This document shows, one piece after another, positions 1 to 32,000 of a stretch of 32,000 bases of DNA; the stretch's first letter is position 1; the number at the start of each line of letters is the position of its first letter. A program made the translations under genes and the position numbers. The notes below the pieces were generated by a model. It searched no databases. It saw only the letters and a list, made by a program, of their open reading frames with translations, and was not told the DNA's origin. Source of the DNA: Flavobacteriaceae bacterium. Its GTDB lineage: Bacteria > Bacteroidota > Bacteroidia > Flavobacteriales > Flavobacteriaceae. Where the stretch lies: the NCBI GenBank assembly GCA_965224465.1, contig OZ245049.1, positions 3,030,001 through 3,062,000 on the forward strand. The letters run 5' to 3'.

Positions 1-1
1 T

Positions 2-1168
2 GGTTCATGGCCAACATTGGATGGACAAAAAAAGCTCAACGATGCTATTCTGTATTCAGGAAACCGCATACGTATAGAGAATTTTAAAATCATGCAATAC
101 AAAGGGAATGCTATTATGGGGCAAGCTGGTAATAATTTTGTTATCCGTAACAATTGGGTGATTGATTCTGGTGTGTATGGTATTTTTCCTCAGTACGGTA
201 AAAATGGTTTGATAGCACACAATGTGTTGTCTGGAATAGAAGATGCTGCAATTTATGTGGGTATGTGTGACAATATAGATGTACTTCACAATGAGGTTTT
301 TGAGAGTGTAGCAGGGATTGAAATTGAAAATTCTCGCCATTGTTTGGTCGAAAATAATTATGTACATAATAATACAGGAGGAATTTTAGTTTTTGTGACT
401 CCTGGTTTGCCTATAAAAACAACGTTTGATGTGATTGTTAGAAATAATTTTGTTGTGAACAACAATCATAAAAATTTTGGAGCTCCTGGTTCTACGGTAG
501 CCTCAATTCCGCCTGGAACAGGTATTTTAATTATGGCTGCAGATGATGTAATAGTTGAAAATAATATTATTTCAAATAATGATACAGGTGGAATTATAAT
601 AACAGATTTAAAAAATGGAGACCCAAAAGCGAACGATCCTAATGTAGAAGGAAACCCAGACCGTGTAATTATATTAGACAATATAATGTATAATAACGGA
701 AATAAACCAGTAGGAGAATTAAAAGCATTAATGCTCACCAATTTAAAAACAAAATCTCCAGATATTTTTGCTTATGGTGGTGGTGTTGGCTCCACTATTT
801 TAGATAAAAATAAGTACCGTACTTTTGGTCTTGGCCCTTTCGGAATCCCAACAATTACGGATACAAAAGACATTCCAACAATGCGACTGCCAAATCTTGT
901 ACCTCCAAGATCTGTTTCTAAAGAACAATTGGGGGAAATAACGTATTTTGGTATTTGTGCTGGATGCCATGCTATGGGCTCAAGATTGATAGGAGTCGAT
1001 ACAAAAATAATACAAGCCATTTATGCAGGAAACCCTCAAGGCATTGTAGATTATATAAACGCACCTAAAAACGCAAGAGAAGATTATCCAGAAATGCCTC
1101 CTCAAAATTATTTAACGGAAGAAGCAAAAATAGCGGTGGCAGAATACCTGCTGGCCTTAAAAGACTAA
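2..1168 (+). CDS. Parallel beta-helix repeat protein fused to a C-terminal mono-haem cytochrome c domain; 5' end off-window
   Basis: The frame is open from nt 2 (GSWPT precedes the TTG at 17), so the N-terminus lies outside the window. Reiterated Asn/Gly-rich turns (IRNNWVIDSG, AHNVLSG, LHNEVFES, VENNYVHNNTGG, VRNNFVVNNN, VENNIISNNDTGG, LDNIMYNNG) are typical of right-handed beta-helix/NosD-like folds. A CAGCH haem-c motif lies at 956-970, followed by an EMPP Met-ligand region. Confidence 0.6.
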   Translation, partial: GSWPTLDGQKKLNDAILYSGNRIRIENFKIMQYKGNAIMGQAGNNFVIRNNWVIDSGVYGIFPQYGKNGLIAHNVLSGIEDAAIYVGMCDNIDVLHNEVFESVAGIEIENSRHCLVENNYVHNNTGGILVFVTPGLPIKTTFDVIVRNNFVVNNNHKNFGAPGSTVASIPPGTGILIMAADDVIVENNIISNNDTGGIIITDLKNGDPKANDPNVEGNPDRVIILDNIMYNNGNKPVGELKALMLTNLKTKSPDIFAYGGGVGSTILDKNKYRTFGLGPFGIPTITDTKDIPTMRLPNLVPPRSVSKEQLGEITYFGICAGCHAMGSRLIGVDTKIIQAIYAGNPQGIVDYINAPKNAREDYPEMPPQNYLTEEAKIAVAEYLLALKD

Positions 1169-1171
1169 ATT

Positions 1172-1274
1172 ATACCAACTAAAACCCAAAATGACAGATA
1201 TAAATAGGTTGTTTTAGGTTCTAGCGTTGTTGAAAACTAATTCCATTTTTAAACCGTCACTTGGAAATGTATTT
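1172..1274 (+). repeat. Repeat copy A: composite T-S-H unit directly after the stop codon of the beta-helix gene
   Basis: 1172-1236 matches the reverse complement of 30025-30089 at 61/65 positions. 1238-1268 matches the reverse complement of 29940-29970 at 29/31, and 1238-1274 matches 2717-2753 at 35/37. Confidence 0.85.
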
Positions 1275-1346
1275 AGAATTATAGCTATCAATAATTGATT
1301 TTAGCTATTGAGAATAGCAATATCCTCTTAGATTAGAGAGGATAGA

Positions 1347-2174
1347 CTATTGGTTAAAATGAACGTATTTTTTTAAGATAGCATCTTCACAGATAAAAGA
1401 GATATGACTGTTGTAAATACCTTTGTAATTTGTGTACACCTGTCCGCATTTGGTTTCGTTATAGTGATTTATAATCACAAGTTTTCCTGCTTCTAAAAAG
1501 CGCTGAGCACCGGATACATCCCACCAGTTTAGATCATCAGCATAAGATTCATAGAGTACACCATCAAAATTAGAGGCGTTCGCAACCGTGTTTTTTGCCA
1601 TACATTTCATTCCCTTTGCATGTACATAATTACAAAGCTCTTGAAAATAGGCAATTCCCTCTGCTTCGGTCGCTTGAATTCCATAATTAGTTCTTAATTC
1701 TTCATCAAAACACCAATCCATATTATCAAATTCAACCCAGTCACAACCCCACAAAGCTATTTTATCAATTCTAGCCTTCATTAGATCCATTATTCCTGTG
1801 GTTGTACTGTTGACAAAATACTCATCGGGCCATTCTCCCCATTGCTTTTCAACCAAATAAGGTTTCATTGCTGTAAAATCATCTCTATATGTTTCTCCTG
1901 TACCAATGCTTATATAAGCACTTACCTGATTTCCATTTGCCTTAATTTCTGCAATAGAAATAAATACATCATCTTGAAATGGATCAATCAGCACGTATGC
2001 ATCGCGAGCATCCATCAAAATATCAGCAATGTTGTCTTCTTTAAAATTTTCTTGGTATGCTTGGTTAAAAACTGCAATTGGTTTTTCTGTTTCCGAATTA
2101 AAATTTCCGCAATCGGTTTTACTACAGGAAAAAAGTACTGTGCTGATAAGTATAAAGAATAAAAATTTAAGCAT
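1347..2174 (-). CDS. Lipoprotein, GH114-like (endo-alpha-1,4-polygalactosaminidase / TM1410-type) glycoside hydrolase
   Basis: The 275-aa ORF starts with signal peptide plus lipobox MLKFLFFILISTVLFSC. From memory, the strings DAYVLIDPF, VSAYISIGTGETYRDDF and WGCDWVEFDNMDW resemble the conserved GH114 strands, including the xVExDNxD catalytic region. This is a family-level call only. Confidence 0.5.
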   Translation of the reverse strand: MLKFLFFILISTVLFSCSKTDCGNFNSETEKPIAVFNQAYQENFKEDNIADILMDARDAYVLIDPFQDDVFISIAEIKANGNQVSAYISIGTGETYRDDFTAMKPYLVEKQWGEWPDEYFVNSTTTGIMDLMKARIDKIALWGCDWVEFDNMDWCFDEELRTNYGIQATEAEGIAYFQELCNYVHAKGMKCMAKNTVANASNFDGVLYESYADDLNWWDVSGAQRFLEAGKLVIINHYNETKCGQVYTNYKGIYNSHISFICEDAILKKYVHFNQ

Positions 2175-2392
2175 TGACCTATTGTATTTGTTAAATTTTA
2201 AAACGCGTTGGTTCGTACAATAGTATTTATGGAGATTCTTATTTTTTATCTAAACAAGTGCATAGGCACAGTGCTGTGTTTCACATCAAATACGTCCATT
2301 CCTTTAGTCAAAAAAATGGTCCAAATCATGCTTGATCAATGCAATATATTCCGTTAGATGTTTATAGTAATAAGATTGAAATAGATCTAAAT

Positions 2393-2417
2393 AAACTATT
2401 TATATCGGTCATTTTGG
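2393..2417 (-). repeat. Repeat copy D: isolated 25-bp T core
   Basis: aaactatttatatcggtcattttgg is identical (25/25) to 30051-30075, the stop-codon region of the peptidase-like gene. Confidence 0.8.
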
Positions 2418-2716
2418 ATTGTCATCTGCATCTTCTAATACTAATACTATTTTTAATTATTTTCCTTCGTTTAGATCCTTTACTTCTCTTATTCAACGCA
2501 GATAATATCATCAATATGTATACTTCTTCAATATTAGCTATAGAATGATGGCATGTCCATTTAGTTCACAATACGGTGGGTTTATTATTAGCGCGTATCT
2601 GTTTTTTTTAACGTAGGTCAAATTCATAAATAAATGTTATGCGCATGTGTGCTTTATGCCCATTTATTTTTGTAAAGTCGGAGCATTATAAAGCATTAGT
2701 TGTTACACAATGCAAA

Positions 2717-2925
2717 TAATTCCATTTCAAAACCGTCACTTGGAAATGTATTTGGTATTAGAATACGTTCTAAAAAAGAAACCATATAAAGCGATCGTAT
2801 AAAATTGAATTGCTAAGCCCCCTTTGTTGGTGGGTTAATTCTCTGAGACTCTGTCTCAAAATATAAAATAGTCTTTCGAAAGGATGCCTTGTACTCTTTG
2901 GGAGAGCTATTGGTTTTTTATCAAA
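2717..2925 (+). repeat. Repeat copy B-E: H unit plus ~95-bp E unit, upstream of the plus operon
   Basis: The H unit is at 2717-2753. The E unit at 2831-2925 is collinear with 29811-29905 (36/46 identical over the first 46 bp, including ttaattctctg and aaaatagtct, weaker after that). The H-to-E spacing is ~92-94 bp in both copies. Confidence 0.6.
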
Positions 2926-3049
2926 ACTATTTTACGAAGGGTTTCGTCAGTTGGCAGATAGACTTTCTTTAAATCATAATTCCTCATCACGTAGATTATA
3001 TTCCGCTAAGCGTAGATGCATACTGTAAATGAATTTCTATTTTTGAATC

Positions 3050-3070
3050 TGTTTAGAATGATTCTAAACA
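3050..3070. promoter_or_regulatory. Perfect 21-bp palindrome (10-1-10) just upstream of the plus operon; candidate operator
   Basis: tgtttagaat g attctaaaca was read directly. It lies 22 nt before the ATG at 3092 and 5 nt downstream of tatttttg (3038-3045), which fits the Bacteroidetes -7 box TAnnTTTG. No good -33 TTTG was found, so the promoter call is weak. Confidence 0.35.
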
Positions 3071-3091
3071 AAAAAACCAATTAATTAAGTA

Positions 3092-6000
3092 ATGTTTTGT
3101 TTTGCTATGATAACAAAAAATAACCAACAGAGACCTTCCGTTAATTCACGTTTAATAAATAACAATCAATCGTATAATCAATGTATAGGTACTGTGTCTT
3201 TACTTGAAACTATAGATGATCGTGAAAAAACGACTGTAAAAACTATTAAATACCAGATATCCAATACAGATTGGGATGCTTTAATAAAGAAAGCTGAAAC
3301 GGATGATATTTTGCCTTTCGCTGTTATTTTAAACACATTTATTCATGTTATAGAGCGATGGAGTTCTTCGTCTAGACTTATTTTGACACCTATTGTGGTT
3401 TCTGATGTAGAAGCGGTTTCATATTTAGAACAATTGTTTTCGCTTAGGAAAGTGCCATGGAATGCCTCTTGTAAGTATTTAGAATCACAAATATTTACCG
3501 ATATAAAGGCTGAAGAGTCTGAAGATGAGGATGCAGGGATTTCTGTTTTTATAACTACAAATCTAGAAGTTACCAGTGCTACGAATAAAGAAAGTGTCGC
3601 GTTATTTTTAAATAATAACGATGAGGTAGCAGTAAAAGGATTGCACTACCAGCTAGAAGAAACCAATGATGGGATAGAAATAAGTTGGACATTTAATCAC
3701 ACTTCTATTTCTGAAGTGTTGTTACAAGAAATGTTTGCGGCACAAATACGTATATTAGATTGGTTGGTACAAGAAAATTGGGACGCCCCTTTATTGGATA
3801 TACTACCCGAGAATCAAAAAAGTATACGAGCTAAAATAAACAATACTCAAACTTTTGTGACAGAAAAATGCTTGCATCAGGAGTTTTTTGAGACTGCTAC
3901 AACGCATAGTGAAAAAACAGCATTAATTTGGGAAGAAGAAGGCAGTGCTATAAAAATAGGATATGGAGATCTAAAAGATAAAGTACTTAGACTGGCATCA
4001 ATATTAGTTAGTAAAAATATACAACAAGGAGATTTTGTAGGGATCACTATTCCAAGAGGACCCAACCAAATTGTTGCAGTATTAGCAGTACTAGCTATTG
4101 GAGCTATTTATGTTCCGATAGGAGTAGATCAACCGAAGTCTCGTCAGAAACGAATTCATCAAATAGCGGGTATTTCGTATGTGATTATGGATGAGGAAGT
4201 TTCAGGATTCACAGGCCTTGATGTGGCTATAATTCAAGTTGCAGAAGAAGCAACAGCAGCTCCTTTGTCTCAACCAATATTTGTAGATCCAAATAAATTG
4301 GCATACGTAATTTTCACCTCAGGATCTACAGGGGAACCTAAAGGCGTAGCAATTTCACACAGTGCTGCTCACAATACAATTCAGGATATAAATAAACGAT
4401 TTTCCGTAACAGAAAAGGACACGGCGCTTGCATTGTCGGCATTGGATTTTGATTTGTCTGTGTATGATATTTTTGGATTATTAGCTGTAGGAGGTACGCT
4501 TGTTATGCTAAATGAAAAAGTAAGGAGAGAAGCTTCCGTGTGGACAAATCTTATTCAGAGTACAGGAGTTACTATTTGGAATTCAGTACCCGCATTGTTA
4601 GAGATGTTACTTAGTACAACTTTAGAAAAAGAACGTCTTGTTTCTTTGCGATTAGTGATGGTCTCTGGAGATTGGGTAGGCTTAGATCTTTTTGAAAGGC
4701 TGCGAAATGTATCACCAGATTCTCTTTTGGTTGCTTTGGGAGGAGCTACAGAGGCTTCTATATGGTCTAATTTTCATAAAGTGACTTATGTTGATCCGAA
4801 ATGGAGTTCTATTCCCTATGGTAAACCGCTAGAAAATCAATGTTTTAGAGTGGTAGATTTGTTTGGTAGGGATTGCCCTGATAGGGTCACGGGGGAATTA
4901 TGGATTGGTGGTATTGGGCTCGCAAAAGGATATTTAGGGCAACCAGATTTAACGGCTGATAAATTTATAACAATGGATAATCAGCGTTGGTATCGTACAG
5001 GTGATTTAGGAAGGTATTGGTCTGATGGTACTTTAGAGTTTCTTGGAAGAAAGGACGATCAGGTAAAATTACGAGGCTACCGAATAGAATTAGGAGAAAT
5101 AGAAGCTTTATTAAAAAAATCATGGGGAGTAGAACAGGCTGTTGCTGCAATTGCATCCATAGAGGGTACGCAGCATTTGGTTGCCGCTGTAGTTTCTGAA
5201 AAAACAGCAACAAATAGTGCGATAGCCGAACCAATAATATCGGAAGAGGTTTTATTATATAGAACAGTTTCAAGAGAAAAACAGGCAGTATCTATAGAAG
5301 TAGTTTTGTTTGAACTACTACATCTTGAAAAACTACTTCAAAACAAAGATGTTTATTGGAATCCGATGGAGCAATTTGAGTTAGCAGAGGAGCATTTGGC
5401 TGTTGTACAACTTTGGTTAGAATGGCTTGTAAAACGACAATTGTTAATGTTGGAAAATAAAACGTATCGTATTGGGAATAGGTTACAGGAAGTTTTTGAA
5501 GCATGGAAAGTAAAAAGTACAGTGTTAGCTACAGATGGAATTGAAGCAAAAGAAGACGTATTTTTAAAAAGGGTACAGAAATGTTTGTTTGAGCGTATTC
5601 CTGATTATTATAAAATTCTTTCGGGAAATATAGCAGCCACAGTGTTATTGGATGATCCTATAATATCTCCAGAGATTTTAGCTACAAAAGATGCTGGAAC
5701 CTTATGGGGAATTCAGGAAATTGCAATAAGAATAAATAAGCTAGCGGTACTAAAAGGGAGGCCAATCCAAGTTGCAGTTTTGGGTGGAAGAACAGGTTTA
5801 ATGACTGCTAGGTTGTTAAAAATATCATCAGCAGCAGAAATTAGCTGTACCCTTCTTGAAACGGCACCCTCTATGATTGAGGCTGCTAAAAAGAATTTAG
5901 AACCTTTCCCAGAAAATGCCTCCTGTTATAGAATTCCCGAGAATAGAATCCCCGAGGAATTGCATTATAAATTTGATGTAGTCTTGGCTATAAATGCATT

Positions 6001-6757
6001 GCACAGGTATAAAGACCCAGAAGAAGGAGTTGCTTTGGCTTCACTATTGGTTGCAAATCAAGGAAAAATAATAGCCTTAGAGCACGGAGAACTTAGTCCA
6101 ATTGCTGTTGTAACTTCTGCCTTGTTGGATAAAGGATACACTGATTTTGACCATCAAAGAAAAGGAATGTGTAGCCCAATGCTAACGGGGCAGGAATGGA
6201 TGAGAATCTTCTCAAAATATGGATATACTAAAATAAGTTGCCATGCAGTTGGTTGCTCTTTTACCGAACTAATAGAAGTTGAATGTCCAGAGGAAAGGAA
6301 AGAAATAAGCTCAGAAACAATAATGGATTATGTATCTCAGCATCTACCAAGTCATATGGTTCCTGAAAAAATTGTTGTATTGCCATGGTTTCCACTCAGT
6401 AAAAACGGAAAAGTGAATCGTTCTGAAATTACCAAATATTTTGATTTTCAAGCCGCATCAACATGTATGGAAGAACCTCATAAGGGAATGGAGCAGGAAA
6501 TTGCGGATATATGGAAAGAACTACTTCATACAGCTGTTATTAGTAGGTATCACAGTTTTTTTCAGATAGGAGGAGATAGTTTGTTGGGAACACGTTTTTT
6601 GACCATTATCAAAGAACGTTTTGAAATAGATGTATCCTTGAGGCAACTATTTGAATTCCCTACGTTGATTGCTGTTGCTGCTATTGTTGAAGAAAAGTAT
6701 AATGTACTAGCGGAACGCATGGAAGAAATGGAAGAAATGGAAGAAGGAGAGATATGA
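3092..6757 (+). CDS. NRPS subunit: C/Cy C-lobe remnant - A(Cys, methyltransferase-like insert) - PCP
   Basis: 1221-aa ORF. A-domain cores are LAYVIFTSGSTGEPKG (A3), FDLSVYDIF (A4), GGATEASIW, YRTGDLGRY (A7), GRKDDQVKLRGYRIELGEIE (A8) and PLSKNGKVNR (A10). A ~365-aa insert sits between A8 and A10. The carrier motif is FFQIGGDSLLG. ATGA overlaps the next gene at 6754-6757. An alternative ATG lies at 3107. Confidence 0.9.
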   Translation: MFCFAMITKNNQQRPSVNSRLINNNQSYNQCIGTVSLLETIDDREKTTVKTIKYQISNTDWDALIKKAETDDILPFAVILNTFIHVIERWSSSSRLILTPIVVSDVEAVSYLEQLFSLRKVPWNASCKYLESQIFTDIKAEESEDEDAGISVFITTNLEVTSATNKESVALFLNNNDEVAVKGLHYQLEETNDGIEISWTFNHTSISEVLLQEMFAAQIRILDWLVQENWDAPLLDILPENQKSIRAKINNTQTFVTEKCLHQEFFETATTHSEKTALIWEEEGSAIKIGYGDLKDKVLRLASILVSKNIQQGDFVGITIPRGPNQIVAVLAVLAIGAIYVPIGVDQPKSRQKRIHQIAGISYVIMDEEVSGFTGLDVAIIQVAEEATAAPLSQPIFVDPNKLAYVIFTSGSTGEPKGVAISHSAAHNTIQDINKRFSVTEKDTALALSALDFDLSVYDIFGLLAVGGTLVMLNEKVRREASVWTNLIQSTGVTIWNSVPALLEMLLSTTLEKERLVSLRLVMVSGDWVGLDLFERLRNVSPDSLLVALGGATEASIWSNFHKVTYVDPKWSSIPYGKPLENQCFRVVDLFGRDCPDRVTGELWIGGIGLAKGYLGQPDLTADKFITMDNQRWYRTGDLGRYWSDGTLEFLGRKDDQVKLRGYRIELGEIEALLKKSWGVEQAVAAIASIEGTQHLVAAVVSEKTATNSAIAEPIISEEVLLYRTVSREKQAVSIEVVLFELLHLEKLLQNKDVYWNPMEQFELAEEHLAVVQLWLEWLVKRQLLMLENKTYRIGNRLQEVFEAWKVKSTVLATDGIEAKEDVFLKRVQKCLFERIPDYYKILSGNIAATVLLDDPIISPEILATKDAGTLWGIQEIAIRINKLAVLKGRPIQVAVLGGRTGLMTARLLKISSAAEISCTLLETAPSMIEAAKKNLEPFPENASCYRIPENRIPEELHYKFDVVLAINALHRYKDPEEGVALASLLVANQGKIIALEHGELSPIAVVTSALLDKGYTDFDHQRKGMCSPMLTGQEWMRIFSKYGYTKISCHAVGCSFTELIEVECPEERKEISSETIMDYVSQHLPSHMVPEKIVVLPWFPLSKNGKVNRSEITKYFDFQAASTCMEEPHKGMEQEIADIWKELLHTAVISRYHSFFQIGGDSLLGTRFLTIIKERFEIDVSLRQLFEFPTLIAVAAIVEEKYNVLAERMEEMEEMEEGEI
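3224..3796 (+). other. Remnant of the C-terminal lobe of a condensation/cyclization domain (no catalytic N-lobe)
   Basis: Residues ~45-235 align with the second half of the Cy domains in this window. ISNTDWDALIKKAETDDILPFAVILNTFIHVIERW matches IDPISWNSFIKSAATKNLTPSAALLTLYTEVLSAW, and GIEISWTFNH matches GVTLSWDTLD. No FPLTxxQxAYxxGR or DxxxxDxxS motif is present, and a stop codon sits at 3086-3088 just upstream. Confidence 0.55.
3854..6427 (+). other. Adenylation domain, cysteine-type code (DLYNMSLIWK by manual extraction)
   Basis: Code positions were read from FDLSVYD (D,L,Y), IWNSVP (N), LVMVSGDW (M,S), ALGGATE (L), EASIW (I,W) and NGKVNR (K). Confidence 0.8.
5204..6301 (+). other. Methyltransferase-like domain inserted in the A domain, atypical SAM motif I
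   Basis: The insert lies between A8 and A10. WLEWLVKRQLLMLENKTYRIG parallels WLDILTKRGYIERLGTGFSMG of the stand-alone MT at 9139-10227. Motif I reads VAVLGGRTGLM instead of ILEIGAGTGAT. LLETAP, FDVVLAINALH and GKIIALEH are retained. Confidence 0.6.
6479..6691 (+). other. Peptidyl carrier protein domain
   Basis: FFQIGGDSLLGTRF contains the phosphopantetheine Ser (residue 1163). It is followed by the acidic tail MEEMEEMEEGEI. Confidence 0.85.
6719..6745 (+). repeat. Perfect 3 x 9-bp tandem repeat (ATGGAAGAA) encoding (MEE)3 in the C-terminal tail
   Basis: Read directly: atggaagaa atggaagaa atggaagaa, immediately before ggagagata tga. Confidence 0.95.
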
Positions 6758-7854
6758 TAGGAATTATAGGGGGCTACGGAGAAGTAGGAATTAATGCGAC
6801 AAGACTGCTTGTAAAATGGAACAAACAACCAATAAAAGTAGGTGGGAGAAACCCTGAAAAAGCAAAAGAAAAGTTCGAAAAAGAATTCCCGGAAGTATCG
6901 TGGGTTTTTGTTAATGTGTCTGATGATAATAGTTTAGAAGCTTTTATTAAGGGCTGTAATGTTGTTGTAAACTGTGTAGGGCCATCACACAAAGTATCTT
7001 CCAGAGTGGCGAAAATATGTTTGTGTCATAGTTGTCACCATATTGATGCAGGTGTAGACAAAGTATTGGAAGGGATGCATAGCATACAGACGGATGTCTC
7101 TATTAGGTATGGAGCAGGAACAACACCTGGTTTAACGGGTATTTTACCACAATGGATGGCGCAAGAACTTGACACTGTAAATTCGTTGATACTGTTTACA
7201 GGAGCTTTGGATCGGTTTACAGTTTCTGGGGCTGAAGATTATCTAGTAGGTGTTTTAGAAGATGCGAATGAACCTTTAGCGGCTTGGAGAAATGGAAAAA
7301 AGAAATCCTCGGTATTAAAAAGACAATCAGGAATAACAGTTCCCTTTTTTCCTAGAGAAGTAACTGTTTTTCCATTTTTTGATACCGAATCTTTAGTGGT
7401 AGCTAGAAACTTAGACCTGATCAATGGAGATTGGAATTTAGTGATTGACGGTACCCATGTGCCAGCGACTTTAAATAGTGTTCGGTCTCATTTTTATAAA
7501 AACCCAAAAGAAGCCATCAAAAAATTGTGCTTAGCAGCAGATTTAGACCTAGCAGGTAGGCAAACATATTTTAACCTTATTGTTCAGTTGGAAGGTGTCA
7601 AAGACAGAAAACCATGCATAAGAACTGCGATTCTACAAATGGATAGGATGTCGGTTTTAACAGGAGCTATAACAGCAATTGCCTGTATTTCTATCGTAGA
7701 AGATAAAGTCCCCTCAGGAATAGGTGCGGTCGCAGAATTACCGCATCCTGAGAGAATTATGGAGCGTCTTATGGCGTATGGAATAGTAACGGATTTTAAA
7801 ATATTAGAAACTTCGATTGCGGATCTGTTAGAAGAAGTAGAAGGCGAATTATAA
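6754..7854 (+). CDS. Saccharopine dehydrogenase-like NAD(P)-binding oxidoreductase
   Basis: 366-aa ORF. It has an N-terminal Rossmann loop IIGGYGEVG (GxGxxG) and the VVNCVGP motif characteristic of the saccharopine dehydrogenase NADP-binding family. It is translationally coupled to the upstream NRPS (ATGA) and ends in LLEEVEGEL. Confidence 0.6.
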   Translation: MIGIIGGYGEVGINATRLLVKWNKQPIKVGGRNPEKAKEKFEKEFPEVSWVFVNVSDDNSLEAFIKGCNVVVNCVGPSHKVSSRVAKICLCHSCHHIDAGVDKVLEGMHSIQTDVSIRYGAGTTPGLTGILPQWMAQELDTVNSLILFTGALDRFTVSGAEDYLVGVLEDANEPLAAWRNGKKKSSVLKRQSGITVPFFPREVTVFPFFDTESLVVARNLDLINGDWNLVIDGTHVPATLNSVRSHFYKNPKEAIKKLCLAADLDLAGRQTYFNLIVQLEGVKDRKPCIRTAILQMDRMSVLTGAITAIACISIVEDKVPSGIGAVAELPHPERIMERLMAYGIVTDFKILETSIADLLEEVEGEL

Positions 7855-7956
7855 AAAAATGAAACGTGTTGTAATTGGTATAAAATGAGGTGTGATTCGT
7901 TTTATACGATCTATATACGCATGGAGAGGACCTCTTAAAACTAAAAAAATAAACAG

Positions 7957-9021
7957 ATGATACCAAAAAAAATAAAAACTGTAGTCTGCGGTTCTACATT
8001 CGGACAATTTTATCTCGAATCTTTAAAAAAATTACAAAATCAGTTTGATGTCGTTGGTTTACTGTCTCAAGGGAGTGAACGATCTAAGAAGTGTGCAGAA
8101 CAATACGGGCTTCCTTTATTTACGTCTATAGATCAATTGCCAGCAGATTTAGATTTGGCATGTGTTGTCCTTAGATCTGGAGTTATGGGTGGTAATGGGA
8201 CAGAATTATCACTTCAGTTTATAGAAAAAGGAATACATGTCCTACAGGAGCATCCTGTACATCATAAGGATTTAGCATTGTGTCTAAGAGCAGCACAAAA
8301 AAATAAAGTACGATTTCAAACAGGAGATTTATATGTGCATTTACCAGAGGTAAGGCGGTTTATAAATTGCGCAAAAGCATTATTAAAAGAACAAAAAGCA
8401 ACGTATATAGATGTGGCTTATGCATCTCAGGTTTCTTATCCATTAATGCATATTTTATCGGAGGCATTGCCAGGAACCAGGCCTTGGAAAATTGAAAAAA
8501 CCACTAAAACAGAAGGGCCTTTTACAGTATTGACAGGAAGTATAGGGAAAACGCCTATCATTCTTAGAGCTCATAATCAAATAAATCCAGATGATCCAGA
8601 CAATCATCTTCATTTATTACATCGAATTACAATTGGAGTCGAAGGAGGAAGTTTGTCTTTAAATGATACTCACGGTCCCGTAGTATGGCATCCGAGATTG
8701 CATGTTCCAGAAAATTTAGGAAGTATGAAGGAACTTTCAGCTACAAATGCTGCGTACCTTTTAGAGAATAGTGTACAGGTACTTGGCGAGTACTCGCCAA
8801 CTAATTATACGGAGATACTTTCTAAACAATGGCCCTTTGCTATAGGGGAAGATTTACGATCGATTAAAAAAAGCATGGAGACCAAGAAAGGGTTTCAGTT
8901 GAAGTCTCAAAACGAATTATTAGTTTCCATGCAATGGCAGGAGTTGACCAATGCATTGGGATATCCTTCTTTGGTAGCTCAAAGTAGTCATCAACCTTTA
9001 GCTGTTGATATTTTACAACAA
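7957..9021 (+). other. Thiazolinyl imine reductase domain
   Basis: The domain is collinear with my recollection of Irp3 and PchG. Matching strings are VVCGSTFGQFYL (Irp3 IVGAKFGEMYL), VGLLSQGSERS (VGLLAQGSARS), LACVVLRSGVMGGNGT (IACIVVRSTVAGGTGT), IHVLQEHPVH (VHVIQEHPLH), NPDDPDNHLHLLHR (DPDDPDMHSLIMHR) and GPVVWH (GPVIWS). Confidence 0.8.
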
Positions 9022-10230
9022 GCAGCCATGAAAACTCCGTCAACTTATGAACTTCTGAAGGAAAAAGAGGAGCCAAAGGAGTATCGTGAAGAAGATATTT
9101 ACTCCTGTACAGATGTTTCTGATGGTATATTGAAAAACATAACGATACAGCAGGTCAAAAATTTTGTAGACATATTGGATAAAGCTGTTTTGGATTCGAT
9201 GTTGTTTTCGTTGCAAAAACAAGGAATACTAATTGACAAAAATTTGCAGTATACAATATCTGATATTGTATCAGCTGCAAATATTGCTTCAAAGCATAAA
9301 GGGTTAATTACCTATTGGTTGGATATATTGACAAAAAGAGGATATATAGAGAGGTTAGGTACTGGTTTTTCTATGGGTGATGTAGTAATCACCACCGATA
9401 CTTTTAATAGGAGTTGGGGATTTGTCAAGGATGCTTGGAATAATAAATTAGGTGACCCACTAACAATGGAGTATTTGGTGAAAAATGCAGAGCAGTTACC
9501 AGAGCTAATGAATGATACTCAAAAAGCAGCATTATTATTGTTTCCGGAAGGTCGCTTAGATATTGCTAATTCATTATATAGAGATACCATTACAGCAAAA
9601 TATTTAAATGAGTCGGTATCTGAAGCAGTTTATAGAATTGCAAAATATAGGATGTCAAATTCTTCTTCTTTAAAACAGTTAAAAATACTTGAAATTGGTG
9701 CAGGAACTGGTGCAACAACAGTATCTGTAGCTTCAAAATTACAAGAAACTATTGTAAGTTATATTCATGTAGATTATTTGTTTACAGATGTTTCTGATTT
9801 TTTCTTAAACAACGCAAAGCATCTATTAAAAACCTATCGATGGATAAATTTTCAAGCTTTAGATATTGATCAGGATTTTATAGAACAGCAGGTGAAATCA
9901 GAGAGTTTTGATATAATTATTGCTGCAGGAGTTCTTAATAACGCCGAGAATACAGATAAAGTAATTGAACAAATGATGAATTCTTTAATAAAAGGAGGGT
10001 GGTTATTAATCACAGAACCTACAAGAGAATTTTTAGAAATTCTTATATCACAAGCTTTTATGATGACGATGCCAGAAGACGTACGAAAGGAGGAAAAAAC
10101 AACTTTTTTTACACCTTCTCAATGGAGTAACGTATTTAATAAAGCAGGTGCTCAAAAAATAGTTGTCCTACCAAAAGAAGACAATCCATTAACACCTTTT
10201 GAACAAAAATTATTCATTGTAAAAAAATAG
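7957..10230 (+). CDS. Fusion protein: thiazolinyl imine reductase (PchG / Irp3-YbtU family) + class I SAM-dependent methyltransferase
   Basis: 757-aa ORF; see the two domain entries below. Confidence 0.85.
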   Translation: MIPKKIKTVVCGSTFGQFYLESLKKLQNQFDVVGLLSQGSERSKKCAEQYGLPLFTSIDQLPADLDLACVVLRSGVMGGNGTELSLQFIEKGIHVLQEHPVHHKDLALCLRAAQKNKVRFQTGDLYVHLPEVRRFINCAKALLKEQKATYIDVAYASQVSYPLMHILSEALPGTRPWKIEKTTKTEGPFTVLTGSIGKTPIILRAHNQINPDDPDNHLHLLHRITIGVEGGSLSLNDTHGPVVWHPRLHVPENLGSMKELSATNAAYLLENSVQVLGEYSPTNYTEILSKQWPFAIGEDLRSIKKSMETKKGFQLKSQNELLVSMQWQELTNALGYPSLVAQSSHQPLAVDILQQAAMKTPSTYELLKEKEEPKEYREEDIYSCTDVSDGILKNITIQQVKNFVDILDKAVLDSMLFSLQKQGILIDKNLQYTISDIVSAANIASKHKGLITYWLDILTKRGYIERLGTGFSMGDVVITTDTFNRSWGFVKDAWNNKLGDPLTMEYLVKNAEQLPELMNDTQKAALLLFPEGRLDIANSLYRDTITAKYLNESVSEAVYRIAKYRMSNSSSLKQLKILEIGAGTGATTVSVASKLQETIVSYIHVDYLFTDVSDFFLNNAKHLLKTYRWINFQALDIDQDFIEQQVKSESFDIIIAAGVLNNAENTDKVIEQMMNSLIKGGWLLITEPTREFLEILISQAFMMTMPEDVRKEEKTTFFTPSQWSNVFNKAGAQKIVVLPKEDNPLTPFEQKLFIVKK
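9139..10227 (+). other. SAM-dependent methyltransferase domain (intact motif I)
   Basis: Motifs seen are ILEIGAGTGATT (motif I), acidic FTDVS, FQALDIDQD, FDIIIAAGVLNN and KGGWLLITEP. The N-terminal helical part (WLDILTKRGYIE) resembles NRPS-embedded MT domains. Confidence 0.8.
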
Positions 10231-10233
10231 AAA

Positions 10234-10956
10234 ATGTTGAAATGCAGTCACATATTATGTAAGGTTGATAATATTAAAGCCGTTGTTAAAGATTATGAAT
10301 CTCAAGGGTTTTCTTTGGTCTGGGGGAGTACTCCAGAAAAAGCTCATAATGCCTTATTATGGTTTGAAGAAGGTCCTTATATCGAGTTTTTTCAGTTGCC
10401 GAAAAAGTTTGAAATCTTAAAGTATCCCTTACAATTGTTTTATGGTCGATCCGTTGGAAGGAGGTGGGAGAAATGGGCAAAAGCTACAGAAGGCTGGTGT
10501 GATATAGCATTGGAACCAGCTGAATTTAAAACAGGTTTTAGCCAACATTCACAGGAGTATCCATTAGATATAAAAACAATAAAGAAAGCCTTACAGGTTT
10601 CTGGGATTTCATCTTCTAGGATTGTCCGTAAAAAAAGAGTAAGTCCAGAAGGGGAAGAGGTGAAATTCAGTGTTTTTTGTCCAGATCAAGAGGGATTTCC
10701 TTTTGTTTTTTCTGGGTATAAAACGTCACAACGACCTTTGGAAATAAAACATCCGAATGGAGCTAAAAAAGTAGCATGGGTAAAAGTAGGGGTGAACCCT
10801 AAGGACATCACACAATTTAAGAAGCTAATTAAAGAGGATACATTTATTAAAACAGAAGAGCACATACAAACACATGTTTGTAATGTGGGGCTCGTAGGTT
10901 TGCAATCCAACTTAGATCCAAAATTTTTGCACGGCGCTGTATTTACAGCATTATAA
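10234..10956 (+). CDS. VOC / glyoxalase-like domain protein (function in the pathway unknown)
   Basis: 240-aa ORF. HILCKVDNIKAVVKDYESQGFSLVWG ... AHNALLWFEEGPYIEFFQ resembles the Glyoxalase-like (PF13468-type) pattern H.v..v.dl...GF....G...GT.Nal..f.dg.YlEl. The call rests on memory of the family pattern only. Confidence 0.4.
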   Translation: MLKCSHILCKVDNIKAVVKDYESQGFSLVWGSTPEKAHNALLWFEEGPYIEFFQLPKKFEILKYPLQLFYGRSVGRRWEKWAKATEGWCDIALEPAEFKTGFSQHSQEYPLDIKTIKKALQVSGISSSRIVRKKRVSPEGEEVKFSVFCPDQEGFPFVFSGYKTSQRPLEIKHPNGAKKVAWVKVGVNPKDITQFKKLIKEDTFIKTEEHIQTHVCNVGLVGLQSNLDPKFLHGAVFTAL

Positions 10957-10975
10957 AACAATAAAAAAATTAGAT

Positions 10976-13900
10976 ATGTTATCAACTACTACAAATGCCA
11001 CCTTAGATTTACTAGTAAGACTTAGAAAAGACGGAATTAAACTTTGGGAAGAAAACGGAAAATTAAAGTTTAAAGCACCCAAAGGGCTCCTTCAACCAGA
11101 AGATCTGGAAGCGCTAAAAAAATATAAAACAGAGGTAATTGAACAATTAAAATTAGAAAGTAAATCAATTACTGTAGTTGTAAATCCAGCTTCAAAATTT
11201 GATCCTTTTCCATTAACAGATGTACAGTCAGCTTACTTGTTGGGGCGTAACGAAGTATTTGATTATGGAGGTGTTGCCTGCCATATTTATTTAGAATTAA
11301 AATATTCACATTTAGAAAAAAAGAGGGTACAAGAGGTTTGGGAAATGCTTATTTCTAGGCATGAAATGTTAAGAGCAACTATAGATAAAGAAGGACATCA
11401 ACGTATTATGGAGTTTCATCCAGAATTCGAATTAACGTATACAGATGCGAGCACTTGGACAGAAAAGGAAAAGGATGTAGCCTTAGATGAAATTCGGGAG
11501 GATATGGGGCACCGTGTTTATGACACTTCTAGTTGGCCTTTGTTTGGAATAGGAGTGACTCAAACATCAGAAGATGCTATTCTTCATTTCTCTATGGAAT
11601 TTTTGATTGCAGACTGGGCGAGTATCTGGTTGCTCTTGTCAGAGTTCGAAGCTCTTTATACATCTTTAGAGACACCTTTACCTAAGTTAAACCTTAGTTT
11701 TAGAGATTATTTGATTGCAGAAAGAGGACTGAGAGAAACCATGTCTTATGCAAAAGATAAACGCTATTGGTTGGATCGAATTCACAGTTTACCAGCAGCA
11801 CCAGATCTTCCTTTAGCAAGAGCACATAAACCTTCTGGAAAAGGACGTTTTACACGTCGTTTTATGGAATTAGAGATGTCTGAATGGCAACGGATAAAAG
11901 AACAGAGTCAACAATTGGGATTAACACCAACAACTGTTATTATGACTGCCTATGCAGCGGTTATAGAGCGCTGGAGTCGCACAAAAAAGTTTTGTTTAAA
12001 TCTTACGGTATTAAACCGATTGCCTTTGCATGAAGATGTAAATATTATTGTAGGAGATTTTACATCGGTCAGTTTATTAGAGGTGGATTGGAGTACGGAT
12101 CAATCGTTTAAAGAACGTGCAAAAACCTTAAATAATCAGTTGTTTGATGATTTAGATCACCGTTTATTCTCGGGTGTTGAGGTGATGAGAGAAATTGTTA
12201 GACAGAGAGGTAGGGATGCAGCTCTTATGCCGTATGTGTTTACGAGTGCTATTGGACTGACAAATGCTGGAGAAGGAAATCAAAGAAAAGGAAAATTAGG
12301 CGGATATGGAATAAGTCAAACGCCGCAGGTATTTATAGATTGTCAGGCAATGGATACCCCAGGAGGCTTGCATATCAATTGGGATATTAGAGCGGGTGTT
12401 TTTCCAGATGATCTGATCGATGATATGTTTAATGCATTCAAGGGATTACTACAAAATTTAGTGACAAAAGACGCGACTTGGAAAGAGAATGTTTGTATTG
12501 ATATACCAAAATGGCAAGAATTGGAAAGGCAGGTAATTAATAATACACAAGCCCCTTTATCAAACAACGTGTTGCATAAAAAAATTGTAGAGCAGATCGT
12601 AAAAACACCAGATGCACCAGCAGTTTTTGATTCTGAAGGACAAACAACGTATCGAGAACTTGGATTAAAAGCAAGCGCAGTGTCCGAAGCGTTGGAGACT
12701 TTAGGATGTAAGGCGCAGGATAAAGTGGTTATTTCTATGGATAAGGGAGTGGGTCAGGTTATTTCTGTATTAGGTGTTTTGTCAACGGCTGCGGTTTATG
12801 TACCGATAGATGTGTTTCAGCCTACCGAGAGAATAAATGCCATGATAGCACATGCGGATATTCGTTTTGTGATTACAGATAAGAAAAATAAAACCAAATG
12901 GGCAGCGCATATCCATGTAATTTATATAGATGAATTAGAACTAAAAACCGAAATCACCTTAAAAACTACGGCAGATCCGACCTTGCCTGCGTATGTAATT
13001 TATACTTCAGGTTCTACAGGGCAACCAAAAGGAGTGGTGATTAATCACATCGCTGCTCTAAATACGATTGCTGCTATTAACAAGCAGTTTCTTGTGCAGC
13101 CCCAAGACAGCGTATTAGGTCTTTCGCAATTAGGTTTTGATTTATCAGTATTTGATATTTTTGGAGTACTCTCTGTTGGAGGAGCGATTGTTTATCCTGA
13201 ACAAGAACGGAAAAACGACCCTTCACATTGGGTAGCATTGATTCAGAAATACGACGTTACTATTTGGAATACAGTACCAGCTTTAATGCAAATGTTAGCT
13301 ACCTATTTACTTACAGAAACCAATATCAAAATACCAAAATTAAGACTGGCATTGCTTTCTGGAGATTGGATTCCGTTAACATTACCCGATATTTTAGTGA
13401 AACGCTTGCCACAGCTAGAGGTAATTAGCCTTGGAGGTGCAACAGAGGCATCTATTTGGTCCATTTATCATATTTATAAAGGATTAGAATCGGATTGGAA
13501 TAGTATTCCTTATGGTAGGCCTTTAACAAATCAAGGGTTTAGAGTACTGGATAGTACCCTAAGAGATTGCCCTGTTTGGACAATCGGAGAATTGTTTATT
13601 ACAGGGGATGGACTGGCTGATGGATATTTAAACGAGATCGCATTGACAAAAAAGTCGTTTTTTAATCACCCTGTAGATGGGCAACGGATGTATCGTACTG
13701 GAGATTTAGGACGCTATACTCCAGGAGGAGAAATAGAATTCTTAGGGCGTGAGGATAATCAAGTTAAAATAAGAGGACATCGTATAGAATTAGGAGAGAT
13801 AGAATCTGCATTGTTAAAACATCCAAAAGTTAGTGCAGTAGGAGTTGTGGCAGATGGTTCTGGGCAAGAGAAATCTTTATTAGGAGTGGTAGAACTTATG

Positions 13901-15916
13901 CATAAAGATAAGCTTGCAAAGAAAAAAGGAAAGGAGAGTGGCAAAAAAATACGGGATGAGGTAAGTGAAAAAATTAAGAATTTTAATACAGAAGAAAATA
14001 GAGAAGCGGATAAGTATGCTGATTATCTAGGTTTAATCCTACAGACAATAGGTAAAAATAATTCAGAGAACCATCCTCTTCGAATACTACAAATAGGAGA
14101 GAAAGGAAAAGAAAATTTGGATGCAGTTGTACAACATTTAGAGGGTATATCTTTTGAGTATCTATATACGCATTCTGACATTGCTGTTTTAAAAGAATTT
14201 TCATTAAAGTACGCAGAGGAAGAGGGCATTAGATTTGAAGTTTTTGATAGTAATATAGCCTACAGGACACAAGGATTTGAGCCCAATAGTTTTGATATTA
14301 TTATTGCGATAGGGTTGGTAGCTAATAGAACTATTGTAAAAGAATTAATTCGTGCAAACGGTTGGTTTGTTAATGGTATAGAAAATACGGATTCTTCTTT
14401 AGTGATAACAGATACAAAATTAAAGGTGCCAGAACATAAATTATTTCTAACGCAGGTAAAAGAAGACCAATATTTTGTAAGTGCCTCAGAGCTGTCTCGT
14501 TTTTTATCGAAACATGTTCCAGAATATATGATTCCCAGCCATCTTCAGGTTGTAGATACATTACCAATTACCAAAAACGGAAAAATGGATCGTAAAACTA
14601 TTGCAAAGTGGAGACCTTATCATGTAAATGGAGCGATCATTGGGAGTACAGATCACGCCTTAGATACCTTAGAAATTGCATTGTCAAAACAATGGGCTGA
14701 TGCGTTAAATATGAAAGGGATAGGTAGATTACAAAATTTTTATGACTTAGGAGCAGATTCTTTGATTATGGCTAAGATGGCAGGAGAATTAAGAGATGCC
14801 TTGGCAAAAGAAACGCCTCCTGTAAAGATTGCTTATGATGCGCTATTGAGACAGATGTTAAACTTCCCTACAATAGCTGGGCTGGCAAATTTTATCAGAT
14901 CAAAAAAAGAAGGGGCAGATGCTCTTTGTAGTACAGCAACACAGGAAGATGGAGATAGTACTTCTGCAAGTAATGGGGTACTGACTTCTTATGGAAATAG
15001 TAATAACGGATTACTTCGTGTAGTGTTTCATGCAGGAATAGGTACAATGAATTGTTTTCTTCCATTGTTAGGAGAATTAGAGAAACAGAATTTAGGCCCA
15101 ATTGTAGGTATTACGGTGAAGGACACGGAAGTGTATTGTGATTTAGAACCAGAGGAATTGATAGAATTGGTTGCGGAAGATTACGCCACACGATTATTAG
15201 AAACGGGACATAAAAAAATGCAGTTGATAGGCTATTGTATGGGAGGTCAGTTTGCCATTGAAGTTGCAAGACGTTTGGTAGAAAATGGAATAGAAATCGT
15301 AGACCTTGTATTGGTAGATAGTCATCCTGTATATATAGATGTGAAAGATGACCTGGTTATAGAATCATTATTTGTTCCTAACCTAGGAGTTTCTATGGAA
15401 CAAGCTGGTTTTGGTGGGGCTGATCCAATGGATATTGGGAGCGCATTTATGCATATTATAGCAGAAAATAAAGGAGTGATTCCTAATGGCTCACCGGGGA
15501 AACTTACGGGAGATAAAGGCATGGAAGCGGTGAGTACTTTATTTAAAAAACTTTCATCTTTTGATATGAGAACGCGTTTTACAGCTTATGTAAATGCTAT
15601 TTATGATGTGACTGGAGAAAAAATGGAAGTAGAAATGGCAGAGGGCTTATTTAGAATGTACCGCCAGAGTTATATTGCTTCTCAATTTATTCCACTTCCA
15701 TATATGGGGGACATACGGTTTCTAATCGCTACGGGACAATCTGGGTTTTTACCAGGGACAGTGAAAAAAACAATCGATTGCTGGACCAATGCTTGTCTTG
15801 GAGAATTGACTGTTATGGAAATTAAAGGAGATCACTTTACATGTATAGAACCTCCTCATTTAGCACATTTGGCAACAATTATTAGAGAACCTCTTCTTAT
15901 TCCAATAGAGTCTTAG
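10976..15916 (+). CDS. Terminal NRPS: beta-hairpin docking domain - Cy - A(Cys, vestigial MT insert) - PCP - TE
   Basis: 1646-aa ORF; motifs are listed in the domain entries below. Confidence 0.92.
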   Translation: MLSTTTNATLDLLVRLRKDGIKLWEENGKLKFKAPKGLLQPEDLEALKKYKTEVIEQLKLESKSITVVVNPASKFDPFPLTDVQSAYLLGRNEVFDYGGVACHIYLELKYSHLEKKRVQEVWEMLISRHEMLRATIDKEGHQRIMEFHPEFELTYTDASTWTEKEKDVALDEIREDMGHRVYDTSSWPLFGIGVTQTSEDAILHFSMEFLIADWASIWLLLSEFEALYTSLETPLPKLNLSFRDYLIAERGLRETMSYAKDKRYWLDRIHSLPAAPDLPLARAHKPSGKGRFTRRFMELEMSEWQRIKEQSQQLGLTPTTVIMTAYAAVIERWSRTKKFCLNLTVLNRLPLHEDVNIIVGDFTSVSLLEVDWSTDQSFKERAKTLNNQLFDDLDHRLFSGVEVMREIVRQRGRDAALMPYVFTSAIGLTNAGEGNQRKGKLGGYGISQTPQVFIDCQAMDTPGGLHINWDIRAGVFPDDLIDDMFNAFKGLLQNLVTKDATWKENVCIDIPKWQELERQVINNTQAPLSNNVLHKKIVEQIVKTPDAPAVFDSEGQTTYRELGLKASAVSEALETLGCKAQDKVVISMDKGVGQVISVLGVLSTAAVYVPIDVFQPTERINAMIAHADIRFVITDKKNKTKWAAHIHVIYIDELELKTEITLKTTADPTLPAYVIYTSGSTGQPKGVVINHIAALNTIAAINKQFLVQPQDSVLGLSQLGFDLSVFDIFGVLSVGGAIVYPEQERKNDPSHWVALIQKYDVTIWNTVPALMQMLATYLLTETNIKIPKLRLALLSGDWIPLTLPDILVKRLPQLEVISLGGATEASIWSIYHIYKGLESDWNSIPYGRPLTNQGFRVLDSTLRDCPVWTIGELFITGDGLADGYLNEIALTKKSFFNHPVDGQRMYRTGDLGRYTPGGEIEFLGREDNQVKIRGHRIELGEIESALLKHPKVSAVGVVADGSGQEKSLLGVVELMHKDKLAKKKGKESGKKIRDEVSEKIKNFNTEENREADKYADYLGLILQTIGKNNSENHPLRILQIGEKGKENLDAVVQHLEGISFEYLYTHSDIAVLKEFSLKYAEEEGIRFEVFDSNIAYRTQGFEPNSFDIIIAIGLVANRTIVKELIRANGWFVNGIENTDSSLVITDTKLKVPEHKLFLTQVKEDQYFVSASELSRFLSKHVPEYMIPSHLQVVDTLPITKNGKMDRKTIAKWRPYHVNGAIIGSTDHALDTLEIALSKQWADALNMKGIGRLQNFYDLGADSLIMAKMAGELRDALAKETPPVKIAYDALLRQMLNFPTIAGLANFIRSKKEGADALCSTATQEDGDSTSASNGVLTSYGNSNNGLLRVVFHAGIGTMNCFLPLLGELEKQNLGPIVGITVKDTEVYCDLEPEELIELVAEDYATRLLETGHKKMQLIGYCMGGQFAIEVARRLVENGIEIVDLVLVDSHPVYIDVKDDLVIESLFVPNLGVSMEQAGFGGADPMDIGSAFMHIIAENKGVIPNGSPGKLTGDKGMEAVSTLFKKLSSFDMRTRFTAYVNAIYDVTGEKMEVEMAEGLFRMYRQSYIASQFIPLPYMGDIRFLIATGQSGFLPGTVKKTIDCWTNACLGELTVMEIKGDHFTCIEPPHLAHLATIIREPLLIPIES
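10988..11149 (+). other. TubC_N-type (beta-hairpin) N-terminal docking domain
   Basis: LDLLVRLRKDGIKLWEENGKLKFKAPKGLLQPEDLEALKKYKTEVIEQL fits the G(V/I)xLWxExGxLxxxAPxGxLxxxL pattern of the TubC/EpoB N-terminal docking domains. Confidence 0.7.
11198..12490 (+). other. Heterocyclization (Cy) domain 3 with ExxxxDxxS variant motif
   Basis: FPLTDVQSAYLLGR is present, and SQTPQVFIDCQ follows later. The catalytic-site motif reads EFLIADWAS (E208, codon gaa at 11597-11599) instead of DxxxxDxxS. Confidence 0.85.
12563..14605 (+). other. Adenylation domain, cysteine-type code (DLFNLSLIWK by manual extraction)
   Basis: Cores are AYVIYTSGSTGQPKG, FDLSVFDIF, IWNTVPAL, LALLSGDW, SLGGATEASIW, YRTGDLGRY, GREDNQVKIRGHRIELGEIE and PITKNGKMDRK. 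Confidence 0.8.
13898..14470 (+). other. Vestigial methyltransferase core inserted between A8 and A10 (SAM loop ablated)
   Basis: ILQIGEKGKE stands where ILEIGAGTGA is expected. YTHSD, FEVFDSNI, FDIIIAIGLV and ANGWFV mirror FTDVS, FQALDIDQ, FDIIIAAGVL and KGGWLL of the intact MT at 9139-10227. The insert is only ~190 aa. Confidence 0.5.
14657..14890 (+). other. Peptidyl carrier protein domain
   Basis: FYDLGADSLIMAKM contains Ser1262. Confidence 0.85.
15008..15895 (+). other. Type I thioesterase domain with cysteine at the nucleophile position
   Basis: The nucleophile elbow is GYCMGG (ggc tat tgt atg gga ggt, 15230-15247), where GxSxG is expected. LVLVDSH (Asp) and GDHFTCIE (His) are conserved. 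Confidence 0.8.
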
Positions 15917-15960
15917 CATTGAAAGAGGATGATAGATACACTAAAATAAACAGTAAAAAA

Positions 15961-17307
15961 ATGAACAATCAAACACAAAAAGAATTTATACTTACGGGAA
16001 AAATGTGGCCTGTTATGTGGAAACTTTCATGGCCAGCTATTATAGCAATGGTTTTATATGGATTTAATGTATTGCTGGATGCAATTTTTGTAGGAACTTT
16101 TGTAGGTGAAAATGCATTGGCAGGGGTTTCAATTGTATATCCTTTGGCGTCTTTTACTATGGGAATAGGTTCCTTGGTAGGCGTTGGAGCAGGGTCTCTA
16201 TTAAGTATTGCTTTAGGGGCGAATGATATAGAAAAACAAAAACGTCTTTTGGGAAATTTTAATTCTTTGAATATTATATGTACCGTTATTTACATGATTC
16301 TGGCATTGATTTTTGCAGAACCGTTAGTAAAAATGATGGGAGGTACAGGTTCTCCACTGGAGTATGGAGTTAGCTATTTTAGAATCAGTATAATTGGTTC
16401 GTTTTTCTGGATTTATGGATTGTCTGCAAATATGGTGGTTAGAGCAGAAGGAAAGATGAAAAAAGCTGCTCTGATGATGGGAATTGGCTTGGTTGTAAAC
16501 ACCGTGTTTAATTATATTTTTGTTGTACTCCTAGACTATGGAGTGGCGGGAGCTTCTTGGGCATCAAATATTGGGATGTTTATATATTCTTTACTAGGAT
16601 ATCTATATTTTAGAAAAGGTAAAACATCCTTTCCTGCTTTTCCAAAAACATTGTATTGGGATAAAGAAATAATCAAATCTATTTTCTCTATGGGAGCTCC
16701 TTCATTGATTATGACGGTGATGACTATTGTACAGGCAATTGTTATCTTTAATGCATTAGCGAACTATGGATCTATTTTTGAAATTGCATTTTATGGTGCT
16801 ACCTTTAGGATCATAAATTTCTTAATGACGCCACTTTATGGACTTATGCGTGCATTACAACCCGTAGTCGGAATTAATTATGGTGGAGGGCACTACCGAA
16901 GAGTGATACAGAGTTTTTGGGTTTTTACAATCACCGGTGGATTTATAATACTTCCTATCTGGCTAATAATGATGGCACTTCCCGATATCGCATTAGGAAC
17001 TATGTTAGTCAATAGTAGTTTTACGACAGAAAGTATATGGAATTTTAGAATGATTATTTCTGTACTCCCTTTTATGCCAATTGTTTTTATGGCAATGAGC
17101 TTTTTTCCTGCGATTGATAAAGGAAAACCCGCAGCAATTATTGGAATCGCAAGGCAATTAATTTTTTATGTCCCCATGATGCTTATTTTACCGTCTATAT
17201 TTGGAACACAATCTATATACTGGGGATCCGCCTTAATAGATGTAGTGATTGTTGTCTATACAATGGTGTTGGTACTGTTGGAATTTAGGCGTTTAAAAGC
17301 ATTGTAA
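15961..17307 (+). CDS. MATE family efflux transporter
   Basis: About 12 predicted hydrophobic helices. The N-terminus WKLSWPAIIAMVLYGFNVLLDAIFVG and the internal repeat SMGAPSLIMTVMTIVQAIVIF are typical of the MATE/NorM family. ATG at 15961 is preferred over the TTG at 15919 listed in the ORF track. Confidence 0.8.
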   Translation: MNNQTQKEFILTGKMWPVMWKLSWPAIIAMVLYGFNVLLDAIFVGTFVGENALAGVSIVYPLASFTMGIGSLVGVGAGSLLSIALGANDIEKQKRLLGNFNSLNIICTVIYMILALIFAEPLVKMMGGTGSPLEYGVSYFRISIIGSFFWIYGLSANMVVRAEGKMKKAALMMGIGLVVNTVFNYIFVVLLDYGVAGASWASNIGMFIYSLLGYLYFRKGKTSFPAFPKTLYWDKEIIKSIFSMGAPSLIMTVMTIVQAIVIFNALANYGSIFEIAFYGATFRIINFLMTPLYGLMRALQPVVGINYGGGHYRRVIQSFWVFTITGGFIILPIWLIMMALPDIALGTMLVNSSFTTESIWNFRMIISVLPFMPIVFMAMSFFPAIDKGKPAAIIGIARQLIFYVPMMLILPSIFGTQSIYWGSALIDVVIVVYTMVLVLLEFRRLKAL

Positions 17308-17382
17308 TTTCAAAATAGTTTACAGTGGTTATTTGGAACCGAGTATAGGATTAACTTATGTAGATGCATTACCTAGTGTATT

Positions 17383-18009
17383 ATGATAGAAATAAGGCTG
17401 TTTAATTGTGATGATTTTGAAGATTCATTATATCAGGAATTATTATATTCAGTATCCAAAGAGATACAAAAAAAACTGAATGGCTTTGTTTTTATAAAAG
17501 ACCGAAAACGGAGCCTTTTGGGGAAATTAATGGTTCGGAAATATTGTATTGAGAATAACATGCCCTTTGATTGGACTGATTGGAAGATCGATGCTTTTGG
17601 AAAGCCATTCTTATCTAATGGCTTGTTTTTTAACATATCGCATTCGGAAAAATATGTTTGTGTTGCCTTTTCTAATACTTGTATTGGGGTAGATATAGAA
17701 ATTGTAAAACCATTAAAGGTAGATGGATTGTTGCATTTTTTTCATCAAGACGAGCAAGATTATATGCAGTCTTCCCAGGGTAAATTAGATACTTTTTATA
17801 CCATTTGGACCAGAAAGGAAGCCTATTTAAAAGCGAAAGGAGTAGGCTTGTCAGAGTCCTTAAACAAAGTGAGTTGCTTAAGCAATTGTATTGTGCAAGA
17901 AAAAGTGTGGTTCATACATACCTTAGAGGTTATTTCTGGATATAAAACGGCTATTTGCACTCCTCTAGCTTTTGTAAATATCCAGATTGTCTTAAACCCC
18001 AACTTGTAA
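17383..18009 (+). CDS. Sfp-type 4'-phosphopantetheinyl transferase
   Basis: Motifs are FFNISHSEKYVCVAF (motif 1), IGVDIEIV (GxDxE) and WTRKEAYLKAKG (W/FxxKEAxxK). Confidence 0.85.
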   Translation: MIEIRLFNCDDFEDSLYQELLYSVSKEIQKKLNGFVFIKDRKRSLLGKLMVRKYCIENNMPFDWTDWKIDAFGKPFLSNGLFFNISHSEKYVCVAFSNTCIGVDIEIVKPLKVDGLLHFFHQDEQDYMQSSQGKLDTFYTIWTRKEAYLKAKGVGLSESLNKVSCLSNCIVQEKVWFIHTLEVISGYKTAICTPLAFVNIQIVLNPNL

Positions 18010-18026
18010 TATCTAAGGCGTTAATT

Positions 18027-18060
18027 ACCATCAATAATTTAAGGATTATTGATGGTTTTA
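18027..18060. terminator. Hairpin between the convergent operons; likely intrinsic terminator for the plus operon
   Basis: A perfect 12-bp stem (accatcaataat at 18027-18038, attattgatggt at 18045-18056) has a 6-nt loop and is followed by ttttaataatgttttt. The right arm encodes the last codons (..TINNP*) of the minus-strand thioesterase gene. Confidence 0.5.
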
Positions 18061-18788
18061 ATAATGTTTTTCAGGTAATTTTCACCTAGATTTTGCACGA
18101 AAAAATGATCCCCCTTAAATTCCTTTATCGTAAAATTATCTCTTGTAAGTTCTTTCCAGTAATTCATTATGGGAAGGGTAGCATCAATGTCTTCTGCTGC
18201 CGCATGTGCAACAATAGGAATGTTTATTTTTTGACTTTTATAGCTAAAATTTTCGTGTAAACGTAAATCACTTCGAATCATAGGAATTAAGAATGCGATC
18301 AATTCCTTATTGTCCAAAACTTCTTTTGGTGTCCCGTTTAAGAGTCTAAGTTCTGCAACCAATTCTTCATCACTCAATTTGCTGTGAAACTCAGAAGTAT
18401 CCATTTTATGCGGAGCATGTCTTCCAGCAACAATAATTTTTTCTGGAGAGATATTGTATTTTTTTTTCAATTGAAAAGCGGTTTCAAAAGCGATGACAGC
18501 GCCCATACTATGACCAAAAAAAGAAAAAGGAGTATGACTGTCAATTACAGGGACAATGTTTTTCATCAACTCATGTACCAAAAGGTTAAAATCTTCTATA
18601 CAGGATTCCCCAATTCTACTTCCTCTTCCGGGGAGTTCAATCGGGATAAATTCTATGGAAGTATCGTGTGTAACCCAATGTTTAAAGATACTAGAACCTC
18701 CTCCTGCATAATGAAAACAGAATACTTTAGCCTTAGATTTTTTTGAATTTCGAATTCCGTAAGGAAACCATTTATTGTTATAATTCAT
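18039..18788 (-). CDS. Type II (editing) thioesterase
   Basis: The 249-aa ORF carries FCFHYAGGGSSIFKHW, GHSMGAVIAFE (GxSxG) and GDHFF. It starts 11 nt downstream of the megasynthase stop. Confidence 0.85.
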   Translation of the reverse strand: MNYNNKWFPYGIRNSKKSKAKVFCFHYAGGGSSIFKHWVTHDTSIEFIPIELPGRGSRIGESCIEDFNLLVHELMKNIVPVIDSHTPFSFFGHSMGAVIAFETAFQLKKKYNISPEKIIVAGRHAPHKMDTSEFHSKLSDEELVAELRLLNGTPKEVLDNKELIAFLIPMIRSDLRLHENFSYKSQKINIPIVAHAAAEDIDATLPIMNYWKELTRDNFTIKEFKGDHFFVQNLGENYLKNIIKTINNP

Positions 18789-18799
18789 AGGTGTTTTTT

Positions 18800-21700
18800 T
18801 TAGTGGTTGCTTTTTTCAAGTTGAGGGATCTCTATATATTGATCCCAGTCTTCCAGTGCTATAAATTGATGTAGCATATTTTCATAGGTACGAACCATCT
18901 CTTCGATCCACTTGTTTTCAAATACGTTATCTACAATATCCCAGTTGATATGAATGGAGCCATTTCGTTCATATACCTGATGATCCATTGCTACTTGTGG
19001 CGTTTGACTAATGGCAAATACTTCTTTTAGTTCTGGTGGGTAATGGGTGTTTTTTTCTTGAGTTTCACCAAACAGTAAACTGGTAAATACGATGGGCATT
19101 AAGGCTTTTCCAGGACTGTCTTTTCCTAATCTTTTTAAAATATCCATTCCATCCTGAGTTCGATATTCTACAGCTTTCCATAGCTGTTGCTGTACCGTTT
19201 CAATTTCTTCTAGGATTGTTTTGTTATCATTTTTAAAATAAGAAATCAAGGTAACATTTGTAAAGTCTCCAAGGATTTTAGGAACATCTTTATGAATTGG
19301 AAACCTATTGAAAATAGTAAGGTTTATGGTGAAATCAGGATTTGTACTCCAGTGAGCTAGTACCTTCATAAAAATAGTACATATTACCGCAGAAGGAGTA
19401 AATCTATATTGTTTTATTTTGGAGAATAATTGTGTTGATTTTTCTGTATCCAATACAATTTTCCAACGTTTAAAAAATGGTTTTTCGATGTCTTTAAAAG
19501 CTGTTTTAAGAGGTAGGTTTGGAGCAGGGGGAATTTGTTTTATATGTGCATTCCAAAATTGTTGCGCTTCCGAGATATTACTTTGCGTATGCAGCCATTT
19601 TTCTTCTTGATTCATGTATTCTTTGAATGTGAATTTTGGGGTCGCAATTTCCTTTCCATAATAAGAAGCAAAAAGTTCTTGTACAACCATTTCTGTACTC
19701 GAAGCATCTAATAATAGACAGTCAAAACTGAAGTGTATTCTAGAAATATCAGTGCCTATCTGACTTAATTGAAGGTGAAACATAGGCCAGGTTCCAAGTT
19801 GGTAATTATGGTGAGACCATTTATTTCGAATAGTTTCTAATGCTTGTTCTGATTGTATTTGTCTTACAGGAATTGTAAAGAAAGGAACTTTTTTCATTAA
19901 TTGTTGGCTGGCATTACTGTACACTTTTGTACGTAACATCTCATGTCTTTTGATCACACCATTCCAAGCGTGTTCTAAACGTTTTGGATCCAACTGATGA
20001 CATTCTAACTCTAGGTAATAATGCGTGTTGATGTTTCCAATTTCAAAATTAGAGGACCTTCCAAATAAGTATGCTAATTGTATAGGTGTTAATTTAAAAG
20101 GTTGATATTTTCTAAGGATATGAGTAACTTGCTCCTGTTTTTTTGGTTGGATTAAAACGTGTAAAAGAGCATTTTTAGAAGCTTTTATTTTTTCTAACAA
20201 TGTTTTTGAGAGTGCGCCTTTGGGGGCTTTAAATTTCAATTTCCCTTCTTTCACATAAAGTAAGATCTCCTTATCTTTACATGTATTTAAAATAGCATCA
20301 CATGTTTTTAGAGAATCTTTATCTGCTGTTGTGTCACTGCGTAATTGTAGTTGTTCTATTTCCTGCGCAAAATCTATTTTCCCTCCTGCCATGGTGTGTA
20401 GGTAGAATTGATGAATAGAAAGGTTAAAAGACGCTTTTATTTCGTCAAAATCGTACGCTGTTAATGATGAACATCCAATATTTAAAGAAGGTGATTTACT
20501 CTCTAATAACTGACTTAGGATTCCGCTTTCTATAAAACAAATTTGTAAAGATTTGTCTTGATGGATAGGGTAGACTGCATTTAGGTCTGCAACAAAATGG
20601 ACTAAGAAGGAAGTGTTAGGCATCATGTTTCTAAAAGAAATAGATGCTATTTCTGTGATATTCCCTAACTTTATTAGAGAATGTGCCTGTACGTCTAGGT
20701 AATAGTTCCCTTGTTCGATCCCTTCAATACCTTTGTTAAAAATAGTGAGATAGGTTTGTATAGGGTAGGTTTCGCTTAGAGAATTGTAGTTGTAGCTTTT
20801 TTCTCCATAAATATTTTGTTGCAAACAGAAAGAAATAAATTTTTTGAAATTTAGATTTTCAATAGGGGAGTTTAGATAGTTGTTAAAACTATTCGTGATT
20901 GTTCCTAAAGGATTTTTTTCTTCTAAAGGAAGGTCTAAAGAAATGCTATTTTGTAATGATAAATCAGTTCTGTGTGCGCTTATAGTTTCCTTAAAGGAAA
21001 TGTATTCTTCATAATTTTCTATGGTGGTGATATTGTTTAGATATGCTTTCTGTTCTGTAGAATACAGACTAAATGGCGATGCTGCCTTGTCTGAAGGGAT
21101 CTCTTTTTCTTCAAAAGAAAATCCTTTATCGTCATAGTATGCTATAAGTTGCTTTATAGATGAATACCGAATCATTTCTCCTACAGAAGGTCTCTCTGTA
21201 AAGTGTATTTCTAACTCGTTCGCTAATTTTATCATGGCGACAGAAGAAACTCCCAAATCGGAAAAATTATCTTTAGACTTTAATTTAGGAAGTCCTAAAA
21301 TGTTTTTTATTAGGTTTAGTACAGGGTGATGCTCTTCTGCGGTATTTGAAGATATAGGTGTATTGTCACTGTTGTATTTATGATAGTATTTCAATAATTT
21401 TTTTCTGTCTACTTTTCCATTAGCACTCATCGGATAAACATCTAAACAGAGAATTTTTTCAGGTATAAAATAGTCAGGGAGCTGTGTTTTTAAGTGCATT
21501 TTGAGTTCCGTTTCAGAAAATTCTGAAGCAGGACATTTTACAAAAGCAATTAGTTTTTTATGCTCCATCTTGTCTCCAATGGGGATAATTATTGGATCGG
21601 TATTTGTTGCGTATTTTCTGAAAGCTGCTTGTATTTCTCCTATTTCTACGCGGTATCCATTTATTTTTAGCTGTGTATCTTTTCGACCTAGAAATTCGAT

Positions 21701-24700
21701 GATGTTGCCTTGACGGTAGCGGCCATAATCTCCAGTATCATAGAGTCTTTGTTGCAGTTCTTTTTCAAAAAAGAAAGCACTGTTGCTGCGTTTTTTTTCT
21801 TTTAGATATCCTGTAGCGAGCCCTTTACCTGCAATGTGTAGTTTTCCTTCTACCCATTCTGGGCACGGTCTATTAAATGTATCTAGGATATAAAATTCCT
21901 GATTTGCCAAAGGGTATCCATACGGAATGGATTTCCAGTCTGGATCAAGGACGTCTACATGGTAGTAGTTGGACCAGATAGAAGCTTCCGTAGCTCCTCC
22001 CATGCTTGTTAATGTTGCATGGGGGATTGCAGTGTTTATTTTTTGAATAAGCCCTAAGGGAATCCAGTCTCCAGAATGGATGATTTTACATAAGGAGAGG
22101 TCTTTACCTACCGTTGGATTTTTTAACATATAATCGCAGTAAATATCCATTAATGCAGGAACAGAATTCCAGATACTTACTTGGTGTTGGGAAGAAAGTG
22201 TTTTCCAACATTTAGGGTCGATACGCTCTTCTTCTGTTGGCAATACCAGCGTTCCTCCTGCATGTAGCAGTCCAAAAATGTCATATACAGAAAGGTCAAA
22301 ACTTAAGGAAGAAACTCCTAAAACACGGTCTTTTTCTGTGATTTTTAGTTTGTTGTTTACATCGATTATGGTATTCATCGCTGCTTTGTGTTGAATACAG
22401 ACTCCTTTTGGAATGCCGGTAGAACCAGAGGTGTAAATGATATATGCTAATTCTGAGGGATTGATGGCTATTGATGTATAAAGATCCTTTATAGTATCAA
22501 TATTCGGAGGCGTAAATTGTTTGACATCTAGTTTGCCAGTATCTAAAATTTGATCTGTAAAAATAGCAATTGCTTCGGATTGTTTTAGTATTTCGATTGT
22601 TCTGTTTATCGGTTGATTATATGTAAACGGAATGTAAATAGCTCCTATTTGTAAGATTCCCAGAACCACCGCAATTTGATCAAAAGATTTAGCCATTTGT
22701 AGGGCTACTTTATCTCCCTTTTTAAGGGAATTTTTTTGAAGTAAAACAGAGACTTGATTTGCTCTTTTGATTAGCTGTTTATAGGAGTATTCTTTTTGCT
22801 TGTAGATAATAGCAGTACTCTTTGGTGTTTGGAGTGCATTTGCGTAGATTTTTTCGTGTAATAACAAATTTCCAATTGGTGAAAAAGTGTTGTTTGCTTC
22901 TTGCTGAACTGCCAATTGTTTGGAAGTTCTTAAATCTGTTAAACTTTTGTCCCAGAACGTATTGTCTGTGATGGAAAGTTGTACAAGCTCGGTATATTTC
23001 TCGAACATTGCAGCTATCATATCCCTTGGGAAAACAGCATCTAAAGTATCCCACGATAAGGTAACGCCTCCATTTTGATGGTAGATTTGATGATCTATCC
23101 AAACTTGTGGAGTAGAAGAAACGGACCAGTTTATTTGGTTTAAAAACCCTTGTTGCTCATCTTGTTTAAGAGTATCAATGCCAAGGGCGCTAGTAAATAC
23201 AAAAGGATACATGCGGTTTTTGGTATCGGATTGGCTATTGAGTTTTTTTACAAATTCAATAGCCGAGTAGGTACTGTTTTCTAAGTCTGTATGCATTTGT
23301 GCTTGTATCGTAGTCCCGTTTTTTCCAGTAGCTTGTTGCTTTCTCTCAATTTCAACCAAGGTTAGTTGTGTAAAATCTCCTATGATTTCGTTGATTTGAG
23401 GATGCACATTATCTCTATTAAATACAGTGAGCATAACTGCAAAATGCGAACCACCACCCCAGGCAGAAAGCACTTCGGTATAGAGCGTTAGCAATGCAGC
23501 AGAAGGAGTCAGGTTTTTTGTTGCTGCAGATTTTATAAAAGAGTTCCATGATATTGGATCTATCCAATGCTCTCTTCTTTTGAAATGTCCTTCCACCTGT
23601 TTTTTTCCAGTATCTTTAACAGGGAGTTGTGGTGCAAGTGGGAAATGTTGTATTCTGTTTGTCCAGTATTGTTCGGCTTGATGGTATGTGTTTGTAAATG
23701 TTCGTTTGTTGTGATAATGAAGGTAATCTTTATAAGATATTTCTAAAGGATTTAAGGAAACTCCTGTGTATAAAAGATATAAGTCTTTCCAAAATATGAA
23801 GAGACTTAAAGCATCGGCAATAAGAAAATCTATCGTAAAATGGATGCGGTGCTTGTGATTTTCCAGCTCAGAAATTCGCATTTCGAACATAGGTTCTCCC
23901 AAAGGAATAATCTTGGTAGCCATTTCATCTCTTAGTTGTTGTAAATGCTCTTTTAAAGATGGTATATCCGTTTTTTTGTAGATTATAAGAGGCGTCGGGA
24001 TGGATGCTTTGATTTGTTGCTTGCCATCTTTAGAAATTATACACCGCAACATCTCATGTCTTTTGATGAGGTTTTGCAAGGCTCTATCAAAATGTTGAAT
24101 GCTTAGGTTTTCAATGTCCATTTCAAAATACGCACTGCAACTTACACCTCCCCAGTCCATTTCGTGATTTCGTCCTGCCCAATAGGCATATTGAATTTCA
24201 TTTAAAGGAAAGGATTCATGTCGTTGTTTTGGGAATGCCTGAAAGATTGAAACAGGTGTGTTATTTATTTCTTTGAGCGTGTTATGTAAGGCTTTATGCA
24301 CGATCTCAGTCCATTGGTTTATAGTGCTTTGCTTTAAAAACAAGGCGGGTTTTAAAGTAATAGCAAGGTCTTTTTTCCAAAAGGTGATTAAACGAATAAT
24401 TACAATAGAATTAAGTCCTAATAATAGTAAATTTTCATCATTTTGTAAATCTTCTTCTTCTATTTCCCATTCCTTTATAAGTGAAGTTCTTATGTAATTT
24501 TTAAGTTCAGAAATGTTTGTAAAAGTGTTGATAGTTACTTCCTGTTCTTCTTCAATATCTTCTTCGTTTTCTGGCTTTATAAGTGGGGTGTTTTTTATAA
24601 AATCCAAAATTGCAGGACTGTGTTCTTTCTCTTCTTTTGTAAGAGAAGAATTGTTGATGTTTTCTTTTATCTTTTCCCAAACAGTTGTTTTAGGAAGCGT

Positions 24701-27415
24701 ATAAGCTTCAAGGGAAGGTGAAAGTTTAAAGTGTTTTTCTCTAAACATATAATTAGGGACACGGATTTTTATTAGGTTGGAGTTGTTGTAATATGCTTTC
24801 CAATTAATGGGAGCCCCACAGAGGTATAACTGAAACAAACTTTTTTCAATCCGATGCGCTGTTTTTTCATCTTTATAGTTAGAAGCTATAATTTCAGCAC
24901 CGTCTTTAGTTATTTGTTCTACAATAGTTATAAGTGTAGGAGAAGGTCCTACTTCTAAAAAGATATAATCATTGCTGTTGTGTATGGATTGAATCGTAGT
25001 ACAGAACTTTACTGTAGACAAGATATGTGTACTCCAATAGTGCCAGGTTGTCATTTCTAAAGTAATGTCTTTACCTGTAACACTAGAGCGTATGTTTTTT
25101 GTTGGAACATGGTATTTAATTTTTTTAGAAACGTTCTCAAATTCGGTCAACATGGGCTTCATAAGAGGGGAATGTGCAGCAAGAGAAACATCTAATTTTT
25201 TGGTATCGATTCCTTTTTCTTTAAATAGTTGACATACTTTTTGTACTTGCTTTTCGGTGCCCGAAATAACCGTTTGCTCAGGAGTATTTACGGCGGCAAT
25301 AGTTACGTTTTTAATATTTTTTATGTTGTTTTGTACAGTTGTTTCATCCGTAAAAATGGCAGCCATTGTACCGTTTTTAGGTAAAGAATACATGAGCTCA
25401 CCTCTAATTGTAATAAGTTGAATAGCATCTTCCAATGTAAAAATTTCCGCCAAGCAGGCTGCAATATATTCTCCTGTACTATGTCCTATAAGCAGGTTTG
25501 GTGTAAGCCCATAATCCATCCACATTTTGGACAAAGAGTATTCCACAAAAAATAATGCCACCTGTGTATATCGCATTTCATGGACTGTATTATCCGAAGA
25601 AAATATCTTTTCCAATAAATTGTTCTGTGTCTGGTTTTTGTATATCTGATTGCATTGATCCATGTACTTTTTAAAGTACTTGTTTTCGGTATAGAAACCT
25701 TTAAACATTCCAGGGTACTGAGATCCACCACCACTGTATAGAAAAACAATTTTTTTATTGGAGGTACTTCTGTTTATTACAGCATTAGAAACGCCTTTAA
25801 TTGCTTCTTCTAAATTGGTTTTTAATGCTTCTGTGGTTTCTCCCCAAACCACTATTTTTTCTTTTAAGTCTGCTTTGGTACTGTTTTGACTATAGCTTAA
25901 GCTTCCCAGTTGCTGAGGTGTTTTTTCTTTTATAAATGATAAGAAGGAGTGTAGTTGGTTTTTTAGTCCAGCTTTGGTAACTGCACTAAATTTGAAGGGC
26001 CAACTTCTCTTTGCATCTGGAGTTTCTTTGTTTTTGTGCGCTATAGAATCGCAGGGGTGTTCTTCTATTACAATATGTGCGTTTGTACCACTTAAGCCAA
26101 AGGCACTAATAGCTGCTTTTCTTAGGGTTGTTTTATTCCAAGGTATTGTTTTTTGTGGAATTTTAAATTTCTGATCAGACCAGTTAATATGGGGAGAAGG
26201 GGTTTTGAAGTGTAAATTACCTGGGATTTTTCCTTTTTCTACAGCGAGAATAATTTTTATTAGACCAGCTATTCCTGCGGCGGCTTCAAGGTGCCCAATT
26301 GCAGTTTTAACAGCTCCTAGATATATGGGGGTTTCGCGGTTTGACGAAATTACATTTCCTAATGCAGTGATTTCTATGGGGTCTCCTAAGGCAGTTCCAG
26401 TACCGTGTGTTTCTATAAAATCAATATCAGCAGCATTTATTTTACTGCGTTTCCATACCTCTTTAATTAATTTTTCTTGTGCAGGTCCGTAAGGAGCCGT
26501 CAATCCAGCACTTAAACCATCTTGATTGGTTCCACTTCCTTTTATGATGGCATGTATATGATCTCCGTCTCTTTTGGCGTCAGATATTTTTTTTAAAATC
26601 ACGACTCCGCTTCCTTCTCCTCGCACTGTACCATTGGCAGCGGCATCAAAAGTTTTAATTTCACAATTTTGAGACAATACATTAAGAGAGGCCATGAGCT
26701 CTGTTGTTTCGGGAGAGAGCATTAGGTTTACACCCCCAGCTATTGCCATGTCACAATCACCTGATAGGAGCCCTTTGCATGCCAAATCTACCGAAACCAA
26801 AGAGGAGGAACAAGCGGTGTCTGTACTTATACCAGGGCCTTGAAAACCAAAAAAGTAGGAAGCTCTTCCAGAAATAAACGAAAATCCTGCTCCCATTGCA
26901 TCGTTGGGATCTGTTGGGGAATTTTCGTTTTTATAATTTAATAGTTGTTGAAGATGGTCAAAAGAAGATACACCTGCATAGATTCCTGTTTTTGATCCTT
27001 TTAGTGAATCGGGTGCGTATCCTGAATTTTCTAAAGCTTCCCAACATACTTTTAAGAAAAGACGTTGTTGAGGATCTGTTTTTTCAACTTCGTTTGGAGA
27101 AAGTCTAAACAAGCGATGGTCAAACCCATACACGTCATCAAATAAGAACCCTCCTTTTTGTAAAAAAGGATTATTTTTTAGTTTTTCTTGGTCATAATTT
27201 TCCCATCTATTGTCAGGAACTTTACCAATCATATTTTTTTGTTCTAGTAATGCGTTCCAATACTCCTCTGGAGAGTTAATGCCCCCGGGAAATCTACATG
27301 CCATCCCTATAATAGCGATGGGTTCTTGTTGGTCTTTTACTTCTTTTTTTAAGCGTTTTATTTCTGTGAGAGCTTTTATTAAAATGGGAGTCTTATCGGT
27401 GGTTTGTTTTTTCAT
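18800..27415 (-). CDS. Hybrid PKS-NRPS megasynthase: KS-AT-ACP-Cy-A(Cys)-PCP-Ox-(internal docking domain)-Cy
   Basis: 2871-aa ORF; residues were counted manually and domain motifs are given below. The N-terminal coiled-coil-like ILIKALTEIKRLKKEVK is typical of KS N-terminal docking helices. Confidence 0.95.
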   Translation of the reverse strand: MKKQTTDKTPILIKALTEIKRLKKEVKDQQEPIAIIGMACRFPGGINSPEEYWNALLEQKNMIGKVPDNRWENYDQEKLKNNPFLQKGGFLFDDVYGFDHRLFRLSPNEVEKTDPQQRLFLKVCWEALENSGYAPDSLKGSKTGIYAGVSSFDHLQQLLNYKNENSPTDPNDAMGAGFSFISGRASYFFGFQGPGISTDTACSSSLVSVDLACKGLLSGDCDMAIAGGVNLMLSPETTELMASLNVLSQNCEIKTFDAAANGTVRGEGSGVVILKKISDAKRDGDHIHAIIKGSGTNQDGLSAGLTAPYGPAQEKLIKEVWKRSKINAADIDFIETHGTGTALGDPIEITALGNVISSNRETPIYLGAVKTAIGHLEAAAGIAGLIKIILAVEKGKIPGNLHFKTPSPHINWSDQKFKIPQKTIPWNKTTLRKAAISAFGLSGTNAHIVIEEHPCDSIAHKNKETPDAKRSWPFKFSAVTKAGLKNQLHSFLSFIKEKTPQQLGSLSYSQNSTKADLKEKIVVWGETTEALKTNLEEAIKGVSNAVINRSTSNKKIVFLYSGGGSQYPGMFKGFYTENKYFKKYMDQCNQIYKNQTQNNLLEKIFSSDNTVHEMRYTQVALFFVEYSLSKMWMDYGLTPNLLIGHSTGEYIAACLAEIFTLEDAIQLITIRGELMYSLPKNGTMAAIFTDETTVQNNIKNIKNVTIAAVNTPEQTVISGTEKQVQKVCQLFKEKGIDTKKLDVSLAAHSPLMKPMLTEFENVSKKIKYHVPTKNIRSSVTGKDITLEMTTWHYWSTHILSTVKFCTTIQSIHNSNDYIFLEVGPSPTLITIVEQITKDGAEIIASNYKDEKTAHRIEKSLFQLYLCGAPINWKAYYNNSNLIKIRVPNYMFREKHFKLSPSLEAYTLPKTTVWEKIKENINNSSLTKEEKEHSPAILDFIKNTPLIKPENEEDIEEEQEVTINTFTNISELKNYIRTSLIKEWEIEEEDLQNDENLLLLGLNSIVIIRLITFWKKDLAITLKPALFLKQSTINQWTEIVHKALHNTLKEINNTPVSIFQAFPKQRHESFPLNEIQYAYWAGRNHEMDWGGVSCSAYFEMDIENLSIQHFDRALQNLIKRHEMLRCIISKDGKQQIKASIPTPLIIYKKTDIPSLKEHLQQLRDEMATKIIPLGEPMFEMRISELENHKHRIHFTIDFLIADALSLFIFWKDLYLLYTGVSLNPLEISYKDYLHYHNKRTFTNTYHQAEQYWTNRIQHFPLAPQLPVKDTGKKQVEGHFKRREHWIDPISWNSFIKSAATKNLTPSAALLTLYTEVLSAWGGGSHFAVMLTVFNRDNVHPQINEIIGDFTQLTLVEIERKQQATGKNGTTIQAQMHTDLENSTYSAIEFVKKLNSQSDTKNRMYPFVFTSALGIDTLKQDEQQGFLNQINWSVSSTPQVWIDHQIYHQNGGVTLSWDTLDAVFPRDMIAAMFEKYTELVQLSITDNTFWDKSLTDLRTSKQLAVQQEANNTFSPIGNLLLHEKIYANALQTPKSTAIIYKQKEYSYKQLIKRANQVSVLLQKNSLKKGDKVALQMAKSFDQIAVVLGILQIGAIYIPFTYNQPINRTIEILKQSEAIAIFTDQILDTGKLDVKQFTPPNIDTIKDLYTSIAINPSELAYIIYTSGSTGIPKGVCIQHKAAMNTIIDVNNKLKITEKDRVLGVSSLSFDLSVYDIFGLLHAGGTLVLPTEEERIDPKCWKTLSSQHQVSIWNSVPALMDIYCDYMLKNPTVGKDLSLCKIIHSGDWIPLGLIQKINTAIPHATLTSMGGATEASIWSNYYHVDVLDPDWKSIPYGYPLANQEFYILDTFNRPCPEWVEGKLHIAGKGLATGYLKEKKRSNSAFFFEKELQQRLYDTGDYGRYRQGNIIEFLGRKDTQLKINGYRVEIGEIQAAFRKYATNTDPIIIPIGDKMEHKKLIAFVKCPASEFSETELKMHLKTQLPDYFIPEKILCLDVYPMSANGKVDRKKLLKYYHKYNSDNTPISSNTAEEHHPVLNLIKNILGLPKLKSKDNFSDLGVSSVAMIKLANELEIHFTERPSVGEMIRYSSIKQLIAYYDDKGFSFEEKEIPSDKAASPFSLYSTEQKAYLNNITTIENYEEYISFKETISAHRTDLSLQNSISLDLPLEEKNPLGTITNSFNNYLNSPIENLNFKKFISFCLQQNIYGEKSYNYNSLSETYPIQTYLTIFNKGIEGIEQGNYYLDVQAHSLIKLGNITEIASISFRNMMPNTSFLVHFVADLNAVYPIHQDKSLQICFIESGILSQLLESKSPSLNIGCSSLTAYDFDEIKASFNLSIHQFYLHTMAGGKIDFAQEIEQLQLRSDTTADKDSLKTCDAILNTCKDKEILLYVKEGKLKFKAPKGALSKTLLEKIKASKNALLHVLIQPKKQEQVTHILRKYQPFKLTPIQLAYLFGRSSNFEIGNINTHYYLELECHQLDPKRLEHAWNGVIKRHEMLRTKVYSNASQQLMKKVPFFTIPVRQIQSEQALETIRNKWSHHNYQLGTWPMFHLQLSQIGTDISRIHFSFDCLLLDASSTEMVVQELFASYYGKEIATPKFTFKEYMNQEEKWLHTQSNISEAQQFWNAHIKQIPPAPNLPLKTAFKDIEKPFFKRWKIVLDTEKSTQLFSKIKQYRFTPSAVICTIFMKVLAHWSTNPDFTINLTIFNRFPIHKDVPKILGDFTNVTLISYFKNDNKTILEEIETVQQQLWKAVEYRTQDGMDILKRLGKDSPGKALMPIVFTSLLFGETQEKNTHYPPELKEVFAISQTPQVAMDHQVYERNGSIHINWDIVDNVFENKWIEEMVRTYENMLHQFIALEDWDQYIEIPQLEKSNH
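18821..20110 (-). other. Heterocyclization (Cy) domain 2, at the extreme C-terminus with no A or PCP following
   Basis: Motifs are FKLTPIQLAYLFGR, DCLLLDASS (DxxxxDxxS) and SQTPQVAMDHQ. The protein ends ~10 residues after the domain. Confidence 0.88.
20141..20308 (-). other. Internal TubC_N-type beta-hairpin docking-like domain
   Basis: ILNTCKDKEILLYVKEGKLKFKAPKGALSKTLLEKIKASKNALLHVL shares the 10-residue string GKLKFKAPKG with the N-terminal docking domain at 10988-11149. Five of those ten codons differ synonymously. Confidence 0.65.
20366..21058 (-). other. FMN-dependent oxidase (Ox) domain, thiazoline to thiazole
   Basis: KSYNYNSLSETYPIQ fits the Ox-1 motif KYxYxSxGxxYPxQ, and GIEGIEQGNYYLD fits Ox-2 GxxxGxxxGxYYxxP. 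These motifs are described for the EpoB/BlmIII/MtaC-D Ox domains and are recalled from memory. Confidence 0.7.
21131..21334 (-). other. Peptidyl carrier protein domain
   Basis: FSDLGVSSVAMIKL contains Ser2058. Confidence 0.8.
21386..22873 (-). other. Adenylation domain, cysteine-type code (DLYNISMIWK by manual extraction), no MT insert
   Basis: Cores are AYIIYTSGSTGIPKG, FDLSVYDIF, IWNSVPAL, KIIHSGDW, SMGGATEASIW, YDTGDYGRY, GRKDTQLKINGYRVEIGEIQ and PMSANGKVDRK. Confidence 0.8.
22946..24223 (-). other. Heterocyclization (Cy) domain 1
   Basis: Motifs are FPLNEIQYAYWAGR, DFLIADALS (DxxxxDxxS) and SSTPQVWIDHQ. Confidence 0.88.
24296..24523 (-). other. Acyl carrier protein domain
   Basis: LLLGLNSIVIIRL contains Ser1003, with Asn in place of the usual Asp before the Ser. 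Only ~100 residues separate AT and ACP, so there is no room for KR/DH/ER. Confidence 0.7.
24836..25753 (-). other. Acyltransferase domain (probably malonyl-specific)
   Basis: The active site is GHSTGEY. The downstream motif SLAAHSPLM is FabD/malonyl-like (xAFHS) rather than YASH. The specificity call is weak. Confidence 0.75.
26051..27322 (-). other. Ketosynthase domain (catalytically complete)
   Basis: DTACSSSLV contains Cys202 (codon at 26810-26812). ETHGTGT and GHLEAAAG supply the histidines. Confidence 0.9.
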
Positions 27416-27417
27416 AA

Positions 27418-29535
27418 CTAGTCATTTAATTCGTTGTTTAATAGCGTAAGTAGGTCGTCTTCGGAGCATTGGTCATACTCAGATTCTTTAGGTGTTACAT
27501 GCGTTACGTCAAATGTTTTGTTAGTATTGTTTTTAAGATTCACTAAATAGCTGCTTAATTGATCAATGGTATTGTAGTTAAATAATACAGTAGCAGGGAT
27601 AGGTTCTTTGATACTATCTTCGAGAGCGTCTCTGATTAATAAAGACATCATAGAGCTAATTCCCAGTTCTACAAATGGTATTGTAGGGTCAAAATCTGTT
27701 TTTGAGACTCCTAACTGTTCTGCAACCAAGCGTGTTATGTATTCGTTTAGTTGTTCTTTATTTCGCAAATCTGTGATGGGGTATTTTAGATATGTTTTGG
27801 TATAGGAATGAAGCACTTTTTTCCATTCCTTATCAAGGTACATTGCTTTGGTTTTGCTACGCTGTATTTTTCCGCTAGTTGTTCTAGGAAGATGCATGGG
27901 GGGAATAAAAAGAATAGCTTCTAATTGGATGCCGTGTATCCTCAATGTTTCTTCTTTAATTTGTTGAATCCATACATCATATTGTGGAGTTCTTACTGCG
28001 CCTCGGGTAAGTTCTTGTATGAGAATTACTTTTTCTTGCCCTTCTTTTGTGATGGAAAATGCGGCGGCACCGTCTGTTCTAAAGTTGCTATTGGCAATAA
28101 AAGAAGACCGCTCTATATCATGTGGGTAATAGTTGACCCCATTAATGATAATTAAATCTTTTATTCTTCCAGTGACATATAATTCTCCTTTCTGATCTAA
28201 AAAACCAAGATCTCCTGTTCTTAAATAGATGGATGATTGCGTAGAATTTTCTGAGACAAAAGCCTTTGTAGTAGCTGCTAGATTGTTCCAATATCCCTTG
28301 GTTACCGAAGGTCCCGAAAAACAAATTTCTCCAATTTCACAGCTGCCTAAGGGAGTTGTTTGTGTTGGATCTCTAATGGTTACTTTATTGTTATTTATAA
28401 TTGTTCCGTTGCTTACTAAAAAGGAAGTATGATCTTCTTTTTTTTGGATAGGAGCGCTCATGTCTTGTAGTAACCCTTGGCGTATAATTTTAACGGTATT
28501 GTTTAGGAGTGCTTTTCGTTCTACCTCAATCCAATGTACTTTACGTCCCATAAAAGTAGATGAAATTGCCAAGGTGCTTTCTGCCAATCCATAGCTAGGT
28601 GATAAGGTTGTAGGTCCCATTCCAAAAACTGATGCGATGTTTTGAAAGCGATACATGGTATTCAGGTGAATAGGTTCTGCCCCACAAACAGCTCTTATCA
28701 AAGTATGTAAAGAAAGGTCTTTTACTGTTGTTTTTTCTAATTTTTCTGCCAGTAGTTCATACGCAAAATTCGGTGCAGCTGTATGTGTTCCACGGTACAT
28801 AGAAATGGCTTTTGCCCAGATTAATGGTTGACTCATAAAATCGGTTGGATGTATCAAAACAACTTTACACCCGGAGAATAAACCTTGCAATATGCCAAAA
28901 ATGAGTCCCATATCATGATAAAAAGGCAACCAGCTAACAATTACACTGTCTTCTTTGATGGCTTGAAATTGCTTTACTTCTTTGAGATTGTTAATCAAAG
29001 ACGATTGGGTGACCATGACTCCTTTTGGATTTCCTGTTGATCCAGAAGTGTATTGAAGAAATGCGATTTCGTTGACACGATAAGGGCTAGAAATAGTGCC
29101 ATTATCAGTATGTGAAAAAGAAGGAATTACAAGGGAAGAGAGTATTGAAGAATTCGCGGTACAATTAGATAAAAAGTCGATACTATGGCGGTCTGTTAAA
29201 ATAGCTTTCGCATTGCAGTCTGTTGCAATTTTTTCCCACTTTGTCAGTGCTTTGTTTCTTCCAGGCATGTTTAAAGGAATCGGGATGACTCCAATCCAAT
29301 TGCATGCTAAAAAACAGATTATAAAATCAAGTCCTTGTGGAAAGAGTAAAAGACAGCGATCTCCATGATTAATTTCGGATACAATTAATTGTTTGGCATA
29401 GCGCTCTACCTGATCCAAAAGTTCCAAATAGGTGATGCTTGTACTATTTAGATCGGCATCTATAAAACTATAGGCGCATGTATTGGGAGATGTTTTAGCT
29501 CTTGATTGTAATTTATTTATAATAGTGTCGGTCAT
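27418..29535 (-). CDS. Fatty acyl-AMP ligase (FAAL) fused to an ACP: loading module
   Basis: 705-aa ORF. FLQYTSGSTGNPKGVMVTQSSLINNL, YLRTGDLGF and GRIKDLIIINGVNYYPHDIE are FAAL-type cores. The C-terminal carrier motif is FVELGISSMMSL, and the acidic helical tail is DDLLTLLNNELND. The stop lies 2 nt before the megasynthase start. Confidence 0.9.
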   Translation of the reverse strand: MTDTIINKLQSRAKTSPNTCAYSFIDADLNSTSITYLELLDQVERYAKQLIVSEINHGDRCLLLFPQGLDFIICFLACNWIGVIPIPLNMPGRNKALTKWEKIATDCNAKAILTDRHSIDFLSNCTANSSILSSLVIPSFSHTDNGTISSPYRVNEIAFLQYTSGSTGNPKGVMVTQSSLINNLKEVKQFQAIKEDSVIVSWLPFYHDMGLIFGILQGLFSGCKVVLIHPTDFMSQPLIWAKAISMYRGTHTAAPNFAYELLAEKLEKTTVKDLSLHTLIRAVCGAEPIHLNTMYRFQNIASVFGMGPTTLSPSYGLAESTLAISSTFMGRKVHWIEVERKALLNNTVKIIRQGLLQDMSAPIQKKEDHTSFLVSNGTIINNNKVTIRDPTQTTPLGSCEIGEICFSGPSVTKGYWNNLAATTKAFVSENSTQSSIYLRTGDLGFLDQKGELYVTGRIKDLIIINGVNYYPHDIERSSFIANSNFRTDGAAAFSITKEGQEKVILIQELTRGAVRTPQYDVWIQQIKEETLRIHGIQLEAILFIPPMHLPRTTSGKIQRSKTKAMYLDKEWKKVLHSYTKTYLKYPITDLRNKEQLNEYITRLVAEQLGVSKTDFDPTIPFVELGISSMMSLLIRDALEDSIKEPIPATVLFNYNTIDQLSSYLVNLKNNTNKTFDVTHVTPKESEYDQCSEDDLLTLLNNELND
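27532..27762 (-). other. Acyl carrier protein domain of the loading module
   Basis: The LGISS motif places the Ser near residue 627-628. Confidence 0.8.
27781..29535 (-). other. FAAL adenylation domain
   Basis: See the CDS entry. There is no A10 lysine-containing CoA-ligase tail before the carrier domain. Confidence 0.8.
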
Positions 29536-29582
29536 TTCTTTCTTTTTTATAGTTGATTAGAATACATACACGTCGGATTTAA

Positions 29583-29619
29583 AATTATACCAATACAATT
29601 CTAAATGACCGATGTAAAT
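29583..29619 (+). repeat. Repeat copy F: diverged T unit 50-85 bp upstream of the FAAL start
   Basis: aattataccaa...aaatgaccgatgtaaat parallels aattataccaa...aaatgacagatataaat of copy A. The first 12 nt are identical and the core matches the copy C version at 16/17. Confidence 0.5.
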
Positions 29620-29704
29620 CAAGTCTTTTTCGTTTTTTTTTGTTACTAAAAACAGAATGATAGTAATGGCTATCCCTCTATTTTTTTACCTAGATTAATC
29701 AATT

Positions 29705-29905
29705 AAATTTCTAAACAGTCCGTTGGAAATTCAGGGATATTATACAGGTTTATAGTTGCATGCTGTCTAAGGAAGTGTAAAATAAAGGTGATTATTTAAT
29801 TCCTTATGAATGGTTTAATTCTCTGTGGGGCAGTTTCTAAATAAAAAATAGTCTCTTCAGAAGCATTGCCCTCCCCTAGGGGAGAGTTTGTTTTTTGTTA
29901 CAATG
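29705..29905 (+). repeat. Repeat copy G-E': diverged H unit plus E unit with a terminator-like hairpin
   Basis: aaatttctaaacagtccgttggaaat (29705-29730) matches the H unit at ~21/25. The E unit is at 29811-29905. The hairpin ctcccc-ta-ggggag at 29871-29884 is followed by agtttgttttttg. Confidence 0.55.
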
Positions 29906-29939
29906 CTTGATTCGTAATTATTGGTTTTATACCAATTAA

Positions 29940-30089
29940 ATTTCCAAGTGAAGGTTTAGAAATGGAATTATTTTTTGTTTTAGCTAGACAAAAAATGAAA
30001 GGATAGTATTAGCTATCGTTCTATTTTTTAACAACGCTAGAACGTAAAACAAACTATTTATATCGGTCATTTTGGGTTTTAGTTGGTAT
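29940..30089 (-). repeat. Repeat copy C: T-S-(54-bp insert)-H, whose T part encodes the last 12 codons and stop of the peptidase-like gene
   Basis: This is the inverted partner of copy A (see copy A). It carries 54 extra bp (29971-30024) between S and H. The T part encodes IPTKTQNDRYK-stop. Confidence 0.85.
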
Positions 30090-32000
30090 TACTTGTTCAA
30101 AAGCTGCTTTTACTTGCTTCTTTTTGCTTTCAGGAACGGCATTATACATTTGTAAATAGAGGTTCTTAAACACGATTAACGAACCTGTATTATGGCGTAT
30201 ATAATCTTTTATAATTGTATTAAAAATATCAAATCCAATACGATTGCTTAAGGCATACAGTTCATAGGTTCCTTTGTTTTCTTCGAGGTAGCTAGATCCA
30301 TCAGCAAAAATTAACGGTGGTTCTGTATTTGCTTCATTCCCACGACCTTTCTCATACGTGTTTTTCTTTTGTGTTAGATAGTCTGATACTATTTCTTCTC
30401 CGAATTTTTGCTTTATCATTTGTAATGCAATGGCTTGTGGTAAGGCAGTATTTAACATTTCTGCTCCTTGTACATTGGCAAATCCAATGTTAGAAAGTAG
30501 TTGCTGTTTTATCAGCTGCGTTATCACAGAAAAATAGAGGTAACTTTCTTCTTTCTTTAAACTGGTATCTGCTCTCCATCCTTCTTTTTCAGAAATAAGA
30601 ATCAAATTAGAATTTGTATAAAAAGGAGCTCCATAATAGGGGATTTCTGCTATGTTTATCTCTTTATATGGAAGTTCTCCTAGATTTTTCTCGACAAACT
30701 GCAGCCCTTCACGGATCACTTTTTTATAGAGATCGATATTAAAACCATTTGTTTTTTTATACCAAATATGTGTATCTATATCTTTATAAGTAATTTTTGT
30801 GTTTATATAATCAGAAGATACTATATGGATGTCAAAATCAGTAGGGTTGCTAATTTCATAATGCACATAATTCCGATTGTTCTCCGTCCATCTTTTAGTT
30901 GTTTTTCCTATTGATATTGCTTGTTGATCTATGGAAGTACTCACGGTAATTTTCCCAATTACTTTGCCGGCATCTATAGAAAAGTAGTTTTGATTTAACG
31001 CTTTTAGGTTGTTGAGAGCTGGCATTTTAGAGCTTATTTTTTCCAATAGATGAGCCCTTCTTTTTTTGTTTTCGTCGAGCTCTTTTTTAGAATTGTAACC
31101 AAATAAAGGAAAAATATCTCTGTTTATTACAGAGCCGTTAAAGGTCAAGTCCCCCTGTGGATCTGTAGGTGAAAAACCATGATATTGTTTCGAAGCTTTT
31201 AGGCTACACTGGATTTCATCATTTGGAAGTAATCTTTTTGACAAGGGGTAGGCGTATATATTATGTTCTTTATCCTCCCAGCCAACAGATAGCACAGTAT
31301 TGTTGACCTTTAGTTCTTGGATTGTCGTAAAATCGGATACATTTAGGTACAGTGTATCTATAGCAAGCTGACTTTTATTTTTTAATTGAAAGATAGAAGT
31401 ATAGCTTGCTTTTCGTTTATTTGGGTAGAGATCAATATGGATATCTATGTTGTTAATAATGGGTTGAGAAACAGTCTCTAGGTGTTTGTATTTCACTTCA
31501 TAATCAGCGTGTTCTTTTTCTTGGCTCTCTATGGTTTTATAATTACCATTTATTTTCCCTGAAATAAAGGATTGTAACACAAAAAAGAGGATGACCATAC
31601 TGGCAGCGATACTTTTTCCGAACCAGTTGAGCTGATCACCTCTAAAGCTTAGCTTTTTTAACCATTCTTTTTTAAGACCACGTTGCCAAAAATAGATTGC
31701 GCAGAGCATTAGAAAAACAGCGAATGTAGCCCACACCATAAAATACCAAAAAGAGCTGGTAGAAAAAATACCGTAGCCCGCAATTTCAGAGAATTCTTCT
31801 AGCCCAGGAATTCCGATCAATACAGCAAGTCTGTGATCTTCGATAACACCTAAATCAAATGCGATAATAGAGAAGATAAAAATCCCAATAGATAGGATAT
31901 GAGTTAGAAATCTTTTCCCCGTAATTCCTGCTATAAAAAACGGCAAGGTTATGATACTTAAGTAGGTAAGCCATCCGAATTTATAGCCTAAAAGATCTTG
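30054..32000 (-). CDS. Membrane-anchored M1 (gluzincin) aminopeptidase-like protein with substituted metal ligands; 5' end off-window
   Basis: The frame stays open from 31946 to the window edge (..QDLLGYKFGWLTYLSIITL before the TTG in the ORF track). The N-terminal part has several hydrophobic helices. SVITQLIKQQLLSN..x..LNTALP aligns position for position with the M1 signature VIAHELAHQWFGN..x..LNEGFA, but H,E,H,E are replaced by Q,L,Q,T (QLIKQ at 30504-30518). Confidence 0.45.
   Translation of the reverse strand, partial: QDLLGYKFGWLTYLSIITLPFFIAGITGKRFLTHILSIGIFIFSIIAFDLGVIEDHRLAVLIGIPGLEEFSEIAGYGIFSTSSFWYFMVWATFAVFLMLCAIYFWQRGLKKEWLKKLSFRGDQLNWFGKSIAASMVILFFVLQSFISGKINGNYKTIESQEKEHADYEVKYKHLETVSQPIINNIDIHIDLYPNKRKASYTSIFQLKNKSQLAIDTLYLNVSDFTTIQELKVNNTVLSVGWEDKEHNIYAYPLSKRLLPNDEIQCSLKASKQYHGFSPTDPQGDLTFNGSVINRDIFPLFGYNSKKELDENKKRRAHLLEKISSKMPALNNLKALNQNYFSIDAGKVIGKITVSTSIDQQAISIGKTTKRWTENNRNYVHYEISNPTDFDIHIVSSDYINTKITYKDIDTHIWYKKTNGFNIDLYKKVIREGLQFVEKNLGELPYKEINIAEIPYYGAPFYTNSNLILISEKEGWRADTSLKKEESYLYFSVITQLIKQQLLSNIGFANVQGAEMLNTALPQAIALQMIKQKFGEEIVSDYLTQKKNTYEKGRGNEANTEPPLIFADGSSYLEENKGTYELYALSNRIGFDIFNTIIKDYIRHNTGSLIVFKNLYLQMYNAVPESKKKQVKAAFEQVIPTKTQNDRYK

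Follow-up and report, generated by a model that had tools for sequence, protein, structure and literature searches.

A lipid-primed thiazol(id)ine gene cluster from an Aquimarina-like marine bacterium and its probable kinship with sorangibactin, anthrochelin and bulbichelin

The closest described systems are the sorangibactin (srb), anthrochelin (ant) and bulbichelin (bbch) clusters, a family marked by tandem N-methyl-thiazolidines and by chain release onto homocysteine to give a thiolactone (PMC10127202, PMC13573596). A cysteine nucleophile has been reported for the thioesterases (TEs) of SrbD, AntB and BbchF, each offloading its chain onto homocysteine (PMC10127202, PMC13573596). Pyochelin (PchE/F/G) and yersiniabactin (HMWP1/2, YbtU) share with the present locus Cy-based thiazoline formation and in-trans reduction by a PchG/YbtU homolog, but differ in their salicylate cap, single thiazolidine and hydrolytic release by a Ser-TE. 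As in this locus, micacocidin, massiliachelin and agrochelin start from a FAAL-initiated fatty acyl unit that passes to a PKS before Cys heterocyclisation, and a thiazolidine is made. Bacillamide (BmdB/BmdC) and epothilone (EpoB) likewise combine Cy-A-PCP with a BmdC-homologous FMN oxidase converting thiazoline to thiazole.

Organization of the locus and its starter unit

The window analyzed is a stretch of 32,000 nt of OZ245049.1 (GCA_965224465.1) and carries an intact cluster from an Aquimarina-like marine Bacteroidota bacterium (Table 1). Domain content, motifs and family relationships are directly observed: ORFs A to J are all intact, as are their catalytic motifs (domain and motif search, 3092-29535), and the closest relatives are Aquimarina (59-83% identity, with synteny), in agreement with the host phylum first proposed. 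Every domain named in the initial annotation was located (FAAL-ACP, KS-AT-ACP, three Cy, three Cys-code A, Ox, reductase, TE, PPTase, type II TE and MATE), although ORF B (Sacchrp_dh_NADP) and ORF D (Glyoxalase_3) had been omitted. The product is probably a fatty-acid-capped relative of sorangibactin, anthrochelin and bulbichelin, which are sulfur-rich metal chelators. Comparative analysis moderately favors placing the cluster in the coelibactin-like family of thiazol(id)ine metallophores, as a member primed by a fatty acyl/polyketide unit. The lipid-primed variant is new; the chelator family and its kind of chemistry are known.

Table 1. Features of the cluster and its right-hand neighbor in window coordinates
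ORF	Feature	Position	Strand	Evidence
A to J	Cluster	3092-29535	both
A	A-PCP with insert in A domain	3092-6757	+
A	Degenerate C-terminal half of Cy	3254-3778	+	weak: BLASTP vs ORF E Cy (aa 233-434), 22% identity, E 2.5e-6, small database
A	A2 core, DLYNMSLIWK, Cys-like	3884-5161	+	domain, Stachelhaus code
A	MT-like insert, PchE epimerase type, VAVLGGRTG, no GxGxG	5615-6133	+	PchE 7EMY aa 1080-1247, E 1e-9
A	PCP2	6494-6682	+	domain
B	Saccharopine-dehydrogenase-like NADP-binding, SrbE-like	6754-7854	+	PF03435, 41.4 bits
C	N-terminal thiazolinyl imine reductase, Irp3/YbtU/PchG type	7966-8982	+	TIGR01761, PF21390, PDB 4GMF/5KVQ
C	C-terminal class I SAM methyltransferase, EIGAGTG	9541-10155	+	domain, PDB, motif
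D	Glyoxalase-like/VOC, SrbJ-like	10234-10956	+	PF13468, 50.9 bits
E	dock-Cy-A-PCP-TE (domains)	11006-15913	+
E	N-terminal TubC_N docking domain	11006-11152	+	PF18563, 55.7 bits
E	Cy3	11171-12520	+	domain; EFLIADWAS, FTS, TPQVFID
E	A3 core, DLFNLSLIWK, Cys-like	12590-13855	+	domain, Stachelhaus code
E	Degenerate MT-like insert, ILQIGEKGK	13898-14479	+	weak similarity to ORF C MT, E 9e-5
E	PCP3	14687-14893	+	domain, motif
E	Terminal TE, GYCMG	15023-15913	+	PF00975
F	MATE efflux protein	15919-17307	+	PF01554, E 3e-32
G	Sfp-type 4'-phosphopantetheinyl transferase	17383-18009	+	PF01648, PF22624
H	Type II thioesterase, GHSMG	18039-18788	-	PF00975, E 4e-40
I	KS-AT-ACP-Cy-A-PCP-Ox-dock-Cy	18800-27415	-
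I	C-terminal Cy2	18857-20095	-	domain; DCLLLDASS, FTS, TPQVAMD
I	Internal TubC_N-type docking domain	20147-20293	-	PF18563, 40.8 bits
I	FMN oxidase (Ox), thiazoline to thiazole	20369-20875	-	BmdC structures 7LY4-7LY7, E 4e-17
I	PCP1	21137-21322	-	domain, motif
I	A1, DLYNISMIWK, Cys-like	21386-22840	-	domain, Stachelhaus code
I	Cy1	22916-24250	-	condensation family; DFLIADALS, FTS, TPQVWID
I	PKS-module ACP	24263-24484	-	domain, motif
I	AT, GHSTGE	24839-25747	-	Acyl_transf_1; FabD and MdcH similarity; motifs
I	KS, Cys/His/His triad intact	25889-27325	-	ketoacyl-synt N and C domains; DTACSSS, ETHGTGT, KTAIGHLE
J	FAAL-ACP	27418-29535	-
J	Loading ACP, Ser in GISSM	27514-27762	-	PP-binding domain, motif
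J	FAAL	27811-29535	-	Pfam AMP-binding and DIP2-like C-terminal domain; best NCBIfam families fatty-acid--AMP ligases
K	Membrane protein	30054-32000, past right window end	-	reading frame open to window edge

The best PDB relatives of ORF J are all FAALs (7R7E, 3KXW, FadD23, 3PBK, FadD32 and FadD28). In the PKS module of ORF I, the AT specificity motif is atypical (LAAH instead of HAFH/YASH) and the extender assignment is not firm. The domain search detected no KR, DH or ER in this module, and the AT-to-ACP spacing of just 118 aa leaves no room for any of them. It also upheld the earlier view that the machinery for a salicylate cap is lacking, since genes for a salicylate synthase, an aryl-AMP ligase and an aryl carrier protein are all absent from the cluster. 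Its starter, from FAAL-ACP and an unreduced KS-AT-ACP, distinguishes the locus from srb, ant and bbch with their salicylate/aryl starter proteins; the PKS-to-Cy hand-over is shared with HMWP1.

In micacocidin and massiliachelin, too, a lone PKS module with a fused or neighboring FAAL precedes Cy, and iteration of FAAL plus KS-AT-ACP might build an alkyl-salicylate or alkyl-resorcylate cap and an alkyl-aryl-thiazole siderophore. This seems very improbable. The loading PKS of micacocidin, massiliachelin and agrochelin, which iterates to a 6-alkylsalicylate, includes a KR, whereas KR, DH, product-template and cyclase domains are all lacking in ORF I, and no aromatase or cyclase gene lies within the window. 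Downstream modules and release chemistry are also different. The loose likeness to micacocidin noted initially therefore fails at the KR, and because this domain is missing the cap is expected to be a linear 3-oxoacyl chain.

The FAAL-PKS starter is shared with Clostridium butyricum, C. beijerinckii, Pelosinus, Sporomusa, Paenibacillus, Cohnella and three Aquimarina lineages, and no characterized product was found for this architecture; more than 30 protein clusters keep the complete layout. The FAAL-PKS-primed architecture is common in Bacillota, and the chemistry is not confined to Bacteroidota. The uncharacterized clusters of Pelosinus fermentans, Sporomusa, C. butyricum/beijerinckii, Cohnella and Paenibacillus arenosi are identical to the present one in gene set and domain order (homologs of ORFs J, I, A, B, C and E, 40-66% identity), but in most of them the TE carries Ser and a VOC gene is missing. 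Moreover, genes of the uncharacterized FAAL-PKS-NRPS relatives are collinear on a single strand with an adjacent AraC regulator, unlike the two-strand layout here. The Ox domain, present in ORF I, is missing from most relatives (some 25 of the 33 close homologs of ORF I). P. arenosi, for example, has a Cys-TE and a VOC gene as here, but no Ox.

Heterocyclisation modules and tailoring proteins

Three Cy-A-PCP modules with Cys-type codes (canonical reference, DLYNLSLIWK) are a feature shared with srb, ant and bbch. However, in sorangibactin assembly the first A domain activates Ser despite a Cys-like code (PMC10127202), so that the codes found here fall short of proof of Cys. In contrast to those three systems, the second module is divided between two proteins: its Cy stands at the C-terminus of ORF I, its A-PCP on ORF A. 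Cy2 of ORF I must work in trans on ORF A, at whose start a degenerate half-Cy remnant retains neither DxxxxD nor the catalytic Asp. The internal docking domain of ORF I is probably a gene-fusion scar, and the acidic C-terminal tail following PCP2 of ORF A (EEMEEMEEGEI) may bind the docking domain of ORF E. The Ox region gives no Pfam match in spite of its BmdC similarity. While ring 1 of sorangibactin is oxidized by the P450 SrbH, an in-line BmdC-type Ox would act here; unlike the bacillamide and epothilone enzymes, it is fused after PCP1 in a PKS-NRPS megasynthase, with two non-oxidized rings predicted to follow.

An Irp3-like reductase, a SrbE-like NADP protein, a SAM methyltransferase, a SrbJ-like VOC protein and a Cys-nucleophile TE are all shared with srb, ant and bbch, and a stand-alone type II TE with ant and bbch. 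Matched by the published description of srb (PMC10127202), ORF B corresponds to SrbE, ORF C to SrbI plus MT and ORF D to SrbJ, and a Sorangium cellulosum locus carries homologs of these ORFs at 34-38% identity. Further differences from the three systems are the fusion of reductase and MT in one protein, ORF C, and the host, a Flavobacteriaceae bacterium. The ORF C reductase scores 289 bits against TIGR01761 (cutoff 188.8) and E 8e-38 against PDB 4GMF/5KVQ. ORF B, whose homolog is kept beside the reductase gene in most related loci, is a candidate second thiazoline reductase; production of sorangibactin requires SrbE (PMC10127202). The AF2 model of ORF D has a two-module VOC fold (pLDDT 88.9).

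Of the methyltransferase(s) announced in the initial annotation, one stands: the MT of ORF C is the only canonical one among three MT-like regions, which makes double N-methylation uncertain. The ORF A insert resembles the PchE epimerase, a type common to the pyochelin/yersiniabactin systems; its VAVLGGRTG aligns with VAVLDTRAG of PchE (7EMY, best PDB match), and its GxRxG motif is conserved across its family. The ORF E insert is degenerate, has no Pfam match and is absent from the Pelosinus and Clostridium ORF E homologs (1458 aa).

Chain release and predicted product

The terminal TE of ORF E had been recognized, but its nucleophile had been missed: it is a cysteine (Cys1421, nt 15236-15238) rather than a serine. 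Among 62 related loci, a VOC gene adjoins 31 of the 42 clusters with a Cys-TE and none of the 20 with a Ser-TE (raw counts, kinship ignored). The Cys-TE together with ORFs B, C and D matches the sorangibactin/anthrochelin/bulbichelin set, and this changes the predicted end of the molecule to homocysteine, with four S. The pyochelin/yersiniabactin logic proposed at first thus holds for heterocycle and reductase chemistry but is too coarse as a family assignment; those systems lack the SrbE-like gene, the SrbJ-like gene and the Ox domain found here. Likewise, two N-methyl-thiazolidines are expected in place of the thiazolidine-thiazoline acid with three S.

Hydrolytic release would give a 3-oxoacyl-thiazole followed by one (N-methyl)thiazolidine, a terminal thiazoline and a free carboxylic acid, with three S. 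The Irp3/PchG-type reductase and the PchE-like insert are consistent with such a product, carboxylic-acid shunt products are known in the family (sorangibactin D and bulbichelin B), and hydrolysis is the probable release route in Pelosinus, Clostridium and Cohnella, whose FAAL-PKS clusters have a Ser-TE and lack a VOC gene. It is nevertheless unlikely here, given the cysteine of the TE, the restriction of the VOC gene to Cys-TE clusters in the 62-locus sample and the presence of ORFs B and D, whose homologs are essential for sorangibactin, a two-thiazolidine molecule with a homocysteine terminus.

With release onto homocysteine, the likely product is one in which a 3-oxoacyl-capped thiazole leads into two N-methyl-thiazolidines and then a terminus derived from homocysteine; it would contain four S atoms. 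Because every FAAL-PKS-primed member is without a known product, this structure is predicted by analogy only. The domain map agrees with the assembly-line logic of the initial annotation, namely loading by the FAAL, a single malonate extension without reduction, heterocyclisation of three Cys, one oxidation step and reduction of thiazoline. In the module order proposed, ORF J would convert a fatty acid to acyl-AMP and load it on its own ACP, and the KS-AT-ACP of ORF I, used non-iteratively, would add one malonate and leave the 3-keto group unreduced. Cy1-A1-PCP1 would add and cyclise Cys, and Ox would yield a 2-(2-oxoalkyl)thiazole. Cy2 would form the second ring on Cys held by A2-PCP2 of ORF A, whose PchE-like insert may epimerise it, and Cy3-A3-PCP3 of ORF E would form the third. 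Rings 2 and 3 would be reduced to thiazolidines by the ORF C reductase, probably with ORF B, and N-methylated by the ORF C MT domain. The Cys-TE would then release the chain onto homocysteine, thiolactone formation being helped by ORF D and/or ORF H, and ORF F would export the product. If so, the O,N metal ligand would be an enolisable 3-oxoacyl-thiazole in place of the phenol-azoline unit, and the chelator would be amphiphilic because of its lipid tail.

Genomic context and function

The same assembly line could mainly supply a lipophilic antibiotic, a cytotoxin or a host-interaction/virulence factor of pathogenic Aquimarina. The window contains a MATE exporter and neither a TonB receptor nor a metal-responsive regulator, antibiotic activity is known for related arylthiazoles, among them the bilothiazoles, and the closest full-cluster strains, I32.4 and TRL1, are lobster-disease isolates. 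Such a role is nonetheless distinctly unlikely as the main one: the characterized relatives are all metallophores, metallophore and bioactive roles can coexist, and homologous clusters are flanked by genes for a TonB receptor and XusB or an ECF transporter. The Pelosinus cluster has a TonB-dependent receptor and an ECF transporter; in Aquimarina sp. I32.4, an ABC2-membrane-like gene is followed by ABC ATPase, YceI, DoxX, XusB and TonB-dependent receptor genes. These metal-uptake genes support the metallophore reading.

ORF K shares 69% identity with the 1091-aa ABC2-membrane-like protein encoded beside the FAAL gene of strain I32.4, and possibly belongs to cluster-associated transport; its synteny with that transporter block suggests that the cluster may reach past 29535 and off the window. 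ORF H is 72% identical to its counterpart beside the ORF I homolog of the same strain. The MATE exporter class is not siderophore-specific. ORF F is 76% identical to the syntenic gene of Aquimarina aquimarini, in which a Cys/Met-metabolism PLP enzyme gene comes after the MATE gene and fits a need for homocysteine supply.

Gene organisation and heterocyclisation modules

The cluster is not a categorically new system: it joins a known NRPS and tailoring chassis to a new starter and an in-line oxidase, in a host phylum that is unusual. Ten intact genes are arranged in two divergent arms within 3092-29535, and the set of FAAL-ACP, KS-AT-ACP, Cy, A, Ox, reductase, TE, PPTase, type II TE and MATE functions listed by the initial annotation is present, far beyond what chance would produce. 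GC content gives no contrast between the cluster and its flanks. The non-coding region 5' of ORF A contains no regulator gene, whereas homologous clusters of Bacillota carry an AraC gene at the matching position. The two left-flank genes appear unconnected to the cluster.

Features of the cluster and its flanks, with the basis of assignment where reported
Feature	Position (nt)	Strand	Product or domain organisation	Basis
Left-flank gene	17-1168	+	NosD-like beta-helix protein, C-terminal CxxCH haem-binding motif GICAGCHAMG	
Left-flank gene	1347-2174	-	GH114 glycoside hydrolase lipoprotein	
Non-coding region	2175-3091		917 bp, AT-rich	
ORF A	3092-6757	+	[N-terminal region]-A(insert)-PCP	Pfam/NCBIfam
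ORF A, aa 55-229	3254-3778	+	Cy-like lobe	Internal BLAST
ORF A insert	5615-6133	+	MT-like	PDB search
ORF B	6754-7854	+	Saccharopine-dehydrogenase-like NADP-binding protein	PF03435
ORF C	7957-10230	+	Irp3-type reductase fused to class I MT	Pfam/NCBIfam
ORF C, MT half	9541-10155	+	Canonical MT (EIGAGTG)	
ORF D	10234-10956	+	Glyoxalase_3/VOC protein	PF13468
ORF E	10976-15916	+	TubC-dock-Cy-A(insert)-PCP-TE	Pfam/NCBIfam
ORF E, Cys1421	15236-15238	+	TE nucleophile (GYCMG)	
ORF F	15919-17307	+	MATE exporter	
ORF G	17383-18009	+	Sfp-type PPTase	
ORF H	18039-18788	-	Type II TE	
ORF I	18800-27415	-	KS-AT-ACP-Cy-A-PCP-[gap]-TubC-dock-Cy; gap = Ox	Pfam/NCBIfam
ORF I, gap	20369-20875	-	FMN oxidase (Ox)	PDB search
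ORF J	27418-29535	-	FAAL-ACP	Pfam/NCBIfam
ORF K	30054-32000	-	Membrane protein, cut by the window edge	

According to motif checks, each of the three Cy domains retains FTS and TPQVxxD, all five carrier-protein serines are intact and the A domains keep motifs A3-A10. The A-domain codes, DLYNISMIWK (ORF I), DLYNMSLIWK (ORF A) and DLFNLSLIWK (ORF E), were read off an alignment to a GrsA Phe-A fragment; as a control, this fragment returned its published code, DAWTIAAICK. Each code differs from the canonical Cys code by one or two residues, which upholds the three Cys-type codes proposed initially. Three Cy-A-PCP modules with Cys/Ser-type A domains are also a trait of the sorangibactin family.

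The most likely order of the line is J, I, A, E, in which ring 2 would be formed by Cy2 of ORF I acting in trans with ORF A, and ring 3 by ORF E. Two features of the I/A junction had escaped the initial annotation: a TubC_N docking domain lies inside ORF I, preceding Cy2, and the first ~230 aa of ORF A include a lobe with weak likeness to the C-terminal half of a Cy domain. This lobe is without DxxxxD, FTS and the catalytic Asp, and a Pfam search of the ORF A N-terminus gave only a sub-threshold GNAT match. Since the full Cy2 ends ORF I on the opposite strand, the remnant seems to be the scar of a split or a fusion, and it may be a docking remnant of the split module. Where ORF A truly starts is uncertain, its Aquimarina homolog being 53 aa shorter.

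The nature of the A-domain inserts had likewise not been recognised. Of the methyltransferase(s) announced initially, only the C-terminal half of ORF C proves canonical, and it is the only such domain in the cluster. The ORF A insert carries VAVLGGRTG and has no GxGxG; among solved structures it best matches PchE, in the MT-like epimerisation region (7EMY aa 1080-1247, E 1e-9), whose VAVLDTRAG aligns with it. The replacement of the SAM-binding GxGxG by G-x-R-x-G is family-wide in ORF A-type inserts (loci L001-L073), and the conserved Arg suggests a retained role other than methyl transfer. The ORF E insert, which has no Pfam match and in internal BLAST is only faintly similar to the MT of ORF C, appears to be degenerate. 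As for the ORF C MT, its nearest solved structures are PKS C-methyltransferases (DisA, AprA MT2, CurJ, PsoF and the citrinin/lovastatin CMeT), with no N-methyltransferase among them.

Starter arm and the first ring

No salicylate synthase, isochorismate synthase/lyase, salicyl-AMP ligase or aryl carrier protein is encoded among the window ORFs of at least 100 aa, in agreement with the initial annotation. The salicylate starter of the sorangibactin family is thus replaced by FAAL-ACP (ORF J) and KS-AT-ACP (ORF I). In a PDB search, the solved structures most similar to ORF J are FAALs without exception. The KS Cys/His/His triad and the AT GHSTGE motif of ORF I are intact; the AT substrate motifs (GHSTGE and LAAH) are atypical, and the call between malonyl and methylmalonyl is of low confidence. 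A hidden reductive domain between AT and ACP is impossible because the linker is only 118 aa long, so the extension module does lack reductive domains, as had been proposed. ORF J would load a fatty acid, to which the PKS module would add a single malonate while keeping the 3-keto group; we infer that the module is used for one round.

The loose resemblance to micacocidin noted earlier extends to the loading of a fatty acid by FAAL-ACP (Pfam, NCBIfam and PDB searches), but not to the loading PKS, which in micacocidin and massiliachelin includes a KR domain. Pfam and motif searches found no KR in ORF I. An iterative aromatic starter of the micacocidin type, although compatible with the shared loading step, is therefore disfavoured relative to a fatty 3-oxoacyl starter.

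The gap in ORF I, for which a Pfam search returned nothing, is an FMN oxidase matching BmdC, the bacillamide NRPS oxidase (PDB search, E 4e-17). Together with Cy1, A1 and PCP1 it would yield a 2-(2-oxoalkyl)thiazole. In sorangibactin ring 1 is oxidised by a P450, whereas here the oxidase is in line. Its presence varies among otherwise collinear ORF I homologs (P0136-P0172). More than 30 of these, including proteins from Sporomusa, C. estertheticum and Ruminococcus, have the full architecture; Ox is kept in about eight (Aquimarina, Pelosinus, Sporomusa and a few metagenomic proteins) and missing in about 25, including those of Clostridium, Paenibacillus, Cohnella and Ruminococcus. This patchiness predicts that ring 1 occurs both as a thiazole and as a thiazoline.

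Tailoring and chain release

The coelibactin-like sorangibactin cluster encodes a saccharopine dehydrogenase NADP-binding protein (SrbE) and a glyoxalase-like VOC protein (SrbJ), both needed for production, two methyltransferases (SrbF and SrbG) and an Irp3-like thiazolinyl imine reductase (SrbI); the product bears tandem N-methyl-thiazolidines, and a TE with an essential Cys nucleophile passes the chain to homocysteine or methionine, resulting in a thiolactone (PMC10127202). The same Cys-TE is reported in SrbD, AntB and BbchF, of the sorangibactin, anthrochelin and bulbichelin systems, and a stand-alone TE has been proposed to carry out thiolactonisation in bulbichelin biosynthesis (PMC13573596). 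All these tailoring and release elements, including the type II TE, are found in the window.

ORF C provides the trans-acting, SrbI-like reductase (TIGR01761, 289 bits, cutoff 188.8; PDB YbtU/Irp3, E 8e-38). ORF B, the SrbE-like protein (PF03435, 41.4 bits, cutoff 25.1), is found in synteny at related loci, and ORF D is SrbJ-like (PF13468, 50.9 bits). Neither ORF B nor ORF D gave a match in PDB sequence searches. The AF2 model of ORF D (pLDDT 88.9) has a two-module VOC fold; its nearest structure by fold search is an uncharacterised S. aureus protein of generic VOC fold, so that no chemistry can be assigned to it. At the Sorangium cellulosum So0157-2 locus, used as a proxy for the Srb/Ant/Bbch comparison, homologs of ORFs B, C and D are 34-38% identical. 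ORF B, ORF D and the TE cysteine had all been overlooked initially.

The pyochelin/yersiniabactin logic invoked at first holds for the PchG/YbtU-type reductase and for the PchE-type epimerase insert. Those systems, however, have a salicylate cap and hydrolytic release by a Ser-TE, whereas the window is without salicylate genes and its TE is of the Cys type. In a comparison of 62 non-redundant related loci, the nucleophile of the terminal TE is Cys in 42 and Ser in 20. Of the 42 Cys-TE loci, 31 have a VOC gene no more than 10 kb away; of the 20 Ser-TE loci, none does (Fisher's test, p = 2e-8, kinship among loci being ignored), an association that points to a VOC role in release or in the thiolactone step and ties the SrbJ-like enzyme to Cys-TE/homocysteine release. 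Hydrolytic, pyochelin-like release, which underlay the three-sulfur product predicted initially, suits the Ser-TE relatives; the Cys-TE and VOC gene of the window would instead, by analogy, fit homocysteine release and four sulfur atoms. Most Bacillota FAAL-PKS relatives belong to the Ser-TE class and the window to the class with Cys-TE and VOC gene; starter type and release type have therefore been shuffled independently.

If sorangibactin and bulbichelin are a guide, ORF C would reduce rings 2 and 3, ORF B being a candidate for the second reductase, and the ORF C MT would methylate them, on N if the analogy holds and otherwise on C. The Cys-TE would then hand the chain to homocysteine, ORF D and/or ORF H taking part in closing the thiolactone. 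The mature product would contain four sulfur atoms, and acids with three would arise as shunt products. The cluster, which encodes its own PPTase and exporter, is a compact, self-contained target for genome mining, useful for testing homocysteine offloading by Cys-TEs and the roles of SrbE-like and SrbJ-like enzymes.

Relatives, genomic context and putative metallophore role

The reductase-MT fusion typified by ORF C has hundreds of relatives, and 80 loci from species-representative genomes, fetched by reductase-MT alignment, were scored with the proteins of the window. The FAAL and KS starter recurs in Pelosinus fermentans, Clostridium butyricum, C. beijerinckii, Cohnella, Paenibacillus arenosi and a Bacillota MAG; this starter variant is widespread. 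No characterised FAAL-PKS-primed member was found in open-access papers. Bilothiazoles, fatuamide, lusichelins and leptochelins were rejected as the product, being aryl-capped or without the FAAL and reductase logic.

The nearest relatives of the cluster are all Aquimarina (Flavobacteriaceae), as expected from the Bacteroidota host recognised initially. ORFs J, I and H have counterparts in Aquimarina sp. I32.4 at 71-75% identity, with an ORF D homolog (65%) on a separate contig; in Aquimarina sp. TRL1, ORFs I and D are 59% and 60% identical, respectively. After these, in order of closeness, come Bacillota (47-63% identity), a pattern suggestive of transfer between phyla. Strains I32.4 and TRL1 are lobster-disease isolates, and since they are the closest carriers the product is a candidate virulence-associated metallophore.

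ORF K shares 69% identity with an ABC2-membrane-like protein of I32.4 (1091 aa), whose gene adjoins the FAAL gene. Beside it (L087, 1-7759) are an ABC ATPase, YceI, DoxX, XusB and a TonB-dependent receptor, likely an uptake or export block of the cluster, which suggests that the right boundary of the cluster lies past 29535. Around the Pelosinus cluster lie genes for a TonB receptor, an ECF transporter and an AraC regulator. The TonB, XusB and ECF neighbours support a metallophore role, although a different role for the product would be compatible with the same chemistry.

With a metallophore as the preferred reading, the composite proposal, offered tentatively and at somewhat below even chance, is a new type of amphiphilic chelator: a fatty 3-oxoacyl-thiazole-bis(N-methylthiazolidine)-homocysteine thiolactone with an enolisable beta-keto-thiazole in place of the phenolate ligand by which all known members are defined. 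Among NRPS-PKS thiazol(id)ine metallophores it would be the first from Bacteroidota, probably Bacillota-derived and common to lobster-pathogenic Aquimarina, and may aid metal acquisition or virulence. If so, the salicylate head of this widespread metallophore family would be exchangeable for a beta-keto lipid made by FAAL and PKS, and marine Bacteroidota as well as many anaerobic Bacillota, Clostridium butyricum and C. beijerinckii among them, would make membrane-anchored chelators.

The ORF A-F block recurs, 66-83% identical, in A. aquimarini and a related assembly. Its surroundings out to 10 kb contain neither a FAAL nor a KS gene, so the cluster is split or incomplete in these genomes. Directly after the block comes a PLP enzyme gene of Cys/Met metabolism (PF01053; L001 19690-20832, GCA_921010045.1; also in L031), in the place that the PPTase and the FAAL/PKS arm occupy in the window. 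This enzyme could be a supplier of homocysteine.

What the first reader, a model, noticed from the sequence alone, without database searches (positions are those of the whole stretch)
6719..7854. Candidate docking code: two beta-hairpin docking domains and two EGE[IL]-stop acidic tails, one on a stand-alone reductase
Two TubC_N-type docking domains are present: at the N-terminus of the terminal NRPS (10988-11149) and, unusually, buried inside the megasynthase before Cy2 (20141-20308). They share the identical peptide GKLKFKAPKG, yet 5 of its 10 codons differ synonymously. That argues for selection on the peptide rather than a recent DNA copy. Exactly two proteins in the cluster end in an acidic E-G-E-[I/L]-stop tail: the A(MT)-PCP carrier (..MEEMEEMEEGEI, with a perfect 3 x 9-bp repeat at 6719-6745) and the saccharopine-dehydrogenase-like oxidoreductase (..LLEEVEGEL, 7831-7854). 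Beta-hairpin docking domains are known to bind short C-terminal peptides of partner subunits. My inference has two parts. One tail-bearing carrier protein may shuttle between the two dock-Cy units, as acceptor for Cy2 and then donor for Cy3. A tailoring reductase may be recruited to the line by the same short motif, which would be an unusual use of NRPS docking domains.
Basis: inference. Interest (0 to 1): 0.75.

Follow-up and report, generated by a model that had tools for sequence, protein, structure and literature searches.

The report
Reductase carrying an NRPS docking tail
A stand-alone reductase in this thiazoline peptide gene cluster ends in the same short acidic tail that carrier subunits use to plug into beta-hairpin docking domains; this tail is conserved in about 80-90% of the enzyme family across many phyla, which suggests the enzyme is tethered to the assembly line by mimicking a carrier.

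Summary
Every sequence fact in the finding is correct. There are two TubC_N (beta-hairpin, betaHD) docking domains, one of them internal. The decapeptide GKLKFKAPKG is shared with 5 synonymous codon differences. There is a perfect 3x9-bp MEE repeat. Exactly two proteins end in EGE[IL].

The interpretation needs sorting.
- GKLKFKAPKG is the betaHD family consensus hairpin, so it is not a private code. I found no dock/tail specificity.
- The MEE repeat is a window-specific expansion of one unit.
- The carrier tail MEEGEI is a textbook SLiM (short linear docking motif). It fits the published recognition rule.
- The interesting part holds up and generalises. The saccharopine-dehydrogenase-like (SDH-like) reductase tail is a flexible end (AF2 pLDDT about 60). 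In 293 family members, 236 end in [ED]-G-x-[ILVMF] and 267 in G-x-[ILVMF], after a variable linker.
- In about 30 loci from at least 8 phyla, the reductase and the PCP-ending subunit share this tail, and every full-length locus encodes a betaHD-Cy unit.
- An alternative based on ribosome-binding sites and overlapping start codons was tested and rejected.
- The internal betaHD is conserved, and it exists as a stand-alone betaHD-Cy protein in other phyla.

Binding itself is untested. Best reading: the reductase is recruited to a betaHD by SLiM mimicry. This is a new variant of a known docking system.

The parts
3092..6757 (+). Carrier subunit: degenerate Cy C-lobe remnant (aa 55-254), then A(MT), PCP and a C-terminal SLiM
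   Evidence: Pfam finds AMP-binding, Methyltransf_12 and PP-binding at aa 1135-1197. The N-terminal region aligns to the Cy C-lobe of the terminal NRPS (23% identity, E 2e-9).
6719..6745 (+). Perfect 3 x 9-bp repeat encoding (MEE)3, in the acidic linker before the SLiM
   Evidence: A. aquimarini (L040) and A. hainanensis (L001) orthologues are 3 aa shorter here (..LELMEEGEI and ..MELMEEGEI), so this is a lineage-specific one-unit expansion.
6737..6754 (+). Carrier SLiM M-E-E-G-E-I-COOH. Its codons also overlap the reductase start (ATGA).
   Evidence: In 29 PCP-ending subunits of related loci the consensus is M-E-E-G-E-I, with G in 100%. It matches the Kj12 rule Phi-charged-G-E-Phi.
6754..7854 (+). 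Stand-alone saccharopine-dehydrogenase-like NAD(P)H oxidoreductase (SrbE/EqbM/MchE type by annotation)
   Evidence: Pfam PF03435. AF2 pLDDT is 92.9. Foldseek finds carboxyspermidine dehydrogenase, saccharopine reductase and lysine dehydrogenase (E 5e-22, TM 0.78).
7834..7851 (+). Reductase SLiM-like tail E-V-E-G-E-L-COOH
   Evidence: The last 6 residues have pLDDT about 60 and no secondary structure. Family-wide information at the last five positions is 2.6, 2.9, 3.7, 1.7 and 2.9 bits, against less than 1.1 bits further upstream. The next gene is 100 nt away, so the tail is not an RBS or start overlap.
7957..10230 (+). Irp3/PchG-type thiazolinyl imide reductase fused to a methyltransferase. 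This is a context gene that follows the SDH-like gene in nearly all loci.
   Evidence: TIGR01761 at 289 bits; Pfam GFO_IDH_MocA plus Irp3-like_C plus MT; synteny.
10234..10956 (+). Glyoxalase_3-like protein (context; SrbJ-like by annotation)
   Evidence: Pfam PF13468. The sorangibactin paper PMC10127202 describes the same trio of tailoring proteins.
10991..11158 (+). N-terminal betaHD docking domain of the terminal NRPS (betaHD-Cy-A(MT)-PCP-TE, 10976-15916). The beta2 strand K29-L-K-F32-K33 lies at 11060-11074.
   Evidence: Pfam TubC_N at 55.7 bits. It aligns to solved betaHDs AerJ 8aqq, TubC 2jug, Kj12B-NDD 6ewt, Bamb_5915 6cgo and EpoB 5t7z. In that register K29/F32/K33 correspond to positions 24/27/28.
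20150..20320 (-). Internal betaHD docking domain of the megasynthase (aa about 2366-2422), between the SagB-type Ox domain and Cy2
   Evidence: Pfam TubC_N at 40.8 bits. AF2 predicts alpha-beta-beta-alpha-alpha (pLDDT 81-88) followed by a linker with pLDDT below 50. The hairpin is the most conserved segment (0.85) in 11 Bacteroidota orthologues.
18857..20095 (-). Cy2 heterocyclisation domain with no A-PCP of its own; it must act on a carrier in trans
   Evidence: Pfam Condensation at aa 2441-2853. Its closest homologues are stand-alone betaHD-Cy proteins of 470-521 aa.

Best explanation
The cluster uses the known SLiM/beta-hairpin-docking (betaHD) system, with one non-standard client.

Shown: two genuine betaHD domains sit in front of Cy2 (internal) and Cy3 (N-terminal). 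Each presents the basic strand K-L-K-F-K.

Inferred by homology to the Kj12 complex: the carrier subunit's last residues M-E-E-G-E-I form the canonical SLiM. It would add a beta-strand to that hairpin, with G(-2) packing on the aromatic residue at position 27, E(-3) pairing with K28 and E(-1) with K24. This hands the PCP to Cy3.

Inferred from conservation and synteny: the stand-alone SDH-like NAD(P)H reductase carries the same kind of flexible C-terminal motif (V-E-G-E-L; family consensus E-E-G-[EAV]-[LI]). It uses the motif to tether itself to a betaHD of the line, either betaHD-Cy2 or betaHD-Cy3. It probably time-shares the dock with the carrier through weak, fast-exchanging binding. This places an imine-reducing enzyme next to the PCP-bound thiazoline that the Cy domain has just made, alongside the Irp3-type reductase encoded next to it.

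The internal betaHD is functional. Its donor PCP is fused in cis, so it most likely recruits a trans partner, either the SLiM-bearing A(MT)-PCP acceptor or the reductase.

There is no pair-specific code. The tails and docks look interchangeable.
For: Docks:
- Pfam TubC_N is found twice.
- The N-terminal dock aligns to solved betaHDs, with K29/F32/K33 at Kj12 positions 24/27/28.

Recognition rule:
- In Kj12 only the last five SLiM residues, L-R-G-E-I, bind. G packs on Y27, E pairs with R24 and R pairs with E28.
- A dock with K28 binds the L-E-G-E-I variant at 13 uM (PMC6195595).
- The window tails are V-E-G-E-L and E-E-G-E-I.

Reductase tail:
- It is exposed (pLDDT about 60, against 92.9 overall).
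- 236/293 family proteins end in [ED]G.[ILVMF] and 267/293 in G.[ILVMF]. G is present in 92%. Information is high only in the last 5 residues.
- Control: the last 5 residues of other protein classes in the same loci carry 0.7-4.1 bits, against 13.5 bits for the reductase.

Co-occurrence:
- The strict motif is found in 49 of 2136 ORFs, against 0.6 expected. All 49 are the reductase or the PCP-ending subunit; one is a frameshifted fragment of that subunit in L019 with no BLAST label.
- All roughly 30 full-length loci carry at least one betaHD.
- L041 shows a betaHD-Cy gene directly followed by a tailed reductase, with no tailed carrier in view.
- L035 has neither a betaHD nor a tail.

Chemistry and precedent:
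- The fold belongs to the Schiff-base/imine reducing family.
- One SLiM serving several betaHDs, and betaHDs on tailoring enzymes, are documented (PMC9113145).
Against: - No binding or complex model could be obtained.
- Some family members next to betaHD NRPSs have lost or degraded the tail: L038 ..REASRD, L043 ..QQECFI, L028 ..EEEVW, L033 ..EECTL. The tail is therefore not obligatory.
- Many loci show two tails but only one betaHD within 21 kb, which would require sharing or competition.
- In Bacillota-type loci the tail codons double as a Shine-Dalgarno sequence plus overlapping start for the next gene, which adds a second constraint.
- No co-variation was seen between tail and dock residues.
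- In the FR-901375 system the SLiM is dispensable in vivo (PMC13324335), so a conserved SLiM need not be essential.
Confidence: 0.62

Rival explanations
1. The reductase tail is conserved for an intrinsic reason, and its likeness to the carrier SLiM is coincidental. For example, it could act as a lid over the active site or cofactor, or as an oligomer contact.
For: C-terminal segments often act as lids in Rossmann-type enzymes (own knowledge). The tail is present in most of a large family. Low pLDDT does not exclude ordering upon ligand binding or oligomerisation.
Against: The same five-residue pattern ends the PCP subunit of the same clusters and no other protein class. The roughly 10 residues before it are unconserved and vary in length, as expected for a tether. 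AF2 does not dock it onto the enzyme. The pattern equals the experimentally defined betaHD ligand.
Confidence: 0.13
2. The 'tail' is the protein-level shadow of a nucleic-acid signal. GAR-GGN-GAR would act as a Shine-Dalgarno sequence, and NTA-TGA or CTG-TGA as an overlapping start for the translationally coupled downstream gene.
For: In the window the carrier ends GAA GGA GAG ATA TGA, overlapping the reductase ATG. Seventeen of 34 carriers end ATA TGA. Many Bacillota and actinobacterial reductase genes end xTA TGA or CTG TGA, overlapping the Irp3-like start.
Against: The motif persists where the next gene is uncoupled. Examples are the window reductase (TTA TAA plus 100 nt), L001, L011-L018 and L020, and L029 and L034, which have their own SD in the spacer. 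Carriers L002, L003 and L011 are also uncoupled. Gly uses all four codons and Glu uses both. Bacteroidota largely lack SD-dependent initiation (own knowledge).
Confidence: 0.04
3. The tail is a docking motif, but for a different receptor. Candidates are the adjacent Irp3-type reductase (forming a two-reductase complex), the Cy domain or the PCP, rather than the betaHD.
For: The Irp3-like gene follows the SDH-like gene in essentially all loci and is often ATGA-coupled. Two tails with a single visible betaHD in many loci would be easier to explain.
Against: There is no precedent for such a receptor. The tail matches the betaHD ligand rule residue by residue. The carrier with the same tail has a known betaHD partner class.
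Confidence: 0.12
4. The internal betaHD is an inert relic of a gene fusion between a PCP-Ox-ending subunit and a betaHD-Cy subunit. Only the N-terminal dock is functional.
For: The same betaHD-Cy unit is a separate protein in Clostridia, Fibrobacter and Ruminococcus, so a fusion did occur. The donor PCP is now in cis, so the classical need for docking is gone.
Against: Across 11 Bacteroidota orthologues (39-47% identity to the window protein) the hairpin is the most conserved stretch (0.85), against 0.44-0.63 for the flanking linkers and 0.75 for Cy. The ligand-contact residues K-L-K-F-K are intact. AF2 folds it confidently on a flexible linker.
Confidence: 0.12

Closest known systems
SLiM / beta-hairpin docking domain pairs of NRPS and PKS-NRPS lines (TubB-TubC, EpoA-EpoB, Kj12A/B/C, Bamb_5917-Bamb_5915, PcdC-PcdK)
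   Same: The receptor fold is the same (Pfam TubC_N; it aligns to 2jug, 6ewt, 6cgo and 5t7z). The ligand pattern Phi-charged-G-E-Phi at the extreme C-terminus is the same. The carrier-to-Cy hand-over at 6757/10976 is a standard example. One SLiM serving several betaHDs is documented.
   Different: Here a second SLiM sits on a stand-alone NAD(P)H reductase, not on a carrier or an assembly-line domain. One betaHD is internal to a 2871-aa protein instead of N-terminal.
betaHD-tagged trans-acting enzymes (halogenase AerJ, stand-alone C domain Bamb_5915; MT, TE and R domains listed in the review PMC9113145)
   Same: A tailoring or trans-acting enzyme is brought to the line by the SLiM/betaHD system.
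   Different: The polarity is reversed. In the known cases the enzyme carries the betaHD and grabs the carrier's SLiM. Here the enzyme carries the SLiM and would grab the synthetase's betaHD, in apparent competition with the carrier.
SrbE (sorangibactin), the coelibactin homologue, MchE (mupirochelin), EqbM (equibactin), CKL_1509: saccharopine-dehydrogenase-domain proteins in thiazoline and thiazolidine siderophore clusters
   Same: Same Pfam family and same neighbourhood: an Irp3-like reductase, methyltransferase(s), and in the sorangibactin cluster also a glyoxalase-like protein. SrbE is described as indispensable and of unknown function (PMC10127202, PMC10080011 and PMC3672683).
   Different: Those papers do not mention a C-terminal motif or docking. 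I did not have their sequences, so membership of the tailed subfamily rests on annotation only.
Thiazolinyl imide reductases PchG / Irp3 (YbtU) (TIGR01761)
   Same: These are trans-acting NADPH reductases that act on PCP-tethered thiazolines. One such enzyme is encoded next door (7957-10230).
   Different: The fold family is different (GFO/IDH/MocA against saccharopine reductase-like). In these loci the Irp3-type proteins have no conserved C-terminal tail (2.3 bits against 13.5 bits).

Membership tests
beta-hairpin docking domain (betaHD, Pfam TubC_N PF18563) | Significant match to the family profile | tested here: met
   55.7 bits (terminal NRPS aa 11-59) and 40.8 bits (megasynthase aa 2375-2423), against a cut-off of 26.
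beta-hairpin docking domain (betaHD, Pfam TubC_N PF18563) | [quoted passage not shown] | tested here: met
   AF2 of the internal unit gives H7-22, E26-30, E33-37, H45-53 and H55-63 (pLDDT 81-88), then a linker with pLDDT below 50 and then Cy. The N-terminal dock aligns over its full length to solved betaHDs.
beta-hairpin docking domain (betaHD, Pfam TubC_N PF18563) | Charged residues at beta2 positions 24 and 28 and an aromatic residue at position 27 | tested here: met
   Both window docks are K24/F27/K28. In 46 related docks, position 24 is K/R in 42, position 27 is F/Y in 46 and position 28 is K/R in 45.
beta-hairpin docking domain (betaHD, Pfam TubC_N PF18563) | Located at the N-terminus of a subunit | tested here: not met
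   Met for the terminal NRPS. The second domain starts at about aa 2366 of a 2871-aa protein. It is N-terminal only in the stand-alone homologues.
beta-hairpin docking domain (betaHD, Pfam TubC_N PF18563) | Binds a partner's C-terminal SLiM with micromolar affinity | not testable with these tools
   Needs ITC, NMR or a multimer model.
C-terminal SLiM docking motif (partner of betaHD) | Short, intrinsically disordered segment at the extreme C-terminus, after a variable linker | tested here: met
   Reductase: the last 6 residues have pLDDT about 60 and no secondary structure, and positions -5 to -11 carry less than 1.1 bits. Carrier: the tail lies 24 aa after the PCP and the linker length varies. 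Carrier disorder was not modelled.
C-terminal SLiM docking motif (partner of betaHD) | Last five residues follow Phi/charged - charged - G - charged - Phi, complementary to the partner beta2 strand | tested here: met
   V-E-G-E-L and E-E-G-E-I, against the Kj12B ligand L-R-G-E-I and its K28-matched variant L-E-G-E-I.
C-terminal SLiM docking motif (partner of betaHD) | Appended to a carrier (PCP/ACP) or other assembly-line domain of the upstream subunit | tested here: not met
   Met for the A(MT)-PCP subunit. The second tail is on a free-standing 366-aa oxidoreductase. This is the point of novelty. The review mentions SLiMs after 'oxidases', which I could not resolve.
C-terminal SLiM docking motif (partner of betaHD) | A betaHD-bearing partner is encoded in the same cluster | tested here: met
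   All full-length (about 21 kb) loci contain at least one betaHD. The one locus whose NRPS lacks a betaHD (L035) also lacks the tail.
Saccharopine dehydrogenase/reductase-like oxidoreductases (PF03435) | N-terminal NAD(P)-binding Rossmann domain of the family, plus the family's two-domain fold | tested here: met
   PF03435 E 2.2e-10. Foldseek top hits are 8deb and 8h4z carboxyspermidine dehydrogenase, 1e5l and 1ff9 saccharopine reductase and 3abi lysine dehydrogenase (E down to 5e-22, TM 0.70-0.78).
Saccharopine dehydrogenase/reductase-like oxidoreductases (PF03435) | Catalyses NAD(P)H-dependent reduction of an imine (here presumed to be a thiazoline C=N) | not testable with these tools
   Inferred from the fold family and cluster chemistry only.
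Thiazolinyl imide reductase (PchG/Irp3, TIGR01761) | Match to TIGR01761, or GFO_IDH_MocA plus Irp3-like_C | tested here: not met
   The tailed reductase has no such hit. The neighbour at 7957-10230 scores 289 bits.

The most novel reading that the evidence does not exclude
SLiM mimicry as a general recruitment device. A whole family of trans-acting reductases (at least 500 clusters at 50% identity, several phyla) carries the same C-terminal SLiM as the upstream carrier subunit. It uses the synthetase's betaHD as a landing pad. If so, betaHDs, including internal ones, are multi-client hubs that time-share between chain-transfer partners and tailoring enzymes, rather than simple subunit-ordering devices.
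Probability: 0.5. Interest if true: 0.78.

Novelty: new variant of a known kind. Interest (0 to 1): 0.66.

Why it matters
How trans-acting tailoring enzymes find the right carrier-bound intermediate on an NRPS is largely unsolved.

A portable five-residue tag that tethers a reductase to a betaHD would give a simple, testable answer for a widespread enzyme family. The published literature calls this family indispensable but of unknown function (SrbE in sorangibactin, the coelibactin homologue, EqbM, MchE).

It would also change how betaHDs are viewed, as hubs with several clients that compete or alternate.

For engineering, it would offer a minimal tag for recruiting foreign tailoring enzymes to chosen modules.

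It also warns that SLiM or betaHD swaps may unintentionally evict a tailoring enzyme.

Tried and rejected
1. AF2 model of a betaHD-(GS)n-tail chimera. No complex model was obtained.
2. Reading Kosol et al. 2019 (the source of '>1400 SLiM-betaHD pairs' and 'SLiMs after oxidases'). It is not held by DOI or PMC id. I cannot exclude that their survey already flagged such oxidoreductases.
3. Rosetta-stone evidence. P0085 looked like MT-PCP-TE-SDH. However, the junction is Arg-rich out-of-frame junk after a truncated TE, followed by a normal SDH start. It is most likely a frameshift or assembly artefact, so it was discarded.
4. Link to PchK/Sven0516, the genetically essential thiazoline reductase of enantio-pyochelin and watasemycin. 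The papers do not state its fold family, and a Streptomyces context I pulled (L045) was a different cluster. Unresolved.
5. Dock/tail specificity code. Tail positions -1 and 0 were compared with dock positions 24, 26 and 28 and the post-hairpin loop across loci. Nothing appeared beyond phylogeny.
6. RBS and overlapping-start explanation of the tails. Tested codon by codon and rejected as the main cause.
7. MEE repeat number as a functional variable. The repeat is not conserved even within the genus.

Full report
**Context**

The window has 35% G+C, and a protein identical to its reductase is recorded on a 5.2-Mb contig. The nearest relatives are Aquimarina aquimarini and A. hainanensis.

It holds a hybrid PKS-NRPS cluster:
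- FAAL-ACP (27418-29535, minus strand).
- A 2871-aa megasynthase, KS-AT-ACP-Cy-A-PCP-Ox(SagB-type)-TubC_N-Cy (18800-27415, minus strand).
- A 1221-aa A(MT)-PCP subunit (3092-6757).
- A 366-aa saccharopine-dehydrogenase-like (SDH-like) oxidoreductase (6754-7854).
- An Irp3/PchG-type thiazolinyl imide reductase fused to a methyltransferase (7957-10230; TIGR01761, 289 bits).
- A Glyoxalase_3 protein (10234-10956).
- The terminal NRPS, TubC_N-Cy-A(MT)-PCP-TE (10976-15916).
- A MATE exporter, a PPTase and a type II thioesterase.

The same tailoring trio (SDH-like, Irp3-like and glyoxalase-like proteins) is described for sorangibactin, a product with tandem N-methyl-thiazolidines. There the SDH-domain protein SrbE is called indispensable and of unknown function (PMC10127202). 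Mupirochelin MchE and equibactin EqbM are further annotated examples.

**Observation check**

- ATGGAAGAA occurs three times, perfectly, at 6719-6745, and the carrier ends MEEMEEMEEGEI*.
- The reductase ends LLEEVEGEL*.
- Pfam TubC_N is found at aa 11-59 of the terminal NRPS (55.7 bits) and at aa 2375-2423 of the megasynthase (40.8 bits; cut-off 26).
- GKLKFKAPKG occurs in both, with five synonymous codon differences.
- Only these two of 54 window ORFs end in EGE[IL]; 0.002 are expected by chance.

**What the shared decapeptide means**

A jackhmmer search of the related loci found 47 dock matches, 46 of which contain the full hairpin. All 46 read x-L-[KR]-[FY]-[KR]-A-P, typically LWeEdGKL[KR][FY][KR]AP[KQ]G. 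GKLKFKAPKG is therefore the consensus beta-hairpin of the family. The synonymous differences show only that the two domains are old paralogues under the usual purifying selection. They do not indicate a private matching code.

**The docks are genuine beta-hairpin docking (betaHD) domains**

The N-terminal dock aligns to the solved betaHDs of AerJ (8aqq, E 1e-7), TubC (2jug), Kj12B (6ewt), Bamb_5915 (6cgo) and EpoB (5t7z). In that alignment window K29, F32 and K33 fall on Kj12 positions 24, 27 and 28, and Kj12B-NDD itself has K24, Y27 and K28.

The internal unit was modelled by AF2 with 16 stand-alone homologues. It gives alpha-beta-beta-alpha-alpha at pLDDT 81-88, then a linker with pLDDT below 50, then the Cy domain.

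**The tails fit the published recognition rule**

The Kj12C/Kj12B complex was solved by NMR (PMC6195595).
- Only the last five SLiM residues, L-R-G-E-I, bind, as a third strand on beta2.
- The glycine packs on Y27.
- The glutamate pairs with R24 and the arginine with E28.
- The two hydrophobic residues are buried.
- For the K28-containing dock, the R-to-E variant L-E-G-E-I binds at 13 uM.

The window tails are E-E-G-E-I on the carrier and V-E-G-E-L on the reductase. This is the ligand expected for a K24/F27/K28 hairpin. The step is inference by homology, not a measurement.

**Comparative evidence, the core result**

Forty word-index homologues of the reductase almost all end in E-E-G-x-[ILF].

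A profile scan of one genome per species returned 37 loci. They come from Bacteroidota, Bacillota, Actinomycetota, Desulfobacterota, Fibrobacterota, Aminicenantia, Aerophobetes and Pseudomonadota.

In about 30 of these loci two proteins end in [ED]-[EI]-G-x-[ILV]-COOH:
- the reductase;
- the PCP-terminated subunit that feeds the betaHD module, which is an A(MT)-PCP protein or a larger NRPS.

The strict motif occurs in 49 of 2136 ORFs, against 0.6 expected. All 49 belong to these two classes; one is a frameshifted fragment of the PCP subunit in L019 that carried no BLAST label. Every full-length locus has at least one betaHD.

An exhaustive HMMER search of 1.84 billion representatives found 511 family members at E below 1e-30. 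I pooled 293 family sequences.
- 236 end in [ED]G.[ILVMF] and 267 in G.[ILVMF].
- Information content at the last five positions is 2.6, 2.9, 3.7 (G in 92%), 1.7 and 2.9 bits.
- Positions -5 to -11 carry less than 1.1 bits each.
- As a control, the last five residues of Irp3-like, TEII, terminal-NRPS, glyoxalase and MATE proteins of the same loci sum to 0.7-4.1 bits, against 13.5 bits for the reductase.

The AF2 model of the reductase is confident (pLDDT 92.9). Its last six residues are unstructured, at pLDDT about 60. A conserved terminal motif on a variable, flexible linker is the signature of a SLiM.

**Testing a nucleic-acid explanation**

The carrier's last codons (GAA GGA GAG ATA TGA) contain a GGAG and overlap the reductase ATG. 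Many Bacillota and actinobacterial reductase genes likewise end xTA-TGA or CTG-TGA, overlapping the next start. The tail could therefore have been a translational-coupling signal.

This explanation fails as the main cause, for these reasons.
- The motif is intact where the downstream gene is uncoupled. Examples are the window reductase (TTA TAA, then 100 nt), L001, eight Flavobacteriia loci and Sphingobacterium (TAA stops, 11-25-nt gaps), and L029 and L034, which have their own SD in the spacer.
- Carriers L002, L003 and L011 are also uncoupled.
- All four Gly codons and both Glu codons are used.
- Bacteroidota largely do not use SD-dependent initiation (own knowledge).

Selection therefore acts on the peptide. 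In coupled loci the RNA signal is an added constraint.

**The internal dock**

Among 11 Bacteroidota megasynthases, majority-residue conservation is as follows:

| Segment | Conservation |
|---|---|
| Hairpin | 0.85 |
| Cy domain | 0.75 |
| Ox domain | 0.66 |
| Flanking linkers | 0.44-0.63 |

This argues against a decaying fusion relic. The sample is dominated by related Flavobacteriia, so the comparison is not fully independent.

The nearest homologues of the window betaHD-Cy2 unit are free-standing betaHD-Cy proteins of 470-521 aa from Clostridia and Ruminococcus. Such proteins also occur in loci L022, L024, L034 and L042 beside a tailed A-PCP, a tailed reductase and a betaHD-NRPS.

In Ruminococcus flavefaciens (L041) the only betaHD in view is the stand-alone Cy. 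The only tailed protein in view is the reductase, and its gene directly follows that of the Cy. The large NRPS there ends ..DDILASGE.

In the window the donor PCP for Cy2 is fused in cis. The data cannot tell which. The closest precedent for a trans-acting betaHD-C enzyme docking a stand-alone PCP-SLiM is Bamb_5915/Bamb_5917.

**What does not hold**

- I found no evidence of pair specificity. Both window docks share K-L-K-F-K. Dock position 28 is K/R in 45 of 46 docks, and tail position -3 is E/D in about 83%. Variation at tail position -1 or 0 does not track dock position 24 or the post-hairpin loop beyond phylogeny.
- Many loci show two tails but one betaHD within 21 kb. The tails therefore look interchangeable and would have to share a dock. 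This is compatible with the micromolar, fast-exchange binding and the SLiM promiscuity reported for this class.
- The tail is not obligatory. L038, L043, L028 and L033 have lost or degraded it although a betaHD-NRPS is present. L035 lacks both.
- The MEE repeat is a one-unit expansion specific to this genome. A. aquimarini reads ..EESLELMEEGEI and A. hainanensis reads ..CETMELMEEGEI.

**Mechanism proposed**

Shown:
- two betaHDs;
- two SLiM-type tails;
- family-wide conservation;
- synteny with betaHD-Cy units;
- an imine-reductase fold. The Foldseek top hits are carboxyspermidine dehydrogenase, saccharopine reductase and lysine dehydrogenase, with E down to 5e-22.

Inferred:
- The carrier tail docks on the betaHD of the terminal NRPS and presents the PCP as donor to Cy3.
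- The reductase tail docks on a betaHD (of Cy2 or Cy3). This keeps the enzyme within reach of the PCP-bound thiazoline, working with the Irp3-type reductase, whose gene follows it in almost all loci.
- By analogy with sorangibactin's two thiazolidines and two reductase types, each reductase may serve one ring. This last point is speculation.

**Novelty**

SLiM/betaHD docking is well established (TubC, EpoB, Kj12, enacyloxin, romidepsin-type lines). The review also lists betaHDs on tailoring enzymes, SLiMs after PCP, ACP, Cy and 'oxidases', and one SLiM recruiting several partners.

I found no paper in the searchable library that describes a SLiM on a stand-alone SDH-like reductase, or that assigns this family a docking motif. 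I could not read Kosol et al. 2019, whose 'oxidases' might include such proteins.

I therefore rate this a new variant of a known kind. The carrier half of the finding is ordinary. The reductase half is a well-supported and testable lead on an enzyme family of unknown role.

**Verdict**

- Observation: confirmed.
- Interpretation: partly supported.
- Best explanation (reductase recruited to a betaHD by SLiM mimicry; internal betaHD functional; no specific code): confidence about 0.6.
- Interest: 0.66.

Noticed in passing
window 3254-3853 (+), aa 55-254 of the A(MT)-PCP subunit: The N-terminal extension is a degenerate C-terminal lobe of a Cy domain (23% identity to terminal NRPS aa 298-526, E 2e-9). 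Pfam does not detect it. This suggests the subunit descends from a full Cy-A-PCP module whose cyclisation function moved to the separate or fused betaHD-Cy2. Shorter orthologues (900-1000 aa) lack the extension.
   Followed up: partly
window 6743-6757 (+), and the equivalent gene ends in L003-L010, L021-L025, L030-L032: The tail codons double as an SD-like GGAG plus an overlapping ATGA or GTGA start for the next gene. The peptide motif and a translational-coupling signal are superimposed in many loci.
   Followed up: yes
window 18800-18856 (-), C-terminus of Cy2; also L022 17680-19122, L024 17485-19068, L034 5339-6748, L041 10001-11485: Fused and stand-alone betaHD-Cy proteins share a semi-conserved [DE]-W-[DE] a few residues before their C-terminus (..EDWDQYIE.., ..DDWQKID.., ..KDWEKVD, ..GEWDV, ..DSWDQII..). 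It may be a second docking element, since SLiMs after Cy domains are reported in the literature.
   Followed up: no
window 7957-10230 and 10234-10956 (+): An Irp3-type reductase-MT fusion and a Glyoxalase_3 protein accompany the SDH-like gene. The Irp3-like gene follows the SDH-like gene in essentially all 37 loci, often with overlapping stop and start. The sorangibactin cluster has the same trio. The two reductases probably act as a pair.
   Followed up: partly
window 20294-21115 (-), megasynthase aa about 2100-2370: A SagB-type FMN dehydrogenase (Ox) domain lies between PCP and the internal betaHD (TIGR03605, E 7e-11), implying a thiazole as the first ring. In the alignment the Tenacibaculum orthologue (L011) is gapped across the last ~20 residues before the internal dock; whether it lacks the Ox domain was not checked.
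   Followed up: no
L039 151-3234 (protein P0085): An apparent MT-PCP-TE-SDH fusion protein in a metagenome contig is most likely a frameshift artefact. The TE match is truncated, followed by about 200 aa of Arg-rich sequence and then a normal SDH start motif.
   Followed up: yes
L019 (Alkalilimnicola ehrlichii) 2373-20957: The orthologous cluster looks decayed or poorly assembled. The carrier and terminal NRPS are split into several overlapping ORFs, and the reductase tail is altered (..TVGGEV).
   Followed up: no

Follow-up and report, generated by a model that had tools for sequence, protein, structure and literature searches.

The window, a stretch of 32,000 nucleotides from a Flavobacteriaceae bacterium, carries a thiazoline-type assembly line around an ORF (7957–10230) in which a reductase and a methyltransferase (MT) are joined. 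Upstream on the plus strand lie an NRPS subunit (3092–6757), in which Pfam and alignments identified a Cy remnant, an A domain into which a PchE-type epimerase-like domain is inserted, and a PCP, and a saccharopine-dehydrogenase-like NADP oxidoreductase (6754–7854; Pfam PF03435 and synteny), a homologue of SrbE, MchE and EqbM. The joined ORF is followed on the same strand by a glyoxalase/VOC-like protein homologous to SrbJ and MchJ (10234–10956; Pfam PF13468 and synteny), a terminal NRPS subunit (10976–15916) composed of a TubC_N dock, Cy, an A domain with a relic insert, PCP and TE according to Pfam and motif and domain searches, a MatE exporter (15919–17307) and an Sfp-type phosphopantetheinyl transferase (17383–18009), the last two assigned by Pfam.

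Domain searches placed three further genes on the minus strand: a type II thioesterase (18039–18788), a PKS-NRPS with the order KS-AT-ACP, Cy-A-PCP, Ox, TubC_N, Cy (18800–27415), and a starter module made of a fatty acyl-AMP ligase (FAAL) and an ACP (27418–29535). The KS-AT-ACP module is devoid of reductive domains, and the Ox domain (aa 2181–2350, nt 20366–20875, minus strand) is of the BmdC-type FMN oxidase kind, as determined by phmmer against 7LY5 (E 5e-17). Neither the linker region of the PKS-NRPS nor the ORF at 30054–31946 had a Pfam match, and the linker region was identified by PDB sequence search alone. A salicylate synthase, an aryl-AMP ligase and an azole-forming P450 were all absent from the window, which has the FAAL-ACP, KS-AT-ACP and embedded Ox instead.

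The cassette formed by the saccharopine-dehydrogenase-like gene, the reductase-MT gene, the VOC gene and the TubC_N-Cy-A-PCP-TE gene recurs as a syntenic block in Aquimarina, Brevibacillus, Streptomyces and Salmonella. The saccharopine-dehydrogenase-like gene adjoins the reductase gene in most loci and is found somewhere in the locus in 68 of 83, and its product at 6754–7854 is a candidate second reductase. Both SrbE and SrbJ are essential for sorangibactin (PMC10127202). In the terminal subunit, a motif search located the TE active-site motif GYCMGG (15230–15247, plus strand) with a Cys nucleophile, a rare feature likewise reported for SrbD, AntB and BbchF.

The reductase and methyltransferase halves are both complete

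The first-pass annotation had proposed that an Irp3/PchG-like reductase is covalently fused at 7957–10230 to an MT with a canonical motif I, and this was borne out. The region is a single ORF of 757 aa on the plus strand starting with ATG, and Pfam, NCBIfam (TIGR01761), AlphaFold2 and Foldseek agreed on its two parts. Pfam assigned GFO_IDH_MocA to aa 6–123 (E 6e-21) and Irp3-like_C to aa 146–244 (E 2e-14) in the N-terminal half, and several class I MT models to aa 571–733 in the C-terminal half (Methyltransf_12, E 1.6e-15). The same annotation had called for structure prediction to check that both halves are complete, and they proved to be so: the AlphaFold2 model had a mean pLDDT of 89.3 with each half at about 90, and the halves superimposed with a TM of 0.85 on Irp3 (5KVQ) and CurJ (5THY), respectively. 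Low confidence was confined to a flexible interdomain linker (about aa 356–377, nt 9022–9087, plus strand), where pLDDT was low over aa 350–377 and fell below 50 at aa 369–372. With a pTM of 0.55, the model gave no prediction of how the halves are placed with respect to each other, so any channelling between them is speculative.

The reductase half (aa 1–355, nt 7957–9021, plus strand) was identified as a thiazolinyl imine reductase of the Irp3/YbtU/PchG type by TIGR01761, phmmer, Foldseek and motif alignment. It scored 289.1 bits against the NCBIfam model TIGR01761 'thiazolinyl imide reductase' (cut-off 188.8), covering model positions 2–347 of 350, and matched the Irp3 structure 4GMF with a phmmer E of 8e-38. 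Foldseek against Irp3 5KVQ and 4GMG returned target-normalised TM scores of 0.85–0.87 over about 360 columns (362 for 5KVQ, TM 0.85), and the Irp3 fold, a Rossmann domain followed by a C-terminal alpha/beta domain, is present in the AlphaFold2 model. Alignments showed that the three motifs GxxFGxxY, EHPxH and the Tyr of (L/F)Y(V/P)H are all there, as the nucleotide-binding VVCGSTFGQFY, QEHPVHH (aa 97–103, nt 8245–8265) and Tyr126. Among 35 homologues G12, F15, G16, E98, P100 and Y126 are invariant, and H102 is kept in at least 90 %. Meneely et al. in 2016 reportedly assigned functional roles to His101 and Tyr128 of Irp3. At the ORF level, BLAST placed this half nearest to SrbI-like proteins, at 38–40 % identity.

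The class I SAM methyltransferase half (aa 378–757, nt 9088–10227, plus strand; phmmer and Foldseek) consists of an N-terminal helical lid and a Rossmann core, as in PKS/NRPS assembly-line MTs, and aligned with the CurJ C-MT 5THY over 392 columns. Its best phmmer matches in the PDB were the DisA/DszA C-MT 6CCA (1e-26), AprA MT2 6D6Y and CurJ 5THY, and the nearest solved structures are PKS C-methyltransferases. In the BLAST comparison this half was nearest to SrbG-like proteins (34–38 % identity).

A motif search and family conservation located the SAM-binding glycine loop, motif I ILEIGAGTGATT, at aa 577–588 (nt 9685–9720, plus strand), with all three glycines of ILEIGAGTG in place and the ribose-binding Asp611 in FTD611VS. 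These elements are strongly conserved among the fused MTs, the three Gly positions of motif I in 49/49, 49/49 and 47/49, Asp611 in 49/49 and Glu687 in 48/49. This conservation bears on whether the MT half might be catalytically silent, giving the reductase a scaffold or a docking domain, a role that SrbF-like pseudo-reductase-MT proteins may have. An MT fold has been recruited to a non-methylating role in the E domain of PchE, and SrbF-like proteins carry a degenerate Red-like half, but the SAM motifs are retained in 47–49 of 49 fused homologues, even where overall identity drops to about 30 %, which would be unexpected for a silent domain and makes such a role highly improbable. Taken together, the ORF encodes a genuine reductase-MT fusion, both halves of which appear catalytically competent.

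The active-site signature favours N- over C-methylation

Assembly-line C-MTs such as CurJ, DszA and HMWP1 MT2 possess a His-Glu dyad, half of which is absent from the fused MT. Alignment showed that the position of the catalytic His, which corresponds to His1204 of PchE, is taken by Asn661 in the sequence LNNA (Asn661-Asn662, nt 9937–9942, plus strand), and that the Glu is retained; Asn replaces His in 48 of 49 fused MTs. The LNNA sequence is shared with a Cy-A(MT)-PCP-TE protein of B. cenocepacia, which we call PchF-like by its architecture and not by annotation, and whose gene is followed by a thiazoline reductase gene in the PchF/PchG arrangement; HMWP1 MT2 has LHDA. The His is missing from fused MTs, terminal embedded MTs and the PchF-like MT, and is kept in C-MTs and in epimerase inserts.

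A different outcome would be that the fused MT acts on carbon, either the alpha-carbon of the thiazoline or thiazolidine in the manner of HMWP1 MT2, or a PKS beta-keto unit. The best PDB matches by sequence and fold, which are the PKS C-MTs DisA/DszA, AprA MT2, CurJ and the citrinin CMeT, agree with this, as does the cluster's KS-AT-ACP module free of reductive domains, and the embedded MT of mupirochelin has been proposed as C-methylating. However, the dyad His is retained by HMWP1 MT2 and by PchE-type inserts, both of which deprotonate carbon, against its replacement by Asn in nearly every fused MT, and clusters devoid of a PKS module can carry the fused gene too, which leaves C-methylation an improbable activity for this enzyme. 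With the His-to-Asn signature and a single PchF-like protein as the basis, N-methylation is the most plausible activity. The single reduce-then-methylate enzyme that the first-pass annotation had put forward thus stands as the most plausible chemistry for an LNNA signature without the C-MT His.

The two A-domain inserts belong to different classes

The first-pass annotation had regarded the MTs embedded in both A domains as decayed, which held for the terminal insert and failed for the first one. The motifs it had listed (VLGGRTG, ILQIGEKGKE and FDIIIA) were all recovered where it had placed them.

In the 3092–6757 subunit, the distance from A8 to A10 is 438 aa, compared with about 72 aa in an uninterrupted domain, and the interval is occupied by an insert of MT fold (aa 671–1104, nt 5102–6403, plus strand), which was assigned by alignment to the PchE E domain (7EMY 1080–1247) and by a census of insert classes. 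The likening of this insert to the PchE epimerase domain at first pass was well founded. VLGGRTG begins at aa 896 of the ORF (nt 5777–5797), and VAVLGGRTG aligns with VAVLDTRAG of PchE, the third Gly of motif I being replaced by Arg; NALHRY aligns with AALH1204AY, keeping the His. The active-site residues of PchE are H1204 and E1234 (PMC8807600), and the Glu1234 equivalent is an acidic residue one position off (EHGELSP vs DLLCESP in PchE). Among the 77 inserts of the internal-module class, the Gly-to-Arg change seen in PchE occurs in 63, the His in 73 and the Glu in all 77. By this census the first insert is a member of a conserved, constrained PchE-type epimerase-like class, consistent with neofunctionalisation rather than decay. 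Since internal inserts of this kind keep the catalytic His and would have no SAM-binding capacity, an MT acting in trans would be needed for the ring made by the 3092–6757 module.

The terminal A domain has an A8–A10 spacing of 262 aa and contains an insert (aa 943–1200, nt 13802–14575, plus strand) that alignment to intact orthologous inserts revealed to be a relic. About 95 aa of the Rossmann core are left (aa 1028–1117, nt 14057–14326); the helical lid has been deleted, as has the C-terminal part. The SAM motifs are lost, GxGxG reading GEKGK within ILQIGEKGKE (aa 1037, nt 14084–14113) and the ribose-binding Asp being replaced by His (YTHSD, MAFFT alignment), and the relic had no MT match among Pfam models or PDB entries. 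Loss of the terminal embedded MT in Aquimarina is a secondary and recurrent event.

FDIIIA, at aa 651 of the fused MT and aa 1106 of ORF 10976–15916, had been noted at first pass as identical in the two domains. It does not tie them to each other in any particular way: (F/Y)D(V/I)(V/I)(L/I)A is a generic strand-4 motif found in all MT-type inserts of the family, of which FDIIIA is one instance. A recent duplication linking the two domains was ruled out on the same ground, their identity being 27 % over 95 aa (E 1e-5).

The fusion is widespread and older than the loss of the terminal MT

The same reductase-MT architecture runs end to end through more than 120 database proteins, so the fusion is not an assembly artefact, and they are spread over several phyla. 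The nearest named relative is Aquimarina aquimarini Aq135, at 80–82 % aa identity. From this distribution, the fusion is a widespread, old variant and the protein described here an ordinary new member that did not originate in this cluster. The bulbichelin locus of Microbulbifer (L083) was rejected as a further case; the scan had matched residues 2–753, but ORF-level BLAST resolved separate genes, with the MT preceding the reductase. A reductase without any trans MT is found in other loci (L037, L055, L057 and L062–L065), and the reductase therefore does not need an MT to function.

Whether the architecture was common and already characterised had been left for database searches to settle. Common it is, and the fused form already has an NCBI product name (supplementary Table S1 of PMC10127202); no biochemical characterisation of a fused enzyme was found in the literature on fused reductase-MT proteins, including the transvalencin, uniformide and ulbactin pathways and Aquimarina. 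Literature entries for SCO7684/5/8 give 'hypothetical protein' only.

The first-pass annotation had explained the fusion by supposing that methylation left the assembly line for the reductase. As an account of the fusion's origin, this is not supported by its occurrence in several phyla or by the 38 scorable fused loci, in 22 of which a full-length embedded MT stands alongside the fusion (14 of the 22 fit strict GxGxG) and in seven of which there is no insert. Coexistence with a full-length embedded MT, or with no insert, indicates that the fusion is older than, and independent of, MT loss.

In a local form, the same idea would have the reductase take over N-methylation from the PchF-type MT embedded in the terminal module, so that the fused enzyme methylates the terminal ring or both rings. 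The relic state of the terminal insert next to an intact fused MT agrees with such a transfer, and among 59 scorable loci a truncated terminal insert is always accompanied by a fused or separate trans MT (14 of 14, against none of the 11 loci that lack one; one-sided Fisher p 0.036, uncorrected for phylogeny). The 14 truncated cases, however, collapse to about five lineages, making the association weak, the fusion is so often accompanied by a full-length embedded MT or by no insert at all, and loss of an embedded MT may simply mean a product one methyl short. We consider the transfer rather unlikely.

Proposed function

As the best explanation of the domain completeness, motif conservation, distribution and synteny observed, we propose that the product of ORF 7957–10230 is probably a tailoring enzyme that acts in trans and in two steps on a thiazoline assembly line of the sorangibactin/coelibactin type; its chemistry, the order of its steps and the choice of ring are what we infer. 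With NADPH, the Irp3/PchG-type domain would reduce a thiazoline tethered to a carrier protein at its C=N bond, giving the thiazolidine, and the PchF-type class I MT would then transfer a methyl group from SAM onto the new ring nitrogen; the fusion would keep both steps in succession on the same carrier-bound intermediate. The enzyme's most likely client would be the ring from the 3092–6757 module, because the insert of that module is of the PchE epimerase type and would be unable to methylate. The terminal thiazolidine, whose PchF-type MT is decayed here, may be left unmethylated or may also be served by the fused enzyme.

A more far-reaching possibility, which we put forward only tentatively, is that the fused enzyme is the sole reduce-and-methylate catalyst, working on two successive carrier proteins, so that both rings become N-methyl-thiazolidines; the resulting metallophore would be a lipidated azole-bis(thiazolidine) primed by FAAL/PKS. 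If so, PchF-style cis-methylation would have been fully replaced in the Aquimarina-type cluster, and the fusion would serve as a 'Rosetta stone' that, in sorangibactin and mupirochelin, pairs the SrbG/MchG MT with the SrbI/MchI reductase on one ring.

The Red-MT fusion is not a new kind of enzyme, being common, named by NCBI and part of a cluster family with known products. Its value lies in testable assignments for the trans MTs and the two reductase-like proteins of that family, which follow from the SrbI-type/SrbG-type fusion, the His pattern and the insert class with a disabled SAM loop. They predict that the trans MT would N-methylate the ring reduced by the Irp3-type reductase, on the module that carries the epimerase insert. 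We found no report in the literature of a sorangibactin-class compound from Bacteroidota, and the cluster, with its FAAL/PKS priming, its Ox domain and its Bacteroidota host, is a sensible candidate for product discovery.

Comparison with known systems

The tailoring cassette of the window corresponds to that of the sorangibactin (srb), mupirochelin (mch), bulbichelin (bbch), anthrochelin (ant) and coelibactin clusters, its counterparts being the saccharopine-dehydrogenase-like SrbE/MchE, the Irp3-like reductase SrbI/MchI, the trans class I MTs SrbF/G and MchF/G, and the VOC/glyoxalase proteins SrbJ/MchJ. The window and the sorangibactin family also have in common the Cys-nucleophile TE, three heterocyclisation modules and oxidation of the first azoline. 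Sorangibactin, mupirochelin and bulbichelin each contain two N-methyl-thiazolidines in tandem, and the reductase (SrbI/MchI) and the MTs (SrbF/G, MchF/G) are separate proteins, each of them essential in sorangibactin. In contrast, the window joins the reductase and an SrbG-type MT in one polypeptide, has an embedded BmdC-type Ox domain and no P450, starts from FAAL-ACP and KS-AT-ACP rather than salicylate, has a relic in place of the terminal embedded MT, and comes from a member of the Bacteroidota with an Aquimarina-like genome.

The SrbF-type 'bifunctional Gfo/Idh/MocA oxidoreductase/class I SAM MT' of Sorangium and its relatives has the same Red-like-then-MT order and the same NCBI product name as the window protein, at about 28 % identity. 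Its Red-like half has neither EHPxH, nor the Tyr, nor the DPDDPDNH loop, and its MT keeps the His (LHNA), whereas QEHPVHH, LYVH and the DPDDPDNH loop are all kept in the fusion. The SrbF-type protein is a paralogue in its own right, and an older one.

The noncanonical epimerase domain of PchE and HMWP2 resembles the insert at 5102–6403 in its A8–A10 position, MT fold, motif-I Arg and His1204 equivalent, and differs in the Glu1234 equivalent, offset by one residue in the window, where an epimerase role is predicted only. Irp3/YbtU of the yersiniabactin pathway has the fold and motifs of the N-terminal half of the fusion; YbtU, however, lacks an MT, no N-methyl group is placed on the thiazolidine of yersiniabactin, and the C-MT HMWP1 MT2 retains its His. 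A functional parallel would be pyochelin, in which PchG, a stand-alone reductase of the Irp3 family, acts on a PCP-bound thiazoline and the MT of PchF N-methylates the thiazolidine, PchF methylation taking place only once PchG has reduced the ring (PMC10510592). The fusion is predicted to act alike, with the difference that the pyochelin MT works in cis inside the A domain of PchF, separate from the reductase, whereas the MT described here shares a polypeptide with its reductase and would work in trans.

A complete reductase-methyltransferase fusion in a hybrid PKS-NRPS cluster

The first-pass annotation had described the 757-aa ORF at 7957-10230 (+), here called Red-MT, as a thiazolinyl reductase fused to a SAM methyltransferase (MT), and domain matches, an AlphaFold2 model and Foldseek searches bear this out; the sequence features it quoted were all located at or within the positions it gave. 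Pfam matched GFO_IDH_MocA (aa 6-123), Irp3-like_C (aa 146-244) and class I MT models (aa 571-733), while the NCBIfam model TIGR01761, 'thiazolinyl imide reductase', scored 289 bits against a cut-off of 188.8 over 346 of its 350 positions. In the AlphaFold2 model, computed from 35 homologues, the mean pLDDT was 89.3 and disorder was confined to the linker (approximately aa 360-377); the pTM of 0.55 means that no interdomain geometry can be taken from it. The N half superposed on Irp3 (5KVQ; TM 0.85 on target, 362 columns) and the C half on the CurJ carbon methyltransferase (5THY; TM 0.85, 392 columns). Because the pLDDT was high, disorder was limited to the linker and each half had its structural match, both halves are complete, which answers the first of the checks suggested in that annotation.

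The window (GC approximately 35%) holds a hybrid PKS-NRPS gene cluster with genes on both strands. On the forward strand, a 1221-aa NRPS subunit (3092-6757; an A domain with a 438-aa insert, then PCP) is followed by a saccharopine-dehydrogenase-like (SDH-like) oxidoreductase (6754-7854), Red-MT, a glyoxalase-like VOC protein (10234-10956), a TubC_N-Cy-A(insert)-PCP-TE protein (10976-15916), a MatE exporter (15919-17307) and a phosphopantetheinyl transferase (17383-18009). The reverse strand encodes a type II thioesterase (18039-18788), a 2871-aa PKS-NRPS (18800-27415; KS-AT-ACP, Cy-A-PCP, TubC_N, final Cy), which looks as if two once-separate subunits had been joined, and a fatty acyl-AMP ligase (FAAL) with ACP (27418-29535); a 630-aa ORF adjoining the FAAL gene (30054-31946) had no Pfam match at E <= 1. 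Residues 2181-2350 of the PKS-NRPS (20366-20875, -) matched a BmdC-type FMN-dependent NRPS oxidase (Ox) domain (PDB 7LY5, E 5e-17), for which Pfam gave no match. The TubC_N docking domain of this protein lies mid-protein (aa 2375-2423) and is followed by the lone C-terminal Cy, whose A-PCP partner is encoded on the opposite strand at 3092-6757. Residues 1-260 of that first NRPS subunit (3092-3870, +), with only a weak GNAT match in Pfam, are probably a remnant half Cy domain; they align to the C-terminal lobe of homologous NRPS Cy domains.

The fusion is widespread and its state is labile

Using the fusion as query, 130 proteins were retrieved at E <= 1e-5 from a collection of 5.8 billion proteins. 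Among the 120 matches listed, all but one (a 603-aa fragment) were 726-833 aa long and carried both Pfam signatures, and nearly all aligned with the query end to end, at identities from 80% down to 39%. The hosts included Aquimarina, Brevibacillus, Paenibacillus, Aneurinibacillus, Sporomusa, Pelosinus, Clostridium, Streptomyces, Kitasatospora, Alkalilimnicola, Pantoea, Pluralibacter and Salmonella, the closest named relative being that of Aquimarina aquimarini Aq135 (80-82% identity). When GTDB was scanned with one genome for each species, 552 stretches coding for relatives of the Red or the MT half were found, and the fusion was present at 48 of the 79 distinct loci kept. The Red-MT architecture is thus very common and already named in databases, so the novelty first ascribed to it does not hold. 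Full-length fused homologues were also found on plasmids of K. pneumoniae (CP032834.1, 41% identity), C. butyricum (NZ_CP013238.1, 47%) and Anaerococcus prevotii (NC_013164.1, 30%), indicating a mobile cassette in hosts of clinical relevance. Bacteroidota, Bacillota, Actinomycetota and Enterobacteria share a conserved gene order: an NRPS whose A domain is interrupted, SDH-like, Red-MT, usually VOC, and TubC_N-Cy-A-PCP-TE. Fusion is a labile trait: the gene of Sporomusa ovata encodes a reductase only and is 62% identical to the window Red half, and in Nocardia the two genes are separate and adjacent.

ORF-level BLAST of the two halves against the split genes of Sorangium, Microbulbifer and related loci placed the Red half nearest to stand-alone proteins like the sorangibactin reductase SrbI (38-40% identity) and the MT half nearest to SrbG-like proteins (34-38%). 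Sorangium cellulosum So0157-2 (L070, 4184-6487) and a proteobacterial MAG (L081, 6786-8993) have SrbF-like proteins that represent an older Red-like-MT fusion, with only approximately 28% identity to the window protein. In these proteins the Red-like half is without the EHPxH motif, the Tyr and the DPDDPDNH loop and is therefore a pseudo-reductase, while their MT keeps both the GxGxG loop and the His (LHNA), unlike SrbG-like and fused MTs. Since the window protein retains all three reductase elements and its halves are nearest to SrbI and SrbG, it joins an apparently functional SrbI-type reductase to an SrbG-type MT.

The two A-domain inserts differ in nature

Both embedded MTs had been regarded as decayed, which fits the terminal one only. 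The first insert (5102-6403) aligned to the noncanonical epimerase domain of PchE (7EMY residues 1080-1247), with VAVLGGRTG opposite VAVLDTRAG and NALHRY opposite AALH1204AY, so that the His is kept and the likeness to PchE drawn earlier is upheld; the PchE active-site residues are H1204 and E1234 (PMC8807600). In a census of MT-type domains across all 84 sources, the internal-module inserts (n=77) had Arg for the third motif-I Gly in 63, His at the position of the C-MT catalytic His in 73 and Glu687 in all 77. This pattern argues that the first insert belongs to a conserved epimerase-type class and is not a decaying MT. Full-length terminal-module inserts (n=30) had all three Gly and Glu687 in 30, and Glu at the His position in 27; fused MTs (n=49) had the third Gly in 49 (three positions: 49, 49 and 47), Asn at the His position in 48 and Glu687 in 48. 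Set against intact orthologues, the window's terminal insert (13802-14575) has lost the entire helical lid and the C-terminal part; the approximately 95 aa of Rossmann core that remain are 27% identical to the fused MT (E 1e-5), with GEKGK where GxGxG is expected and the ribose-binding Asp replaced by His (MAFFT alignment). It is a relic.

The fusion did not arise through loss of the embedded MT

The first-pass annotation took the fusion as a sign that methylation had moved locally from the assembly line to the reductase. Among 38 scorable fused loci, the terminal insert was full-length in 22 (14 of these with a strict GxGxG pattern), truncated in nine and absent in seven; the corresponding numbers for 21 reductase-only loci were 12, five and four. 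As fusion and embedded MT usually coexist, the fusion is not a consequence of embedded-MT loss, and their coexistence fits two N-methylations on two rings.

Truncation of the terminal insert recurred in Aquimarina, some Brevibacillus, Paenibacillus arenosi, an Anaeromicropila MAG and a Pseudonocardiales group (L007, L008, L009 and L046 from Brevibacillus; L014; L036, the MAG; L056, L060, L068, L074 and L076 from Pseudonocardiales), shortening the A8-A10 distance to 190-290 aa from the usual approximately 460, and is independent in these lineages. A separate trans MT was present in 5/5 reductase-only loci with a truncated insert and in 0/4 without insert. Truncated inserts occurred only where a fused or separate trans MT was present (14/14, versus 0/11 loci without trans MT; one-sided Fisher p = 0.036), and since only approximately five independent lineages lie behind this value, it hints, but does not prove, that the cis MT becomes dispensable once a trans MT is present.

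The fused MT is best read as an N-methyltransferase

The solved structures nearest to the MT half are PKS C-methyltransferases, which use a His-Glu dyad. Two natural comparators were taken from the plasmid collection. HMWP1 MT2 of yersiniabactin synthesis, reportedly a C-MT acting on the thiazoline alpha-carbon, has LHDA at the catalytic His position, while a Burkholderia cenocepacia TubC_N-Cy-A(MT)-PCP-TE protein has LNNA, identical to the window fused MT, and its gene is directly followed by a TIGR01761 reductase gene, as in the PchF/PchG arrangement. Epimerase inserts must deprotonate carbon and keep the His. The pattern is coherent, with His where a carbon acid is deprotonated and Asn or Glu where a ring nitrogen is methylated. 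Combined with the presence of N-methyl-thiazolidines in the known products, it is best read as N-methylation. PchF methylates only once PchG has reduced the ring (PMC10510592).

What the data show is that the halves are complete, their motifs conserved, the fusion widely distributed and its neighbourhood syntenic; we infer the substrates, the step order and any channelling. The Irp3-type half would reduce a PCP-tethered thiazoline with NADPH, and the PchF-type half would then N-methylate the resulting thiazolidine with SAM. The preferred client would be the ring from the 3092-6757 module, which carries the predicted epimerase-type insert; a second reductase, for the other ring, may be the SDH-like protein, and the terminal ring would be either unmethylated or also served by the fused enzyme. 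The earlier interpretation thus stands in part, for the chemistry and the nature of the two inserts, and falls where it made the fusion a novel, local relocation event.

Relation to the sorangibactin family

The window protein adds a member to a widespread family, already named in databases, in a known pathway class. It serves mainly to guide the assignment of roles to tailoring enzymes of the sorangibactin family, here SrbE, SrbF, SrbG and SrbJ; the cluster itself points to a lipidated metallophore from Aquimarina that may be new. The sorangibactin tailoring genes encode SrbE (saccharopine-DH-like), SrbF and SrbG (methyltransferases), SrbH (P450), SrbI (Irp3-like reductase) and SrbJ (VOC), and deletion of each, SrbE-SrbJ, abolished sorangibactin A production (Gao et al. 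2023, PMC10127202). The mupirochelin cluster has the same set (mchE to mchJ), and bulbichelin and anthrochelin are further family members. [quoted passage not shown] In a related Aquimarina locus (L002, GCA_921010045.1), a Cys/Met-metabolism PLP enzyme (19690-20832), which may be linked to homocysteine supply, is encoded just downstream of the MatE gene. No PKS/FAAL genes lie within 10 kb there, and the starter part of its cluster is therefore different or distant.

The window cluster shares the Cys-nucleophile TE with this family (GYCMGG, 15230-15247, +); related loci have either GYC.GG or GYSLGG. The family starter is salicylate; in the window cluster FAAL-ACP and a KS-AT-ACP module take that role. 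The embedded BmdC-type domain, which is suggested to oxidise the first azoline to an azole, stands in place of the P450 of sorangibactin and mupirochelin, and the reductase and methyltransferase that are separate in sorangibactin are fused in the window.

Follow-up and report, generated by a model that had tools for sequence, protein, structure and literature searches.

A predicted Cys nucleophile in the terminal thioesterase of a thiazoline assembly line is the usual state of its clade and lies beside an SrbJ-like VOC gene

The terminal thioesterase (TE) of an NRPS encoded in a 32,000-nt window (the whole stretch of DNA that was analysed) is very probably a normal member of the Cys-type PchF/SrbD clade, whose TEs terminate dock-Cy-A-(MT)-PCP-TE modules. 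Its C1421 is predicted from sequence and model to be the true nucleophile in catalysis, in a type I TE that is active and has a Cys-His-Asp triad. Members of this clade end thiazoline/thiazolidine assembly lines, with Cys as the default nucleophile there. The new lead is a VOC gene that is seen only beside Cys-type TEs and never beside Ser-type ones; this association suggests a termination step that depends on a thioester intermediate.

Nucleophile and triad of the terminal TE

The following features were located in the TE-bearing gene:

10976..15916, + strand: terminal NRPS of 1646 aa, TubC_N dock-Cy-A-PCP-TE (ORF, Pfam, A-domain code)
14966..15916, + strand: type I TE domain, an alpha/beta hydrolase with a helical lid of ~110 residues (Pfam PF00975, AlphaFold2, Foldseek)
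15230..15247, + strand: nucleophile elbow of the terminal TE (sequence and frame, HMMER alignment, AlphaFold2 model, three Aquimarina orthologues)
15317..15319, + strand: Asp1448 (LVLVDSH), acid of the triad, which follows strand beta6 ('position I') (HMMER alignment, AlphaFold2 model)
15833..15835, + strand: His1620 (GDHF), the catalytic histidine (HMMER alignment to solved TE domains)

The TE, which scores 55.5 bits against PF00975 (cut-off 26.4), runs from residue 1350, and the PP-binding domain spans residues 1238-1306. The A domain carries the Cys code DLFNLSLIW, identical to the PchE-type Cys code tabulated in PMC3672683, and a degenerate methyltransferase-like insert of ~200 aa. The terminal Cy domain is an ExxxxD variant.

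The elbow reads GGC TAT TGT ATG GGA GGT, or G1419-Y-C1421-M-G-G1424, in frame with the ORF and with the TGT codon of C1421 at 15236-15238. The original prediction had placed Cys at the nucleophile position (GYCMGG), and sequence, frame, alignment and model all bear it out. In the HMMER alignment to solved TE domains, the check proposed for the location of the nucleophile, C1421 falls on the nucleophile Ser of Vlm2 (GHSLGG), NocB (GWSFGG), the tautomycetin TE (GHSSGG) and the fengycin TE (GYSAGG), and the motif G-x-[S/C]-x-G occurs only once in the TE region, at this elbow. The AlphaFold2 model (mean pLDDT 88.6) sets C1421 between strand 84-90 and helix 93-106 (domain numbering), which is a classical nucleophile elbow, and D1448 directly after strand 110-117; Foldseek searches with this model matched type I TE domains (Vlm2 TE, E = 1.5e-13). 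D1448 and H1620 stand at canonical positions in the alignment, in agreement with the claim that the Asp and His of the triad are kept. With Cys at the nucleophile position and both partners retained, the TE looks active rather than decayed, as had also been proposed.

It is extremely improbable that the Cys is an artefact or a mark of decay, that is, that the TGT codon is a sequencing error or that the TE is inactive and the type II TE of the cluster performs release. The segment MQLIGYCMGGQ is common to the orthologues in Aquimarina aquimarini, Aquimarina sp. I32.4 and A. hainanensis (TE 69-75% identical), and their Cys is encoded by TGC in one genome and by TGT in the other two; because the residue is thus kept in three independent genomes across a synonymous difference, a read error was rejected. 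The triad is complete, another 36 columns show no variation across the nine closest homologues found by a word-indexed search (48-54% identical), and the equivalent Cys is essential in SrbD (PMC10127202). In favour of decay, the nucleophile is replaced by G, D, E, H or R in eight of 155 relatives and by Ala in equibactin EqbG (PMC3672683).

Cys is the majority state of the PchF/SrbD clade

Relatives were scored as the 155 closest representative TEs, drawn from P0001-P0157; 110 representative clusters lie at E <= 1e-30 to the TE. The nucleophile is Cys in 117, Ser in 30 and another residue in eight, while position I holds Asp in 96, Ser in 51 and another residue in eight. The catalytic His is present in 147 of the 149 relatives that cover its column. 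The position-I acid is kept in all 30 Ser-type relatives but lost, mostly to Ser, in 47 of 116 Cys-type ones. Since this loss is confined to Cys-type relatives and matches the experimental tolerance of D116S by the Cys-type MacB-TE (PMC13288461), it is a sign that the Cys is truly catalytic.

Nearly all full-length clade members have a TubC_N dock at the start and the lengths of Cy-A-(MT)-PCP-TE modules. On a neighbour-joining (NJ) tree, Fitch parsimony puts Cys at the root and counts ~18 state changes at the nucleophile position (Cys/Ser/other), with Ser arising in several separate places; Cys is probably the ancestral state of the clade. GYCMGG conforms to the elbow G-[Y/H]-C-x-G-[G/S/A] of PchF/SrbD-type TEs, and the module context of these enzymes is present as well (TubC_N dock, Cy, Cys-specific A and the trans Irp3/PchG reductase at 7957-10230). 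Because Cys is the majority state in its own clade, which includes PchF, the TE is an ordinary member, and the notion of an exceptional Cys-for-Ser swap is not supported.

The TE of P. aeruginosa PchF can be aligned over its whole length (28% identity over 283 aa, E = 1e-30; GYCSGG aligned to GYCMGG), and a pch-type locus of B. cenocepacia agrees with it in having a Cys nucleophile. PchF shares with the window a Cy-A-MT-PCP-TE module with a Cys-specific A domain, a trans PchG/Irp3 reductase and the Cys nucleophile. It differs in having Ser (IVSSYR) in place of the position-I Asp, in lying in a different sub-clade of the NJ tree, and in a locus that lacks the VOC and saccharopine-dehydrogenase partners found nearby in the window.

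The sorangibactin, bulbichelin and macolacin papers describe Cys-type TEs as 'rare', and their quoted share of known TEs is ~2%; here they are concentrated in one large clade and account for about three quarters of its members. In the annotation of terminal TEs, a GxCxG elbow by itself is no sign of beta-lactone/beta-lactam chemistry or of decay. It is the expected state in Cy-A-PCP-TE modules, and the textbook pyochelin synthetase carries it.

Comparison with ObiF, SulM and other Cys-type TEs

The Cys had been likened to that of ObiF and SulM, which form a beta-lactone and a monobactam; beyond the general TE fold, no relation of these enzymes to the window TE was detectable. They have in common with it the Cys nucleophile and, as predicted for the window TE, a thioester acyl-enzyme. 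In ObiF and SulM the triad is RifR-like, its Asp lying behind strand beta7 ('position II'), and the SulM motif is Gln-Cys-Asn (PMC11298585, PMC6668435); in the window TE the Asp follows beta6, no acid is found after strand beta7 (IRFLIATGQSG), and the motif is Tyr-Cys-Met. Neither enzyme is among the 24 single-sequence and 43 family-profile PDB matches (E <= 10), in which many Ser-type TEs are present, or among the top 50 Foldseek matches of the window TE. Their substrates, moreover, carry a beta-OH or beta-sulfamate nucleophile, whereas an A domain with a Cys code preceded by Cy predicts that the last Cys of the present chain is converted to a thiazoline, with no free beta-nucleophile left for a four-membered ring. 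It is therefore very unlikely that the Cys thioester is resolved intramolecularly to a beta-lactone, beta-lactam or beta-thiolactone, for which the common Cys is the one point in favour. As ObiF and SulM are not relatives and the chain is predicted to end in a thiazoline, the Cys alone does not predict an unusual release chemistry.

Among the PDB matches, Cys is the nucleophile in just one TE, AB3403 of Acinetobacter baumannii (PDB 4ZXH; E = 0.0027 with the family profile, Foldseek rank 36), which like the window TE has its Asp at position I (PMC11298585). It follows C-A-PCP rather than Cy-A-PCP, and its similarity is weak, no better than that of Ser-type TEs. MacB-TE (macolacin) also has a Cys-His-Asp triad, and the activity of its D116S variant parallels the natural Asp-to-Ser replacements in Cys-type clade members; unlike the window TE, it is macrocyclising, clusters with Ser-type peptide cyclases (PMC13288461) and stands outside Cy-A-PCP-TE modules.

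The cluster resembles the sorangibactin pathway in its accessory genes

The neighbouring genes are:

3092..6757, + strand: free-standing A domain (Cys code DLYNMSLIW) with embedded methyltransferase, then PCP (Pfam, A-domain code)
6754..7854, + strand: SrbE-like NADP oxidoreductase of the saccharopine-dehydrogenase family (Pfam PF03435)
7957..10230, + strand: Irp3/PchG-type thiazolinyl imine reductase fused to a methyltransferase, SrbF/SrbI-like (Pfam GFO_IDH_MocA, Irp3-like_C, Methyltransf_12)
10234..10956, + strand: SrbJ-like VOC / Glyoxalase_3 protein of 240 aa, whose gene immediately precedes the one with the TE (Pfam PF13468; homologues named 'VOC family protein')
15919..17307, + strand: MATE exporter (Pfam)
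17383..18009, + strand: Sfp-type phosphopantetheinyl transferase (Pfam)
18039..18788, - strand: type II TE with canonical GHSMG at 18501-18515 (ORF, Pfam, motif)
18800..27415, - strand: PKS-NRPS, KS-AT-ACP-Cy-A(Cys)-PCP-[unassigned, ~270 aa]-internal TubC_N-Cy (domain annotation, A-domain code)
27418..29535, - strand: fatty acyl-AMP ligase fused to ACP, the starter module (Pfam)

The type II TE has the normal GHSMG that had been reported for it. The VOC protein has a two-module VOC fold, in which no functional clue was found.

Three of these genes correspond to SrbE, SrbF/SrbI and the ~240-aa VOC protein SrbJ of the sorangibactin pathway (PMC10127202 Table S1). The sorangibactin TE, SrbD, likewise ends a Cy-A-(MT)-PCP-TE module and has Cys in QLIGYC(L/M)GG: its fragment read from mutagenesis primers, QLIGY(C)LGGLLAIEVAALLER (elbow GYCLGG; PMC10127202), is identical to the window TE at 14 of 21 residues. 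The comparison is limited to this 21-residue fragment, so that the link to SrbD consists of the fragment together with gene content. AntB (anthrochelin) and BbchF (bulbichelin) have a Cys nucleophile as well (PMC13573596). The two pathways differ in their starters, which is salicylate for sorangibactin and, for the window, the fatty acyl-AMP ligase-ACP followed by a KS-AT-ACP module. The window also has a MATE exporter and, unlike the sorangibactin pathway, contains no P450, TonB receptor or salicylate synthase; a salicylate-primed, coelibactin-like line with siderophore transport genes is not what was found there.

The VOC gene tracks the Cys nucleophile

With flanks of 10 kb scored on either side, the VOC gene was found beside Cys-type TEs in 17 lineages and beside Ser-type TEs in none. 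Dereplicated loci with adequate flanks comprise 15 Cys-type with and eight without the VOC gene, and zero Ser-type with and six without it (Fisher p = 0.006, kinship ignored); in the near clade the counts are nine, two, zero and six (p = 0.002, kinship ignored). Counted as ~4 independent Cys-to-Ser events, the association is only modestly significant. The gene is missing in all of at least four separate Ser lineages, and a VOC profile run against all Ser loci gave nothing at E <= 1; both loci reached the other way, through VOC homologues, have a Cys TE. The SrbE-like gene, in comparison, adjoins both Cys-type and Ser-type relatives.

Three matched syntenic pairs show the same pattern: L021 (VOC, Cys) against L025 (no VOC, Ser), with NRPSs 62% identical; Paenibacillus L070 (VOC, Cys) against Brevibacillus L015/L016 (no VOC, Ser), 64.5% identical; and the window/Aquimarina cluster (VOC, Cys) against C. 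butyricum pNPD4_2 (no VOC, Ser). In all three, the VOC gene is the main difference seen in gene content and tracks the nucleophile.

Release of the finished chain

As predicted from the domains, the finished chain would be a fatty acyl-polyketide with three Cys-derived heterocycles that ends in a thiazoline-4-carbonyl thioester on the PCP. By homology to SrbD, ObiF and MacB-type chemistry, it would pass to C1421 by an energy-neutral transthioesterification, giving a thioester acyl-enzyme. Termination may then be coupled to the adjacent SrbJ-like VOC protein and require that acyl-enzyme, as in the sorangibactin family. Such a non-hydrolytic, VOC-coupled and thioester-dependent off-loading is the leading reading, to which gene content and analogy give about an even chance. 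The earlier suggestion that release may not be simple hydrolysis may thus hold on the grounds of the accessory set shared with sorangibactin (SrbE, SrbF/I and SrbJ equivalents), but not from likeness to ObiF and SulM.

Release by plain hydrolysis, which as for pyochelin would yield the thiazoline-4-carboxylic acid in free form, would proceed in the same clade and from the same thioester acyl-enzyme, and is plausible at somewhat less than even chance. The Cys would then be a clade inheritance, the VOC protein would act elsewhere in the pathway, and the VOC-Cys link would reflect common ancestry. PchF release is described as plain hydrolysis (PMC10510592), which shows that a Cys-TE of the clade can simply hydrolyse, and in a pyochelin-type locus of Streptomyces the Cys-TE is accompanied only by a PchG-like reductase, ABC exporters, a type II TE and a salicylate synthase. 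The free-acid congeners sorangibactin D (PMC10127202) and bulbichelin B (PMC13573596) indicate that related TEs can hydrolyse too. Ser and Cys have interchanged many times in the NJ tree, and the backbone made by the syntenic Ser-type clusters is presumably the same. The VOC gene is absent from eight Cys lineages, so the Cys does not require it, and no homocysteine- or methionine-related gene lies in the window, which also counts against VOC-coupled release. What speaks against hydrolysis is the lack of any Ser-type TE beside the VOC gene against 17 VOC-positive lineages, the agreement of the three syntenic pairs, and SrbD, in whose pathway the accessory set is the same and both C1586A and C1586S abolish product (PMC10127202). 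Plain hydrolysis comes a close second to VOC-coupled off-loading.

A further step beyond VOC-coupled off-loading is only tentatively proposed: that the Cys nucleophile works as a functional pair with the SrbJ-like VOC protein in thioester-dependent, non-hydrolytic off-loading and that the Aquimarina product is C-terminally capped. A capped end is known from sorangibactin, anthrochelin and bulbichelin. In the sorangibactin pathway, where an external homocysteine or methionine nucleophile has been proposed, SrbJ is essential, and its deletion gave no informative intermediate (PMC10127202). Capping might, for example, begin with homocysteine in a thiol-thioester exchange and be completed by an S-to-N acyl shift. 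If the functional pair is real, the Aquimarina cluster would make a lipid-tailed, C-terminally capped thiazole/thiazolidine compound; a VOC gene beside a Cys-TE would predict the capped class genome-wide, with the Ser-type, VOC-less sisters making free acids; and SrbJ would be assigned a role and the inactivity of SrbD C1586S explained. Matched cluster pairs (VOC and Cys against no VOC and Ser) are present in culturable genera, namely Paenibacillus paired with Brevibacillus, and Aquimarina with Clostridium butyricum.

A Cys-type catalytic triad in the terminal thioesterase

The terminal thioesterase (TE) domain under study belongs to the NRPS ORF 10976-15916 (1646 aa), whose Pfam domains are, in order, a TubC_N dock, Condensation (Cy-type), AMP-binding, PP-binding and Thioesterase. 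Nucleotides 15230-15247 (GGC TAT TGT ATG GGA GGT) read in frame as G1419-Y-C1421-M-G-G1424, and the GYCMGG elbow of the original prediction was thus borne out in every detail. By HMMER against solved TE domains, C1421 was aligned on the nucleophile Ser of Vlm2, NocB, the tautomycetin TE and the fengycin TE, D1448 (LVLVDSH) on the acid after strand beta6 and H1620 (GDHF) on the catalytic His, confirming that the Asp and His of the triad are retained. An AlphaFold2 model of the domain (ten sequences; pLDDT 88.6) features a strand-elbow-helix at C1421 and a helical lid of ~110 residues, and its best structural matches were type I TE domains. A true nucleophile elsewhere in the TE was ruled out, as GYCMG is the sole G-x-[S/C]-x-G motif in the domain and lies on the elbow. 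According to sequence and structure prediction, a Cys-His-Asp triad is therefore intact at canonical positions, in a TE behind a Cys-specific Cy-A-PCP module. The type II TE of the cluster (18039-18788) carries GHSMG, as had been noted.

When one genome per species was scanned, three orthologous loci came up, all from Aquimarina (A. aquimarini Aq135, Aquimarina sp. I32.4 and A. hainanensis), with TE domains 69-75% identical to that of the window, whose most likely source is an Aquimarina-like flavobacterium. All three read MQLIGYCMGGQ, the Cys codon being TGC in one of them and TGT in the others; because the Cys is kept despite this difference, it is under purifying selection. Orthologue conservation plus the synonymous codon difference thus rule out a sequencing error at TGT and support the Cys codon as genuine.

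Cysteine is the norm of the thioesterase family

A word-indexed homologue search of the TE returned 9 proteins; the breadth of the family was revealed when 1.84 billion representative proteins were searched exhaustively with HMMER, which yielded 772 relatives at E <= 1e-3 and 110 at E <= 1e-30. When the best 150 of the 772 relatives and the nine proteins of the word-indexed search were aligned to the query, the nucleophile column held Cys in 117, Ser in 30 and other residues in 8. A TubC-type docking motif opens nearly all full-length members, which fall into two length classes, ~1400-1450 aa and ~1800-1850 aa, that fit Cy-A-PCP-TE lacking or containing an embedded methyltransferase, respectively. 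The relatives are named 'pyochelin synthetase' or generic NRPS in their sources, and their hosts include Streptomyces, Mycobacterium avium, Brevibacillus, Arachnia and others.

Among plasmid and chromid sequences searched by tblastn was a locus from Burkholderia cenocepacia that is organised like pch, with an NRPS, a PchG-like reductase, an ABC exporter and a TonB receptor; the elbow of its TE is GYCSGG. With this TE as query, proteins were retrieved that carry the NCBI name 'pyochelin non-ribosomal peptide synthetase PchF [Pseudomonas aeruginosa]' and whose TEs read LLGYCSGGL ... IVSSYR ... GGHFDC. A 283-residue alignment of PchF and the window TE (28% identity, E = 1e-30) puts the two Cys in one column; therefore, the archetype of the module type is itself a Cys-TE. 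The window TE is real but ordinary for its family, being one more PchF/SrbD-type Cys thioesterase. Eight relatives (P0091, P0106, P0110, P0115, P0124, P0130, P0135 and P0138) carry Gly, Asp, Glu, His or Arg in the nucleophile column and are probably decayed or repurposed TE domains inside the PchF sub-clade; equibactin EqbG, whose nucleophile position was reported as Ala (PMC3672683), may be comparable to them.

A neighbour-joining tree was calculated from 130 dereplicated TE domains, with the catalytic columns excluded from the distances. On it, Fitch parsimony put Cys at the root and counted ~18 state changes in the nucleophile column (Cys, Ser or other), Ser having appeared at several separate points. 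The triad acid after strand beta6 (position I) was present in all 30 Ser-type relatives (28 Asp, 2 Glu) and lost in 47 of 116 Cys-type relatives, with 46 of the 47, PchF included, having Ser instead. Loss of the acid among Cys-type relatives only is as expected if the thiol works as nucleophile, needing less acid help, and agrees with the finding that the D116S variant of the Cys-dependent MacB-TE is still active (PMC13288461).

The window thioesterase is unlike ObiF and SulM

The Cys-for-Ser exchange had been likened to the strained-ring release of ObiF and SulM, an analogy that did not hold. In both of these enzymes the triad Asp is on the loop after beta7 (position II) and the thioester is resolved by the beta-hydroxyl or beta-sulfamate of the last residue, and the motif of SulM is Gln-Cys-Asn (PMC11298585, PMC6668435). 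In contrast, the Asp of the window TE is at position I with no acid after beta7, and its motif is Tyr-Cys-Met. The A-domain code of the NRPS, DLFNLSLIW, is a Cys code (compared with the table in PMC3672683), and since a Cy domain precedes this A domain, the chain is predicted to end in a thiazoline without a free beta-nucleophile. Moreover, ObiF and SulM were absent from 24 PDB sequence matches of the single sequence (E <= 1), from 43 of the family profile (E <= 10) and from the top 50 Foldseek matches, the matches instead including many Ser-type TEs and the Cys-type AB3403 (Asp at position I). The matches, the Asp position and the motif rule out kinship with ObiF or SulM and, together with the predicted thiazoline end, leave the strained-ring analogy unsupported. 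Nor does the Cys as such point to a non-hydrolytic release, as had been suggested: the release step of PchF, a Cys-TE, is described as hydrolysis (PMC10510592). The Cys on its own says nothing on release chemistry.

Relation to the sorangibactin cluster

The sorangibactin cluster is coelibactin-like, and an active-site Cys, called 'rare', is present in its terminal NRPS, the 1814-aa SrbD (HC-A-MT-CP-TE); production is lost in both the C1586A and the C1586S variant, and homocysteine or methionine was proposed as the external nucleophile that gives a C-terminal thiolactone (PMC10127202). SrbD was compared by a 21-residue fragment, QLIGY onward, rebuilt from the mutagenesis primers of that study (the printed forward primer is apparently one base short upstream), which encode QLIGY(C)LGGLLAIEVAALLER; 14 of the 21 residues are identical to the window sequence QLIGYCMGGQFAIEVARRLVEN. 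A catalytic Cys and a thiolactone end are likewise common to anthrochelin AntB and bulbichelin BbchF (PMC13573596). Other proteins of the sorangibactin cluster are SrbE (saccharopine-dehydrogenase-like, 371 aa), SrbF (Gfo/Idh/MocA-methyltransferase), SrbI (Irp3-like reductase) and SrbJ (a VOC protein of 237 aa, essential for sorangibactin and without assigned function) (PMC10127202). Equivalents of these sit immediately upstream of the window TE gene:

Equivalents of sorangibactin genes upstream of the window TE gene
6754-7854: saccharopine-dehydrogenase-like protein, 366 aa (SrbE)
7957-10230: Irp3-like reductase plus methyltransferase (SrbF/SrbI)
10234-10956: Glyoxalase_3, VOC protein, 240 aa (SrbJ)

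Unlike sorangibactin, the starter in the window is a fatty acyl-AMP ligase-ACP plus KS-AT-ACP and not salicylate, and a MATE exporter takes the place of siderophore receptors. The bilothiazole BGC was rejected as an equivalent cluster because its architecture differs.

In the loci compared, serine-type thioesterases occur only where the VOC gene is absent

A Glyoxalase_3 gene was found directly upstream of Cys-type TE genes in L004, L013, L017 and L018, and none adjoined the Ser-type TEs of the Clostridium butyricum plasmid pNPD4_2, two Brevibacillus loci and L019. A further 49 metagenome loci were fetched by TE alignment, and all loci were scored by tblastn with the window VOC, saccharopine-dehydrogenase-like, Irp3-like and FAAL proteins. 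For VOC counts, lineages were dereplicated at 90% identity, adequate flanks were required and windows of +/-10 kb were used.

TE nucleophile and VOC gene among dereplicated lineages
All lineages: Cys with VOC 15, Cys without VOC 8, Ser with VOC 0, Ser without VOC 6 (Fisher P value=0.006, kinship ignored)
Relatives >= 41% identical: Cys with VOC 9, Cys without VOC 2, Ser with VOC 0, Ser without VOC 6 (Fisher P value=0.002, kinship ignored)

The Ser-type, VOC-less lineages lie in at least four separate places of the tree, and ~4 independent Cys-to-Ser events stand behind the association. In all Ser-type loci, a VOC-family profile HMM gave zero matches even at E <= 1. The saccharopine-dehydrogenase-like gene is not the correlated factor, since it was found with both nucleophile types. 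Furthermore, three matched pairs keep their gene order and differ in VOC gene and nucleophile:

Matched pairs of clusters
L021 (VOC, Cys, Asp) versus L025 (49-nt gap at the VOC site; Ser, Glu): NRPS 62% identical
Paenibacillus apiarius L070 (VOC, GYCLGG) versus Brevibacillus L015/L016 (without VOC, GYSLGG): NRPS 64.5% identical
Window/Aquimarina (VOC, Cys) versus C. butyricum (without VOC, Ser)

As a forward test, both of the loci fetched via VOC homologues rather than via the TE were found to have a Cys-type TE. The VOC gene is missing in eight Cys lineages, PchF among them, and the rule thus restricts Ser to loci that lack VOC without making VOC a requirement of Cys. This co-occurrence lifts the finding above routine, is cheap to test and touches two open questions on sorangibactin, namely the role of SrbJ and why Ser cannot replace Cys.

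Several of the compared loci are of note in themselves. L014, on the 820-kb C. butyricum plasmid pNPD4_2 (NZ_CP013238.1), is syntenic with the window; this cluster comprises genes for PPTase, A-PCP, saccharopine-dehydrogenase-like, Gfo-methyltransferase, NRPS-TE, FAAL, PKS-NRPS and type II TE, with a Ser-TE and the VOC gene absent. L013, a related siderophore-type cluster on the IncFIB plasmid pINF237_01-VP of a clinical Klebsiella pneumoniae (CP032834.1, 63668-87688), has a Cys-TE 50% identical to that of the window and also carries VOC, Irp3-methyltransferase, a BBE-type FAD oxidase, ABC exporters and a TonB receptor. Two Cys-type TEs are present in the marine metagenome locus L004, one ending an 1841-aa NRPS (136-5661) and the other being a stand-alone 410-aa TubC_N-dock-TE (10001-11233) after a free PCP and the VOC gene. 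In L071, a VOC-positive locus fetched via VOC, a PLP enzyme (16421-17566) of the Cys/Met-metabolism family (Cys_Met_Meta_PP / Met gamma-lyase) directly follows the Cys-TE NRPS gene and may be relevant to a homocysteine-type cap.

The VOC protein and a model for chain release

PDB sequence searches with the VOC and saccharopine-dehydrogenase-like proteins gave zero matches, as did NCBIfam when used to assign them a function. The VOC protein was modelled as a generic two-module VOC fold (AF2, pLDDT 88.4), with the uncharacterised S. aureus protein 3P8A as top PDB structure match. Among 19 homologues (36-65% identical to the window protein), H6, E51, C89, D90, E94, H173 and N175 were invariant, a pattern that would fit a metal site and, in addition, a conserved Cys.

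By analogy with characterised relatives, transthioesterification would move the chain off the PCP thiol and onto C1421, and release would then take place from the resulting thioester acyl-enzyme. Plain hydrolysis at this step, as in pyochelin, whose PchF combines a Cys-TE with lack of the VOC gene, is a tentative reading that is nearly as likely as VOC-coupled termination. The most likely course, held with about even confidence, is a role for the VOC protein in termination, in which it acts either on the thioester acyl-enzyme or jointly with it; this course is favoured because the gene content seen in syntenic clusters differs mainly in the VOC gene, which tracks the nucleophile. With the VOC protein so acting, the product terminus would differ from that of Ser-type, VOC-less clusters, and the sorangibactin family offers a precedent for homocysteine capture at release.

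Other features of the cluster and its border

TubC_N-type docks are normally N-terminal in proteins. One at 20147-20293 (minus strand; aa 2375-2423) is inside the 2871-aa PKS-NRPS (ORF 18800-27415), placed between a PCP plus a region without Pfam match and the C-terminal Cy domain, so that this protein looks like a fusion of two once-separate subunits; L017 and L071 have the same domain list. The ~270 residues from the PCP to the internal dock (~20306-21118, minus strand; aa ~2100-2370) would suit, by position and length, a candidate thiazoline oxidase (Ox) domain.

Within ORF 10976-15916, the terminal A domain harbours a ~200-aa insert (~13853-14470; aa ~960-1165) at the methyltransferase site of PchF-type proteins. 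The SAM motif of this insert is degenerate (ILQIGEKGKEN), Pfam gave zero methyltransferase matches for it, and it is entirely missing from the 1470-aa orthologue of A. hainanensis. The terminal Cy domain reads EFLIADWAS (ExxxxDxxS) at 11597-11623 (aa 208-216) versus the canonical DxxxxDxxS, which is kept in both Cy domains of the PKS-NRPS. Two flanking genes unrelated to the cluster (17-1168 and 1347-2174) mark its left border; they encode, respectively, a NosD-like beta-helix protein whose C-terminus carries a CxxCH haem motif and a GH114 lipoprotein bearing the Bacteroidota-type signal LFSCSK.

What the first reader, a model, noticed from the sequence alone, without database searches (positions are those of the whole stretch)
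18800..20308. Module split across two operons: orphan terminal Cy on the megasynthase, half-Cy remnant on a free-standing A(MT)-PCP
The megasynthase ends ...PCP-Ox-dock-Cy2, ~10 residues after the Cy domain, with no A or PCP to serve as acceptor. The only unpaired A-PCP is the protein at 3092-6757, encoded ~15 kb away on the other strand. Its first ~235 residues align only to the C-terminal lobe of a Cy domain (3224-3796) and lack FPLTxxQxAYxxGR and DxxxxDxxS. Cy2 must therefore condense its cis donor PCP1 with a trans-loaded Cys-S-PCP2. The architecture looks like an ancestral dock-Cy-A(MT)-PCP subunit whose Cy became fused to the upstream protein, leaving a decayed half-copy behind. Breaks normally fall between modules (after the PCP), not inside one.
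Basis: partly seen in the sequence, partly recalled or inferred. Interest (0 to 1): 0.8.

Follow-up and report, generated by a model that had tools for sequence, protein, structure and literature searches.

The report
Thiazoline module naturally split after its cyclization domain
A peptide-making enzyme line in a marine flavobacterium has one module cut in two, with its ring-forming domain on one protein and its amino-acid loader (carrying a dead half-copy of that domain) on another; the cut is real, but it is old and shared by many bacteria rather than a one-off accident.

Summary
The 2871-aa megasynthase (18800-27415, minus strand) reads KS-AT-ACP-Cy1-A-PCP-Ox-dock-Cy2 and stops 18 residues after a complete, motif-intact Cy2. 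The only unpaired A-PCP is the 3092-6757 protein. Its residues ~45-234 are a degenerate C-terminal lobe of a Cy domain (hhalign 96.6%) with every catalytic motif lost.

The evolutionary story needs revising. This is a lipid/polyketide-primed relative of the sorangibactin/coelibactin clusters. The break between Cy and A(MT)-PCP is conserved across phyla. In Firmicutes, dock-Cy is a free-standing ~500-aa protein. In Chryseobacterium it is fused to ...PCP-Ox, exactly as here. At least 40 A(MT)-PCP homologues carry the same vestigial lobe (184-295 aa) and others have lost it. The remnant therefore predates the fusion and was not left behind by it. The two-operon layout differs from the one-strand Chryseobacterium order and looks like a local rearrangement.

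Most likely mechanism (inferred): Cy2 joins the thiazolyl chain on PCP1 to Cys-S-PCP2 held in trans. The internal dock is as conserved as the A domain. Both the A(MT)-PCP protein and the SrbE-like reductase end in the same [E/V]EGE[I/L] tail, so the dock may still recruit a trans partner.

Verdict: new variant of a known kind, moderate interest.

The parts
18800..27415 (-). Megasynthase, 2871 aa: KS-AT-ACP-Cy1-A(Cys)-PCP1-Ox-dock-Cy2
   Evidence: Pfam domains. The identical product is on record from a 5.24-Mb contig.
18857..20095 (-). Cy2 (residues 2441-2853): a complete terminal heterocyclization domain with no cis A or PCP
   Evidence: All Cy motifs present. 40-44% identical to free-standing dock-Cy proteins and 42% to the fused Chryseobacterium Cy2. 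Structure model matches EpoB, HMWP2-Cy2 and BmdB Cy.
18800..18856 (-). 18-residue tail (...EDWDQYIEIPQLEKSNH) plus stop. The protein ends just inside what would be the Cy-A linker.
   Evidence: Free-standing and Chryseobacterium homologues end at the same point after the conserved W.
20147..20299 (-). Internal TubC_N / beta-hairpin docking domain (residues 2373-2423) between Ox and Cy2
   Evidence: Pfam PF18563, 40.8 bits against a cut-off of 26. 51% identical to the Chryseobacterium counterpart, against 18-22% for the flanking linkers.
20381..21130 (-). Ox-like region (residues 2096-2345), a putative FMN-dependent thiazoline oxidase
   Evidence: No Pfam hit. 34% identical to the nitroreductase-annotated region of L010 and similar to L004. 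SagB-type dehydrogenase TIGR03605 at E 6.7e-11, below cut-off.
21137..21322 (-). PCP1, the proposed cis donor carrier for Cy2
   Evidence: PF00550 at residues 2032-2093
3092..6757 (+). Free-standing [vestigial Cy lobe]-A(Cys, MT inserted)-PCP2 protein, 1221 aa
   Evidence: Pfam. Cys-type A motifs FDLSVYD, WNSVPA, SGDW, GGATEASIW and PCP motif GGDSL. 66% identical orthologues in Aquimarina.
3092..3856 (+). N-terminal extension (residues 1-255). Residues ~45-234 are a degenerate Cy C-terminal lobe and 235-262 are the Cy-A linker.
   Evidence: AF2 model of residues 1-720 aligns over 709 columns to the PchE Cy-A structure. dN/dS is 0.42 against 0.13 for the A core. No Cy motifs.
6737..6754 (+). 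C-terminal tail MEEGEI, a SLiM-like docking peptide
   Evidence: M, E, G, E and I are nearly invariant in the last columns of a 42-sequence alignment. Tails listed.
6754..7854 (+). SrbE-like saccharopine-dehydrogenase-family reductase ending in ...EEVEGEL (tail at 7837-7851)
   Evidence: Pfam. All 10 homologues checked end in a related pentapeptide, strictly [EV]EGE[ILV] in 7 of them.
7957..10230 (+). Irp3/PchG-like thiazolinyl imine reductase fused to a methyltransferase
   Evidence: Pfam PF01408, PF21390 and PF08242
10234..10956 (+). Glyoxalase/VOC-like protein (SrbJ-like)
   Evidence: Pfam PF13468. SrbJ role described in PMC10127202.
10976..15916 (+). dock-Cy3-A(Cys, ~280-aa insert)-PCP3-TE termination module. 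The TE nucleophile is Cys (GYCMG).
   Evidence: Pfam and TE motif. 47-51% identical to the Cy3 modules of Firmicutes clusters.
18039..18788 (-). Type II thioesterase immediately downstream of the megasynthase
   Evidence: Pfam PF00975. Same position in Chryseobacterium L010.
27418..29535 (-). Fatty-acyl-AMP ligase-ACP loading protein
   Evidence: Pfam PF00501, PF23024 and PF00550
15919..18009 (+). MATE exporter (15919-17307) and Sfp-type PPTase (17383-18009)
   Evidence: Pfam

Best explanation
The window holds a hybrid PKS/NRPS cluster of the sorangibactin/coelibactin type, primed by a fatty acyl unit (FAAL-ACP, then KS-AT-ACP) instead of salicylate. Module 1 (Cy1-A-PCP1-Ox) makes a thiazole. 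Module 2 is naturally split. Its Cy domain (dock-Cy2) is fused to the C-terminus of the upstream megasynthase. Its A(MT)-PCP2 half is a separate protein. Inferred mechanism: the A domain loads Cys onto its own PCP2. Cy2 takes the acyl-thiazolyl chain from the cis PCP1 and condenses and cyclodehydrates it onto Cys-S-PCP2 in trans. The thiazoline is reduced (Irp3-like and/or SrbE-like reductase) and methylated. The MEEGEI tail of the A(MT)-PCP2 protein then docks to the beta-hairpin dock of Cy3-A-PCP3-TE for the last Cys and release by a Cys-nucleophile TE. The ~190-residue lobe in front of the A domain is an inactive vestige of a Cy that once sat there in cis. It survives, under relaxed purifying selection, probably because the C-lobe and linker pack against the A core. 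The split is ancient and shared by Firmicutes and Bacteroidota. The fusion of dock-Cy to the upstream protein is seen so far in two Flavobacteriales lineages (this window and Chryseobacterium). The convergent two-operon layout differs from the co-directional Chryseobacterium order, and its direction of change is not established.
For: Shown:
- Domain maps.
- Cy2 motifs intact, and a complete Cy fold in the model.
- All three A domains carry the same Cys-type motifs, and PCP2 has GGDSL.
- Every carrier domain is accounted for, so the only acceptor without its own Cy is PCP2.
- Cassette orthology: A(MT)-PCP, Sacchrp_dh, Irp3-like, dock-Cy-A-PCP-TE and a separate dock-Cy in L004, L005, L007 and L009.
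- The identical fused ...PCP-Ox-dock-Cy in Chryseobacterium L010.
- Fused and free Cy2 form one clade apart from cis Cy domains in a neighbour-joining tree.
- Vestigial lobe. AF2 plus Foldseek aligns it to the PchE Cy-A structure over 709 of 720 columns.
- Family-wide presence with variable length, and loss in L012.
- dN/dS 0.42 for the extension against 0.10-0.13 for the catalytic regions.
- SrbE-, SrbI- and SrbJ-like genes and a Cys-nucleophile TE match the characterised sorangibactin and bulbichelin logic.
- The MEEGEI tail is nearly invariant. Beta-hairpin docks bind the last ~5 residues of such tails (PMC9113145).
- The C-A interface matters for A-domain activity (bioRxiv 10.1101/2021.08.23.457306).
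Against: No biochemistry exists: the trans condensation, the product and the order of reduction and methylation are inferred from collinearity and from relatives. How Cy2 finds PCP2 is unknown. In the AF2 model the vestigial lobe sits where a cis Cy C-lobe would pack on the A domain, so Cy2 cannot adopt the canonical Cy-A platform. The megasynthase of the closest relatives (Aquimarina L001 and L002) could not be fetched, so the fusion is documented in only two Flavobacteriales genomes. dS is near saturation (~1-1.5), so the dN/dS values are approximate. The origin of the remnant (displaced cis Cy or partial duplication) is unresolved. The neighbour-joining tree and the profile scores can both be distorted by unequal rates.
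Confidence: 0.7

Rival explanations
1. A recent fission of an ancestral dock-Cy-A(MT)-PCP subunit in this lineage moved the Cy onto the upstream protein, and a decaying half-copy of that same Cy stayed on the A(MT)-PCP gene.
For: An internal N-terminal-type dock shows that a fusion happened. The remnant covers exactly the same C-lobe span that Cy2 retains, up to the WDxxI end. In L005 the dock-Cy and A(MT)-PCP genes are adjacent and overlap by 4 nt.
Against: The remnant is present in 40 or more homologues from several phyla, including clusters whose dock-Cy is still free-standing. The remnant profile scores higher with cis Cy domains than with Cy2 or free Cy. A clean fission leaves no duplicate lobe. 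The fusion is shared with Chryseobacterium, which already has the remnant.
Confidence: 0.1
2. The N-terminal half-Cy is not a passive vestige. It is the adaptor that recognises Cy2 (or the donor PCP1) and holds the split module together.
For: The reading frame is intact over ~250 codons at ~46% identity. dN/dS is 0.27-0.49, below 1. The first helix and the last strands and helix are conserved blocks across phyla.
Against: Length varies from 295 down to about 150 residues. It is absent in L012-type proteins that sit in otherwise identical cassettes. The central 80 residues are only ~11% identical and poorly modelled. The best-conserved part is the linker and last helix, which contact the A core in Cy-A structures.
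Confidence: 0.2
3. Cy2 does not condense onto PCP2. It is an auxiliary or inactive domain, for example a second cyclodehydratase acting on the PCP1-bound intermediate as in the VibF Cy1/Cy2 division of labour. The 3092 protein would then feed Cy3 or another acceptor.
For: Tandem Cy domains with divided roles are known (VibF and AngN, from general knowledge). In the Ruminococcus cluster L008 a free dock-Cy occurs without an adjacent A(MT)-PCP.
Against: Domain arithmetic: three Cys-A domains and three PCPs need three condensing Cy domains, and the remnant cannot condense. Cy2 keeps every condensation and cyclization motif across phyla. The characterised relatives build three consecutive azol(id)ine rings with three Cy domains.
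Confidence: 0.08
4. Artefact: a frameshift, an assembly break or pseudogenes create an apparent orphan Cy and a truncated Cy-A-PCP.
For: None found beyond the unusual architecture.
Against: The same stop position relative to the Cy fold occurs in Chryseobacterium and in all free-standing homologues. A TEII gene starts 11 nt downstream. No N-lobe coding remnant lies upstream of 3092. The A(MT)-PCP N-terminus is conserved in Aquimarina orthologues. The gene product is recorded from a 5.24-Mb contig.
Confidence: 0.02

Closest known systems
Sorangibactin / coelibactin / anthrochelin / bulbichelin clusters (srb, SCO7681-92, ant, bbch)
   Same: Three successive Cys/Ser heterocyclization modules. An SrbE-like saccharopine-dehydrogenase-family reductase, an Irp3-like thiazolinyl imine reductase, an SrbJ-like glyoxalase/VOC protein, methyltransferases, and a terminal TE with a Cys nucleophile.
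   Different: Those are salicylate-primed and their NRPSs are unsplit (SrbC CP-HC-A-CP-HC-A-CP; SrbD HC-A-MT-CP-TE). Here the primer is FAAL-ACP plus a KS-AT-ACP module, ring 1 is oxidised by an in-line Ox domain, and module 2 is broken between Cy and A.
Anguibactin synthetase (AngN with AngR and AngM)
   Same: A Cy-only protein (AngN) condenses and cyclizes onto cysteine that is activated by a different protein (AngR) and carried on a separate carrier (PMC5524678). AngR is also reported to carry a defective Cy in front of its A domain (from memory, not checked here).
   Different: AngN is a free Cy-Cy didomain with no dock and is not fused to the donor synthetase. There is no sequence orthology to the cassette here.
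Bleomycin BlmIV / BlmIII
   Same: The upstream NRPS ends in a Cy domain and the next protein begins with A-PCP(-Ox). [quoted passage not shown] 2003, title cited in PMC10127204; the architecture is recalled from memory).
   Different: The BlmIII A domain is reported to be non-functional and is loaded by BlmIV. Here the trans A domain has all core motifs. Neither a beta-hairpin dock before the terminal Cy nor a half-Cy remnant is described there.
Yersiniabactin HMWP2 Cy2-PCP2
   Same: Best solved-structure match by identity (34%, TM 0.90). It is also a Cy whose acceptor PCP has no A domain of its own in the module.
   Different: In HMWP2, Cy2 and PCP2 are covalently linked and are loaded by the upstream A domain of the same protein.
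EpoB / TubC-type beta-hairpin docking domain plus Cy
   Same: The same dock-Cy bidomain architecture (Foldseek top hit 5T81). C-terminal SLiM tails are the known partners.
   Different: There the dock is at the N-terminus of a subunit. Here, and in Chryseobacterium, it is internal yet still conserved.
XUC-type unit (C acceptor-side lobe, A, T) from NRPS engineering
   Same: The 3092 protein begins at the inter-lobe boundary of a Cy domain and so has the composition C-lobe, A, PCP.
   Different: In engineered XUC units the lobe is functional and pairs with a donor-side lobe. Here the lobe is catalytically dead and a complete Cy is supplied separately.

Membership tests
NRPS heterocyclization (Cy) domain: Cy2, 18857-20095 | N-lobe motifs FPL(T/S)xxQxAYxxGR and DxxxxDxxS | tested here: met
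   FKLTPIQLAYLFGR and DCLLLDASS
NRPS heterocyclization (Cy) domain: Cy2, 18857-20095 | C-lobe motifs GDFT, (V)FTS and QTPQVxxD, which hold the Thr and Asp implicated in cyclodehydration | tested here: met
   GDFT, VFTS and QTPQVAMD present
NRPS heterocyclization (Cy) domain: Cy2, 18857-20095 | Complete two-lobe C-domain fold | tested here: met
   AF2 pLDDT 82.7. Foldseek: HMWP2 Cy2 7JTJ TM 0.90, rmsd 2.6; BmdB Cy 5T3E TM 0.89.
NRPS heterocyclization (Cy) domain: Cy2, 18857-20095 | Condensation and cyclodehydration activity | not testable with these tools
   Requires an enzyme assay
NRPS heterocyclization (Cy) domain: N-terminal extension of the 3092 protein | Homology to a Cy domain | tested here: met
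   C-lobe only: blastp 48 and 40 bits; profile E 1e-27 to 1e-15; hhalign 96.6%
NRPS heterocyclization (Cy) domain: N-terminal extension of the 3092 protein | N-lobe and catalytic motifs present | tested here: not met
   No Z1, DxxxxD, GDFT, FTS or QTPQV motif. No N-lobe in the ORF or upstream. It is a vestige, not a Cy domain.
Sorangibactin/coelibactin-type metallophore cluster | SrbE-like, SrbI (Irp3)-like and SrbJ-like tailoring genes beside Cy-A(MT)-PCP modules | tested here: met
   PF03435, PF01408 with PF21390, and PF13468, compared with PMC10127202
Sorangibactin/coelibactin-type metallophore cluster | Terminal TE with a catalytic Cys instead of Ser | tested here: met
   GYCMG at residue 1419 of the 10976 protein, and the same in L001
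Sorangibactin/coelibactin-type metallophore cluster | Salicylate starter (salicylate synthase, aryl-AMP ligase, ArCP) | tested here: not met
   No such genes in the window. FAAL-ACP and KS-AT-ACP take their place.
Sorangibactin/coelibactin-type metallophore cluster | Tandem N-methylthiazolidine product with homocysteine-derived release | not testable with these tools
   No chemistry available
Beta-hairpin (TubC_N) docking domain: 20147-20299 | Sequence match to PF18563 above the curated cut-off | tested here: met
   40.8 bits against 26. The KLKFKAPKGAL hairpin aligns with the other docks.
Beta-hairpin (TubC_N) docking domain: 20147-20299 | Located at the N-terminus of a subunit | tested here: not met
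   Internal, at residues 2373-2423 of 2871. Also internal in Chryseobacterium L010.
Beta-hairpin (TubC_N) docking domain: 20147-20299 | Binds a C-terminal SLiM of a partner protein | not testable with these tools
   Candidate tails MEEGEI and EVEGEL were found.
Trans-acting Cy systems (AngN type) | Cy and its acceptor A-PCP lie on different polypeptides | tested here: met
Trans-acting Cy systems (AngN type) | Cy protein is free-standing | tested here: not met
   In the window it is fused to the donor synthetase. It is free-standing in the Firmicutes orthologues.

The most novel reading that the evidence does not exclude
The internal beta-hairpin dock in front of Cy2 is not a fossil of the fusion. 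It would be the working tether of the split module, binding the conserved [E/V]EGE[I/L] C-terminal tail carried by the A(MT)-PCP2 protein and by the SrbE-like reductase. The dock would then recruit the acceptor carrier protein and/or a tailoring enzyme, rather than the upstream donor as in canonical dock-SLiM pairs. One tail would serve two docks in turn (Cy2 as acceptor site, Cy3 as donor site). Together with the C-lobe-A-PCP composition of the 3092 protein, this would be a natural example of a module rebuilt from non-covalent parts at XUC-like boundaries.
Probability: 0.35. Interest if true: 0.65.

Novelty: new variant of a known kind. Interest (0 to 1): 0.45.

Why it matters
First, it documents a phylogenetically widespread and apparently stable break inside an NRPS module, between Cy and A. 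It occurs in three natural states: free dock-Cy, dock-Cy fused to the donor synthetase, and an A-PCP with or without a vestigial Cy lobe. This is a ready-made comparative series for asking what a Cy or C domain needs from its A-PCP partner, and what the acceptor-side lobe contributes to an A domain. Both questions bear on current NRPS engineering rules (XU/XUC boundaries, 'extended gatekeeping').

Second, it identifies an uncharacterised, lipid-primed branch of the sorangibactin/coelibactin metallophore family in Flavobacteriales and Firmicutes.

Third, the shared C-terminal pentapeptide on the carrier module and on the enigmatic SrbE-type reductase suggests how that essential but unassigned enzyme is brought to the assembly line.

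Tried and rejected
- The word-indexed search with the 265-aa extension found nothing. The exhaustive phmmer search and the full-length query were needed instead.
- The search with dock-Cy2 did not return even the query's own protein, so the absence of Aquimarina hits there is uninformative.
- Look-ups of the window's own A(MT)-PCP protein by exact sequence failed, so the source record was not retrieved. Only a 5.24-Mb contig length is known.
Whether those genomes have the fused Cy2 is untested.
- L003 (Flavobacteriales MAG, 29% identity) was not a cassette relative and was dropped.
- Pfam gave no hit for the Ox region or for the ~280-aa insert in the A domain of the 10976 protein. NCBIfam gave only a sub-threshold SagB-type hit for Ox.
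- A weak GNAT hit in the extension (E 0.0019, below cut-off) was dismissed in favour of the Cy-lobe homology.
- The idea that the A(MT)-PCP protein is a recent truncated duplicate of the Cy3 module was rejected. The MT inserts are not detectably similar, and the A cores are no closer to each other than to other Cys A domains.
- The primary AngN paper (PMC2576486) is not held.
- The sigma-70 and terminator scan of 17300-18900 was at background.
Full report
**What is in the window.** Thirteen ORFs of 150 aa or more were found, in DNA of ~35% G+C.

On the minus strand:
- 27418-29535 encodes a fatty-acyl-AMP ligase-ACP.
- 18800-27415 encodes a 2871-aa megasynthase.
- 18039-18788 encodes a type II thioesterase.

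On the plus strand:
- 3092-6757 encodes A(MT)-PCP with a ~255-aa N-terminal extension.
- 6754-7854 encodes a saccharopine-dehydrogenase-family protein.
- 7957-10230 encodes an Irp3-like thiazolinyl imine reductase fused to a methyltransferase.
- 10234-10956 encodes a glyoxalase-like protein.
- 10976-15916 encodes dock-Cy-A-PCP-TE.
- A MATE exporter and a PPTase follow.

**Checking the observation.** The megasynthase reads KS-AT-ACP-Cy1-A-PCP1-[Ox-like]-TubC_N dock-Cy2. It stops 18 residues after the Cy match, 11 nt upstream of the start of the TEII gene. Cy2 has every Cy signature: FKLTPIQLAYLFGR, DCLLLDASS, IPPAPNLP, GDFT, VFTS and QTPQVAMD. Its AF2 model (pLDDT 82.7) superposes on the EpoB docking-Cy bidomain, on HMWP2 Cy2 (34% identity, TM 0.90, rmsd 2.6 Å) and on the BmdB Cy domain.

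The Ox assignment is weaker. Pfam finds nothing. The region is, however, 34% identical to the nitroreductase-annotated segment of a Chryseobacterium homologue and similar to that of a clostridial one. It also gives a sub-threshold SagB-type dehydrogenase hit.

The N-terminal 265 residues of the 3092 protein align to the C-terminal lobe plus Cy-A linker of Cy3 (48 bits) and Cy1 (40 bits). A profile of the extension matches dock-Cy family columns 275-488 of 514 with 96.6% hhalign probability. None of the Cy motifs survives in it. Nothing resembling an N-lobe is encoded in the 900-bp AT-rich spacer upstream. An AF2 model of residues 1-720 (pLDDT 79.6) aligns over 709 columns to the Cy-A part of PchE (7EN1/7EMY, TMq 0.74). 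Confidence is low exactly in the degenerate stretches 103-118 and 139-182. The identical 2871-aa product is on record from a 5.24-Mb contig, which argues against an assembly artefact.

**What kind of cluster this is.** The tailoring set matches the experimentally dissected sorangibactin cluster and its relatives anthrochelin, bulbichelin and coelibactin (PMC10127202; PMC13573596). That set is an SrbE-like Sacchrp_dh protein, an Irp3-like reductase, an SrbJ-like glyoxalase/VOC protein and methyltransferases, together with a terminal TE whose nucleophile is Cys (GYCMG). Those relatives make salicyl-azole-bis(N-methylthiazolidine) metallophores. Their NRPSs are unsplit (SrbC CP-HC-A-CP-HC-A-CP; SrbD HC-A-MT-CP-TE). 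The window differs in three ways: a lipid/polyketide primer, an in-line Ox domain, and a break inside module 2. All three A domains share the motifs FDLSV(Y/F)D, SGDW and GGATEASIW, which are typical of Cys-activating domains (the assignment to Cys is an inference).

**The split is conserved, not local.** The closest homologues of dock-Cy2 (33-43% identity over at least 94% of the query) are free-standing proteins of 470-521 aa made only of a TubC_N dock and a Cy domain. Their genomic contexts were read in Clostridiaceae bacterium M8S5, two run assemblies and one further NCBI genome assembly. All show the same cassette: A(MT)-PCP, Sacchrp_dh, Irp3-like, dock-Cy-A(MT)-PCP-TE, and a free dock-Cy. 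In L005 the dock-Cy gene directly precedes and overlaps the A(MT)-PCP gene. Window Cy2 is 40-44% identical to these free Cy proteins but only ~30% to any cis Cy. Window Cy3 is 47-51% identical to their Cy3.

In Chryseobacterium aurantiacum a 1931-aa protein reads ACP/PCP-Cy-A-PCP-Ox-dock-Cy and ends at the same point. It is followed on the same strand by TEII, [extension]-A(MT)-PCP, Sacchrp_dh, Irp3-like and dock-Cy-A-PCP-TE. In a neighbour-joining tree the two fused Cy2 domains are sister to the free-standing clade, and all lie apart from cis Cy domains. Two conclusions follow:
- The Cy | A-PCP break is ancestral to this cassette.
- The fusion of dock-Cy to the donor synthetase is shared by two Flavobacteriales lineages (this window and Chryseobacterium).

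The polarity of the fusion is inferred from the N-terminal-type docking domain now sitting internally. The convergent two-operon layout of the window differs from the co-directional Chryseobacterium order.

**The half-Cy is an old vestige.** A full-length search found many free-standing A(MT)-PCP proteins. Forty of them carry a 184-295-aa extension, from Aquimarina, Chryseobacterium, Flavobacterium, Paenibacillus, Cohnella, Clostridium, Sporomusa and metagenomes. L005 carries ~155 aa. Nine have essentially none. One extension-less protein (L012) sits in an otherwise identical cassette, has stop codons upstream and keeps only the Cy-A linker.

The extensions are mutually alignable. Some still show the LPxxPxxP inter-lobe motif, so the truncation point is the N-lobe/C-lobe boundary. 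Conservation is concentrated in three places: the first strand and helix (21% mean identity to the window), the last strands and helix (24%), and the linker (34%). The middle is 11% identical, compared with 57% for the A core.

Against the Aquimarina orthologues (66% identical overall) the extension is 44-46% identical with an intact frame. Its dN/dS is ~0.42, against 0.10-0.15 for the A core, MT and PCP. dS is near saturation, so these values are approximate.

The extension profile, with the linker excluded, scores 70 bits on Cy3, 64 on Cy1, 46 on Cy2 and 18-37 on free-standing Cy proteins. This speaks against the remnant being a decayed copy of Cy2. It favours the remains of a Cy that once sat in cis before this A domain and was functionally replaced. 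Rate effects cannot be excluded.

The A(MT)-PCP protein is not a recent duplicate of the Cy3 module.

Why keep the lobe? The C-lobe and linker form the platform on which the A core sits in Cy-A structures. The C-A interface is reported to influence A-domain activity (bioRxiv 10.1101/2021.08.23.457306). This is an inference. The lineages that lost the lobe show it is not indispensable.

**Mechanism (inferred).**
1. FAAL-ACP and KS-AT-ACP build a beta-keto or extended acyl chain.
2. Cy1-A-PCP1-Ox adds Cys and oxidises it to a thiazole.
3. Cy2, tethered in cis to PCP1, condenses and cyclises onto Cys-S-PCP2 of the 3092 protein in trans.
4. Reduction and methylation follow.
5. The tail of the 3092 protein docks on the beta-hairpin dock of the 10976 protein, which adds the third Cys.
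6. The Cys-TE releases the product.

The argument rests on domain arithmetic: three condensing Cy domains, three Cys-type A domains, three PCPs and no orphan carrier. It also rests on the chemistry of the characterised relatives.

**Docking clues found on the way.** The A(MT)-PCP family ends in a nearly invariant M(E/V)EGE(I/L). Beta-hairpin docks bind roughly the last five residues of such tails, and one tail can serve several docks (PMC9113145). Three further observations bear on the internal dock:
- The SrbE-like reductase of the window ends in ...EEVEGEL. All ten homologues examined end in a related pentapeptide, strictly [EV]EGE[ILV] in seven of them.
- The large upstream NRPSs of the Firmicutes clusters end right after their PCP, with no such tail.
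- The internal dock of the fused proteins is 51% identical between the window and Chryseobacterium. That is as conserved as A1 (54%) and PCP1 (51%), and more than Cy2 (43%), Ox (34%) or the flanking linkers (18-22%).

Each cluster thus has two docks and two tail-bearing proteins. The dock before Cy2 may therefore still recruit a trans partner: the acceptor module, the reductase, or both.

**Comparison with known systems.** Trans-acting Cy domains are established. AngN condenses and cyclises onto cysteine that is activated by AngR and carried by AngM (PMC5524678). In bleomycin, BlmIV ends in a Cy and BlmIII begins with A-PCP, with cis and trans aminoacylation (Du et al. 2003, cited; the architecture is recalled from memory). 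HMWP2 Cy2-PCP2 lacks its own A domain. The principle is therefore not new.

What is new here:
- The particular cassette.
- Its breadth across phyla.
- The coexistence of free and donor-fused forms of the same Cy.
- The widespread vestigial acceptor-side lobe on the A-PCP partner.
- The shared tail on the reductase.

I rate it a new variant of a known kind.

**Limits.** There is no biochemistry and no product. The Aquimarina orthologues' megasynthase was not retrievable. The tree is neighbour-joining only. The Ox and Cys assignments are by homology and motifs. The source organism was not identified beyond its similarity to Aquimarina.

Noticed in passing
window 7837-7851; L001, L002, L004, L005 and L007-L012 Sacchrp_dh genes: The SrbE-like saccharopine-dehydrogenase-family protein ends in ...EEVEGEL. 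All 10 homologues checked end in a related pentapeptide, strictly [EV]EGE[ILV] in 7 of them. It resembles the near-invariant M(E/V)EGE(I/L) tail of the A(MT)-PCP proteins, which suggests this enigmatic but essential tailoring enzyme is recruited through a beta-hairpin dock.
   Followed up: partly
window 10976-15916 (Cy3, around residue 200) and the Cy3 domains of L001-L011: The whole Cy3 clade has E-F-L-I-A-D-W-x-S, i.e. ExxxxD instead of the canonical DxxxxD, while the Cy2/free-standing clade keeps FDCxxxDAWS.
   Followed up: partly
window 13628-14485 (residues 885-1169 of the 10976 protein) and 7957-10230: The A domain of the termination module has a ~280-aa insert with no detectable methyltransferase. 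Firmicutes homologues have a clear MT there. In the window (and in L001 and L012) the Irp3-like reductase is instead fused to an MT, so the MT function may have moved.
   Followed up: partly
window 15230-15244 (GYCMG, residues 1419-1423 of the 10976 protein): The TE nucleophile is Cys rather than Ser, as in the sorangibactin, anthrochelin and bulbichelin TEs that release with homocysteine. The clostridial L004 homologue has GYSLG.
   Followed up: partly
window 30054-31946 (-): A 630-aa ORF next to the cluster has no Pfam or NCBIfam match.
   Followed up: partly
window 2175-3091: A ~900-bp AT-rich non-coding spacer full of stop codons separates a GH114 glycoside hydrolase gene from the start of the A(MT)-PCP operon. 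It is probably the cluster boundary and promoter region.
   Followed up: no
L008 (Ruminococcus flavefaciens FRCT01000007.1): A free dock-Cy sits between an Irp3-like gene and a tail-bearing Sacchrp_dh gene, next to a 2560-aa ArCP-Cy-A-PCP-Cy-A-PCP protein. No A(MT)-PCP lies within 10 kb, so its acceptor is unclear.
   Followed up: no
P0067 (949 aa) and P0089 (1157 aa): Other A-domain proteins outside this cassette begin with only the C-terminal half of a Condensation domain (profile positions 192-436 in P0067, 192-341 in P0089). Lobe-only remnants before A domains may be more general, or these may be truncated gene calls.
   Followed up: no
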